NCBI GenBank assembly: GCA_030390025.1
Contig: JASTWF010000323.1
Coordinates: 310,001-374,000, forward strand
Reading direction: 5' to 3'
Length of the DNA: 64,000 nt
Origin: Squalus acanthias
Lineage: Eukaryota
Position 1 is the first letter of the stretch; every line of letters begins with the position of its first letter. The notes beneath the pieces were generated by a model that was not told where the DNA came from, searched no databases, and worked only from the letters and a program-made list of their open reading frames with translations. Of the stretch, positions 1 through 64,000 are shown one piece after another. A program made the translations under genes and the position numbers.

Positions 1-1148
1 TGCGCTTGCACGGGAAGGTGCCGGGCTTAGGGGAAGGGGTGTTGGAGGTGATAGAGGAGTGCACTACTGTGGCGCAGAGGGAGCGATCCCTACGGAATGC
101 TGAAAGGGGAGGCGAGGGGAAGATGAGTTTCATGGTGGGATCACGCTGGAGGTGGCGGACATGGCGATGGATGATTCGTTGAATGTGGAGTCTGGTCGGG
201 TGAAAGGTGAGGACAAGGGGAACTCTGTCGTGCTTCCGGGAAGCAGGGGCAGTGGTGAGGGCAGAAGTGCGGGAGATAGATCGGACATGGTCAATGGCCG
301 TATCAGCCACTGTAGAGAGAATTCCGCGGTTGAGGAAAAAGGAAGACATGTCAGAAGCACTGATATGGAAGGTAGTTGCGTCAGAGTAGATGCGGCGGAG
401 ACGGAGAAACTGTTAGAATGGAATAGAGTCCTTACAGGAGGCGGGGTGGGAGGGAGTGTAGTTCAGGTAGCTGTGGGAGTCAGTGGGCTTGCAGTGAATG
501 TCTGTCAATAACCTATCCCCAGAGATGGAGATGGAGAGGTCGAGGAACGGAAGGGAAGAGTCGGAGATGGACCATGTGAAGGTGAGGGAATGGTGGAAAT
601 TGGAAGCAAAATGAATGAAATTATCTAGTTCAGGGCGAGAGCAGGAAACGGCACGGATAAAGTCATCAATGTACCGGAAAAAGACGTGAGGGAGGGGACA
701 GGAGTAGGACTGGAACAAAGAGTGTTCCCCATGTCTCACGAAAAGGCAGTCATAGCTAGGACGCATGCGGGTTCCCATAGCAACACTTTTGATTTGGAGG
801 AAGTGAGTGGATTCAAAGGAGAAGTTGTTCAATGTGAGAACATGTTCAGCCAGGTGGAGGAGGGTGCTGCTGCATGGGGACTGGTTGGGCCTCTGTTCAA
901 GGAAGAACCGGAACGCCCTCAGGCCATCCTGGTGTGGGATGGAGAATTAGAGGAATTGTACGTCAAGAGTGAAAAGCAGGAGGATTGGGCTAGGAAATTG
1001 GAAAATGTTAAAGTGGCGGAGGGAGTCGGAAGAATCACGGATGTAAGTGGGAAGAGACTGGACAAGGGGAGAAAAAATAGAGTCGCGATAAACAAGAGTT
1101 AAGTTCCGTGTGGCAAGAACAGTCTGAAACGATGGGTCTTATAGGTCA

Positions 1149-1816
1149 CGATAGCAAAATACTGCGGATGCTGGAAATCCGAAATAACAACAGAAAACGC
1201 TGGAAAAACTCAGCAGGCCAGGCAGCATCCGTGGAGAGAGAAAGAGAGTTAACGTTTCAGGTCGATGACCTTTCATCAGAACTGGGAAGAGCCGGAAATC
1301 AAATAGATTTAAGGCCAGGGTAAAGCTGGGAAAGGGGGGAGGGGATAAAGGAACAAAGTGGAAGATGAAGAGACATTAAGAGACATTAAGAGATATGCAA
1401 GGCTAGAGGTGGTGTTAATGTGACAGATTAAGGCTGAATGAAGTGTGAAATCCACTGGCAGAATGAAGGACAGCTGCCAGCTTCTAGGAGGAAAAAAAAA
1501 GGTGGGGGGGACAAATAAAAGGGTGGATAAAATAAAATATGAATGTGATTGGAGCTGAGGTTATGATCTAAAATTGTTGAACTCGATATTGAGTCCAGAG
1601 GGCTGTAGCGTGCCTAAACGAAAGATGAGGTGCTGTTCCTCGAGCTTACGCTGAGCTTCCGTGGAACAGTGTAATAGGCCGAGGACGGTGAGGTCAGAGT
1701 GGGAGTGAAGCGGTGAATTAAAGTGACAGGCCACCGGGAGCTCGGGGTCCCCCTTACGGACTGAACGGAGGTGTTCCGCAAAGCGGTCACCCAATCTGCG
1801 TTTGGTCTCCCTTATT
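1149..1816 (-). mobile_element. 3' fragment (GIY-YIG end plus pLTR) of Penelope family A nested inside its own family's RT
   Basis: ORF 1561-1794 (GDRFAEHLRSV..VACHFN..RKLEEQHLIFRLGTLQPSGLN) is the GIY-YIG C-terminus. It is flanked by imperfect direct repeats GGTCTTATAGGTCA (1135-1148) and GGTCTAATAAGTCA (1817-1830), and the host RT continues across it. Confidence 0.8.
1247..1283 (-). ncRNA. Minimal type I hammerhead ribozyme motif (Penelope pLTR)
   Basis: Minus strand reads AGUU-CUGAUGA-A-AGGUC-AUC-GACCU-GAAA-CG-UU-AACU: stem I AGUU/AACU, intact CUGANGA and GAAA core, stem II AGGUC/GACCU, palindromic AACGUU in place of stem III. Confidence 0.8.
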
Positions 1817-3060
1817 GGTCTAATAAGTCAGTCCTGTTTGTGGATCTTGGGAAGGAGGTAGAAGAGGGCTGTGCTGGTTTGTGGAAATATGCGGTTAGCG
1901 GCCGTGGGGGGAAGATCTCCAGAGGAGATTAAGTCAGTGACATTCTTGGAAACGATGGCTTGATGTTCGGTAGTGGGGTCATGGTCCAGGCGGGGGACGT
2001 AGGAGGTGTCGGAGAGTTGGCGTTCAGCTACCGCTAGGTAGAGGTCGGTTCGCCAAACAACAGCAGCACAACCCTTGTCAAAAGGTTTAATGACAATGTC
2101 GGGTTTGGATCTGTGAGAATGGAGTGCTGCACGTTCAGAGGGAGGTAGGATGGAGTGAGTGAGGGGAGCAGGGAAATGCAGACGGCCGATGTCGCGCCGG
2201 CAGTTTGCAATGAAAAGATCTAGAGAGGGTAAGAGGGCAGAGGGAGGGGTCCACGTCGAATGAGAATTCTGAAAGCCGGAGAAAGGTTCTGCCGTGCGAG
2301 TGGAAGAGTCCTGGCCAAAGAAGTGGGAACGGTGAAGATGGCGGGGGAAAATGACCTCAGTTCGTACCGAGCTCGAAATTCATTGAGGTGGGAGCGTAAG
2401 TGGATGAAGCTCAGGCCTTTGCGAACGACTGATCGTTCGGGGTCAGAGAGGGGAAGGTCAGAGGGGATAGTGAAAACGCGGCAGGGTTTGAGATTCGGAG
2501 AAGGGATGGTGTCAGAGGAAAGTGAAGGGGAAGAAGGTTCCGGAGGGGCGTTGGTGTCCAAGAGCTGTTGAAGCTTGCGATCTTTGAAACCTGAAAGGAA
2601 GAACAAAAGTTTTTTATTAAAGCGCCAGATGAGCTGAAGGATGAAATGGATCTGCGGACCAGGACAGCGTTGATATACAGTTAGTCGGTGCTGCTGAAGA
2701 GAGAGGTCGAGGGTATTCATGTGGTGGCGCATGGCATTCAGCGTGGATCTCAGGATACGGCGACAGCAGTGGTTCAAGGAACGCTGAATATCTTGGAGAT
2801 ATCTATAGTTCTGGGCGGATCCAAAATATTAAGGGTGGAATTTCAGATGGAATGCAGTAAGGCGGAACCGGAGACAGTTGCTGAGGAAAGATATGTGGCT
2901 GTGAAAGCGAGTTTTGGTAGATACCTGATCAAACACGAGAACGGAGACAGAAAGCAATGAAGATGAACAAGGTAAAAGAGACAAACGGAAATCCCGTCCG
3001 AGAGACGAGCAGAACTTCTTCAAGGTGGGCAATTCTGGAAGAGAGGTGGCAGTTAATTAA

Positions 3061-3595
3061 ACACTAATACAAAAAGAAAATACTGCAGATGCTGGAAATC
3101 TGAAATAAAAACAGAAAATGCTGGAGATACACAACAGGTCAGGCAGCATCTGTGAAGAGAGAAAAAGAATTAACGTTTCAGGTCGATGACCTTTCCTCAG
3201 AACTGGAAAAAAACTGGAAATGGAACAGATTTTTAAGCAAGTGTAGGGCCTGGGAAAGGGGGGAGAGGATGAAAGAACAAAAAGGGAAGGTCTGTGATAG
3301 GATAGAAGGCAGGAGCGGATAAGAGACATTGAGAGATATTCAAGGCAAAAATGAGATGGTAATGGGACAGGTTAAGAAACAAAGGATGGCTCCAAATAAA
3401 GTTTAAATTTCGCTGGCAGAATGAAAGACAGCTGCCATGTGGGAGAGAAGAAAAAAAGACAGACAAAAAGTGTGCATAAAAAGTATATATGTGATAGGGG
3501 CCGAGGGTATGATTTGAAATTCTTGAACTCTATTTTCGGTCCAGAAGGCTATAAAGTGCCTAATCGAAAGATGAGTTGCTGTTCCTCGAGCTTAC
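3061..3595 (-). mobile_element. Upstream tandem pLTR of Penelope family A
   Basis: Homologous to 1150-1650 (GCTGGAAATC.GAAATAA, hammerhead, GIY-YIG tail). It sits directly 5' of the ORF in the same orientation, the typical partial-tandem PLE structure. Confidence 0.8.
3168..3204 (-). ncRNA. Minimal type I hammerhead ribozyme motif
   Basis: Minus strand AGUU-CUGAGGA-A-AGGUC-AUC-GACCU-GAAA-CG-UU-AAUU; core intact. Confidence 0.75.
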
Positions 3596-4506
3596 ATCTT
3601 CCCCTCACCTCCCCTTTCAGCATTCCGAAGGGACCGTTCCCTCCGCGAGACCCTGATCCACTCCTCAATCACCTGCAACACCCATTCCCCTTCGCCCGGC
3701 ACCTTCGCGTGCAAGTGCAGCAGATGCAACACTTGCCCTTAAACCTCCCCCCCTTTCCACTGTCCAGGGCCCCAAACACCCCTTCCAGGTGAAACAGCGA
3801 TTTACTTGTAATTCTTGCAATTTAGTACACTGTATTCGCTGCTCACGATGCGGTCTCCTCTACATTGGGGAGACCAAACGCAGAAGACCTCCGTTCACTC
3901 CGTAAGTTGGACTCCGAGCTTCCGGTCGTCGGTTATTTCAGTACTCCACCCCACTCCCACTCAGACCTCACCGTCCTCGGCCTCTTACACTGTTCCAATG
4001 AAGTTCAATTTAAGCTCGAGGAACAGCACCTCATCTTTCGATTAGAAACTTTACAGCCTTCAGGCCTCAACATAAAGTTCAACAATTTCAGATCATAACC
4101 TCGGCCCCTATCTTATATATATATCTTTTATCCACACTTTTTGTCTGTGTCTTTTTTTCTTCTCTCCCTCATGGCAGCTGAATTTAATTCTGCCAGCGCA
4201 ATTTACACTTCATCTAGAGTCACACTTTGTTTCTTAACCTGTCCCATGATCATTGCCTTTTGCCTTGAATATCTCTCAATGCCTCTTAGCCTCTCCTGCC
4301 GTCTATCCTATCACAGACAATCCCTTTTGTTCTTTCATCCCCTCCCCCCTTTCCCTGCCCCTACCCTTGTTAAAATATCTTTTCCATTTCCTGCTTTTTT
4401 CCAGATCAGACGAAAGGTCAGCGACCTGAAAAGTTATCTCTGTTTCTCTCTTCACAGATGCTGCCTGACCTGCTGAGCATCTCCAGCATTTTCTGTTTTT
4501 ATTTCG
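3596..4506 (+). mobile_element. Inverted 3' segment (GIY-YIG plus pLTR) of Penelope family A
   Basis: Plus-strand GIY-YIG remnants (ORF 3865-4098 ..KLEEQHLIFRLETLQPSGLNIKFNNFRS). Reverse-complement match to 3061-3595. The hammerhead near 4403-4440 is degenerate (CAGACGA). Confidence 0.85.
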
Positions 4507-4869
4507 TCAGAGCATTTCCTGATGTAGTAATGGCCGAACAAGCGACTTGAAAGGCGGGTGGAGATTGTTGGTGCCGGGGAACATACAGGCGCCGTGGCTG
4601 GCCTGGGAAGCTTCAGAAACACCGGGCGAATAAGTACCCGCGGGCCCCGCATTTCCGCCGAGGTGGCAGCTCCGGTCTCCGAGATGAGAGGGGCAACTGT
4701 AAGCCATCTTGCTAGAGGATTTCTCCGCGGCGACAGGCCCGGGTTACCCCCTGCAACAGGCCGCCATCCTGGTGAAGAAAGGCGAGACTTGACCCCTCGC
4801 CGCCATCATGGACAGGGCGGGGTCAGGGCGCATGCGCGGCCCTATGCCAGAGCAGGTGCAGCAGAAGCA

Positions 4870-5110
4870 CTTTTTTATATTCGTTTAAAGAATGTCGGCG
4901 TCGCTGGCAAGGCCAGCATTTATTGCCCATCCCTAATTGCCTTTGAGAAGGTGATGGTGAGCCACCTTCTTGAACTGCTGCAGTCCGTTTAGTGAAGTTA
5001 GTCACAACTTGCTGTTAGGGAGGTTGTTCCTGGATTTAAACGCAGTGACGATGAAGGAAAGGCGACATACCTCCAATTTAGGATGGTGTTTGACTTGGAG
5101 GGGAAATTGG
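4870..5110 (-). mobile_element. 3' end fragment of a CR1/Jockey-group LINE (same family as 42385-43160 and 44325-45140)
   Basis: Shares the block GTCGCTG..GGCCAG.ATTTATTGCCCATCCCTAA..GAGAAGGTG..GGTGAGCC.CCTTCTTGAAC with the other two copies, which carry RT C-terminal remnants. Confidence 0.7.
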
Positions 5111-5893
5111 AGTGTCAGAGTGTGTTCCAGCGAGGGGTGTGGTGTATTTCAGTTTTACAGTGGGGGATGTGGTTTATATCAATGTGTTACAGTGAGGGGT
5201 GAGCGGTATATCAGCGTTACAGTCAGGGGTATGGAGCATATTAGTGTTACAGTGAGGGGTTTGGGGTATATCAGTGTTAAAGTGAGGGGGTGTGAGCTAT
5301 ATCAGAGTTTTACAGTGAGGGGTGTGGTGTATTTCAGAATGTTACAGAGTGGGGTATATCAGAGTGTTACAGTGAGTGATGTGGGCTATATCAGAGTGTT
5401 ACAGTGAGTGATGTGGGGTATATCAGAAAGTTATAGTGAGGGGTGTGGGATATATCTGAATGTTACAGTGTGGGGTGTGGGCTATATCAGAGTATTATAG
5501 TGAGGGGTGTGGGGTATATCAGAAAGTTATAGTGAGGGGTGTGGGGTATATCAGAATGTTACAGTGTGGGGTGTGGGGTATATCACAGTGTTACTCTGAG
5601 GGGTGTGGGGTATATCAGAAAGTTATAGTGAGGGGTGTGGGGTATATCAGAATTTTACAGTGTGGGGTGTGGGGTATATCACAGTGTTACTCTGAGGGGT
5701 GTGGGCTATATCAGCGTTACTGTGAGGGGTGTGGGCTATATCAGAGTGTTACAGTGAGGGGTGTGGGGTATATCACAGTGTTACAGTGAGGGGTGTGGGG
5801 TATATCAGAGTGTTGCAGTGAGCTGTGTGGCGTATATCAGTGTTACAGTGAGGGGAGTGGGGTATATCAGAATGTTACAGTGAGGGGTGTGAA
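5110..5893. repeat. 32-bp tandem repeat (TATATCAGAGTGTTACAGTGAGGGGTGTGGGG)
   Basis: The unit recurs with 32-bp spacing (e.g. 5547 and 5579). Confidence 0.95.
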
Positions 5894-5894
5894 G

Positions 5895-6058
5895 TATATG
5901 AAAAGGGAATTAGATAATTGACTGAAGGAAAAACAATGAAGGGCTACGGGGAAAGGGCGGGGGGTGGGACTTGCTGAAGTGCTCTTGCAGAGAGCCGGCA
6001 TGGGCTTCAATGGCCGTATGGCCTCCTTGTATGCTTTAACCATTCTATGATTCTATAG
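5895..6058 (+). mobile_element. CR1 LINE 3' terminal fragment
   Basis: GGCCG.ATGGCCTCCT..TTCTATGATTCTAT terminus shared with other CR1 copies in the window. Confidence 0.7.
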
Positions 6059-6073
6059 AACCAGAGATATATT

Positions 6074-8420
6074 ACAACAACAACAACATTTTGTATTTAA
6101 GTAGCGCCATTAATGTAGTAAAACGTCCCAAGGCGCTTCACAGCAGTTTTGACACCGAGCCACATAAGGATAAATTAGGACAGGTGTCTAAAAGCTTTGT
6201 CAAAGTGGTAGATTTTAATGATCGTCTTAGAGGAGGAAAGAGAGGTAGCGAGGGCGAGAGGTTTAGGCAGGGAATTCCAGAGCTTAGGGCCTAGGCAACA
6301 GAAGCCAAGGCCACCAAATGTTGAGCGTTTATAATCAGGGATGCTCAACAGCCCAGAATTGGAGGAGCACAAACCTCTCGGGGGAGTGGGGGGTGTAAGG
6401 AGTATCTTAATGGGGTCAGCCTTCGCTTTCTGACAGAGTGAGCGGTTCGAATCGCTCCAACACCCCTCCGGTTCCTAGACTTTGGGCTTATTTAGGGGTT
6501 GTGAACAAAATTGCAGTAAACAGGTTCTGATGAAAGAATTTTACTTTATTAAAAGAAAAAGGTAACAAACTTGAAACACACTTATTACTTAAACACAGAT
6601 TTGGGGAACACACGGTACAAGCGAGGGAAATGACAATATATCAAACAAAACCTTATCCCTCCCAAATATACCACTATCTGGCTAGGTTTTTGGTTTCAGG
6701 AGATCAGGGATAATGCTCACCAACGAATCCTTGACAGGATATTAGAGTCTTTTGTTTAAAATGTTTCCGTAAGGCCCTTGCTGCTGCGAGGTGTCTGATG
6801 GTCACTGAGGCAGTCGCACTGGTTTCTTCTTGCGTGCTGGTCTTCTGTTCTTCTTCCTCGTGGCTTGTGGTAAGTTTTGCTGGAGCAGGGAGAGAGCTGT
6901 GTCCGCGTCGTCAGTCAGTCCGAAAGAGAGAGAAATTATGGCACAGGCTCTCAAATTATACTGTTTCTTTTTCGCGCCCAAAAACCCCTTACTAAAACGA
7001 ATTCCTTTTTGATTGTAAATGAACCTTGCTTAGTCGAATTGTCTAGTTTTTGGCGGGCTTGCCAGTTCCGATGGTTTTTGCTTAGTGTTAATCGTTTTCC
7101 GTTTTAAACACAGCCTTATCTACGCGCCAAATCTCCACCCTATTGTCCTTCTGTTGGTGAGCTTTTAAATCTGTTCTGTGGATACCTGGTTGATTGTTTT
7201 TTTTGATGGGATAATGGCTATGAAACTGTGTGATCGAAGTTATATTGTCATTGAATCGTTTTTAGATTTCCAGCATTTTGTTTGCCCCTGGGGATCCATA
7301 TTTGAATGTGTTTGTGAGTTTTGCTTTGTCTCAAACAATTCCCAGACAGCTTGATCTGTTCACTGACCGGCCACGCCCCTCGCAGCTTGTGTCTGTGAAA
7401 AAATGTCTCTCCCTACAATAAGATTAAGAAAAAAATCAGTTTCCTCAGGTTTTTCTTCCCTGATCTTTAGGTTTTTACATCAAATCACTTCACTTAGGCC
7501 CCATCATCCCAAGTTTGTATGAAAAATCAAAAAATCCATCGCTTTAAGGCTCTGTTCGAGTTTCTGGGGGATTTTACGAAGCCTACAGGGGGGGTGGGCG
7601 TGTTGTGGGGCTACAGAGAATTAGAGATAGCAAGGGGCGAGATGCTGGAGGGATTTGAAAACAAGGATGATAATTTTGAAATCGAGGTGCTGCTTAACCG
7701 GGTTCCAATATAGGTCAGCGAGCAGAGGGGAGATGGGCGAACGGGACTTGGTGCGAGTTAGGACACGGGCAGCCGAGTTTTGGATGAATGCAAGTATACA
7801 TAGGGTAGAATGTGGGAGTCCAGCCAGGAGTGCGTTGGAAAAGTCAAGTCTAGAAGTAACAAAGTCAAGAATGAGGGTTAAAGCAGCGGATGAGATGAGG
7901 CAAGGGCGGAGACGGGCGATGTTACAAAGGTGGAAGTAGGCGGTCTTTGTTATGATGCGGATATGTGGTCGCAAGCTCATTTCAGGGTCAAATATGACAC
8001 CAATGTTGCGAAGAGTGTGGTTCAGCCTGAGACAGAAGTTAGGGAACGGGTTGGAGTCAGGGGTTAGGGAACGGAGTTTGTGGTGGGGACCAAAAAAAAT
8101 GGCTTCGGTCTTCCCAATATTTAATTGGAGAAAATTTTTAGTCATCCAAATGTCGGACAAGCAGTCTGACAATTTAGACACCGTGGAGGGGTGGAGAGAA
8201 GAGGTAGTGAGGTAGAGCTGTGTGTCGTTAGGGTACATGTGGAAAATGACGCTGTGTTTTTGGATGATGTCGGCAAGTGGCAACATGTAGATGAGAAATA
8301 GGAGGGGGCTAACAGTAGATACTTGTGGGACACCAGAGGCAATGATGCGGGAGCGGGAAGAGAGGTATTCTGATCCATTCCGCACAGTAGGATCCCAGCT
8401 CCAGACATATGTCTCACTGC
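6074..8420 (-). mobile_element. L2 LINE 3' portion, interrupted by a solo LTR
   Basis: ORF 7621-8448 has L2-type RT C-terminal motifs (GVPQ.S..SPLLF, LQLNIGKTE, AYFHLCNIARLR, SRLDFSN, IQNSAARVL). The (GTT)n tail is at 6074-6088 and homology continues on both sides of 6394-7587. Confidence 0.85.
6394..7587 (-). mobile_element. Probable solo LTR (about 1.19 kb)
   Basis: Begins TGTAAGG and ends CCTACA (TG..CA with short inverted ends). Flanked on both sides by G runs (candidate TSD) and cleanly splits an L2. Minus-strand AATAAA at 6545-6550; no coding motifs. Confidence 0.7.
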
Positions 8421-9004
8421 GGAGATAGAGAGAGTGAGGCAGATACATTGAGGGAGCAGAGAAGTAGATGGGGAAACAAACACTGGTGTAGAGTTTAACT
8501 TATATTAGTTGCTATAGTAAAATAACGGGTGATTGTGAATCAGCCACGCATTTTACACAGATGGAAATAAAACTAGGGCGAACTGTAGGGCAGGATCCCG
8601 GTTCATTCCGGGAGACGGGACTGATTGTATTCCCTGTGTTCATGACCAGTGAGACTGCACATCAGTAGCAGAGTCTGGTGAATATGACCCTGTGACACCT
8701 CGAGTGGGAGGGGCTCCGGCTGCTTTGTGACTTAGTTCCTGGCTGCTGTGTGATTGGCTCCTGGCTCCTGTGTGATGTCACCTGGAGACAGGGCTCAGGC
8801 CCTGGGTACAGCCCATCAGTGGGATGTCAGCGAGGAAGGAGCTGGAGTGACAGCTAACACTTCCAGTGAGTTTAGGCTCAATAAAGAGGGCAAAGGACAG
8901 AAAAGAACAATTAATATTAAAGTAAGTAATAAAACACACTCATTAATCGCAAAAATAATCAAATTGAATATAATTATGGTCACAAAAATGCTCCCCCTTT
9001 ATTC

Positions 9005-9330
9005 TAGGTTTAATATGAATCTCTTCTCCATTGACAGTCTCTGGGAGGGAGCAATCTCTCAGGAAGGTAGGGAGAGAAAATTCGAATCATCGCCGCAATC
9101 ACTGGGACTGGAGAAATGTCGCTGGCTTCACAGAACAGATCTGGTGGGACCGAGACACCCAGTGAAGGAGACGGTATAAAACCGGAAGCTTCAACAATGA
9201 TTGGAAAGGTGAGCAACTTTACTGAGATTCTCTTCAGTCCAGGATTTTGCCGAGTTAAGAGTCTAACCAGATACTGGGAATGCTCAACATCTCCCATCAT
9301 GCTTGGAATTTGATGCGGCAAGTTGAGTGC
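9005..9330. repeat. Low-copy non-coding segment, copy 1 (paralogue of 34080-34400)
   Basis: Colinear similarity, e.g. TCACTGGGACTGGAGAAATGTC, AACTTTACTGAGA and GATTTTGCCGAG....GAGTCTAACCAGA occur in both copies. Confidence 0.85.
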
Positions 9331-9339
9331 AGCTTAACA

Positions 9340-11510
9340 CATAGATATACCTTGCCCGTACCTTACCCGGGAGTATTTGACACTTGCATGTAGGTTGATC
9401 TTTATTCTGTTTTAACCCCATGCTCTACCCGGTCTGGTTGTACTTCATTGGGTAGTGTCAAGCGAGCTGTACGCTGCACTGAACACATGCTGTATTAGCG
9501 GAAGCTTTGTATGTCACCGCCCTGTACATGCAATGTGAATGTTTGAGTGGACAGTGTATAAAAAGATTTACTAAGCATCTCTGTATCTTAGGTTCTGCAC
9601 AGGCTAGATACAGATTAAAGCTCCCTCTACGCCATCCCATCAAACACTCACAGGGCACGTGGAGCACAAGTTAGATTCAGAATAAAGCATCTTCTACATT
9701 GTCCCAACAAACACTCCCAGGGCATGTTCAGCACAGGTTAGAGACCAATTAAAGATCCCGCTGAATTGTCTCAACAAACACACCCATGGTTGGTACAGCG
9801 TGTGATAGAAACAGAGCAAAGCTCCCTGTTCTACATGTAGCCATCAAGCGCACCCAGGGCAGGTACAGCATAATGGCCCAGAAATTAGACTTCGATGGTT
9901 GCCGCGGGGGTAAGGATCGTGCGCGGTCTTACCTACCGCGCCTGCCTTTATGGTTCGGGCCCACACGAACTTCTGCTCCTGGGCCTCTCCCTGGTGCCGG
10001 CGTGCAGTGTTTGCGTGTCCCAGAGGCGCAGTTAGTTCCATGCGACCTCTGGGATCACTTGGGCCAGTTAGAGCCAATGGCAGCACACCATCTTTCATTC
10101 ATAGTTTTGACAGGAAGAGCTGTCAAAACTATGAATACAACTTGCCCCCAAAAGAACAGCTAAACCTCAATTAAATTTAAAAAAAACATCACATTAGTAA
10201 AATAACTATAGTTAAATAAATTAACCACATTAAACAAAAATTTTAATATTTGAAAAAAAATTAAATTCCTTTTAAAAGTTATAAAAATAAACTTACCTTT
10301 CTTTAAAGTCTCTAAAAAAGATAAACCTGTTGAAAACATTTTTAAATAATACTTAATTAACTACTTACCTTCTTAAAAGGGGGTCTTACGCCCCCTTTTT
10401 TCATGTGTAAAATCTTCCATACATACCCTCGCGTTCAAACCTGAAAAAAAAACCTAAGTGTGCTGCGTGCGCACAGCCTGTAGTGCGCACGCGGTTCACT
10501 TAGGAACCGCCCCCTTCGCAATATCGGAAGTACCGGTTTCCCGCGCATGCGCAGTGCATGCAGGAAACCGGCACTTCGGGACCAAATATAGGTGAGTACA
10601 CAGTGCGTACTCTCCCGTATTCGGCCGAATTTCTGGGCCAATATAGATACAGATTAAAGCTTCCGCTACACTGTGCCATCAGACACTCCCAGGGCAGGTA
10701 TTGCACGGGTTAGATACAGAGTAAAGCTCACTCTGCACTGCCCAATCAAGCACTCCCAGGGCAGGTACAGCACTGGTTAGATACAGAGTAAATCTCCCTC
10801 TACACTGTCCCGTCAAACACAATCAGGGCAGGTACAATATGGATAAGGTACAGATTAAAGATACCTCTAAACGGTTTCAACAAACACTCACAGTGCAGGT
10901 ACAGCAATGGTGAGATACAGAATAAAGCTCCCTCTGCACTGTCTCATCAGACACTCCCAGGGCAGGTACAGCAACGGTTCGATCTATAGTAAAGCTCCTT
11001 CTAAACTGTCCCATTAAACACTGACAGGGCCGTTACAGCACGGTTTAGCTACAAAGTAAATCTTCCTCTCCAAAGACTCATCAAACACTCCCAAGGCAGG
11101 TACAGCACGGATTAGATATCGAGTAAATCTCGCTCTATACTGTCCCATCAAATACTCCCAGGGCAGGTACAGCACGGGTTAGATACAGAGTAAAGCTCCC
11201 CTACAAAGAAACATCAAACACTCCCAGGGCGGTTACGGCACGGTTTAGATACAGACTAAAGCCCTGTCCACACTGTAGCACCAAACACTTGCAAGGGCAG
11301 TAATAGCAGGGGTTGACACAGAGTAAATCTCCCTCTACACTGTCCCGTCAAACACGCCCAGGGCAGGTACATCACGGGTTAGGTATAGACGTAAGATCCC
11401 TCTACACTGTCACAACAAACACTATCAGTGCAGGTACAGCAATGGTTAGATAAAGAGTAAATCTCCCTCCGCACTGGCACATCAAACTATCCCAGGGCAT
11501 GTACAGAACA
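9340..11510. repeat. 67-bp satellite array (AAACACTCCCAGGGCAGGTACAGCACGGGTTAGATACAGAGTAAAGCTCCCTCTACACTGTCCCATC), interrupted by a MITE
   Basis: 67-bp periodicity (10681, 10748). Orientation switches near 9590. The array resumes at 18290 after the Penelope insertion. Confidence 0.92.
9875..10639. mobile_element. Non-autonomous DNA transposon (MITE), PIF/Harbinger-like, copy 1
   Basis: Perfect 12-bp TIRs GGCCCAGAAATT/AATTTCTGGGCC, 3-bp TSD AAT (9872-9874, 10640-10642), 765 bp. A second copy lies in the opposite orientation at 56352-57114. Confidence 0.88.
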
Positions 11511-11562
11511 AAAGTGAGAAGTCGCATAACACCAGGTTATAGTCCAACAGTTTTATTTGAAA

Positions 11563-11600
11563 TCACAAGCTTTCGGAGCTGCTGCCCCTTCGTCAGGTGA
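11563..11600 (-). ncRNA. Minimal type I hammerhead ribozyme motif (Penelope family B pLTR)
   Basis: Minus strand UCAC-CUGACGA-A-GGGGC-AGCA-GCUCC-GAAA-GC-UU-GUGA; core intact, palindromic AAGCUU, followed by AAUAAA. Confidence 0.8.
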
Positions 11601-11784
11601 AGTGAAGGAATACGAATCGGCAAAGCATATTTAAAGAGAGAACAATGCATGTGTAGCGTACAATGTCACACGACTACATTTAATCATCCTGACTGCCTTT
11701 CGCAGAGAAACAATCAGGTCAGCCAGGAAGGCACCACATCAGAGACATAGCAAGATACAACCGAGACAATGAGGAGGGGTCACA

Positions 11785-14665
11785 TAGAACATAGAACATA
11801 GAACAGTACTGCACAGTACAGGCCCTTCGGCCCTCGATGTTGTGCCGAGCATTGTCCGAGACCAAGATCAAGCTATCACACTCCCTATCACTCTGGTGTG
11901 CTCCATGTGCTTATCCAATAACCGCTTGAAAGTTCCTAAAGTGTCCGACTCCACTATCACAGCAGGCAGTCCATTCCACACCCCAACCACTCTCTGAGTA
12001 AAGAATCTACCTCGGACATCCCTTCTATATCTCCCCCCATGCACCTTATAGTTATGCCCCCTTGTAACAGCTGCCTCTACCCGAGGAAATAGTCTCTGAA
12101 CATCCACTCTATCTATCCCCCTCATCATCTTATAAACCTCTATTAAGTCGCCTCTCATCCTCCTCCGCTCTAAAGAGAAAAGCCCCAACTCCCTCAATCT
12201 TTCCTCATAAGACCTCCCCCCCAAACCAGGCAGCATCCTGGTAAATCTCCTTTGCACTCTTTCCAATGCTTCCACGTCCTTCCTATAGTGAGGTGACCAG
12301 AACTGCACACAATATTCCAAATGTGGTCTCACCAAGGTCCTGTACAGTTGCAGCATAACCTCACGGTTCTTAAACTCAAACCCTCTGTTAATAAACGCCA
12401 ACACACCATAGGCCTTCTTTACTGCTCTATCCACTTGAGTGACAACCTTCAGAGATCTGTGGATATGAACCCCCAGATCCCTCTGCTCCTCCACGTTCCT
12501 CAGAACCCTGCCGTTGACCCTGTAATCCTTATTCAAATTTGCCCTACCAAAATGAATCACCTCGCACTTATCAGGGTTAAATTCCATCTGCCATTTTTCG
12601 GCCCAGCTCTGCATCCTATCAATGTCTCTTTGCAGCCTACAACTGCCCTCCACCTCATCCACTACTCCACCAATCTTGGTGTCATCAGCAAATTTACTGA
12701 TCCATCCTTCAGTCCCCTCCTCCAAGTCATTGATAAAAATCACAAACAGCAGAGGACCCAGCAGCGACCCCTGTGGCACACCGCTGGTAACTGGTCTCCA
12801 GTCCGAAAATGTTCCATCCACCACCACCCTCTGCCTTCTATGAGATAGCCAGTTACTTATCCAATCGGCCAAATTTCCCTCTATCCCACAACTCCTTACT
12901 TTCTTCATGAGACGACCATGGGGAACCTTATCAAACGCCTTACTAAAATCCATGTATACGACATCAACTGCTCTACCTTCATCTACACACTTAGTTACCT
13001 CCTCAAAGAATTCAATCAAATTTGTTAGGCAAGACTTACCCTTCACGAATCCGTGTTGACTATCCCTGATTAAGTTGCCCCTTTCCAAATGGTCATAAAT
13101 CCTATCCCTCAGGACCTTTTCCATTATCTTACCAACCACCGAAGTAAGACTAACCGGCCTATAATTACCAGGGTCATTCCTATTTCCTTTCTTGAAGAGA
13201 GGAACAACATTCGCCACTCTCCAGTCCTCTGGCACCATCCCCGTGGACAGCGAGGACCCAAAGTTCAAAGCCAGAGGCTCTGCAATCTCCTCCCTTGCCT
13301 CCCAAAGAATCCTAGGATATATCCCATCTGGCCCAGGGGACTTATCGACCCTCAGGTTATTCAAAATTGCTAAAACATCTTCCCTCAGAACATCTACCAC
13401 CTCCAGCCTATCCACCTTTATCACACTCTCATCCTCAAGAGCATAGCCCCTCTCCTCGGTGAACACTGACGAAAAGTATTCATTCATCACCTCTCCTATC
13501 TCTTCTGACTCCATGCACAAGTTCCCACTACTGTCCTTGACCGGCCCTACCCTCACCCTGGTCATTCTTTTATTTCTCACATAAGAGTAAAAAGCCTTGG
13601 GGTTTTTCTTGATCCGACCCGCCAAGGACTTCTCATGCCCCCTCCTAGCTCTCCTAAGCTCTTTTTTTAGCTCATTCCTTGCTACCTTGTACCCCTCAAT
13701 CGACCCAACTGAACCTTGTTTTCTCATCCTTACATACGCTTCCTTTTTCCTCTTGACTAGACATTCAACCTCTGTTGTGAACCATGGTTCTCTCACTCGG
13801 CCATTTCCTCCCTGCCTGACAGGGACATACCTATAAAGGACACGCAGTAATTGCTCCATGAAAAAGCTCCACTTTTCGTTTGTGCCTTTCCCTGATAGTT
13901 TCTGTTCCCATCTTATACTCCCTAATTCTTGTCTAATCGCATCATAATTACCCCTCCCCCAATTATAAACCCTGCCCTGCCGTATGGCCCTATCCCTCTC
14001 CATTGCAATAGTGAAAGTTACCGAATTGTGGTCACTATCTCCAAAGTGCTCTCCCACATACAAATCAAACACTTGGCCCGGTTCATTAACCAGTACAAAA
14101 TCCAACGTGGCCCCACCTCTTGTCGGCCTATCCACATATTGTGTCAGGAAACCCTCCTGCACACACTGTGCAAAAACTATCCCATCCGAACTGTTTGACC
14201 TATAAAGGTTCCAATCAATATTTGGAAAGTTGAAGTCACCCATGACAACTACTCTGTGACCTCCACACCTATTCATAATCTGCTTTGCAATTTCTTCCTC
14301 CACATCTTTATTACTATTTGGGGGCCTTTAGAAAACTCCTAACAACGTGACCGCTCCTTTCCTATTTCTAACTTCAGCCCATATTACCTCAGACGGCAGA
14401 TCCCCCTGGAACTGCCTTTCTGCCGCTGTTAAACTATCCTTGATTAACAATGCTACTCCTCCACCTTTCTTACCAACTTCCCTACTCTTACTGAAACATC
14501 TATACCCCGGAACTTCCAACAACCATGTCCCTGTTCTAACCATGTCTCCGTAATGGCCACCACATCGTAGTCCCAAGTACCAATCCACGCTCCAAGTTCT
14601 CCTACCTTATTCCGGATGCTCCTTGCATTGAAGTAGACACACTTCAAGCCATCTTCCTGTGTGCC
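11785..14665 (-). mobile_element. Young CR1 LINE, 5'-truncated (nearly all of ORF2)
   Basis: ORF 11868-14303 has the APE C-terminus and RT (GDFNFP, SDHN, KSPGPDG, YRPVSLTS, DFSKAFD, GVPQGS, KFADD). (CATAGAA)n tail on the plus strand; TSD GGTCACA (11778-11784, 14666-14672). Stop at 14328-14330 and frameshifts further 5'. Confidence 0.95.
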
Positions 14666-15007
14666 GGTCACAGGGGGTCTAATGTGTCAAATGCTGCAGT
14701 CTGTATGGAAAACCATAAACTTTAAAATGTTTACTTTTTTTTACTGGAAATCACAACTGTGAACAAGCCAACGACGACTCGAGTCTGGATGACTCTACGT
14801 CATGTAGCGTGACATGAACCCAAGATCCCGGTTGAGGCCGTCCTCATGAGTCCGGATCAGTTTCTGCTCGATGATTTTGCGTTGTCGTGTGTCTCGAAGG
14901 CCACCTTGGAGAACGCTTACCCGCAGATCCGAGGCTGAATGTCCTTGACTGCTGAAGTGTTTCCCGACTGGGAGGTAACAATCCTGCCTGGCGATTCTTG
15001 CGCGGTG

Positions 15008-16362
15008 TCAGTTCATACGTTGTCTCAGTGTCTGCATGTTCTCGCCGATGTACCATGCCGCGGTGCATCCTTTCCTGCAACGTATGAGGTAAACAACGTT
15101 GGCCGAGTCATATGAGTATGTACCATGTACCTGGTGGGTAGTGTCCTCACGTGTGATGATGGCATATGTGTTGATGATCTGGCATGTCTTGCAGAGGTTG
15201 CCGTGGCAGGGTTGTGTGGTGTCGTGGTCGCTGTTCTCCTGAAAGCTGGGTAATTTGCTGCGAACGATGGTACATCTGACGTTAGGCGGCTGTTTGAAGG
15301 CGAGTAGTGGAGGCGTGGGTATGGCCTTAGCGAGGTGTTCGTCGTTATCGATGACATGTTTAAGGCTGCGAAGAACATGGCGTAGTTTCTCCGCTCCGGG
15401 GAAGTACTGGACGACGTAGGGTACACGGTTGGTTGTGTCCCGTGTTCGCCTTCTGAGGAGGTCTATGCGATTTTTCGCTGTGGCCCGTCGGAGCTGTCGA
15501 TCGATGAGTCGAGCGGCATATCCCGTTCTTACGAGGGCATCTTTCAGCGTCCATAGGTGTCCATCGCGTTCCTCCTCGTCTGAGCAGATCCTGTATATTC
15601 GCAGGGCTTGTCCATAGGGGATGGCTTCTTTAACGTGGTTAGGGTGGAAGCTGGAGAAGTGGACCATCGTGAGGTTGTCCGTGGGCTTACGGTAGAGTGA
15701 AGTGCTGAGGTGTCCGTCTTTGATCGAGATTCGTGTGTCCAGGAATGAAACCGATTCTGAGGAGTAGTCCATGGTGAGTTTGATGGTGGGATGGAAATTG
15801 TTGATGTTATCGTGCAGTCTTTTCAGTGATCCTTCGCCGTGGGTCCAAAGGAAGAAAATGTCTTTGATGTATCTGGTGTTCAGCGTTGGCTGGAGGTCCT
15901 GTGCAGTGAAGAAGTCTTGCTCGAACTTGTGCATGAAGATGTAGGCGTATTGGGGTGCGAATTTGGTCCCCATGGCTGTCCCGTGTGTTTGTGTAAAAAA
16001 ATGGTTGTCGAAGGTGAAGACATTGTGGGCAAGGATGAAACGGATGAGTTGTAGGATGGTGTCTGGAGATTGGCTGTTGTTGATTTTGAGTATTGAGGCT
16101 GTCGCAGCGATGCCGTCATCGTGGGGGATACTGGTGTAGAGTGCCGATACGTCCATCGTGGCGTGGAGTGTTCCTGGTTCAACTGGTCCGTGGGTGCTGA
16201 GTTTCTGTAAGAAGTCTGTGGTGTCGCGGCAGAATCTGGGGGTTCCCTGTACGATTGGTTTCAGGATGCGATCGACGTATCCAGAGAGGTTCTCACACAG
16301 GTTACCTTTGCCTGATACGATAGGACGTCCGGGTGTGGTGGCTTTGTGTATCTTTGGGAGGC
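15008..16362 (-). pseudogene. Penelope family B RT/GIY-YIG reading frame, 5'-truncated (left arm)
   Basis: Part of ORF 15008-16486. The catalytic YIDD is mutated to YIKD; the first ~40 residues of the track ORF are read from the opposite arm. Confidence 0.85.
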
Positions 16363-16381
16363 AACCAGTATCCCGCACGAT

Positions 16382-17526
16382 ACAAGTTCGAGCAAGACTT
16401 CTTTGCTGCATAGGACCTCCAGCCAACGCTGTACACCAGATACATCGACGACATTTTCTTCCTTTGGACCCACGGCGAAGGATCACTGAAAAGACTACAC
16501 AATAACATCAGCAAGTTCCATCCCACCATCAAACTCATCATGGACTACTCCTCAGAATCGGTTTCATTCCTGGACACACGAATCTCCATCAAAGACGGAC
16601 ACCTCAGCACTTCACTCTACCGTAAGCCCACGGACAACCTCACGATGCTCCACTTCTCCAGCTTCCAACCTAACCACGTTAAAGAAGCCATCCCCTATGG
16701 ACAAGCCCTGCGAATACACAGGATCCGCTCCAACGAGGACGAACGCGATGGACACCTACGGACGCTGAAAGACGCCCTTGTAAGAACGGGATATGACGCT
16801 CGACTCATCGATCGAAAGTTCCGACGGGCCAGAGCGAAAAATCGCATAGACCTCCTCAGAAGGCGAACACGGGATACAACGAACAGTGTACCCTACGTCG
16901 TCCAGTACTTCCCCGGAGCGGATAAACTACGCCATGTTCTTCGCAGCCTTAAACATATCATCGATGACGACGAACACCTTGCCACGGCCATCCCCACACC
17001 TCCAGTACTCGCCTTCAAACAGCCGCCTAACCTCAGAAGTACCATCGTTCGCAGCAAATTACCCAGCTTTCAGGAAAACAGCGACCACGACACCACACAA
17101 CCCTGCCACGGCAACCTCTGCAAGACATGCCAGATCATCAACACAGATACCATCATCACATGTGAGGAAAATACCCACCAGGTACACGGTACATACCCAT
17201 GTGACTCGGCCAACGTTGTCTACCTCATACGTTGCAGGAAAGGATGCGCCAGAGCATGGTACATTGGCGAGACCATGCAGACACTGAGACAACGTATGAA
17301 CGGACACCGCGCAACAATCGCCAGGCAGGATTGTTACCACCCAGTCGGGGAACACTTCAGTAGTCAAGGACATTCAGCCCCGGATCTGCGGGTAAGCGTT
17401 CTCCAAGGCGGCCTTCGAGACACACGACAACGCAAAATCATCGAGCAGAAACTGATAGACAAGTTCCGCACTCATGAGGACGGCCTCAACCGGGATCTTG
17501 GGTTCATGTCACGCTACATGACGTAG
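16382..17526 (+). pseudogene. Penelope family B RT C-terminus plus GIY-YIG reading frame (right arm)
   Basis: ORF 16540-17526 and upstream RYIDDIF; ends GLNRDLGFMSRYMT. Confidence 0.85.
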
Positions 17527-17754
17527 AGTCATCCAGACTCGAGTCGTCGTTGGCTTGTTCACAGATGTGATTTCCAGTAAAAAAAAAGTAAAAATTTTAA
17601 AGTTTATGTTTTCCATACAGACCGCAGCATTTGACACATTACACCCCCAGTGACCCCACCTCATTGTCTCAGTTGTATCTTGCTATGTCTCTGATGTGGT
17701 GCCTTCCAGGCTGACCTGATTGTTTCTCTGCCGAGGTGGGATGAAAGGCAATCA

Positions 17755-18070
17755 GGTGGCATAGTGGTTAGCACTTTTGCCTAACAGCGCCAGGAACCAG
17801 GGTTCGAAACCGGCCCTGGGTGACTGTCTGTGTGGAGTTTGCACATTCTCCCCGTGTCTGCATGGGTTTCCTCCGGGTGCTCCGGTTTCCTCCCACAGTC
17901 CAAAAGTTGTGCGGGTTAGATTGATTTGGCTATGATAAAATTGACCCTTAGTGTTAGTGGGGATTAAATACGTGGGGTTACGGGGATAGGGTGGGATATG
18001 TGTCGGTGCAGGCTCGATGGGCCGAAATGGCCTCTATCTGCACTGTGGGATTCTGTGATTCTGTTATGAT
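17755..18070 (+). mobile_element. tRNA-derived V-SINE (elasmobranch HE1-like)
   Basis: A box TGGCATAGTGG, B box GGTTCGAAACC (17801-17811), V-domain GTGTGGAGTTTGCACATTCTCCCCGTGTCTGCATGGGTTTCCTCCGGGTGCTCCGGTTTCCTCCCACA, CR1-like 3' tail. Absent from the mirrored left arm. Confidence 0.9.
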
Positions 18071-18289
18071 TAAATGCAGTCGTCTGACATTGTACGCTAC
18101 ACATGCATTGTTCTCTGTCTATATATGCTTTGCCGATTCGTATTCCTTCACTTCACCTGAATAAGGGGCCATCAGCTCCGAAAGCTTGTGATTTCAAATA
18201 AAACTGTTGGACTATAACCTGGTGTTGTGCGACTTCTCACTTTTGTCCACCCCAGTCCAACACCGGCATCTCCGCATCATAGCCACTAG

Positions 18290-18665
18290 GTACAGAACAG
18301 GGTTAGATACAGAGTAAATCTCCATCTACGCCTTCCCATCAAACACTCGCAGGGCAGGTAGAGCACAGGTTAGATACAGAGTAAAGCTTTCTCTGAACTG
18401 TCGCAACAAACACTCCCAGGTAAGATACAGCATGGGTTAGATAAAGAGTAATGCTCCTTCTACACTGTCCAATCCAACACTCCCAGGTGAGGTACAGCAC
18501 GGGTTAGATACAGATTGAAAATCCCTCTACATTGTGCCATCAAACAATCCCAGGGCAGATACAGCAAAGGTTACATATAGAGGATGGCTGCCTCGTCACA
18601 ATCGCATCCAGCACTCCCTGGGCAGGTACTGCACAGATTAGATACAGAGTAAAGCTCCCTCTTTC
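18290..18665. repeat. 67-bp satellite array, continuation
   Basis: Same unit and orientation as 10640-11510. Confidence 0.9.
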
Positions 18666-18689
18666 ATCCCAAACCCCCATTTTCTGCTC

Positions 18690-21600
18690 CATTCCACAAT
18701 CACTCATTTACTGTTGCCATTTCCCAATCTCCCATTTACCGGTGCATTCCCCAATTTAATGATGTCCCCCCAATCCATATTACTGCTGCCCTCCCTCAAC
18801 CCACTTTTACTGGTGCCTCCGAGCAATCACACATTTAGTGCTGCCCCCCCCCCCCCCCCCGCAATCACTCATTTACTGGTGCCTTCAGCAATCCTCCATT
18901 TTCTGGTGCCCTTCCCCCAATACAACATTTACTGGTGCCTTCCCCAGTCCCCCATGTACTGGTGCCTTCCCCTATCCACCATTTACTGGTGCCTTCACCA
19001 TTCCGCCATTTTCAGATGCCCTTCCCCCAATCCACCATTTATTGGTGCCTTTCTCAATCCCCCATTTATTGGTGCCTTCCCCAATCCCCCATTTAATGGT
19101 ACCTTACCCAATCCCACATTTACTGGTGGCTCCCACAATCACCCATTTACTGGTGCCCTCCCCCAAATCCCCATTTACTGGTGCCCTTCCCCATCCCCTA
19201 TTTACTGGTGACTTCCCCAATCCCACATTTACTGATGCCCTCCGCCAATCCCCCATTTACTGGTGCCTTCCCCAATCCCCCATTTACTGGTGCACTCCCA
19301 CAAACCCCCATTTACTGGTTCCCTTCCCCAATCCCCCATTTCCTGGCGCCCTCCCCCAATCCCCCATTTACTGGTGCCATTCCCCAATCCCACATTTACT
19401 GGTGCCTTCCACAATCCCCCATTTATTGGTGCCTTCCACAATCCCCTATTTACTGGTGCCTCCCCCAATCCCCCATTTACTGCTGTCTCCCCCAAATCCC
19501 CATTTACTGGTGCCCTTCCTCAATCCCCCATTTACTGGTGTCTTCCCCAATCCCCCATTTACTGGTGCCTTCCCCAATCCCCCATTTACTGGTGTCTCCC
19601 CCAAATCCCCATTTACTGGTGCCCTTCCTCAATCCCCCATTTACTGGTGCCTTACCCAATCCCACATTTAATGGTGCCCTCCCCCAAATCCCCATTTACT
19701 GGTGACTTCCCCAAACCCCCATTTACTGGTGCCCTCCCCCAAACCCCATTTACTGGTGCCCTTCCCCAATCCCCCATTTACTGTTGCCCTTCCCCAATCC
19801 TCTATTTACTGGTGACTTCCCCATTCCCCATTTACTGGTGGTTTCCCCAATCCCCCATTTACTGGTGCCCTTCCCCAATCCCCCATTTACTGGTGCCCTC
19901 CCCAATCCCCCATTTACTGGTGCCTTCCCCAATCCCCATTTAGTGGTGCCCTTCCCCAATCCCCCATTTACTGGTGCACTTCACCAATCCCCCATTTACT
20001 GGTGCCATTCCCCAATCCCCATTTAGTGGTGCCTCCCCCAATCCCCCATTTACTGGTGTCTCCCCCAAATCCCCATTTACTGGTGCCCTTCCCCAATCCC
20101 CCATTTACTGGTGCCATTCCCCAATCCCCATTTAGTGGTGCCTTCCCCAATCCTCCATTTACTGGTGCCTTCCCCAATCCCCCATTTACTGGTGCCCTCC
20201 CCCAAACCCCCATTTACTGGTGCACTTCCTCAATCCTCCATTTACTGGTGCCATTCCCCAATCCCCCATTTACTGGTGCCCTCCCCCAAACCTCCATTTA
20301 CTGGTGCCCTTCCTCAATCCTCCATTTACTGGTGCCATTCCCCAATCCCCATTTACTGGTGCCCTCCCCCAAACCCCCATTTACTGGTGCCCTTCCTCAA
20401 TACTCCATTTACTGGTGCCATTCCCCAATCCCCATTTACTGGTGCCCTTCCTCAAACCCCCATTTACTGGTGCGCTTCCTCAATCCAACATTTACTGGTG
20501 CCTTCATCAATGCCCCATTTACTGTTACCTTCCCCTATCCACCATTTACTGGTGCTCTCCGGCAATACCCAATTTTCAGGTGCCCTTCCCCAATCCTCCA
20601 TTTCCTGGTGCGCTTCCCCAATCCCCCATTTACTGGTGTCTCCCCCAATCCCCCATTTACTGGTGTCTTCCCCAATCCCCCATTTACTGGTGCCTTCCCC
20701 AATCCTCCATTTACTGGTGCCCTTCCCCAATCACCCATTTACTGGTGCCCTTCCCCTATCCACCATTTACTGGTGCCTTCCACAATCTCCCATTTACTGC
20801 AGCCTTCCACAATCCCCCATTTACTGGTGCCTTACCCAATCCCACATTTACTGGTGCCTCCCCCAATCCCCCATTTACTGGTGTCTCCCCCAAATCCCCA
20901 TTTACTGGTGCCCTCCCCCAAACCCCCATATACTGGTGCCCTCCCCAAAGCCCCATTTACTGGTGCCCTTCCCCAATCCCCCATTTACTGTTGCCCTTCC
21001 CCAATCCTCTATTTACTGGTGACTTCCCCATTCCCCATTTACTGGTGTTTTCCCCAATCCCCCATTTACTGGTGCCCTTCCCCAATCCCCCATTTACTGG
21101 TGCCCTCCCCAATCCCCCATTTACTGGTGCCTTCCCCAATCCCCATTTAGTGGTGCCCTCCCCAATCGCCCATTTACTGGTGCCTTCCCCAACCCTCCAT
21201 TTACTGGTGCCATTCCCCAATCCTCCATTTACTGGTGCCTTCCCCAATCCCTCATTTACTGGTGCCCTTCCCCAAACCCTCATTTACTGGTGCCATTCCC
21301 CAATCCCCATTTAGTGGTGCCTTCCCCAATCCTCCATTTACTGGTGCCTTCCCCAATCCCCCATTTACTGGTGCCCTCCCCCAAACCCCCATTTACTGGT
21401 GCCCTTCCTCAATCCTCCATTTACCGGTGCCCTCCCCCAAACCCCCATTTACTGGTGCCCTTCCTCAATCCTCCATTTACTGGTGCCATTCCCCAATCCC
21501 CATTTACTGGTGCCCTCCCCCAAACCCCCATTTACTGGTGCCATTCCCCAATCCTCCATTTACTGGTGCCTTCCCCAATCCCTCATTTACTGGTGCCCTT

Positions 21601-22390
21601 CCCCAAACCCTCATTTACTGGTGCCATTCCCCAATCCCCATTTAGTGGTGCCTTCCCCAATCCTCCATTTACTGGTGCCTTCCCCAATCCCCCATTTACT
21701 GGTGCCCTCCCCCAAACCCCCATTTACTGGTGCCCTTCCTCAATCCTCCATTTACCGGTGCCCTCCCCCAAACCCCCATTTACTGGTGCCCTTCCTCAAT
21801 CCTCCATTTACTGGTGCCATTCCCCAATCCCCATTTACTGGTGCCCTCCCCCAAACCCCCATTTACTGGTGCCCTTCCTCAATCCTCCATTTACTGGTGC
21901 CATTCCCCAATCCCCATTTAATGTTGGCTTCCACAATCCCCCATTTACTGGTGTTTTCTGACAATTCTACAATTTATTGGTGGCCTCCCCAATTCCTCCA
22001 TGTGCTGGTGCTTTCTCCATTTTCCACATTTACTGATGCTCTTCCATGTTTAGTGCTTCATTCCTCCTATTTCCCCATTAACTGGTAACCTAACCAAATT
22101 CCCCATTTATTGGGGCAGTCCTCAAATGTCCCATTTACTGGTGCCTACCCCAATTCCAACATTTTGGTGCATTCCACAGTTGGCATATTTACTGGTGCCC
22201 TCCCCCAATTAACACTTACTGGCGCCTTCCTCCAATTCCCCTATTTAATGGAACTCTCCCTATACCCGCCGTTTATTGCTACCCTCCCCCAATTCCACAC
22301 TGTACTGCTGGCAAACTCCAGTAGTTCCATTTGCTGGTCCCGTCCAATTTCTCCATTTACTGGTACCAGTCTCAATTATTCTATTCACTG
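18690..22390. repeat. 27-28-bp C-rich minisatellite (CATTTACTGGTGCCTTCCCCAATCCCC)
   Basis: About 3.7 kb of direct tandem units, homogeneous centre and degenerate edges. It explains all the proline-rich ORFs in the track here. Confidence 0.97.
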
Positions 22391-22459
22391 ATGCCCTTCC
22401 TCAACATTTTTTGATGCGACGTGAATATTTTCTTAGTTCTGTGCTTATTTATGTTCCAT

Positions 22460-22975
22460 ATTACATAAGAACATAAGAAATAGGAGCAGGAGTAGGTCAT
22501 TTGGCACTTCGATCCTGCTCCGCCATTCAGTAAGAAAATGGCTGTACTTCGACCTTATCTCCACTTTCCTGCACTATCCCCATATTCAAATATCTAGCGA
22601 ACTCTGTCTTGAATATACTCAAAGAGTGAGTGGCCACAGCCCTCTGGCGTAGACAATTCCAAAGATTCACCACCCTCTGAGGGGAGACATTTCTCCTCAT
22701 CTCAGACCTAAATGGCCGACCCCTTATTCCAAGAATGTGACCCCTGGTACTAGACTCCCCAGACAGGGGAAACATTCACCGTGCATCTACCTTGTCAAGC
22801 CGTGTAAGTATGTTATATGTTTGAATGAGATCACCTCGCATTCTTCTAAACTCTTGAAAATATAGGCCTAGTCTACTCAATCTGTCCTCATAGGACACTC
22901 CCCCCATCCCAGGAAAACAGTCTGGTGAACCTTCGTTGCACTCCCTCTCTGGAAAGTATATCCTTCCTTAGGCTG
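22460..22975 (-). mobile_element. CR1 LINE 3' fragment
   Basis: ORFs with VQRRFTRL and TRGHILGIRGRPFRSEMRRN..QRVVNLWN; (CATAAGAA) tail at about 22463. Confidence 0.85.
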
Positions 22976-23119
22976 TGTATATGTTCCATTATACACAGCC
23001 TATTGCCCAATAATGATATGTGAGATATATACTGTGAATATTCGTATTCTAATATACAATGGCCATTCATGTTCCAATATACACATGCCATTTCCCTATA
23101 TTGAACTTTACTTGTGTAA

Positions 23120-24250
23120 CTTTGAGGCTTGTTAAGAAGATGGAAGCCCGTGGAATTAAGGGGCAATCCGCGGAATGGCTACGGAATTGGCTCAGTAACA
23201 GGAAGCCGAGGGTGGGCGGATGGATGTGTTTTCAGACTGGGAGCTGGTTTGCAGTGGTGTTTCCCAAGGGTCGGTTTGGGCTCCTTTACTCTTTTTAACT
23301 TTTATAAACGACCTAGACTCGGGTGTAGGGAGCAGCATTATAAAGTTTGCAGATGATGCGAAACTTGGCAAAGTAGTAGATATCGATGATACTTGCAGAC
23401 TTCAGGATGACATAGACAGGATGAAGCAATGGGCAGAAGCAGGGCAGATGGAGATCAATGCGGAGAAGTGTGAGCTGATGCACTTTGGGGGAGTAATATG
23501 AAAAGACGGTCTGCTATAAATGGTACGATTTTTAACAGTGTAGATGAGCAGAGAGATCTCGCTGTACAGATACACAAATACTGAAATGTGGCAGAGCAAG
23601 TTGATAAAGTGGTTAACAACGCCTATGGGTTAATTGGGTTTATAGGGAGTGGAATAGAATATAAATGTAAAGTGATCATTCTAAACTCAATAAATCACTG
23701 GTTCGGCATCAGCTGGACTATTGTGGTCAATTCTGGGCACCACACTTCAGAAAAGATTTAAAGGACATAGAAATGTTGCAGAGGAGGTTAATCAGGTTGT
23801 TACCAGGGAAGAGGGGCTTCAGCTTTGAAGAGATGTTGGAAGAGTTAGGACTGCTCCTTGGAACAGAGAATGTTAACAGGTGACCTAATCGAGCTTTTCA
23901 GGAAGATGAGAGGTTTTGAGAGAGACAGCCTGTTCCCTCTGGCGAGTGGATTAATAACCAGAGGTCATAGATTTGAAATCATTGGGAAAGATCTCGAGGG
24001 GAGATGAGGAGAATTGTTTTTACTCAGAGTTGTTGGGCTCTGGGACGCTCAACTTGAAAAGGAGGCAGAAGCTGATTCCTTTAATAATTTTAAAAGGCGG
24101 TTGCATAGGTTCTTGTGGATGACTAATTGCAGGGTTCCGTCAATATCTGGGGTCGTGGGTCAAAGCACCACTGCTCTTCCAAAGAGCCAGCGTGGACATG
24201 ACTGGCTGAATGGACTCCTTCTGCTGTAAGTTGCTATGATTCTATGATTA
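23120..24250 (+). mobile_element. Decayed CR1 LINE RT/3' fragment
   Basis: SGVSQGSV..FINDLD..KFADDAKL..LQDDIDR; TTCTATGAT tail. Confidence 0.85.
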
Positions 24251-26180
24251 CATAGGATTATATCGCATATACGGCACAGAAACAGGCTATTCGGCCCCAC
24301 CAGTACATGCCAGCGTTTATGCTCCACACGAGCCTCCTCCGATCTTTCCTCATCTAAATCTTTTAGCTTAACCCTCTATTGCCATCTCCCTCATATGCAT
24401 GTCCAGCCTCGCCTTAAATGCATCTATACTATTCGCTTGAAACAATCCCTGTGGTAGCGAGTTCCACATTCTCACCAGTCTTTGGGTAAAGAAGTTTCTT
24501 CTGAATTCCCTATTGGATTTCTTATGGCTTCTCGTTATGCTCTTCCTCACATGGAAACATTCTCTCTGTATCTACTCTATCAAAACCTTTCATTATTTTA
24601 AAGACATCTATTAGGTCACCACTCAGCCTACTTTTATCAAGAGAAAAGAGACCCAGCCTGTTCATCCTTTCCTGATATGTATATCCTCGCATTTCTGGTA
24701 ACATCCTTTTAAATCTTTTCTGCACACTCTCCAGTGCCTCTATATCTTTTTTTAATAATATGCCGACCAGAACTGCAGGCAGTACTCTTAATGTGGTCTA
24801 ACCAAGGTTCGATACAGGTTCGGCATAGCATTCCTACTTTTCAGTTCTATCCATCTAGAACTAATTCCTAGTGCTTAGTTTGCTGATATCTGTGACACTT
24901 TTTTCTACTGCCATTATGTTATCCCTGATAAGAACAGCGACTCCACCTCCCCTGTTTCTCTCCCTATATTTTCTAAATAGGTTATACCCTGCAATGTTTA
25001 ATTCCCAGTACTGTTTCTTTCTGTAGCCATGTCTCAGTAATCCCTCCTTTGTCTGGTTCCTCGCAACGCATGATTACCTCCAGCTCCCCTGTTTTATTAT
25101 GGACACTGTATACATTGATATACAGACAGTTTAACTCATTTTAATAGGATTTCCTCTCACATTATGTTTCACCATCTTTTTAGACTCCTGTTCCATAACT
25201 CTATTTATTCCCTTGCCATCAGTGTCCTCCTTCACTTTATTCGTTCCTATGCTCTCTTTTCCTGTTTTGTTTATATTTCGGCTGCTTACGTTTGTTGTAG
25301 ATCTCTCCCACCATCTTACTAGTTTAAACCCTTTGCCGCCTTCTTATTTACCCTTTCTGCTGGGACACGGGTCCCATTCCAGTTCAGGTGGAGCCCGTCC
25401 CCTCGGTACAGGTCCTTCCTGTCCCAGAACTGGTACCAGTGTCCAATGAAAAAGAACCCCTCTTTCCCACACCAGCCCTTGAGCCACGTGTTAATTCTCC
25501 TGATCTATCTGCTTCTCTGCCAATTTGCACGTGGCTCTGGCAGTAATGCAAAGATTATTCCCCTCGAGTTACTGCTTTTTAATTTAGATCCTAACTCCTG
25601 ATACTCGTTCAGCAGGACCTCCTCCCTGCTCCAACTTATGTTATTTGTTCCAACATGGACCACAACAACTGGATTTACCTCTTCCCTGTCCAAGTTCCTC
25701 TCCAGCTGCCGTGAGATATCCTTACCGTGGCACCGGGTAGGCAAGACACCCTTCGGGATTCTCGTTCTTGTCTGCAGAGGACGCTATCTATCCCCCTAAT
25801 TATAGAATCCCCTATCACTACCACATTTCAATACAGCTTTTCACCCGGCACCACCCCCCCCCCCCGCCCCCTCTGAGCCACGGTGCTTTGGTCTGCATTG
25901 TGGCTGTCCTCCCTGCAGTCTTTATCCTTATCGTCACAGGTAGTGAGTACATCGTACCTGTTGGACAGGACCAGTGTCTGTTGGACCTCCTTCTCAGCCT
26001 CTCCTAAATCCCCACTACCCGCCTCCCGAACAGTCACACCCTCCCTTTCCTGAAACTGTGCTTTCCTCTGGGATGTGACTGTATTGTGGATAAAACTGAC
26101 CAGATATTCCTCCCCCTCCCTTATGTGTTTGAGTGTCTTCAACTCGCACTCGAGCTAAATGACTCTGAACCGGATGCTGT
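24250..26180 (-). mobile_element. Decayed, internally deleted CR1 (ORF1 esterase, ORF2 start, 3' end)
   Basis: VVVHVGTNN esterase motif (ORF 25505-25744), LSNRY (25828-26142), FRRNFFTQR..WNSLP (24368-24550). Confidence 0.8.
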
Positions 26181-27630
26181 TACTGCTAAGGGAGGGATTT
26201 ATCTTGACGATATTTTATCTCCAGCATTGCCAATTAAAATTCCAGTTTACAGAATCATTGCCTAATGCTGACAGATTACTCGTATGGAAGAGATTAATCC
26301 TGTAATTCTTTTCTATTTCACTCTCTACCCCTATTCCCCTTCCTGCTCCTAAACCCATTTCTTTTCGTATCCTTTCATATATTCTTTTCGGGAAACAAAC
26401 TCTCCCTCAATCCCTTACCACTGCACTTTTTAATTCCCAGCAACCTGGCCTTTGGCCTACTATTCTCCACCAACTCCAACAATAAATGTGAGGAGCTCAT
26501 GGACTTGTTTTTAAAAAAATCGACAACATCAGTTCAACTGCTTCTGCTATTAATTGCTTCTCTTCCCCTATGCCACGGGATCTTACAAGCTCTTCCATTT
26601 CCCCCCTGCCCTAATACTAAATTTGCATATTTCGCTAATTTCTCTCCTGTCTCCCCTCATGCCCTCTCCGAGCTCAGCCTGTCAAGGAAAGCGACCTCCT
26701 GCTCTCTCGTACCTGTTCCTACTAAATTGCTGACCAGCCAAATTTCCTTCCTGGCTCCAAATTTAGCGGATATTGTTAACTGTTCTCAATCCTCCTCTGG
26801 TATTGTCTCCCTTTCCTTAAAATCTTCTGTCATCACCCCACGCATCAAAAGCAAACCCTTGACCCCTCTGTTATTGCAAACTATCGCCCCATCTCATAGC
26901 CCCCTTTCCTCTCCAAAATTCTTGAACGTGTTGTCGCCTCCCAAATACATGCCCATCTTTCTCAGAAATCCTTCTTTGAATGCATCCAATCGGGCTTCCA
27001 CCCCTGCCACAGTACTGAAATTGCTCTTACCAAGGTCACAAATGACATCCTAATTGTCTCCGACAAAGGTAATCTATCGCTTCTCGTCTGCAGCCTTTGA
27101 CACGGTTGAACACAAAATTCTGCTCCAAGGCCTCTCCACCGTCTTCCAGCTAGATCGGACTGCACTCGCCTGGTTTCATTCATATCTTTCTATCCATAAC
27201 CATAGAATCTCCTGCAATGGCTTCTCTTCCCGAACCCGCACGCTCACCTCTGCTGTCCCAAATGTATCTATTCTTGGCCCCCTTCTATTTCTCATCTACA
27301 TGCTGCCTCTCGGTGAAATCATCCGACAACACAAACGTGCGTTTTCACATGGACGCTGATGATACCCAGTTCTACCCCGTCACCTCCTCGCTCGCACCCT
27401 CCAACACCTATATACTATCAGACTGCTTGTCCGACACCCAGCACTGGAAGAGTAGAAATTTCCTCCAATTAAATATCAGAAAGACCGAAGCCATTGCCTT
27501 CGGTTTACACCATAAACTCTGTTCCCTTTACACTGATTCGATCTCGCTCCTCGGCACCTTTCTAAGGGTGACCAGGTCTGTTCGCAAGCTTAGTGTCATA
27601 TTTGAATTCGAATTGAGCTTCCTACTTCCT

Positions 27631-28511
27631 CAAAAGCAAAATACTGCGGCTGCTGGAAATCTGAAATAAAATCAAAAATTGCTGGAACTACTCCGCATGT
27701 CAGGCAGCATCTGTGGAGGGAGAAACAGATTTAACGTTTCAGGTCGATGACCCTTCGTCAGAACTGGAAAAAGCTGGAGATGGAACAGGTTTTTAAGCAA
27801 ATGAAGGGGCAGGGAAAGGGAGGAGGGCAGGAAAGAACAAAAGGGAAGTTCTGTGTTAGGATGGAAGACAGGAGAGATTAAGAGACAAAAGGGATGATGG
27901 TGCAAGGCAAAAGGAGATGATAATGGGACAACTTAAGAAACAAAAGATAGCTCTAGATGAAGTGTAAATGGCGATGGCAGAATGAAAGACAGCTGCCATG
28001 TGAGAGAGAGAAAAAAATATGGAAAAAAAGATTAAGGCCTGAAATTGTTTAACTCTATGTTGAGTCCAGAAGTTTGTAAAGTGCCTAATCGAAAGATGAG
28101 GTGCTGTTCCTCGCGCTTATGTTGAGCTTCATTGGAACAGTGTAAGAGGCCGAGGACGGTGAGGTCTGAGTTGGAGTGGAGCGGAGAATTAAAGTGACAG
28201 GCGACCGAAAGCTCAGAGTCACCCTACGGACTGAACAGATGTGTTCCGCAAAGCGGTCACCCAATCTGCGTTTGGTCTCCCCAATGTAGAGGAGACCGCA
28301 TCGTGAGCAGCGAATACAGTATACTAAATTGCAAGAAGTACAAGTAAATCGCTGTTTCAACTGGAAGGAATGTTTGGAGCGCTGGACAGTGGGAAGGGAG
28401 GAATTAAAAGGGCATGTGTTGCATCTCCTGCGCTTGCACGGGAAGGTGACGGGTGAAGGAGAAGGGGTGTTGTAGGTGATAGAAAGTAGACCAGGGAGTC
28501 GCAGACCAGGG
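27631..28511 (-). mobile_element. 5'-truncated Penelope family A insertion
   Basis: GIY-YIG NLVYCIRCSRCGLLYIGETKRRLGDRFAEH; perfect 12-bp TSD TTCCTACTTCCT (27619-27630, 28512-28523). Confidence 0.92.
27729..27765 (-). ncRNA. Minimal type I hammerhead ribozyme motif
   Basis: Minus strand AGUU-CUGACGA-A-GGGUC-AUC-GACCU-GAAA-CG-UU-AAAU; core intact, one mismatch in stem I. Confidence 0.7.
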
Positions 28512-29206
28512 TTCCTACTTCCTATACGTTCTTTCACTAAGACTTCCCATTTCCACCTTCGTAACATCGCCCGTCTCTGCCCTTGCCTCAACTTACCTGC
28601 TGCCAAATCTCACGTCCATACCTGTCTCACCTCTAGACTTAACTATACCAACGAACTCATGTCTGGCCACTCTAGTTCTGCGCTCCATAAACTTGAGGTC
28701 ATCCAAAACTCAGCCACACCTGTCCAAACTCGCACCAAGTCCCACTCGCCCATCTCCTCTGTGCTTGCTGACCTACATTGGCTCCCAGCTAAGGAATGCC
28801 TCGATTTTAAAATTCTCATCCTTGTTTTCAAATCCCTGCATTGCCTCACCTCTTCTTATCTCTGCCATCTCCTCCAGCCCTATAATCCACCTAGACCTCT
28901 GCACTCCGCCTATTCTTGTCCTTTTAATATCCCAGATTTTAATTGGCTCCACCATTGGCGGTCTTACTTTCAGCTGCCTACGTCCTAAGCTGTTGAATTT
29001 TTCCCTAAATCTCTTCATTTCTATTTCCTCCTTTAAGACGCTTCTAAAAACCTACATCTTTGAACAAGCTTTAGTTCCCCTGAACTAACATCTCCTTATA
29101 TGGCTCGGTGTCAATTGTTTACATAGAACATAGAACATAGAACAGTACAGCACAGTACAGGCCCTTCGGCCCTCGATGTTGTGCCGAGCATTGTCCGAGA
29201 CCAAGA

Positions 29207-32100
29207 TCAAGCTATCACACTCCCTAGCACTCTGGGGTGCTCCATGTGCTTATCCAATAACCGCTTGAAAGTTCCTAAAGTGTCCGACTCCACTATCACA
29301 GCAGGCAGTCCATTCCACACCCCAACCACTCTCTGAGTAAAGAATCTACCTCGGACATCCCTTCTATATCTCCCCCCATGCACCTTATAGTTATGCCCCC
29401 TTGTAACAGCTGCCTCTACCCGAGGAAATAGTCTCTGAACATCCACTCTATCTATCCCCCTCATCATCTTATAAACCTCTATTAAGTCGCCTCTCATCCT
29501 CCTCCGCTCTAAAGAGAAAAGCCCCAACTCCCTCAATCTTTCCTCATAAGACCTCCCCCCCAAACCAGGCAGCATCCTGGTAAATCTCCTTTGCACTCTT
29601 TCCAATGCTTCCACGTCCTTCCTATAGTGAGGTGACCAGAACTGCACACAATATTCCAAATGTGGTCTCACCAAGGTCCTGTACAGATGCAGCATAACCT
29701 CACGGTTCTTAAATTCAAACCCTCTGTTAATAAACGCCAACACACCATAGGCCTTCTTTACTGCTCTATCCACTTGAGTGGCAACCTTCAGAGATCTGTG
29801 GATATGAACCCCCAGATCCCTCTGCTCCTCCACGTTCCTCAGAACCCTGCCGTTGACCCTGTAATCCTTATTCAAATTTGCCCTACCAAAATGAATCACC
29901 TCGCACTTATCAGGGTTAAATTCCATCTGCCATTTTTCGGCCCAGCTCTGCATCCTATCAATGTCTCTTTGCAGCCTACAACTGCCCTCCACCTCATCCA
30001 CTACTCCACCAATCTTGGTGTCATCAGCAAATTTACTGATCCACCCTTCAGTCCCCTCCTCCAAGTCATTGATAAAAATCACAAACAGCAGAGGACCCAG
30101 CACCGACCCCTGTGGCACACCGCTGGTAACTGGTCTCCAGTCCGAAAATGTTCCATCCACCACCACCCTCTGCCTTCTATGAGATAGCCAGTTACTTATC
30201 CAATCGGCCAAATTTCCCTCTATCCCACAACTCCTTACTTTCTTCATGAGACGACCATGGGGAACCTTATCAAACGCCTTACTAAAATCCATGTATACGA
30301 CATCAACTGCTCTAACTTCATCTACACACTTAGTTACCTCCTCAAAGAATTCAATCAAATTTGTTAGGCAAGACTTACCCTTCACGAATCCGTGTTGACT
30401 ATCCCTGATTAAGTTGCCCCTTTCCAAATGGTCATAAATCCTATCCCTCAGGACCTTTTCCATTATCTTACCAACCACCGAAGTAAGACTAACCGGCCTA
30501 TAATTACCAGGGTCATTCCTATTTCCTTTTTTGAAGAGAGGAACAACATTCGCCACTCTCCAGTCCTCTGGCACCATCCCCGTGGACAGTGAGGAACCAA
30601 AGATCAAAGCCAGAGGCTCTGCAATCTCCTCCCTTGCCTCCCAAAGAATCCTAGGATATATCCCATCTGGCCCAGGGGACTTATCGACCCTCAGGTTCTT
30701 CAAAATTGCTAAAACATCTTCCCTCAGAACATCTACCACCTCCAGCCTATCCACCTTTATCACACTCTCATCCTCAAGAACATGGCCCCTCTCCTCGGTG
30801 AACACTGACGAAAAGTATTCATTCATCACCTCTCCTATCTCTTCTGACTCCATGCACAAGTTCCCACTACTGTCCTTGACCGGCCCTACCCTCACCCTGG
30901 TCATTCTTTTATTTCTCACATAAGAGTAAAAAGCCTTGGGGTTTTTCTTGATCCGACCCGCCAAGGACTTCTCATGCCCCCTCCTAGCTCTCCTATGCTC
31001 TTTTTTTAGCTCATTCCTTGCTACCTTGTACCCCTCAATCGACCCAACTAAACCTTGTTTTCTCATCCTTACATACGCTTCCTTTTTCCTCTTGACTAGA
31101 CATTCAACCTCTTTTGTGAACCATGGTTCTCTCACTCGGCCATTTCCTCCCTGCCTGACAGGGACATACCTATCAAGGACACGCAGTAATTGCTCCATGA
31201 AAAAGCTCCACTTTTCGTTTGTGCCTTTCCCTGATAGTTTCTGTTCCCATTTTATACTCCCTAATTCTTGCCTAATCGCATCATAATTACCCCTCCCCCA
31301 ATTATAAACCCTGCCCTGCCGTATGGCCCTATCGCTCTCCATTGCAATAGTGAAAGTTACCGAATTGTGGTCACTATCTCCAAAGTGCTCTCCCACATAC
31401 AAATCAAACACTTGGCCCGGTTCATTACCCAGTACCAAATCCAACGTGGCCCCACCTCTTGTCGGCCTATCCACATATTGTGTCAGGAAACCCTCCTGCA
31501 CACACTGTGCAAAAGCTATCCCATCCGAACTGTTTGACCTATAAAGGTTCCAATCAATATTTGGAAAGTTGAAGTCACCCATGACAACTACTCTGTGACC
31601 TCCACACCTATTCATAATCTGCTTTGCAATTTCTTCCTCCACATCTTTATTACTATTTGGCGGCCTGTAGAAAACTCCTAACAACGTGACCGCTCCTTTC
31701 CTATTTCTAACTTCAACCCATATTACCTCAGACGGCAGATCCCCCTCGAACTGCCTTTCTGCCGCTGTTAAACTATCCTTGATTAACAATGCTACTCCTC
31801 CACCTTTCTTACCACCTTCCCTACTCTTACTGACACATCTATACCCCGGAACTTCCAACAACCATTCCTGTCACTGTTCTAACCATGTCTCCGTAATGGC
31901 CACCACATCGTAGTCCCAAGTACCAATCCACGCTCCAAGATCTCCTACCTTATTCCGGATGCTCCTTGCATTGAAGTACACACACTTCAAGCCATCTTCC
32001 TGTCTGCCGGTACATTCCTGCGACCTTGATACCCTCCTCAGTACCTCCCTACACTCACCACTGGCTCGTGTACTACAGCCCTTTTTCCCATCCCCCTGAC
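29207..32100 (-). pseudogene. CR1 ORF2 (APE endonuclease plus RT) with one in-frame nonsense codon
   Basis: ORFs 31871-32224 and 29207-31861 are in the same frame, separated by TGA at 31871-31873 (ITETWLEQ*QEWLLEVPGY). Start position approximate. Confidence 0.9.
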
Positions 32101-32103
32101 AAA

Positions 32104-33029
32104 TTAGTTTAAACCCCCCCGAAGAGCCGTAGCAAATTTCCCTCCCAGGATATTGGTGCCCCTCTGGTTCAGGTGCAAACCGTCCTGTTTGTACAGGTCC
32201 CACCTTCCCCAGAATGTGCTCCAATTATCTACATAACTGAAACCCTCCCCCCTACACCATCCCTGCAGCCACGTGTTTATCTGCACTCTCTCCCTGTTCC
32301 TCAACTCTCTAGCACGTGGCACCGGCAACAAACCAGAAATTACAACATGGTTTGTACTGGCTCTCAGCTTCCAACCAAGCTCCCTAAATTCCTGTTTTAA
32401 ATCCCCGTCCCTTCTCTTACCTATGTCGTTGGTACCGATGTGTACCACGACTTGTGATTGTTCCCCTTCCCCTTTGAGGATTCTGAAAACACGGTCCGAG
32501 ACGTCACTGACCCTGGCACCCGGGAGGCAACATACCATCCGTGAGTCTCTTTTGCTGCCACAGAACCTCCTATCTGTCCCTCTGACTATTGAGTCCCCAA
32601 TAACTATTGCTCTCCTGCTCTCCCCCTTCCCTTCTGAGCCACAGGGACGGACCCAGCGCCGGAGATCCGGTCACCGTGGCTTACCACTGGTAAGTCGTCC
32701 CCCTCAACTGTATTCAAAGCGGTATACCTGTTACTGAGGGGAACGACCACAGAGGATCCCTGCACTGACTGCTTCCTCCTAGCCCCTCTCACCGTCACCC
32801 ATCTATCTTCATGCTTTGGAGTAATTACATCCCTGAAGCTTCTATCTATGACCTCCTCTGCCTCCCGAATGATCCGAAGTTCATCCAGCTCCAGCTCCAG
32901 TTCCCTAACACGGTTTTCGAGGAGCTGGAGATGGGTGCACTTCCCACAGGTTTAATCAGCAGGGACACCTACGGCGTCCCTCACCTCAAACATTCTGCAG
33001 GAGGAACATTTCACTGCCTCCCCTGCCAT
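32104..33029 (-). pseudogene. CR1 ORF1 (zinc finger/leucine zipper plus SGNH esterase), disrupted
   Basis: ATG at 33029: MAGEAVKCSSCRMF..CGKC..LELELDEL; GDSIVRG, VVVHIGTND, DGLHLN. Contains a stop and a frameshift. Confidence 0.85.
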
Positions 33030-34079
33030 CCCCTCCAGCTAACTTGCAGATTAAACTAGAACAAAAAAGAGCTTACCTGATAGTCACTCACCTCCTTTAG
33101 GTTAGAGGAGGAGGAAGGGTGGGGGACACTACAAGTGTAGTGTCTCGGGTTTAGGAACCGCCCAACTTATATACAGGTAAAAATTAATCACCTACCCAGC
33201 AACCACTGCGTCCCGCACTTTAAAAGCCTCTGTGGGCCTACCTGGTCGCCGCCGCCTCTTGACTCCTCCGCCTCGCCGCAGCCGCTCCACCGCCTCTGTG
33301 TGTTTATTTTTGATAACACTTCTCTGAAGAGTCTTGGGACTTTTTATTACGTTAAAGGCAATATATAAATGTAAGTTTTTGTTGTTTTGGTTTCATGGAA
33401 CAGTTGAGAGGGAGTTTTACTTTGCATATAACGCATGCTGCACCTGATATTATTTCATCTTGGTTGATTGTTATTTACTGAGCAGTACCGTACTCTCTCA
33501 ACTTTATTACCTTCTCTATTCTTCCCTTGTTTGCGGGGACATTGTACCAGGAGCTTTATCCATTACCTCCCATGATGTTCCCCTCCAATTATTGCTCCGA
33601 TGGTCACAGCACTTTATCCCCCTGATGATACCTTCACTTATTGCCTCTGATGCCCTTCTTGTTGCAGGGAATAGACTGGTTTCAGAACACAGAAGACTTT
33701 AATATCCCTGCCTCATCCCAACACAAATACCTCAAACTGTCTCTCACTACCAAAGCAGGAGGGATACACACTGCCTCTTCTAAAAAGAAGGGAGAGTTCA
33801 GGGTCTATAAGGCGAGAGTTGGACAATGGAGGGCGGGAGTGGGCGGCGGTGGACATTGAATAATGGGAACTGAACTTTGGAGGATTGCAGGGAGAATACA
33901 TGAGGTTTATTTTGGAAGTCTGTGCTCCCTGCCTGGAGTCTCAGAACATGGGAGCGGGAATTAAAAATGTTATATTGGATTAAGTAATTCAAATACATTC
34001 ATTAATTACAAATATATTCAAATTAAATATTATCACAGTGACAAAAAAAAGCCCAATTTTATTCCAGGCCCACATTCTG

Positions 34080-34400
34080 GGATTAATATGAATCATTTTT
34101 CTATTGAAATTCTCTGGGAGTGAGCAATATCTGAGGAAGGTGGAGAGAGAAAAGTCGTATCATTGCCCCAGTCACTGGGACTGGAGAAATGTCCCTGGCG
34201 TCGCAGAGCAGATCCGGCGGGACCGAAACCTCAGTGTCGGAGACCTGATCAAATGGGACGTCTCGTCAATGATTGAAAAGCTGAGGAACTTTACTGAGAA
34301 TCCCACTAGTGCACGATTTTGCCGAGGTGAGAGTCTAACCAGACACCGGGAGCTGATCCAGATCTGACGTCAGGCTCGGACATTGATGTGCGAAGTTGAG
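34080..34400. repeat. Low-copy non-coding segment, copy 2 (paralogue of 9005-9330)
   Basis: Same orientation as copy 1 and likewise followed by the 67-bp satellite. Confidence 0.85.
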
Positions 34401-35250
34401 TCGAGCTTTACTTGTAGATAAACCTTGCCAATACCTCACCTGGGTGTGTTTGACACTTACAGGTAGAGGGATCTTCATTCTGTATTCACCCCATGCTGTA
34501 CCTGAGTTGGTTGTGCTTCTTTGGGTAGAGTCAAGTGAGCTGTGCACTGCATTGAACACATGCTGTACCTACTCTGCGTATGTTTGATGGGGCAGTGTAG
34601 AGTGAGTTTTACTCTGGAGCTAACCCGTGCTCTAGCTCCCCTGGAAGTGTAGGTTGAGCCATTGCAGAGGGAGCTTTACTTTGTATCAACCCGTGAAAAT
34701 GCGGCCTTGCGAGTGTTTGATGGGACAGTGCAGATGGAGTACTACATTGTATGTAACAGTACTGTAACTGCCCTGGGAGTGTGTCAAGTGACATTGTAGA
34801 GGGATTTATTCTCTGTATCTAACCCATGCTATAGCTGCCCCAGGAGTGTTTTGTGGGACGGTGTCGATGGAGAATTACTCTGTATCTAAGCCGTGCAGTA
34901 CCTGCCCTGGGAATGTTTCATGAGACAGTGTAGATGGAGCTTCACCCTGTATCTAACCCGTGCCGTATCTGCACTGGGAGTGTTTCATAGGACAGTAAGA
35001 GTGAGCTATACTCTTTATCGAGCCTGTGCTCCACATGCCCTAAGAGTGTTCGATGGGAGAGTGCAGAGGGACCTTTACTCCGTATCTAACCCGTGCTGTA
35101 CCTGCCCTGTGATGTTTTGGATGGTGCAGTGACGAGGGAAATTTACTCTGTATCTTACTCGTGCTGTTCAAGTCCAGGGAGTGTTTGATGGGACCGTATA
35201 GAGTGAGCTTATCCTCATATCTAACCCGCGCTGTCCCTGCCCTGGTTGTG
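34400..35250. repeat. 67-bp satellite array, reverse orientation
   Basis: Units such as TTTACTCTGTATCTAACCCGTGCTGTACCTGCCCTGGGAGTGTTTGATGGGACAGTGTAGA. Confidence 0.9.
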
Positions 35251-35439
35251 TTTAATGTGAAGGTGAAATGGCAGTTCCACTCACTTTACACTCCTGTTCG
35301 GTAACTCTATTTATTCCATGGTCAAATTGAACATGGTAACCAATACACAGGCGGATAAATTTATAGTTAATTATTAAATAGGAGATGATAAGCAAGACAG
35401 AGCGGAATAAAGTTACAGTTAATTGTAAAATTGGAAATG

Positions 35440-35715
35440 ATAAGAACACAGCAGTATATTGTGTAATTGGGTGGCAGCAGTAAATGGTAAAATTGGTGAG
35501 GGCAGCGTAACATTGTGGAATTGGGAGACAGCAGTAAATGGTAAAATTGGGGTGGGCTGTAGTACATGGTGGAATTGGGAGGCAGCAGTAAATTGTAAAA
35601 TTGGGGAGGGCAGCAGTACATTGTGGAATTGGGAGGAGGCAGTAAATGGTAAAATTGGGCTGGGCAGTAGTACATTGTGGAATTGGGAGGCAGCAGTAAA
35701 TGGTACAATTGCGGA
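35440..35715. repeat. Short G-rich tandem repeat related to the 27-28-bp minisatellite, reverse orientation
   Basis: Recurring GCAGTAAATGGTAAAATTGGG and CATTGTGGAATTGGGAG; the reverse complement resembles CCATTTACTG.TGCC..CCCAAT. Confidence 0.7.
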
Positions 35716-35847
35716 GAGGGAGAGAAAGAGAGAGAGAGAGAGTGAGAGACGTGAGGCATGCCAGGCGAGAGAGTCAGTGAGATTTTTCTACAGGAACTGA
35801 TGACAGTGTGTTACGATGAACAATGTGTCTCCATAGTTCTGTTAATA

Positions 35848-35853
35848 TTTATT
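35848..35853 (-). terminator. Candidate polyadenylation signal of the GPCR gene
   Basis: AATAAA on the minus strand about 450 nt past the stop codon; position only, no transcript evidence. Confidence 0.35.
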
Positions 35854-36305
35854 GTGGGTTTGTTGGAGAATGTCATTGCACAAAGAATTTCTCTGCTGGT
35901 ATTTTCATATGTGCACGGGCGTTCTGTAATTCAGTTAATATTTGAACATGGACTGGGTTAATATTTACAGGGGGTTTCTATCCCTCTCATTGTAACTATG
36001 ATCACAGGGTCTGGGGGAGTATTTAATAGATTATTATCAGCGCTTGGCAGTATAGCAGTACGGTTAGAGGGTGTCAGTGAGTCTGTTGATATAAATCTGT
36101 AATCACTGTCAGTGTGTTAATATTTTTGAGGTCTGTGGGATTGATTTGCAATTCAAAGGATGTCGCTGGCGCTGGGTTGTGATGTACAGAGTGTGTCAGT
36201 GAGTGTGCTAATAATAACCAATATCACTGGCCCCGCGGGTGAGACTCGGTCGGACAGAATATGAGGGGGGATTAAATTCTGATGCAGCAACTTCTAAAGT
36301 CCTTC

Positions 36306-37207
36306 TCATCCTTTAATGAATTTTACAATTAAAGTAAAGGGATATTTCACCACATTTATCCACTGCTGTCTGAACCTAGTCTGTGTCACAGCAGAAATGC
36401 AAGTGTTTGTGCAGCAACTCAGGAGCTGGAGCACTTGTCCCAAATCTGACAAATATATAGGTAGAGATACAAAATAATCAACCAATCGCCACATCCGGTT
36501 ATATATAGAATACACCATAAGCACTGACCATAACAGGATGAAATTGCACGAAAGAGCAAACAGTAAAATGATGGATTTCCTTCGGAACTCCATCTCTGGG
36601 TCTCTGGGTCTCTCCCCACTGCTGGGACCCCGGAGTCTCCTGCGGGCTCTGCTGGCCACTAAAATGTGTCTGACGGTGACAGCATTGAGCAGCAGAATCA
36701 GAACAAATGCTACTCCCGGTGTGAGAATATAATGAAGGAACTCAATTGCTCCCCAGACCGGTGAAAACTGAACATCTAATGTTACTTCACAAAACCAGGG
36801 GACGTTCGCTAGTCCATATTCACCTGTTAACATAAAATACCAGAAAACGTTCTTTAAACAGCTCAGCACAGTCACTGTTCCTAGAACCACAGCCGCCGTT
36901 TTCTTGGTGCAATATTTTGTTTTCAGCTTCAGGCAACAGATGGCCACAAAGCGATCAAAAGTGAAAGTGACAGTGAACCAGACAGAACAGTCTGTGACTG
37001 CATAAAGCAGGACGGCGTTGATATTACAGACAGGGATAGAATACAGAGGAGCAAGCGGTTTCTTAGAAGACATCGGAATTAACCTTAATATCAGATCGAT
37101 GATAACGACCAGTAGATCCGCCGCTGCCATGGCCACCAGGTAGCGAGTGACACATGTGGAGAGACCGCACTTTCCCAGAGACAGGATCACAATGGTCACT
37201 AAGTTAA
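36306..37207 (-). CDS. GPR139/GPR142-like class A GPCR, exon 2 (end of TM1 to C-terminus)
   Basis: Acceptor CTGTTTCTTTTCCTTCCGCACAG|TT AAC. Open frame NLVTIVILS..YLVAMAAADLL..PVCNI..SVWFTVTFTFDRFVAIC..PWFC..LLSCCTNTCIS..FRQQ to stop; hydrophobic segments fit a 7TM protein. Confidence 0.93.
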
Positions 37208-37509
37208 CTGTGCGGAAGGAAAAGAAACAGGGACGTTTTACATCAGGCTGGCAGCAAAGGCAGCAGTTTGATGGAATTTGAGGTGAAATCGGCAACCAAT
37301 TACCGACATTCATTGATATAATGTAATTATATTACCTTTAAGCTGTGATTCTTTATTGTAAGAATAATTAATCAATAAATGAAGTTAGAATAAATGCATG
37401 AAATAACAGATGTTTGCTCATTGAGAGATGAAATGATAGATCTACATTTAGCCCAGCATATAAGAAGCTCCAGCTGAGGTACCAGGGATACAAAGAATCA
37501 GAACATCTC

Positions 37510-40040
37510 AGGAATAGTTTGGTATAAGCAGATGAGCAAATTTCAGAAAGGTAGTGAATGTATTGAGTGTGTCCGGGATCGTGATCTGGAACAATAGGTT
37601 CTGTAACCAACAAGGGGCATGTCATGTTAGATTTAGTAATGAGTAATGTACCAGATTTACTGAAAAGCCTAACAGTGTGGAACATTTTTCTAATAGTGAT
37701 CGTAACATGATCAAGTTCAATGAAGAGAAACGCGAAACCGTTACAGAGATTATGGGGTAGAAATTAGGTCGCGCCCCATTTGGGTCGCAAATATCGTCCG
37801 GACGCAAATATTAGCGTCTGGCGCTAATTATCGGCACTGACAGGAAACTTCACTTTTACCGCCCCGGGAGGTGAGTGGAGCGCGAAAGCAGGCGCTGCAC
37901 ACCTCTCTTAAGGCGCAAAGGCCAAGGAGTGAGGCGGTAACTCGGAGCGCTGGCGAAGCTCATGTAATGTCAGTCAGCAATGGAACACACACACAATGGC
38001 ACGGGCCAGTTCTTAAACGGGATGGTTAATCTTGCTTTCCATCCACATTCTGTTCATTGCTGCCTTGAATCTCGGCCTGGAGAGACTTGCACATCAAATG
38101 TGCTGGAAAGAACAATGGAGAGTACCAGGCAAAGAGCTCAGAGTGCAGCTCCCACAGTCTCTGCTACATCGATACAAGGAATGGGAAATCAAAATGAACC
38201 TGTAAAGTGCTGCTCAGTACCCAAAACTCCTTCACACAACGTTGAATCTCTCCAGAAGTCTCTCCCTCTCTCTCTCAGAATGCGTAGTTCAAAAATGCCA
38301 CCAACAATAAAAGACAGGAAGAGGCCCCCTTTAAATAGCGCCCCCCCAGCCCCACAGCGATTGATAGCGTTCCAGTCTTCTGGTCGTTGGAAGCGCCAGG
38401 CGGTAAGGCAGGGGGCGCCACTCAATTTCCGCTACGGGGCGCCACAAGGGCGTTGCACCATGGAATGACGTCACAATCTGCGCGCGCAGATGGTCGCAGC
38501 GGTAAGTTTTAGCGCCGCCGCACAATCTCAAGTTAAGTTCTCGAGCGGCGCAAACATCGCTGCGCCCGGGCGTTAGCGGCTTTGCGCCCCATTAGCGCCC
38601 TCTTAAGGCACTAACGGGAGGCGCAACCAAGTGAATTTTTACCCCTATATGTTTAGGTAAGGCCGACTTCAACGGGATGAGGGAGAGACTGTCCACAGGA
38701 AACTGAGCAAACCTGTTAATGGGTAATACAACAAACAATCAGTGGGGATGTTCAAAAAATAATTGCAGCTGATACAGAACCAGTTTATACCCCTGAGGGG
38801 CAAGAGGTATATTTGTCAAAAACAGCCCTGGACGGCAAAAGAGGTAAGGAACAGTATGGAAATAAAGGACAAAGCTTACAGAAATGCAAAATGTAGCACA
38901 GATCCTGGCGAATGGGAGAGATACAAAGAACAGCAAAGGGTCACGAAACAGATATTAAGAGCCACAAAAGGGAGTATGAAAAGGAACTTCTGAGGGATAT
39001 TAAAATCAACACAAATAAATTTTACAATTATATTATGAAATAGGGTAGTCAGGATTAATGCTGAACCGTTAAAAACTTAAAGCGGTGATATTGTCAATGA
39101 TAATAAGGAAATGGCGGACAGGTTGAAAGCAGACTTAGTGTCAGTATTTACAGTAGAGGAAGAAGCATGCCGGAAATCACAAGGAAACTAATATTGTATC
39201 AGAGGCAGGGAATCAATAGAATGAATGTCAATAAATAAACAGTTATAAATCAAATAATGACTCCAAAGAGTGACACGTTCCCAGGACCAGATAGTCCCTC
39301 AATTATTCACAGTTTTTATTAACGACGTAGATGAAGGCATAGAAAGTCATATATACAAATTTGCGGATGACACTAAGTTAGGCAGCAATGTAGGCGGTAT
39401 AGATGAAAGCATGAAATTACAAAGGGATATCGATACACTAAGTGAATCGGCAAAAATGTGGCAAACGGATTTTATCGAAGGCAAATGTGAGGTTTTCCAA
39501 TTTGTACATAAAAAGGATTGAACAGGATACTTTCTAAATGGTGAAAAGCTAAAAAGCGTGGCGGTCCAAAGAGACAGGGGTGCATCTATATAGATCATTA
39601 AAAATGTCATCGACAGGTACAGAAAATAATCAAAAACGCTGATAGAATGCTGGACGTTAGATCTAAAGCACGATACACAAGGGGGTAGACGTTATGCTGC
39701 AGCTATAGAAAGCCCTGGTTAGATCAAACCTGATGTAATGTGAGCATTTCTGGGCACCACACCTTAGGAAGGATATATTGGACTGGAAGGAAGTGCAGTG
39801 TAGGTTTTACCTGAATGACACCCGGACTCCAAAGGTTAAGTTATTGGCTGAAATTACACAAATTAGGATTGAATTTGTTAGAATTTAGAAGGTTAGGGGG
39901 TGATCTGATCGGAGTTTTCAAGATGAACAGATTGGTAGTTAGGCAGAGACTATTTCCCCTTGATGAGGATTCTAAGTCGCAGATCAGCCGTAATCTCATT
40001 AAACGGCTTAACAGGCTTGAGGGGTTAAATGGGTTGCTCC
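37510..40040 (+). mobile_element. Old decayed CR1 in the GPCR intron, interrupted by a MITE
   Basis: [27 protein letters not shown] (ORF 39270-39521), LEFRRLGGDLI; the APE remnant continues across 37754-38645. Confidence 0.75.
37754..38645. mobile_element. Second PIF/Harbinger-like MITE family (892 bp)
   Basis: TIRs GGGGTAGAAATT / AATTTTTACCCC (one mismatch), 3-bp TSD TAT (37751-37753, 38646-38648), CpG-rich subterminal GCGCC repeats. Confidence 0.8.
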
Positions 40041-41034
40041 TCTTCCTCTGTTCCTATGTTATTATACTTTCACAAAACATCGTGTCCCGGGATCAGTCAG
40101 CATTTTGAGCGGTGCAGTTCGCTTCTGTGCCTTTTGTTCGAGATTTGGAAATCTCGCTTGGATTCCTGATCTGGGTTTGAACTTCCTTTATATATAGAAC
40201 AGTAAATGAATGCCAACGCAACATACAGAATCTGCAACCTTGGCGTGCAATAATTACAGGCAATTGTATTTAAAATGTACAGATGTAAAATGACAATGTT
40301 AAGATAACTATCAGAGAACTGCAGTTATATAGACAACTAGGATGTCAGACGTGCTTTGAAGATTGAGTTCCCGCATTTTTCTTGAAATACACAAATTGTA
40401 GCTCATTGAAAGGAAGTTTTTTCCAAATAACATTGCAAAGAATGGACTCTGAATTATAATAAATAGTTGTCAGTGACAGCAAATGCCTCAATAAATATAT
40501 TTATCAAAATCGAATCCAGCCGAATTATCCAACAGGCAAAGTGCTTCCGAACGCTTTTCTAAAGTATCTGAACAGAAATGGAAGAGAATAATCCATGTAC
40601 TTTTCAGATGTTGGTTTCCAACTTTGTGCAGAGAATATTAGAGGAGAAAATAGCAAAGGATTGTCTGAACCACAGCTGGGATTGTTTATCCTGAAGTACA
40701 GCAGGAGGCAATAGAGACCCACTCTGGGTCGCACTGAGAGATCCACTGAACTGTGCCAGACGGGTATGTGACTCAATTGTAAATTCAAAACACAGAATGC
40801 AAATAACTGTATTGCAACCTGGCTGAATGTGCATTTTACGAGAATGCAAGTTATCCTTGTAATCCTATTCCAAACATCACAAGCAGTGCCTCTGAACCAA
40901 AACTGGAGATGGTAGAAAAGGATACAGTAACTTGAAATGAATGATTAGCGGATATTTCACAAATTTAAAGATATCTATATGACCGGTCAGGATTTTCTTC
41001 GTGTGAATCTGTTTAAATCACGATGCCGAGCATT

Positions 41035-41180
41035 AGAAGAAAACAAAAACAAAATAATGTGGATGCTGGAAATCTGAAATGAAAGCAGAAAATGCTGTAA
41101 ATACTCAGCAGATGATGCAGCATCTATAGAGAGAGAGAAACAGAGTTAACTTTGCAGGTCGATGACATTTGCCTTTAGGT
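41035..41180 (-). mobile_element. Short Penelope family A pLTR remnant
   Basis: GATGCTGGAAATCTGAAAT..CTCAGCAG..GCAGCATC..GAGTTAAC matches 1165-1270; hammerhead broken. Confidence 0.75.
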
Positions 41181-41454
41181 GAAAATTCTCCTGAACCAAG
41201 AAAACATTTTTCTGATCTGTTAGAAATGTTCATTGTGGAGGCAGATGGAAATTCGTTAAATAAAGAGTGTGGGTCCAATATCTTTGCTTGAAATGAACAT
41301 GGAATATTACAATCTTGGTAACAGCGTATCACGTTCAGATTCAGTAGCGTACAGCGGCGCGGAAAGCATGGGGAATGACAAAGAATATGTGAAGAAGGAG
41401 ATAAATACAGTTAAGCGTTATTTACATTATTAGAAGCTGGATACAGAGAATTAC

Positions 41455-41527
41455 CAGCGACACCAACAGCAACGAGGGCGGACGGGGTGGGGGAGGAAAT
41501 TACAAGAACAGTAAATCTGTTAAACAT
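41455..41527 (-). other. Candidate alternative or relic first exon of the GPCR
   Basis: ATG at 41527 opens MFNRFTVLVISSPTPSALVAVGVA G|GTAATT. Its 3' end resembles exon 1 and the phase-1 donor joins exon 2 in frame. Confidence 0.4.
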
Positions 41528-41785
41528 AATTTACAGAATTAATTATTTGATACATAGTCTTATAAGGAGCACCAACTGTAGCGAGGCTGTTCGAGTATTT
41601 TTATACAACAACTCATGCATTAACTACGATAAAAAGAAAGAAAGGTTTGCATTTATACGACTTAGATGATGCAACAAATGCAAACACAGAAAATCATTCA
41701 TAAATAAAATGCCACTGCAAATAGCCAGAATAATATTGCAGAGGAAGACAGTTTATGAAACGCATAACTGGTCATTGATACTTAC

Positions 41786-41915
41786 TCGGAACACCAACAA
41801 CAGCGAGGATGGGATAGTAAATCTTTCGTATTTGATTAAGTAAGGTATCTATCCGCATATCTTCACGCCAATTATCAGGAAGGGGCGGGGGAGGGGGCAC
41901 AAACATGCCTTCCAT
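41786..41915 (-). CDS. GPR139/GPR142-like GPCR, exon 1 (N-terminus and TM1)
   Basis: Strong Kozak AGAATGG at 41915; MEGMFVPPPPPLPDNWREDMRIDTLLNQIRKIYYPILAVVGVP then A|GTAAGT donor (phase 1). A+TT gives Ile and the junction YYPILAVVGVPINLVTIVILS; 343 aa in total. Confidence 0.9.
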
Positions 41916-41990
41916 TCTGAGAGTCGCTGGTGGTATTTGTGCTGGAGGCAAAGCGCTGACTGTGTGAGGTGACACATTGAATGGAGCTCC

Positions 41991-42090
41991 TTATTTATAG
42001 CAGAGAGAAATCCCTGAGTGACATCATTAGGCCTCAAAGTAAATGGCGTTAATTACAGTCATTGAACAAACAGACTCATGGACCCAATGT
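41991..42090 (-). promoter_or_regulatory. Core promoter of the GPCR gene
   Basis: TATAAATAA at 41999-41991, about 76 nt before the ATG. Upstream: TCCCTGAG (42011-42018), TGACATCA (42019-42026), TAATGA (42024-42029, minus), TAATTA (42050-42055), CCAAT (42084-42088). Confidence 0.6.
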
Positions 42091-42384
42091 CATCACAGCG
42101 CTTTATTGCAACACATTCTAGCTAAGCATATTGTACACAGTTTTAAATTAAAAGTGAGTGACTGCGGAATATTTCACCCGACCATAAAATACCGAGATAG
42201 AACAAAGAGAATGGAGTTTCTCTTCCTGTATTGAACACAACCTGAGAACAAAAGACGTGAAAGTCACAGAAACCAGGTTGAATAAAAGAAGAATGAAGGC
42301 TGGATTGCCCCAATCTTGTTATCTGATTTATTCAAACCCAGACCACCAGGGTAAAAAAAGTCACCATCAATAAATATTCCTAAA

Positions 42385-43160
42385 CGGCAGGATTTATTGC
42401 CCATACCTAATTGTCCTTGAGAACGTGGTGGTGATCCGCCTTATTGAACCGCTGCAGTCAGTGTCGTGTAAGTACTCCCACAGTGCTGTTAGGAAGGGAG
42501 TTCCAGGATTTTTACCCATCGACAATGAAGGAACGGCAATATATTTCCAATTCAGGATGGTGTTGAGAGGAACTTAGATCTGATGGTGTTTCCATGAGCC
42601 TGCTGCCCTAGTCATTCTAGGTGGTAGAGTTCGTGTGTTACAGATGTGCTGTTGAAGAAGACTTGGCGAGTTGCTGCAGTGCATCTTGTAGAGGGTACAC
42701 TCTGCAGCCACGGTACGCCGGTGGTGGAGTGAGTGATAATTTAAGATGATGGATAGTGTGCCAATCAAGCAGGTTGCTTTGTCGTGGATGGTTCGAGCTT
42801 ATTGAGTGCTGTTGGCGCTGCACTCATCCAGGCAGGGGCAGTGTATTCCATCACAATCATTACTTGTGCCCTGTCGATGGCGAAAGGCTCTGGGGAGTCA
42901 AGAGGTGAGTCACTCGCCGCAGAATACCCAGTCTCTGACCTGTTCTTGCAGCCATAGTAATTATGTTGCTTGTCCAGTTGTGTTTCTGGTCAATGGTGAC
43001 ATCCAGGATTTTGATGTTGGGGAATCGGCGATGGTAATGCTGTTGAATGTCTAGGGGCGTTTGTTAGACTCACTATTTTTGGTGAAAATCATTGCCTGGC
43101 ACATGTGTGGCTCAAATGTAACGTGTCACTTATCAGCCCAAGTCTGAATCTCGTCCAGAT
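42385..43160 (-). mobile_element. CR1/Jockey-group LINE 3' fragment
   Basis: SLHHRRTVAAECTLYKMHC remnant; homologous to 44325-45140. Confidence 0.8.
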
Positions 43161-46100
43161 TGCACTGTTCCCGCCTCAGTCCAGAAATTCCATCCGAAGT
43201 CTGTCTAGATTACACTGCTCCAGCCTCAGTCCAGGAATTCCATTCCCAGGTCTGTCCACATTGCACTGCTCCAGCCTCAGTCCAGGAATTCCATTCCCAG
43301 GTCTGTCCAGATTGCACTGCTCCCGCCTCAGTCCAGGAATTCCATTCCGAGGTCTGTCTGCATTAAACTGCTCCGGCCTCAATCCAGTAATGTCATTCCA
43401 GGTGCATCCTATATTGCTTTGCTCCCGCCACAGAACATGAATTTATTTCCCAGGACAGCCTAGATTTGACTGCTCCCGCGTCAATCCATTTATTCCATGC
43501 CAACAACTTCCTACATTATTCTGCTGCCGTCTCAGTGCAATAATTATCGTTCCTAGGGCCGCCTAGATTACACTCCTGCCGCCTCAGTCCAGTAATGACA
43601 TTCCCAGTGCCTCCTGCATTACACTGATCCTCCGTCAGCTCATGGATTTTATTCCCAGTGCCGCCTTGATTTCACTGCTCCATCCGCAGTTCAGGCAATT
43701 AAATCCCTGAGCCGTCTGGGGAACACTGCTCTCGCCTTTGTCCAGGAATTTTAATACCAAACTACCAAGATTTGCTGCTCGTACCGCAGTTCAGGAATTA
43801 CGTTCCCAGGGCAGTCTAGATTACACTGCTCCCGCCTCAGATAACGAAATTCATTCCCAGGGCCTCCAAGATTAAACTGCTGATGCCTCTGTAGAGATAT
43901 TTCATTCGCAGGTCCGCCTGAATTACAATATCCCTCCCACAGTCCAGGAATTTAAATTACTTGTCCATGCAGATTGCACTAGTCTCGCCTCATTCGAATC
44001 ATAGTGTCGGATAGATTACATTAATCGTCCCTTAATCCTGGAATTAGATTCCCTGGAAGGCTAGATTTCCACTCCCCCGCCTCAATCCGGAATTTTCATT
44101 GCCAGGGATGCCATATTACACTGTTCTATCTGAGTTCAGAAATTGTCTTCTCTGGGCCACCTACTTTGCATTTTTCCCGTATCTTTCCAGGAACATCATT
44201 CCGTAGGCCCAGTGGGTAAAACTGCTGCCGCGTCAATCGAAGAATTTCAGTCCCAGGAAAGCGTAGATCACACTACGCCCGCGTCAATCAGCGAATTGCA
44301 ATCCCAGGTTCACTAAGATTTTGTTTTATTTGTTCATGGTATATGGACGTCGCTGACACGGCCAGTATTTATTGCCCATCCCTAAATTCCCTGGAGAAGG
44401 TGGCGGTGAGCCGCCTTCTTGAACTACTGCAGTCCGTGTGGTGAACATTCTCCCCCAATGTTTTTAGAGAGTGAGTTCCAGGATTTTGACCCAGCGGCGA
44501 TGACGGAACGGCGATATTTTTCCAAGTAAGGAAGTTGTGTGACTTGGAGGGGAACTTGCATGTGATGGTGCACCCATGAGCCTACTGCTCTTGTCCTTCT
44601 AGGTGGAATTGGTCGAAGATTTGTGATTTACTGTGGAAGAAGCCTTGGCAAGTTATTGAAATACATCTTGTTGATGAAAGACACTGCAGTCAGAGTGCGC
44701 CGGTGGTGGAGGGAAGGAATGTTTAAGATGTTGAATGGGGTGCCAATCAAGCTGGCTGCTTTGTCCTGGATGGTGTCGAGCTTCTTGAGTTTTGTTGGAA
44801 TTGCACTCATCAAGGAAAATGTGGAATTTTCCATCATACACATGACTTGTGCCTTGCAGATGCTGAAAAGGGTTTGGGGAGTCAGGAGGTGAGACAGTCC
44901 CCGCAGTATATCCAGCCTCTTACCGCTGTTGTAGCCACAGTATTTATATGGCTGGTCCAGTAAAATTTCTGGTAAATGGTGAACGACCCAGGATGTTGAT
45001 GGTGTGGGATTCAACGATGGGAATTCCGTTGAATGTCAAGTTGCGGTGGTTAGACGCTCTCTTGTTGTTGATAGCCTTTGCCTGGCACTTGTGTGGTGCG
45101 AATGTTACTTGCTATTTATCAGCCCAGACCTGAATATCCTGTTGATTACACCGCTCCTGCCTCAGTCCAGGAATTCCATTCCTTGGTACGCCTTAATTAC
45201 ACTGATCCCGCCTCTGTCCGGGAGCATAATTCCCTCGGCCGCCTGGTTAAATCTGCTCCTGTTTCAATCCAAGAATTTAATTCCGAGAGCTGCCTACATT
45301 ATAATGCTCCTCCCTGAGTTCAGAAATTTCATTCCCAGGCAGCCTTGAATTCACTGCTCCTACCCAAGTTCAGGAATTTCATTCCCAGGGCTGCCTCGAA
45401 TACACTGCTACTGCTTCAATCCAAGAATTTCATCCCCAGGACAGCCTAAATTGCACTGTTCCAAAATCAGTCTAGGAATTTCATGCCTAGGGCAGCCTAA
45501 ATTGCACTGTTCCCGCCTCAATCCAGTAATTTAATTCCCAGGGCCTCCCAACTTAAACAGCTCCCTTCTTATTTCAGATATTTTATTAACAGGGCCACAT
45601 ACTTTTCGCTGCTCCTGCTTTCGACAAATAATTTAATTCTCAGGTTCAGCAAGATTGCAATGGCCGCGCCTCATTTCAGGAATTTCTTGACCAGTGCCAC
45701 CTCCATTTAACTTCTCCTCCCTCAGTCTAGGAATTTCAATCCCAGCTAAGCCTAGATTGCATTGTTGACGCCTCAGTTCAGGAAAGGAATTCCTAGACCA
45801 ACTAGATTACACTGCTCCCGCCTCAGTTCTGTAATTTCATTTCTTGGGCTGCCTAGATTACATTCCTCCCGCCGCAATCCTCGATTTACATTGCCAAGGT
45901 CAACAAGTTTGCAGCGCTCCCACCTCAGTCAAGGAACTCCATTCGCAGCGAAGCCGACATTGCACCGCTCCCGCCTCAGTACAAGTGTTTCCTTCCAGGG
46001 AGGCCTAGATTCGAGTCCTCCCGCCTCAGTCCACGAATTCCATTCCCAGCGCCGCATACATACACTGCTTCTCCCTCAGTCCAGGAATTTCATACCCAGG

Positions 46101-47405
46101 GACAACTCGATTACCCTGCTCCCCCCTCAGCTCATTAACTTCGAAGCTGGGGAACCCTAGATTACGCTGCTCCCATTTCAATCCAGAAAATTCAATCCTA
46201 GGTCCGTATTGATTACACTGTTCCCGCCTCAGCTCAGGAATTTCATACCCAGGTATACCTAATTTACCCTGCGCACAACTAAACCCAAAAAATCTATTCC
46301 CAGATCCTACGAGATTACACTGCTCCAGCCTCAATACAGCAAGTTAATTCCCAGGACAGGCTAGATTAGAATGGTCCGACCTCAGTCCAGGTATTTCATT
46401 CCCTGGTCCGCCTAGATTACCTTGCTTCAGCCTCAGTCCAGGAATTGCAATCTGAGGACCACGTGGATTACACTGCTCCTGCCTCCGCCAGCAATTTAAT
46501 TCCCAGGCTCACCTGAATTACACTGCTCCCACCTCAGCTCAGGAATTTAATTCCTAGTGCTTTCTAGATTACACTGCTTCCACATCAATACAGGAATGTA
46601 ATTTCAGTGTAGTCTAGATGACACTGCTCCCGCCTCAAATCAGGAATTTAATTCCTAGTGCTTCCTAGATTACACTGCGCCCACCTCAATACAGGAATGT
46701 AATTTCAGGGTGGTCTAGTTTACACTGCTCCCGCCTCATTCCTGGACTTTCATTCCATGGACGGCCTATTTTTCACTGCTCGCGCCTCAGTCCAGGAATA
46801 CCATTCACAGGGCCATCTAGATTACATTGCTTCTCCCTCACTCCAGCAATTTAATTTCCAGTGCACAGTAGATTACAATGCTCCCGTCTCAGTCCAGGAA
46901 TTTCACTTCCTGGACGCCCAGATTTCACTGCTCCCGCCTCATTTCATTAATTTCATTCCAACGGCCGCCTAGATTACATTGCTCCCAGCTCAATCCTGGA
47001 ATTCCATTCCGAGGCTCACGTAGATTACACTGCTCCCCCCTCATTCCAGGTTTTTTCTTCATGTGATGCCTAGATTAAACTGAACCCGTATCGGTACAGA
47101 ATTTCCAATCCATGGATTGCCTACGTCTGTGAATTTAATTGCCAGGGTAGACTAGATTACACTGCTCCCGCCTCCGTCTGTGAATTTAATTGCCAGGGTA
47201 GCCTAGTTTACACTGCTCCTCCCCCCCCCGCCTGTAAATTTCATTGCCAGGGATGCCTAGTTAACACTGCTCCCGCATCAGTCTGAGAATTTCATTGCCA
47301 GGGATGCCGGAAGTACACTGCTCCTATCTGAGTCCAGGAATTTCATTTTCTCGTCCAGCTAGATTACACTGCTTCAGCGACAATCCAGGAATTGCATTCC
47401 CGGGG
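43155..47405. repeat. 51-bp satellite (TAGATTACACTGCTCCCGCCTCAGTCCAGGAATTTCATTCCCAGGGCCGCC), interrupted by a LINE
   Basis: 51-bp spacing (43201, 43252) and 17-aa periodicity in the track ORFs; units are quite diverged. Confidence 0.92.
44325..45140 (-). mobile_element. CR1/Jockey-group LINE 3' fragment
   Basis: ORF 44628-45014: KRLDILRGLSHLLTPQTL..KAQV..KKLDTIQDKAASLI..LHHRR. Confidence 0.82.
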
Positions 47406-47599
47406 CTGAAAAGATTAAGGGTGATGGAAAGTCTGAAAATTCAGTCGAGATTCCCAGCCTTCTCTCAAATTACACTTCAGAACAGCTGTGACTGTCTCTC
47501 AACATTTTCAACATTCCCCGTTCCATTCTACATCCCTTTAGTTCATGCTTACAACTCACACATTTTAGCTTCCACGGCTGCCCATTCCGACAGAAACTT

Positions 47600-48575
47600 T
47601 AAGTGCTTCTGAGCAAGCTTCTCCCATTGCTTTCCTTTCTAACTGTTTCTTCATCAATTGCTCAGTAACTACTCCTCGGTGTTCTGGGGTGTTGTGTTAC
47701 TGTTTCTGGGGAGGGGGGCCCTTTCAACGAGGAGCGCCTCAGACTTCATTTGGCCAGTGCATCCTGTGTCAATCGAAGATATTTCCCGCTGCCCTTCCGC
47801 ATATGCCATGATAAGGGGACGGCCACCGCTATTCTGAAGTAAGGGTCCTAAAGGAACGACTTGTATGTTTGAGGCGCGGTCTCCGTATTGCCTTTCCGCC
47901 TCACTTGTGGAATCTATTCCCAACCTCACCAACTGGATTACCGTCTGTGATTCTTGTTTCTTTTTCCTGATTCTTCAACTCTTCTTTTAACTTCTCTAAT
48001 TCTCTAGCCAGACTATCGCGGTCATCTATCAACTAACGGTTCGGGACCCAGATCCCGACTAGTCCTACTCTCCTCTTGCAACCGCTCCTGGGATTTATCC
48101 ACTCAGGCCCTTCTGCCTTCAATCGCTGTAACCCCTTTCTCAATTCCATGACTAGGAAAACTGCAGCTCTCTGATACAAGCTTTCTATAATCTCCAAGAA
48201 TTTATCAAAATCCCGTCCCCGCCTCAAGCATCTACTTCCAGCACTGGTGAGGAAGGTAGTAGAGTCAAAATAATCTCTCCATGTGTATCATCCCCAGAAT
48301 AACTGATATTAATCCTTTTAGTTCCCAAACTTTTAAAGAAGCCCTGAGTGAACACCGAAGTTCGCAAATTTTATTCTACTGAGCCGGGACCTGGGGTTTG
48401 TTGCAAAACCAACCACTTTTCCCCAGTGATTCCCTCATCCATTAGTATCGTGTGAACCCTCTGTATCTTCGACAATCCCCTAACTGCCGCTATCCCAGAA
48501 TATTTCACCACCATGGGGAAAGAATATTTAGATCCTGAAGCGGTGCAGGTCCGAGTTGACCGAGGATAGCTCTCA
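47600..48575 (-). mobile_element. Possible decayed gag-protease fragment of an LTR retroelement
   Basis: ORF 47669-47932 contains GRPLIMAYAEGQREISSIDTGCTG (retropepsin-like DTG context), preceded by the coiled-coil remnant DSLARELEKLKEELKNQEKE. Confidence 0.45.
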
Positions 48576-48579
48576 TGTC

Positions 48580-49495
48580 CTTTAACCTATCCAAGTTTGC
48601 TGATGATACAAAGATAGGTGGGACAGTAAGATGTGTGGAGAACACAAAGAAATCTACTGTGGGATACCGATAGACTCTGAGTGGGCAATAAGGTGGCAGA
48701 TGGTGTATAATGTATGGAAATGTGAGGTTGTTCACTTTGGTAGGAAGAATAGAAAAACAGAATATTTTTTAAATAGTAAGAGTCTTTCAAATATTACTGT
48801 TCAGAGAGATTTGGGTGTCCTCCTGCAAGAAACACAGAAAGCTAGCAAGCAGGTACAGCAAACGATTACGAAGGCAAATGGCATCTTGGCCTTTATTGCA
48901 TGGCGGTTGGAGTTTAAGAGGAAGGATGTCCTGCTGCAAATGTACAGGACACTGCTGAGACCACACCAGGAGTACTGTGCATAGTTTTGGTCTCCTTATC
49001 TAAGGAAGGATATACTTGCCCTGGAGGCGGTGCAACGAAGGTTCACTGGATTGATTCCTGGAATGACAGGGCTGTCCTATGATGAGAGATTGTGTAGTAT
49101 GGTAATATACTCTCTGGAATTTAGAAGAATGAGAGGTGAACTCATTGAGGCATACAGGATTCTGACGGGGATTGACAGGGTAGATGCTAAGAGGTTGTTT
49201 CCCCTGGCTGGAGTGTCTAGTACTAGGGGGCATAGTCTCAGGATAAGGGGTAGTACATTTATGACTGAGATGAGGAGGAATTTCTTAACTCAGAAGGTTG
49301 TAGATGCTGAGCCTTTGATTTTATTCAAGGCAGAGATAGATATATTTTTGTACACTAGAGAAAATATATGGAGATCGAGCGGAAAAGGGGGAGTTGAGGT
49401 CGATGATCAGCCATGATCTTATAGAATGTTGGAGCAGGCTCGATGGGCCGTATGGCCTAATGCTGCTCATGCTTCTTATGTTCTTATCTTCTTAT
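48580..49495 (+). mobile_element. CR1 LINE 3' fragment
   Basis: [42 protein letters not shown] tail. Confidence 0.88.
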
Positions 49496-51564
49496 ACCTT
49501 TAACACTCCTCGCTCATACCATGAAACCCAAAACTGATAAAGGTAGTGTTCCCTTCAGGAGCTCCATAGGGAGTGGAAGTTTCATGATCATGCTCTCGCT
49601 TTGTCTGCTCGAGCCTGTTTCCCCCACGCCCTGCAGTAAGTCGGGAGAAACTGTTTCCTCTGGCAAGTGGGTGGGAAACCGGAGGTCACCGATTTTAAAT
49701 CATTGCTGGAAGAAGCAGAAGGGGAATGAGGAAAATCTGTTTCCCTGCAGATGATTGTTAAGATCCGGAACGCAATATTGAAAGGATGATTATATCAGAT
49801 TCCGTCGGTAATTGAGCAAGCAATTGGAGATGTATTAAGAAGAAAACTGATTTTCTAGATCATATGGGGAAAGCTGGGGTGTGGAATTAAATAACTTCAA
49901 ACCAGTCGGACAAGGCACGACGGCCCAAATGCTGACCTTATGTGCTGTGATGTTCTGTGATCATTAAACGCCTTTCGACATCCATTTAAAACACCTATTT
50001 CGAGGATTGTTTAACCTCTAACACCCTTTTAACCTCTGACACACTTTATAACCACTGTAAACATTGTTCAACTTCAAACATAGTTTTAAACCTATTTTAA
50101 CTCCTTTTTAATCTCTTAAACTTCATTTTTTAATTTTACCTTACGGGTGTGAAAGTCCGTATTATCCGAATACCTCGCTATTCTTTCTGCGCAGTCTGTG
50201 AGACTGGCAAATGTTTATTTTCTACAGATGTTTTTTTTGTGTGTGAATTTTAGTGTCTTTTTAAAAAGCATGTGTGAATGTTGCTGTGGCTGCTCCCTCT
50301 TTTTGAAGTGGTACTGGTTAGTTTAAGATAATGGTCTGAATAAAATTGGAGTTATTGACGTTAATTAACCTATTCCATTATGGAAAGCAGAATTTTATTA
50401 TTGTGTGAAAGCCTCCATTTCCGAACCAGGGTCAATCACATCAATAATTGATTTAAAAAAAATATGACCGCTTTCAATGCTAAAAGGTGATTATTTATTC
50501 GTCTTAGTGAAATTTAAGGGGACAATCACATTTCATTTTGAAAAGGTCCAGTCGAAATGGTTTTCGTCCAAACAGTTTGATCAGAGCGAAGTTTTTTGGG
50601 GGAGACTTTTGTGTTAAAGTTAACTAACATCCCTCGTCTTGTTGACTGAATTACTCTCTGGAATATTTGCAGGAATAGAAGATCAAATAAGAAGTTAGAT
50701 GTTCATGATCAAATTGAATTGGATGGTAAATTTCTCCGGGCTCATGAACGAGATGAAATGGTAATAAATGGGATTTTTCTGAAATCATTTTCTTGGCGAT
50801 TATGTGTGAATTTCAGGAACTCAAACAGGGCTCAGGAAAATATGTGTGAGTACATCCCTGATTAACAGGATACCTGAAAATATTTCAATTTGTTAATGAG
50901 GTACATTCTACTGAATGTCAGGAAAGGGTAACTAAGAATCATTAATTGAAAGGTTTCTGCTGAAGATGTTTGTGTCTTTGCCTATGTATTTGATAGACTG
51001 AACACTGCTCTAGGCATTGGAATCATGCAAACCAAGATGAGAAAAGACTTCCGATTTTTGATAAATATAACTTAAGAGCCCAGTAATGACTAGTGTCTGA
51101 TATAAAGTGTACTATGAAATTGGGATAATGTTGTGTGTGCAAACGTGGCAAGTAGCATGCAGAAATGCAAGGTGAAGATGCACAGAAGAACGGGTCTCAG
51201 ACATTCTCAGTTATATGACAACATGAAATGCTTAATATGGCTGAGGGAGGTGCGAAACCTTTAAAAGGCACTGACACACATTCCATAGCGAAACTGACTA
51301 TTTAATGAGACATATGCACTGAAATATTTGGGTTGCTATCAGAGGGATTAAATGTGAGAAGGGACTTAGAATTTGGGATTCTAAAATTATGGTTCAATTC
51401 CTTTCAGTTAATAATGAATTTGGGATGACTGAAAGCACGTAGGAAATGCTAGATAGCAAGAATATCATAAGATGCATAATGGGTATGAGAGCTGTAGAAT
51501 TTTTAAATCCATGATTTCTTGATATTACAGTACATAAGAACAGAAGAACGGAAGAAATAGGAGC

Positions 51565-54500
51565 AGAAGTATTGTTGAGGGAGATGGCTTATCGGGGGAA
51601 TGCAGCAAAAACAAACTTCCTGGCACCATGGGTGGTTCTGTTGCATAGGAAGGGAGGAAAAAGAGCGGGAAAGCTATAGTGATAGGGGATTCTATTGTAA
51701 GGGGAATAGATAGGCGTTTCTGCGGCCGCAAACGAGACTCCAGGATGGTATGTTTCCTCACTGGTGCAAGGTTAAAGGATGTCTCGGAGCGGCTGCAGGG
51801 CATTCTGGAGGTGGAGAGTGAACAGCCAGTTGTCGTGGTGCATAAATCTATCAAGGATATAGCTAAAAAACGGGATGAGGTCCTAAAAGCTGAATATAGG
51901 GAGTTAGGAGGTAAATTTAGATATAGGAACTCAAAGGTAGTAATCTCAGGATTGCTACCGGTGCCACGTTCGAGTCAGAGTAGAAATTGAAGGATATTTC
52001 AGATGAATACGTGGCTAGAGGAATGGTGCAAGGGGGAGGGATTCAAATTGCTGGGACATTGGAACCCGTCCTGGGGAGGGGGGACCAGTAGAAACTGGAT
52101 GGTTTGCACCTGGGCAGGACTAAGACTGATGTCCTAGGGGGAGTGTATGCAAGGGCTGTTGGGGAGTGTTGAATCTAATGTGTCTTAATGCTAGGAGCAT
52201 TAGTAATAAGGTGGATGAATTAGCTGCGCAAATAGATGTAAAGGATATGAAATAATTGGGATTACGGAGACATGGATCCAGGATGACCAAATCTGGGAAT
52301 TCAACATCCAGGGGTATTCAATATTCAGGAATGACAGACAAAAAGGAAAAGGAGGTGGAGTATCATTGCTGGTTAAAGTGGAGTTTAACACAATAGCAAG
52401 GAAGGACATTAGCTCTGATGATGTGGAATTTCTATGGGTAGAGCTGAGCAATACCCAGGGCAGAAAATGTTAGTGGGAGTTGTATACAGACCCTCAAATA
52501 GTTATGCTGTAGTTGGGTATGGCACTAAACGGGAAATTAGAGAAGCGTGCAAAAAGGGCACAGCAGTTATCATGGGTGACATTAATCTACATATAGATTT
52601 GGCTAACCAAATTAGTAATAATACTGTGGGGATGGAATTCCTACAGCGTATACCGGATGGTTTCCTGGACCACTATGTCGAGGAACCAACTAGAAGTCAG
52701 GCCATCTCAGACTGGGTATTATGTAATGAGAAAGGATTAATTAGCAACCTTGCTGTGCGAGGCCCCTTGGGGAGGAGCGATCATAATATGATATAATCCT
52801 TTATTAAGATGGAGAATTAAGTAGTTGAATCAGAGACTAGGGTCCTGAATTTAAGTAAAGGAAACTACGATGGTATGAGGCTCGATTTGGCTAGGATGGA
52901 ATGGGGAGCTATACTTAAAGGGTTGACGGTGGATAGGCAATGGCAAACATTTAAAGATCGCATGGATGAACTACAGAATTTGTTCATCCCTGTTTGGCAT
53001 AAAAATTAATCAATAAAAGATGACTCAACCGTGGCTAACAAGGGAAATTAGGGATAGCATAGGATCCAAGGAGAGGGCATAAAAAATGCCCAGAAAAAGC
53101 AGCAAACCTGAGGATTGGGAGCAGTTTAGGATTCAGCAAAGGGGAACAATCGATTAATTAAGAGCGGGAAAATAGAATATCAGAGTAAGCTTGCAGTGAT
53201 CATAAAAACTGACTGTAAAAGCTTCTATAGATAAGTGAAGAGAAAATGAAAGGTGAGTCAAGCGTATGTCCCTTGCAGTCAGAATCAGGGGAATTTATAA
53301 TGGGGAACAAAAGAAATGGCTGACGAACTAAATACATACTTTGGTTCTGTCTTCACAAGGGAGTACACAACTAAACTCCCAGAGATGTCGGGGAACATAG
53401 GTTCTAATGAGAGGGAGGAATTGAATGAAATCAGTATTTGTAGGGAAATGGTGTTCGGGAAAATGTCGGGATTGAAGGCCGATAAATCTCAAGGGCCTGA
53501 TAATATTCATCCTAGGGTACTTAAGGAAGTGGCCCTAGAAATAGTACATGCATTGCTTGTCATCTTTCAAAATTCTTTCGACTCTGGAACAGTTCCCATG
53601 GATTGGAAGTTTGCTAATGTAACCCCACTATTTAAAAAAGGTGGTAGCGAAAAAACGGGGCATTTTAGACCGGTAAGCCTGACATCGGAATTGGGCGAAA
53701 TGCTAGAGTCGATTATGAAAGATGTAATTGCAGAGCACTTGGAAAACAGTGACAGGATCGGACAAGGTCAACATGGATTTACAAAAGGGAAATCCTGCCT
53801 GACGAATCTACTGGAATTTTTTGAGGATGTAACTGGTAGGATAGATAAGGGAGAAACACTGGATGTGGTGTATTTGGACTTTCATAATGCTTTCGATAAG
53901 GTCCCGCATAGGAGATTAGCGTGCAAAGTTAAATCACATGGGATTGTGGGTGAGGAACTGATTTGGACAGAGAACTCGTTTCCAGACAGATAGCAAACAG
54001 TTGGAATAAACGTGTCTTTTTCCGAGTGGCAGGCAGTGACTAGTGGGCTACCACAGGGATCGGTGCTAGGATCCCAGCTATTCACAATATATATTAATGA
54101 TCTAGACGAGGGAACGAGATGTATTATCTCTAAGTTTGCTGACGACACAAAGCTAGATGGAACGGGAACAATGTCCTAGAGGGAGTGTTTGCTAGTGCTC
54201 TGGGGGAGGGTTTAAACTAAAATGGCAGGGAGTTGTTAACCTGAGCAGCGAGACAGAGGAAAGGGAAACAAGGATAAAAGCAAAAGAAAGGAAGGATTAA
54301 AAGGAAAGTGGCCATCAGAGAAATCAACGGTTTAAATCAAACATGGCCACAGTAAATAATAATTCTAATAGTTCTAAGAGTGTTAAAAAAACAAGCCTGA
54401 AGGCTTTGTGTCTTAATGCGAGGAGCATTCGTAATAAGTTGGATGAATTAGCTGCGCAAATAGAGGTAAACGATTTGATTGGGATTACAGAAGCATGGCT

Positions 54501-57500
54501 CCAGGGTGGCCAAGGCTGGGAACTCAACATCCAGGAGCATTCAATATTCAGGAAAGATAGGCAAAAAGGAAAGGGAGCTGGCGTAGCAATGCTGGTTAAA
54601 GAGGGGATTAACACAATTGTAAAGGAAGGATATTAGCTCTGATGATGTGGAATCTGTATGGGTAGTACTGAGAAATACCAAGGTACAGAAAACGTTAGTG
54701 CGAGTGGTACATAGACCTCCAAACAGTAATGCGGAGGTTCGGAATGGCATTAAAAGGGAAATTAGAGAAGCGTGCAAAAAGGGGACAGCAGTCATCATGG
54801 GTTGCTTTAATCTACATATAGATTGGGCTAACCAAATTAGTAATAATACTGTGGAGGAGGAATTCCTGGAGCGTTTACGGGATGGTTTCCTGGACCAATA
54901 TGTCGAGGAACCAACCAGAGAGCAGGCCATCTTAGACTGGGTATTATGTAATGAGAAAGGATTATTTAGCAATCTTGTTGTGCGAGGCCCCTTGGGTCGG
55001 AGCGATCATAATACGATAGAATTCTTCATTAAGATGGAGAGTGAAGTAGTTGACTCAGAGACTAGGGTCCTGAATTGAAATAAAGGTAACTACGATGGTA
55101 TGACGGGCGAGTTGGATAGGATTGATTGGGGAATGCCACTCAAAAGTTTGACGGTGGATAGGCAGTGGCAAACATTCAAAGACCGCATGGATCAACTACA
55201 GAATTTGTTCATCCCAGTTTGGCATAAGAATAAAGCAAAAATGGTGACTCAACTGTGGCTAACAATGGAAGTTAGGAATAGCATAAGATCCAAGAAGAGA
55301 ACACATATATTGGCCAGAAAAAGCAGTAAACCTGAAGATTGGGAGCAGTTTAGGATTCAACAAATGAGGACAAAGGGATTAATTAAGAAGGGGAAAATAG
55401 AATATGAGAGGAAGCTTGCCGGGAACATAAAAACTGACTGTAAAAGCTTTTATAGATATGTGAAGAGAAAAAAGATTGGTGAAGTCAAGCGTAGGTCCCT
55501 TGCAGTCAGAATCAGGGGAACTTATAATGGGGAACAAAGAAATGGCAGACAAATTAAATACATATTTTGGTTCTGTCTTCACAAAGGAGGACACACATAA
55601 CCTCCCAGAGATGTTGGGGAACATACGGTCTGATGAAAGGTAGGAACTGAAATAAATCAGTATTTGTAGGGAAATGGTGTTAGGGAAATTGGCGGGATTG
55701 AAGGCCGATAAATCCCCAGGGCCTGATAATCTACATCCAAGGGTACTTAAGGAAGTGGCCGTAGAAATTGTAGATGCATTGCTGATCATCTTCCAACATT
55801 CGATGGAATCTGGAACAATACCCATGGAATGGAGTGTAGCTAATATTACCCCAATATTCAAAAAAGTTGTTCGAGAGAAAACGGGGAATGACAGACCTGT
55901 AAGCCTGACATCGGTAGTGGGGTAAATGCTGGAGTCCATCATAAAAGATGTAATAGCAGAGCACTTGGAAAACAGTGACAGGTTCGGACAAAGTCAACAT
56001 GGATTTACAAAAGGTAATTCGTGCTTGACTAATATACTGGAATTTTTTGAGGATGTAACTGGTAAAATAGATAAGGGTGAACCAGTGGATGTGGTGTATT
56101 TGGACTTTCAAAAGGCTTTCGATAAGGTTCCGCATAAGAGATTAGCGTGTAAAGTTAAGGCACATGGGATTGAGGGCAAGGTATTGACTTGGATAGAGAA
56201 CTGGTTGGCAGACAGAAAGCAAAAAGTTGGAATAAACGGGTCTTTTTCCGAGTGGCAGGCAGTAACTAGTGGGGTACCGCAGGGATCGGTCCTTGGACCC
56301 CAGCTATTCAGAATATATATTAATGATCTAGACAAGGAAACTAGATGTAATGGCCCAGAAATTCGGCCGAATACGGGAGAGGACGCACTGTGTACTCACC
56401 CGTATTCGGTCCCGAAGTGCCAGTTTCCTGCATACACTGCGCATGCGCGGGAAACCGGCACTTCCGATATTGCGAAGGGGGCGGTTCCTAAGTGAAACGC
56501 GTGCGCACTGGAGGCTGTACGCACACAGCACACTTCGGTTTTTTTTTCAGGTTTGAACGCGAGGGTAAGTATTGGAAATTTTACACACGAAAAAAGAAGG
56601 CGTAAGACCCCCTTATAACAAGGTGAGTAGTTAATTAAGTATTATTTTAATTTTTTTTCAACAGGTTTATCTTTTTTGGTAGTCTTTAAAGAAAGGTAAG
56701 TTTATTTTTATAACTTTTAAAAAGAATTTAAATATTTCAAAAATTTAAATTTTTGTTTTAAATGTTTAAATTATTTATCTATAGTTATTTTATTAATGTG
56801 ATGTTTTTTTAAAGTTTAATTGAGGTTTAGCTGTTCTTTTGGGGTAAGTTGTATTCATAGTTTAGACAGATCTCTTCTTTCAAAACAATGAATGAAAGAT
56901 GGTGTGGTGCCATTGTCTCTAACAGGCCCACGTGATCCCAGAGGTCGTATCGAACTAACTGCGCCTCTGGGACACGCACACACTGCGTGCGACACCAGGG
57001 AGAGGCCCAGGAACTGAAGTTCGTGTGGGCCCGAAACATAAAGGCAGGCGCGGAGTGCGATATCGCGGGGGATCCTTGCCTCCTCGTCAACCATTGAAGT
57101 CCAATTTCTGGGCCAATATCTCCAAGTTTGCAGATAAGGGGTAAGCCATTTAGGACAGAAATGAGGAGGAATTTATTCACCCAGAGAGTGGTTAACCTAT
57201 GGAATTCTCCAGCACAGAAGGCAGTACAGGCCAATTCATTAAATAGATTCAGGAAGAAGTTGGATATATTTCTTAAGACAAAAGGGATCAAGGGATACTG
57301 GGAGAAAGCAGCGACAGGGTCCGGAATTTGGATGATCAGCCATGATCGCATTGAATGGCGGAGCAGGCTCGAGGGGCCGAATGGCCTACTCCAGCTCCTA
57401 TCTTCTATGTTTCTATGTTGCTATGTGTGCTGTGAGGTGGATGCAGAGAAACTCCAGTATGATTTGGACAGGTTGGGTGATTGGGCAGATGCATAGCAGA

Positions 57501-58090
57501 TGCAGTATAATGTGGATAAATGCGATGTTATCCACTTTAGTGGCAAGAACAGGAAGACAGATTATTATCTGAACGGCAAAAAATTGGCGAAAGGGGAAGT
57601 GCAAAGTGATCTGTTAGTCATTGTGCACCAGTCGCTGAAGGTAAGAATGCAGGTACAGAAGCCGGTTAAGACGGCAAATGGTATGTTGGCCTTCATAGCG
57701 AGAGGATTCGAGTACAGCAGCAAGGATATGATGCTGCAGTTGTACAAGGCCTTCCTGAGAAGGAAGGATGTTCCTGATGTCGGGAGACTCCAGAACCAGA
57801 GTTCACAGTCTGAGGATAAGGGGTAAGCCATTTAGGACTGAGCTGAGGAGGAATTTCTTCACCCAGAGAGTGGTGAACCTGTGGCATTCTCTACCACAGA
57901 AGGCAGTTGAGGCCAATTCATTAAATATATTCAAGAAGGAGATAGATATATTTCTTAAGGCTAAAGGGATATGGGGAGAAAGCAGGGACAGGGTTCGGAG
58001 TTTGGATGATCAGCCATGATCTCATTAAATGGCGGTGCATGCTCCAGGGGCCGAATGGCCTACTCCTGCTCTTATACTCTATGCTTCATG
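51565..58090 (+). mobile_element. Tandem and nested decayed CR1 copies of one subfamily (about 51565-54160, 54160-57130, 57133-57425, 57430-58090)
   Basis: ORF1 esterase IGDSIVRG; two successive ORF2 remnants ([40 protein letters not shown]); two 3' ends. Confidence 0.9.
56352..57114. mobile_element. PIF/Harbinger-like MITE, copy 2 (763 bp)
   Basis: TIRs GGCCCAGAAATT/AATTTCTGGGCC, TSD AAT (56349-56351, 57115-57117). Removing it restores the CR1 RT sequence AGATGTAATATCTCCAAGTTTGC. Confidence 0.9.
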
Positions 58091-58099
58091 CTTCTAAGT

Positions 58100-60520
58100 A
58101 GGCAATTCCGCCCCTCGAGCCTGCTCCGCCATTCAATAAGATCATGGCTGATCTTCTACCTCAATTCCACTTTCCAGTACTGTCCCCATATCCCTTGATT
58201 CCATTAATATCCAAAAATCTATCGATGTCTGTCTTGAATACACACAACTGAGTTAACACAGTCCTCTCGGTAGAAAATTCTAAGGATTCACCATCCTCTG
58301 AGTCAATAAATTTCTCCTCATCTCAGTCGTAAACGACCGATCTTTTATTCTCAGATTGTGACCACTGCTTCTAGGCTTCCCAGCCAGAGGGAAACATCCT
58401 TCCTCCATCTCACCTGCGAAGCCCTACAAGAATTGTGTATCTTCCAATGAGATCACCTCTCATTCTTCTAAACTCCAGAGAACATAGGCCTACTCTACTC
58501 GATCTCTCGTCATAGGAAATTCTCCCCGTTGCAGGAACCAATCTGGTGAACTGTCGTTGCTCCTCTCTATGGTAAGGAGACCAAAACTGTAAACAATACT
58601 CCAGGTGTGGAGGTGTAGGCTCACGTGAGCCCTATATAATTGCAGTAAGTCTACTTTACTCTTATATTCAAATCCTCTTGTGATAAATGCAAACATACCT
58701 TTTGCTTTCTTAATTGTTGCTGTACCTGCATGCTAACTTTCAGTGATTCGTGTACAAGGACACCCACATCACTCTGAACACCAACATTTCCAAATCTGTC
58801 ACCATTTAAAAATAATCTACTTTTCTATTTTTCCGACCAAAGTGGGTAGATTCACAATTCTCCACGTTATATTCCACTTGCCAGGATCTTGTCCAGTCAC
58901 TTCGCCTGTCTATATTCTCTTGAAGCCTCCTCACAACTTACATTCCCACCTAGCTATATATCAACAGCAAACTTGGTTAAATTACATTTGTTCCCCGCAT
59001 CCAAATAATTGATGTAGATTGTGAATAGCTGAGGCCCAAGCACTAATCTTGGGTTACTCCACTAGTTCCAGTCTGCCAACCCGAAAATGACCCGTTTATC
59101 CCTACTCTTTGTTTTCCATCCGTGAACCAATCCTCAAAATATGCAAGTATATTACCCCCAATCCCATGAGCCCTAATTTTGTTTAATAATCTCTTGTGTG
59201 GCACCTTATCGAATGCCTTCTGAAAATCCAAATACAACACATCCACTTGCTCTCCCTTAGCTATTCTGCGAGTTACAAACTGAAACAACACTAACAGATT
59301 CGTCAAACATGATTTCCCTTTCATAAATCCGTGTTGATTCTGCCCAATCCTATTATTATTTTCTAAGTTCCCTGTTACCAAGGAATTAATGATAGATTCT
59401 AACATTTCCCTCATGCCGATGTCAGTCTACCTGGTCTGTAGTTCCCATTTATCTCTCTTTCTCCTTTCTCAAATAGTTTGGTTACATTTGCTTCGTTTCA
59501 ATCCGTGGGAAACATTCTAGAAGCAATGGTGTTTTGGATGATGACTAACAATGCATTCACTATCTCTATATCCACTAGTTTCAAAACCCTAGGATGCAAG
59601 CCTTACGGTCCAGGGGATTTATCGGGTTTCAGTCCCATTAATTTCTCCCGGGCTATATTTTCACGAATGCGAATTTCTTTCAGTTCCTCATTCTTGCTAA
59701 GGCGTTGCTTTTCCTTTATAGAGGGGAGGTTTTTTGCGTATTCTTCCATGAAGACAGACACAGACTATTTGTTTAATTTCTCTGCCATTTCCATATTCCC
59801 CATTTTACTTTCGCCTGTCTCAGCCTATAAGGGACACGCATTTACTTTCGGTAATCTTTTCCCTATTTATATAACTATAGAAGCATTTACAGTCTGTTTT
59901 ATTTCTCTCGCTAGTTTACTCTCATATTCTAATTTATCTTTCTTTATCAATGTATTTGTCCTGCTTTGCTTAATTCTAATATACTCCTAATCCTCAGGCG
60001 CACTGCTCTTTTGACAACATTAGAAGCCTCTTCCTTTGAAATAATACTATTATTAACTTCTCTTGTTAGTCACGGTTGGAACACTTTTCCTGTGGGGTTT
60101 TTGTGCCTTCTTGAAATGTGCATTTGTTGTAAATTATGTATTTTTTTTAATGCTCGCCATTGCTTGTCTACCGTCATACCTTTTAATGTAGTTTCCCAAT
60201 CTACCTTAGCCAACTCGCCCCTCATACCTACGGAGTTTGATTAGTTTCGATTTTACACTCTAGTTTTGGATTCAACTTAATCACTTTCAAACTTAGTATA
60301 ACATTCTAACATATTATGGTCACTCTTCCCTCAGGGCCCCTATAATACAAATTATTGATTAACACTTTCTCCTTTCACGATACTAGATCTAAAGTTGGCT
60401 GATCCATAGTTGCTTCCTCAACATTCAGATCTGGAAACCTAGCTTTTAGACATTCCATGAATTCGTCCTCCACACTATTGCTGCAAATTTGGTTTGCCCA
60501 GTCTATATGTAGATTATGTC
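58100..60520 (-). mobile_element. Decayed CR1 ORF2
   Basis: [34 protein letters not shown] (ORF 59043-59414). Confidence 0.88.
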
Positions 60521-60529
60521 TGCAATTGT

Positions 60530-60680
60530 AAGTTACACATGCATTGTTCTCTATCTATATATGCTTTGACGATTTGTGTCTCCTCTCTTCACCCGACGAA
60601 GGAGTTGTAACTCCGAAAGCTTGTGATTTAAAATAAAACTGTTGGACTATAACCTGGTGTTGTGCGACCTCTCAATTTTT
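60530..60680 (+). mobile_element. Penelope family B pLTR remnant with a variant hammerhead
   Basis: Matches 18095-18245; TCAC-CCGACGA-A-GGAGTT-GT-AACTCC-GAAA-GC-TT-GTGA at 60589-60626. Confidence 0.8.
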
Positions 60681-60682
60681 TC

Positions 60683-62158
60683 CACATGGGAGGTGCCAGA
60701 GGACCGAAGAATAGCTAACGTAGTACCATTATTCAAGCAGGGTAGTTGGGATAAACCAGGGCATTACAGGCCAGGGAGCCTAACATCAGTGGTAGGGAAA
60801 TTATTGGAAACAATTCCGAGGGACAGAATTAGTCTCCACTTGGAGAGGCAAGGATTAATCAATGATAGTCAGCATGGCTTTTTCAGGGGGAGATCATGTG
60901 TGACCAAATTGATTGAATTTTTCGAGGGGTTGACTAGGTGTGTGGATGAGGGTAGTGCAGTTGATGTGGTCTACATGGACTTCAGTAACGCTTTTGACAA
61001 TGTCCCGCATGGGAGAGTGGTCAAGAAGGTAAGTGTCCATGGGATCCAGGGCAACTTGGCACATTAGATCCAAAATTGGCTTAGTGGCAGGAGGCAGAGG
61101 TTGATGGTCGAAGGTTGTTTTTGTGACTGGAAACCTGTGTCCAGTGGTATACCGCAGGGATCGGTGCTGGGTCCTTTGTTGTTTGTAGTGTACATTAATG
61201 ATTTAGATATGAATGTAGGAGGTAAGATCAGTAAGTTCGCAGATGACACGAACATTTCTGGCGTGGTAAATAGCGAGGAGGGAAGCCTCAGGATACAGGA
61301 CGATATAGACGGTTTGGTCAGATGGGCACAAAAGTGGCAAATGGAATTTAACACTGAAAATTGTGAGGTGATGCATTTTGGGAGGATTAACAAGGCAAGG
61401 GAATACACAATGAATGGTGGGACCCTAGGAAGGACTGTGTATCAGAGGGACCTTGGTGTGTATGTACATAGATCTCTGAAGGCAGCAGGACAGGTAGATA
61501 AGGTGGTTAAAAAGGCATAAGCGATACTTGCCTTCATTAGCCGAGGCATAGAATATAAGAATAGGGAGGTTATGATGGAGCTGTACAAAACGCTAGTTCG
61601 GCCACAGCTGGAATACTGTGTGCAGTTCTGGTCGCCACAATAAAGGAAGGATTTGATTCCATTGCAGATGGTGCAGAGGAGATTCACCAGGATGTTACCT
61701 GGGCTGGAGCGCTTTAGCTATGAAGAGAGACTGGAGACGCTGGGGTTGTTTTCCTCAGAGCAGGGAAGGCTGATGGGGGAACCTGATTGAGTTGTACAAA
61801 ATTATGAGGTGCATAGATAGGGTAGATAGAAAGGAATTTTTCCCCTTAGTAGAGGGGTCAATAACCAGGGGCCTAATTTCAAAGTAAGGGGCATGAGGTT
61901 TAGAGGGGATTTGAGGACAAACTTTTTCACCCAGAGTGTGGTTGGAATCTGGAACTCACTGCCTGAAAGGGTGGTAGAGGCAGGAACCCTCAAATCATTC
62001 AAGAAGCATTTAGATGAGAACTTGAAACGCCATAGCATACAAGCCTACGGACCAGGTGCTGGAAAATGGGATTAGAATAGACAGGGCTTGATGGCCGGCG
62101 CAGACACGATGGGCCGAAAGGCCTCTTTCTGTGCTGTATAACTCTATGACTCTATGAC
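60683..62158 (+). mobile_element. CR1 RT and 3' end
   Basis: [40 protein letters not shown]; (ACTCTATG)n tail. Confidence 0.9.
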
Positions 62159-62159
62159 A

Positions 62160-62710
62160 TCCTTAATCCTGAGACCAGGGAGGCAACATACGATCTTGGA
62201 TTCACATCTGCGGACGCAGAAACGCCTCTCTGCTCCCCTAACTCGAATCGCCTGACAGTATTACTATCCCTATCTTCCTCCTCCCCCCCTTATACAGCTG
62301 AGAGGCTCATGGTGCCGCGGACTTGGCTGTCTGTACTCCCTAGAGGAACCACCGCCCTCTCCAGCACTCTGAACAGAATACTGGTTGGAGAGCGAGATGC
62401 ACTCAGGCAACTCTTGCCCTACCTACCAGGTCCTCCTCTTCTGTCGGACCGCAACCCAATCCTTCTCTGCCTGTGCACTCCTTAGCTGCGGGGTGACTAT
62501 TCCTGAAACGTGCTATCCACGTAGCTCTCAACCTCGCGGGTGCACCGCAGTGACGCCGGTGGCTGCTCAAGCATTGGAACCTGGAGTGCGATCTCCGACA
62601 GCTGACGACACCAGCTGCACACGTGGCTGTCCAGGACACGGAAAGCGTCCTGGATTTCCCACATGGGACAGGATACACAATCCGTGGGATTGAGCTGCCT
62701 GCCATGCCTC
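62160..62710 (-). mobile_element. CR1 ORF1 5' fragment
   Basis: GGCAACATAC.ATC and CAGAAACGCCT blocks match the ORF1 esterase region of the other CR1 copies; ATG near 62705. Confidence 0.7.
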
Positions 62711-62769
62711 TATTTATTCGACTAATAACCAACTTTACAGAAATTTTAAACTAAGGATTATCTAATACA

Positions 62770-63460
62770 AGTTGTTAATCTAACATGTTATTAACAGTTA
62801 CTAATTTAATATCGTATTTACAATTATTAATATATTATTGTATTAACAGACACTAATTTAATGTTGTATTGACAGTTACTAATATAATATAGTATTAACA
62901 GTCACTAATTTACTGTAGTATTAACAGTTACTACTTTACTGTAATATTAACAGTTACTAATTTAATATAGTATTAACAGTTACTAATTTAATGTAGTATT
63001 AACAGTTACTGATTTAATGTGGTATTAACAGTTACTGATTTAATGTAGTATTAACAGTTACTGATTTAATGTGGTATTAACAGTTACTGATTTAATGTAG
63101 TATTAAAAGTTACTGATTTAATGTAGTATTAACAGTTACTGATTTAATGTGGTATTAACAGTTACTGATTTAATGTAGTGTTAACAGTTACTGATTTAAT
63201 GTAGTATTAACAGTTACTGATAAAATGTGGTAATAACAGTTACTGATTTAATGTAATATTAACAGTTACTCATTTAATATTATATTAACAGTCACTGATT
63301 TAATCTTGTATTAACGGTTACTAATTTAATGTAGTATTAACAGTTACTGATTTAATGTGGTATTAATAGTTACAGATTTAATGTACTATTAACAGTTACT
63401 AATTTAATATAGGATTAACAGTTGCAAATTTAATATAGTATTCAGAGTTGCTAATATCCA
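62770..63460. repeat. 26-bp AT-rich minisatellite (AACAGTTACTGATTTAATGTAGTATT)
   Basis: Direct tandem units with 26-bp spacing. Confidence 0.95.
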
Positions 63461-63616
63461 AGCTCCTGCCTTCACCCTAATCAGCTATTTAACCCCGGCC
63501 CCTAACTTGAAGAGCAGAAACACGGTGTGACCTTTACCAGTCAGTCAGTTCCCAGTCTTTCTGTCTGTTAATAAGAGCCATCAGTTCAGGGGCTGACTCT
63601 GTGATTGTTGTTCCAG

Positions 63617-63693
63617 TTCTGGTGGATGGGAGATTCCCGAGACTCAGGTTCCAGACTATCGCTGCTCCATAAAGCACCCAGGCCGGTTAAACG
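63617..63693 (+). CDS. Uromodulin/GP2/OIT3-like D8C domain, internal exon A
   Basis: GTTGTTCCAG|T TCT GGT..AAC G|GTAATT encodes SGGWEIPETQVPDYRCSIKHPGRLN, matching the D8C pattern GG..(M/I)PE..V....C.T..PGWLNG. Confidence 0.82.
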
Positions 63694-63786
63694 GTAATTT
63701 CAGACTTTATAATCTCAGATTTACATTCACTGTCCAGCACTGTTCACCACGGTTACAATATTCAATATTTACAAATGACGTTTCAG

Positions 63787-63951
63787 GTTCTCATCCCACC
63801 GTGGGACAGGGAGAAGTGACGAGGACAGTTTGTTTCAGCTGGGAAGTAAATCCCTGCCACGGAACCGTGGAGATAAAGATCAAAAACTGCACCAGTTACT
63901 TCGTTTATGAGTTGAAGCCGACACCCGGAATGAACTCTGCTTATTGCACAG
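63787..63951 (+). CDS. Uromodulin/GP2/OIT3-like D8C domain, internal exon B
   Basis: TTTCAG|GT TCT CAT..TGC ACA G|GTACAT encodes (G)SHPTVGQGEVTRTVCFSWEVNPCHGTVEIKIKNCTSYFVYELKPTPGMNSAYCT. Phase matches exon A across a 93-bp intron; typical HP...G.V.R.VC, I.VK.C..Y.VY.L and AYC motifs. Confidence 0.88.
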
Positions 63952-64000
63952 GTACATTGAGGGGGGTGGGGCAAAGGTTAGGAACTCGGGGCGGGGGGGG

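Follow-up and report, generated by a model that had tools for sequence, protein, structure and literature searches.

A GPR139-like receptor gene and a headless D8C exon pair in the Squalus acanthias genome: probably chance neighbours from independently multiplying families

GPR139 is an orphan receptor that is activated by L-Trp and L-Phe, and its human gene is adjacent to GP2 and UMOD. Human GPR139 (PDB 7VUG, 9M42) has the class A fold and is the product of a conserved, single-copy, two-exon gene; published work places that gene on chromosome 16 and puts identity among true GPR139 orthologues at 70-96% (PMC7318219), and names F3x33, H5x43, W6x48 and N7x38 as pocket residues (PMC5430874). UMOD and GP2 carry a decoy module made up of a β-hairpin and a D10C/D8C part (PMC8930769), with a leader and a hairpin-side first exon, and the omcin cluster of zebrafish (PMC11415648) provides a precedent for tandem modules combined with gene clustering, both of which recur among shark D8C proteins. 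A sequence-only reading of 64,000 nt of S. acanthias DNA (this whole stretch is the window of what follows) had put these two systems together: it proposed that a receptor on the minus strand and a uromodulin/GP2-type D8C gene on the plus strand form an ancient, co-amplified pair with a parallel on human 16p. The analysis presented here indicates that the two are probably neighbours by chance, drawn from families that multiply independently and landed in the same repeat-rich region.

Table 1. Positions of receptor, repeat and D8C features, counted from the first nucleotide of the window.
Feature	Position	Strand	Basis and remarks
TATA box, receptor gene	41994..41999	-	~84 nt 5' of ATG; read from sequence, putative promoter element
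Receptor exon 1, coding part (N-terminus, beginning of TM1)	41786..41915	-	130 nt; phase-1 donor; tblastn with 120 relatives, 93 hits here
Receptor intron	37208..41785	-	4,578 nt, GT-AG, carrying repeat insertions; splice ends and high repeat depth
Receptor exon 2 (TM1 to stop)	36306..37207	-	Pfam 7tm_1 and conservation; Ser at Tyr7.53, Ala at Pro5.50
25/26-bp (51-bp dimer) satellite arrays, upstream of receptor promoter	43153..47347 (43153-43488, 45145-47347)	.	Tandem Repeats Finder
Degraded LINE fragment stack between receptor and D8C exons	48682..62242	.	tblastn
AT-rich 26-bp minisatellite just upstream of D8C exons	62789..63455	.	25.7 copies; tandem repeat search
D8C module exon B (second of three)	63617..63693	+	Arg at a Trp invariant in 95/95 modules; Glu at a Lys present in 83/95
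D8C module exon C (third of three)	63787..63951	+	Pfam D8C_UMOD; HMM 85 bits; phase-1 donor, 49 nt before window end

The receptor gene is intact on the minus strand, as had been claimed: its two exons (Table 1) encode 343 amino acids in a frame that is open throughout, with no internal stop. The protein matches Pfam 7tm_1 (E 2.8e-12; 47.1 bits against a cutoff of 30.5), and its predicted structure has seven helices (pLDDT 84, pTM 0.83). All 49 listed Foldseek matches to that model are class A receptors; their E values all lie at about 1e-5, so that their order (GPR139 is at rank 18) does not rank class A relatives. The DRF motif, the TM3-ECL2 cysteines (Cys104 and Cys183) and Trp270 (Trp6.48) are all present and mark the protein as class A; Tyr7.53 and Pro5.50 are the class A residues that it lacks. 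ESM Atlas matches are solely to "probable GPR139" and generic 7tm_1 clusters, and no second receptor copy was found within the 64-kb window. Contigs 80-99% alike cover exon 2 in three presumed RNA runs that carry no label of run type or tissue; one of the three, X6, has zero cover over exon 1 and the unique parts of the intron (contigs from 4 of 16 runs, at 80% likeness), and no exon 1-exon 2 joint occurs among the 15 joints listed, with 170 further joints beyond these. The exon 2 cover and the joints are neutral as to expression.

What kind of receptor this is follows from two comparisons. Human GPR139 is the only PDB match for the single sequence, at 29.9 bits and 20-21% identity; because true orthologues are 70-96% identical, the window receptor, judged by identity, is not a GPR139 orthologue. 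A family profile run against the PDB has GPR139 in the lead (82.6 bits, the next match reaching 60.4), which makes it the nearest solved relative. At E<=0.001, 8000 candidates yield 2298 clusters of relatives proper, and every one of the best 120 of these is from a shark or ray (50-76% identity, most at 67-76%). In a tree built without true GPR139 or GPR142 sequences the window receptor nests among shark paralogues in a 100/100 clade of 12 rows; it also has the two-exon layout, the CGLS loop and the DPEM..RRKS motif of this elasmobranch "GPR139-like" expansion, each motif being found in 114 of the 120. At least 94 family proteins are encoded on 58 scaffolds in Heterodontus (10 of these scaffolds >20 Mb) and at least 80 on 16 scaffolds in Heptranchias. 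The earlier surmise, that the receptor is too divergent to be the GPR139 orthologue in the strict sense and instead represents a lineage-expanded paralogue, has thus been borne out.

RefSeq and UniRef models of the family (Heptranchias perlo, Heterodontus francisci, Pristiophorus japonicus and others) share the exon-2 start and both motifs with the window copy; their designation as "probable G-protein coupled receptor 139" is automatic only, and human synteny should not be read into such names. Near-identical copies have neighbouring accession numbers on one chromosome (9 of the 11 in one cluster fall within XP_067857533-696, for example), the pattern expected of tandem receptor arrays, and the receptor copies form multi-copy groups of their own across many chromosomes and scaffolds. 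The duplicating unit would be the promoter with its two exons. No description of the family was found in the literature searched, which misses most subscription papers.

Among the non-elasmobranch proteins named, the best matches are a salamander group (XP_069092602) and a coelacanth/teleost group (XP_005988539 and KAM4562537), at E 8.5e-25 and 1.6e-23; unlike the shark family, these genes form small conserved clusters. BLASTP scores the coelacanth protein at 130 bits and the salamander protein at 128 (28-32% identity). The salamander proteins share with the sharks a G[KR]..LS loop (3 of 3) and a D.EM..RR.S motif (2 of 3), whereas the coelacanth group has neither, and in the tree the salamander gene joins the shark family at 97/93, on a long branch (1.86). 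Because relatives exist in salamander and coelacanth, the founder of the family, to judge by these sequences, is older than the shark/bony split and dates to the jawed-vertebrate ancestor. With these as the nearest bony-vertebrate relatives, the synteny on human 16p has to do with another gene. A table in PMC5207463 has rows "Orphan 139-like" and "NMOGPR", which may correspond to the salamander and coelacanth groups.

The D8C exons also lie on the plus strand as described, with open frames, canonical splice sites, a 93-nt GT-AG intron between them, two sequons and a Pfam D8C_UMOD match (E 1.1e-7) that gives them sequence in common with the human decoy module. However, the supposed uromodulin/GP2-type gene is, within the window, a headless piece comprising exons 2 and 3 only of a three-exon module. 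Exon A is absent from both strands (best score 6.4 bits, within what remains of a LINE reverse transcriptase; held-out true exons score at least 60 and shuffled windows up to 5.5), as is a leader exon (best 3.5, true leaders scoring at least 24), so that the receptor is not faced by any D8C 5' end. The faint exon-A signal at 23446 is LINE sequence and was discarded. The stretch in which exon A is expected is occupied by the minisatellite and the LINE stack. Lacking the leader and hairpin-side exon of the UMOD/GP2 module, and with an invariant Trp replaced, the piece is not a complete β-hairpin and D10C module with signal peptide; it would not alone form a secreted decoy module and is probably a remnant, either dead or skipped. 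Decoy proteins of the UMOD/GP2 kind also carry a C-terminal ZP module and a high-mannose glycan to which FimH binds. Among the shark relatives of the piece, as many as 4 modules stand in tandem; most of these proteins end in a stalk rich in Ser, Thr, Glu and Pro (of 73 tails, 71 are too short or too Cys-poor for a ZP domain), and the closest relatives list PF23283 or nothing. Because no ZP domain is listed, these relatives, on domain content, are not orthologues of UMOD or GP2.

The proximity of the two features is as the sequence-only reading had it: 21,702 nt separate the receptor ATG from the first D8C exon, and these are the only two host genes recognized, in that just 2 of 117 stop-to-stop frames of at least 70 aa lying mostly outside retroelement matches and tandem arrays match Pfam (the receptor and D8C), a frame scan that could miss small exons of unknown genes. 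The divergent arrangement survives as opposite strands and not as a head-to-head D8C gene. Opposite strands at this distance, sole occupancy of the window by the two host matches, and the expansion of both families in elasmobranchs are what a co-amplified cassette has in its favour, that is, a receptor joined to a secreted D8C decoy by a shared regulatory interval, both duplicated jointly and serving as a mucosal sensing or defence module. Such a cassette is scarcely credible, given a D8C piece without its 5' end and an interval that is satellite and LINE debris (40% of 42000-63616 is matched by the window's own retroelement proteins in tblastn). Annotated clusters are also lopsided, at 2298 for the receptor and 78 for D8C, in searches that differ in reach. 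Co-clustering, which the cassette predicts, was sought in Heterodontus and Heptranchias by way of the closest 120 receptors and 68 cluster members on the one side and, on the other, annotated D8C models from a word-seed search (78 of 80 candidates, 187-595 aa), of which 6 lie on 5 scaffolds in Heterodontus and 4 on 3 in Heptranchias (8 scaffolds in total). None of these 10 models lies on a receptor scaffold (0/58 and 0/16, together 0/74, with an incomplete receptor sample), in a test that misses unannotated D8C exons near receptors.

It is very unlikely, if marginally less so, that the D8C exons are part of a functional gene with several modules, one that either runs on beyond 64000 or has had its first exon dropped by the assembly, this module being skipped or tolerated. 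Both exons are open and properly spliced, the last donor is only 49 nt from the window end, and multi-module relatives exist; this has to be set against 63.6 kb of upstream sequence with neither leader nor exon A, the W to R change at a site conserved in 95 of 95 modules, and the repeats that take the place of exon A. A looser connection would be that the two shark families go back to founders close to an ancestral GPR139 and UMOD/GP2-type locus, leaving some chromosome regions shared and no fixed cassette. The rank of GPR139 as nearest solved relative, the age of the receptor founder and the human adjacency all speak for such regional linkage, but it remains unlikely: the two sharks show no shared scaffold, 14 scaffolds >20 Mb included, and both window features are related to the human neighbours as distant paralogues and not as orthologues. 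The 16p neighbourhood involves different members of both families. No paper joining GPR139, UMOD and synteny was found in the literature searched, most subscription papers lying outside it. The likely reading is chance adjacency, with independent birth-and-death copies of both families caught in a repeat-rich region. For this genome such a locus is nothing unusual: a single receptor copy, out of very many, beside a broken fragment.

The interest lies in the receptor family, with its variable ligand pocket and conserved signalling face, more than in the locus. Entropy among the 120 closest relatives is 1.4-2.0 bits in extracellular stretches, against 0.2-0.6 in core and cytoplasmic-side stretches. 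Of the human GPR139 pocket residues, the shark subfamily keeps an aromatic one at 3x33 (114/120), His 5x43 (113/120) and Trp 6x48 (120/120) but not Asn 7x38, which is Phe in 105/120; across 48 diverse relatives the four positions vary, Trp excepted. Varying extracellular loops and pocket positions would give the copies different ligand preferences, and the conserved cytoplasmic face and helix cores a common G-protein output; human GPR139, by contrast, is neither multi-copy nor variable. The family likely serves as a sensory repertoire of class A GPCRs. Since the catshark is reported to have only 2 canonical OR genes, 6 OR-like genes, and ORA, TAAR and TARL sets that are very small (PMC11979771), a family this large (80-94 or more proteins per shark) with a variable pocket is an obvious candidate for the missing sensory or immune-sensing capacity. 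A bolder proposal can be put forward only tentatively: that sharks and rays possess an undescribed sensory repertoire of hundreds to >1000 GPCRs, derived from one ancient GPR139-related gene that is conserved in salamanders, with a pocket diversified for many amino-acid-like, peptide or microbial ligands. If true, this would overturn the view of sharks and rays as poor in chemoreceptors, and the ancestral ligand would become approachable through the salamander gene.

The window copy has replaced two activation switches of class A GPCRs, Tyr7.53 and Pro5.50; the NTCIS motif, which had been offered as a mark of the receptor's divergence, is indeed present, yet it is specific to this copy, its Ser315 at 7.53 being Tyr in 119 of the 120 closest relatives and Ser in none, and Ala210 stands at 5.50 where 115 of 120 have Pro. 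With both switches replaced the copy is predicted to signal poorly, and because of these replacements it may be a copy in early decay. At the pocket positions 3x33, 5x43, 6x48 and 7x38, mapped through alignments, it has Tyr, His, Trp and Gln, the last found in none of the 120; the "probable G-protein coupled receptor 139" models likewise differ from it in lacking Ser7.53 and Gln 7x38. It is changed at 12 of 159 conserved columns, a number that 7 of the 120 relatives also reach, the median being 5.

The two receptor exons flank an intron of 4,578 nt and join into a stop-free frame of 343 amino acids, whose exon-2 part is modeled by AlphaFold as a seven-helix bundle (pLDDT 84, pTM 0.83). Among 117 open frames of at least 70 amino acids lying mostly outside repeats, only two match Pfam entries, 7tm_1 and D8C_UMOD, as expected from the sequence-only reading that the window holds two host genes about 21.7 kb apart (21,702 nt from the receptor ATG to the first D8C exon). 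That observation stands for the receptor and the spacing; on the D8C side, a three-exon module is represented in the window by its last two exons alone.

Features of the receptor gene, the D8C piece and the repeats of the window
Feature	Position	Strand	Basis or remark
Receptor TATA box	~41999	-	read from sequence
Receptor exon 1	41915-41786	-	tblastn with 120 relatives, 93 matches
Receptor exon 2	37207-36306	-	preceded by pyrimidine tract and AG
D8C module second exon	63617-63693	+	coordinates from sequence
D8C module third exon	63787-63951	+	coordinates from sequence
67-bp repeat arrays	9592-11506, 18288-18662, 34581-35257		repeat common in shark genomes
Open LINE reverse-transcriptase frame, 819 aa	11871-14327		presumably CR1-like; related copy near 29500-32700
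Two reverse-transcriptase frames, one family	15011-17523	opposite	back to back, meeting near 16414-16507; presumably Penelope-like or LINE-type
27-bp satellite, 116 copies	18862-22045		Tandem Repeats Finder
Shorter inverted array, ~68% alike to 27-bp satellite	35449-35716		600 bp downstream of receptor stop
25/26-bp (51-bp dimer) satellite arrays	43153-43488, 45145-47347		1.2-5 kb upstream of receptor TATA box
AT-rich 26-bp minisatellite	62789-63455		directly upstream of D8C exons, site of missing first exon

Human GPR139 is the sole PDB match of the single receptor sequence (29.9 bits) and, when 30 family sequences are combined into a profile, it ranks first of 451 matches with 82.6 bits, the runner-up having 60.4. 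The receptor is nevertheless not a strict GPR139 orthologue, as had been suspected: it is ~20% identical to the human protein, against 96%, 92% and 70% for the mouse, chicken and zebrafish orthologues (available text of PMC7318219). Salamander and coelacanth proteins score 53 and 70 bits, respectively, with human GPR139 and are, on these scores, not its orthologues either. In BLASTP with the window receptor, these two score alike (salamander 128 bits, coelacanth 130 bits). A 42-row tree, which contains neither GPR139 nor GPR142 and in which 22 of the 33 shark-type rows are labeled by similarity rather than species, places the window copy inside a group of 12 shark-type rows (100/100) and joins all 33 (94/87); the salamander group is their sister (97/93), with the coelacanth/teleost group outside. 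Two loop motifs of the shark family are common to the salamander proteins and absent from the coelacanth group. From tree, scores and motifs we infer that the family's founder probably predates the shark/bony-fish split and is separate from GPR139. A table in one review gives, next to GPR139/142, two rows named "NMOGPR" and "Orphan 139-like" without explaining them (available text of PMC5207463), and the available text of another paper links invertebrate MIP, proctolin, FMRFamide and myosuppressin receptors to GPR139/142 (PMC8514136).

The salamander proteins XP_069092602, XP_069461538 and XP_078504422 (P0257, P0287, P0290), conserved over three genera (Pleurodeles, Ambystoma and Lissotriton), carry the database name "probable GPR139". 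The coelacanth/teleost proteins and two UniRef entries (P0259, P0272, P0283, P0286) constitute a second non-mammalian GPR139-like group, misnamed GPR139; the two members checked (P0259, P0272) have Ser instead of Trp at 6.48.

At least 120 relatives of the window receptor, the best of 2298 clusters (E<=0.001; 8000 candidates), are all from sharks or rays (Heterodontus 56, Heptranchias 50, Pristiophorus 9, others 5), which points to the window being shark DNA; beyond these 120 the clusters possibly include non-family GPCRs. An exhaustive search with 50% clustering yields 148 representatives at E<=1e-10; the 10 named among 150 listed are three rays/sharks, the salamander group, a coelacanth, a teleost, two UniRef and two environmental proteins, with no chimaera protein among those named. 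Both this family and the D8C family were previously known from automatic annotation, to which the window locus adds a member; no published description of the elasmobranch receptors, or of a receptor-D8C pairing, was found in the portions of the literature covered by our searches. What makes the locus interesting is chiefly this receptor family, itself undescribed, together with its relative in salamanders. In several RefSeq models of both families (P0027, P0028, P0033, P0052, P0127) LINE-derived or other spurious N-termini replace the true first exon, and database N-termini of both families are therefore unreliable.

Variation among the 120 closest relatives is concentrated on the extracellular side (at residues 91-100, 171-200 and 271-300 the column entropy is 1.4-2.0 bits, against 0.2-0.6 bits at 51-80, 111-140, 251-270 and 301-320). 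Four residues matter for GPR139 activation by Trp/Phe (available text of PMC5430874). With pocket positions transferred through single-sequence and family-profile alignments, the subfamily retains the aromatic 3x33 (114/120), His 5x43 (113/120) and Trp 6x48 (120/120) of human GPR139 but differs from it at Asn 7x38, which is not kept. Across 48 diverse representatives, these four positions vary widely, Trp 6x48 excepted. A variable pocket and extracellular side, with other stretches conserved, would suggest many ligands and shared signaling. Of 159 well-conserved columns, the window copy departs from consensus in 12, a number that 7 of the best 120 relatives reach (median 5); among its departures are Ser for Tyr7.53 and Ala for Pro5.50. 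Both residues have roles in receptor activation, and weak signaling by the window copy is predicted.

The sequence-only reading also proposed a co-amplified receptor-D8C cassette, with the human neighborhood as parallel. GPR139, GP2 and UMOD are adjacent in the human genome, but the genes of that neighborhood are different members of the two families. If the cassette were fixed, most scaffolds with a receptor should bear D8C genes too. The receptor sample centers on the query (the best 120 plus 68 members from 10 clusters, omitting two short bacterial-source entries and scaffold-less Pristiophorus rows), giving at least 94 proteins (58 scaffolds) from Heterodontus and at least 80 (16 scaffolds) from Heptranchias, with scaffolds identified by length; annotated D8C models were picked by word seeds and length (six on five Heterodontus scaffolds; four on three Heptranchias scaffolds, one being a stalk-named cluster member and two being isoforms of one gene). 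In this partial sample none of the 58 and 16 receptor scaffolds bears a D8C model, not even chromosomes with 13-15 sampled receptors, which counts against the cassette. The pair hypothesis is unsupported: a co-amplified cassette is very improbable, and a looser ancient linkage of the two families, though less so, is unlikely. The zebrafish omcin cluster is reported to contain no unrelated genes across ~400 kb (PMC11415648).

The D8C piece has its relatives in elasmobranch proteins that carry 1-4 modules in tandem and a stalk rich in Ser/Thr/Glu/Pro; a ZP domain is listed for none, and 71 of 73 tails lack the length or the Cys content for one. The module's first exon is absent from the window (best profile score 6.4, within LINE sequence; shuffled windows reach 5.5). 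The profile gives held-out examples at least 60 bits, half-length pieces at least 30 and 30% randomly changed examples at least 14; at 50% change some drop to 2, so that an extremely decayed copy could escape. Nor was a leader exon found there (3.5, against at least 24 for true leaders). At a position that Trp occupies in 95 of 95 modules, the piece has Arg. In the human decoy, a β-hairpin must pack against D10C for the FimH-binding glycan to be held (available text of PMC8930769), so the piece alone could probably not form a UMOD/GP2-type decoy module.

Matches to the window's own retroelement proteins or tandem arrays make up 52% of it. The open LINE frame and its related copy suggest recent activity, and the 27-bp satellite yields long Pro-rich false open frames.
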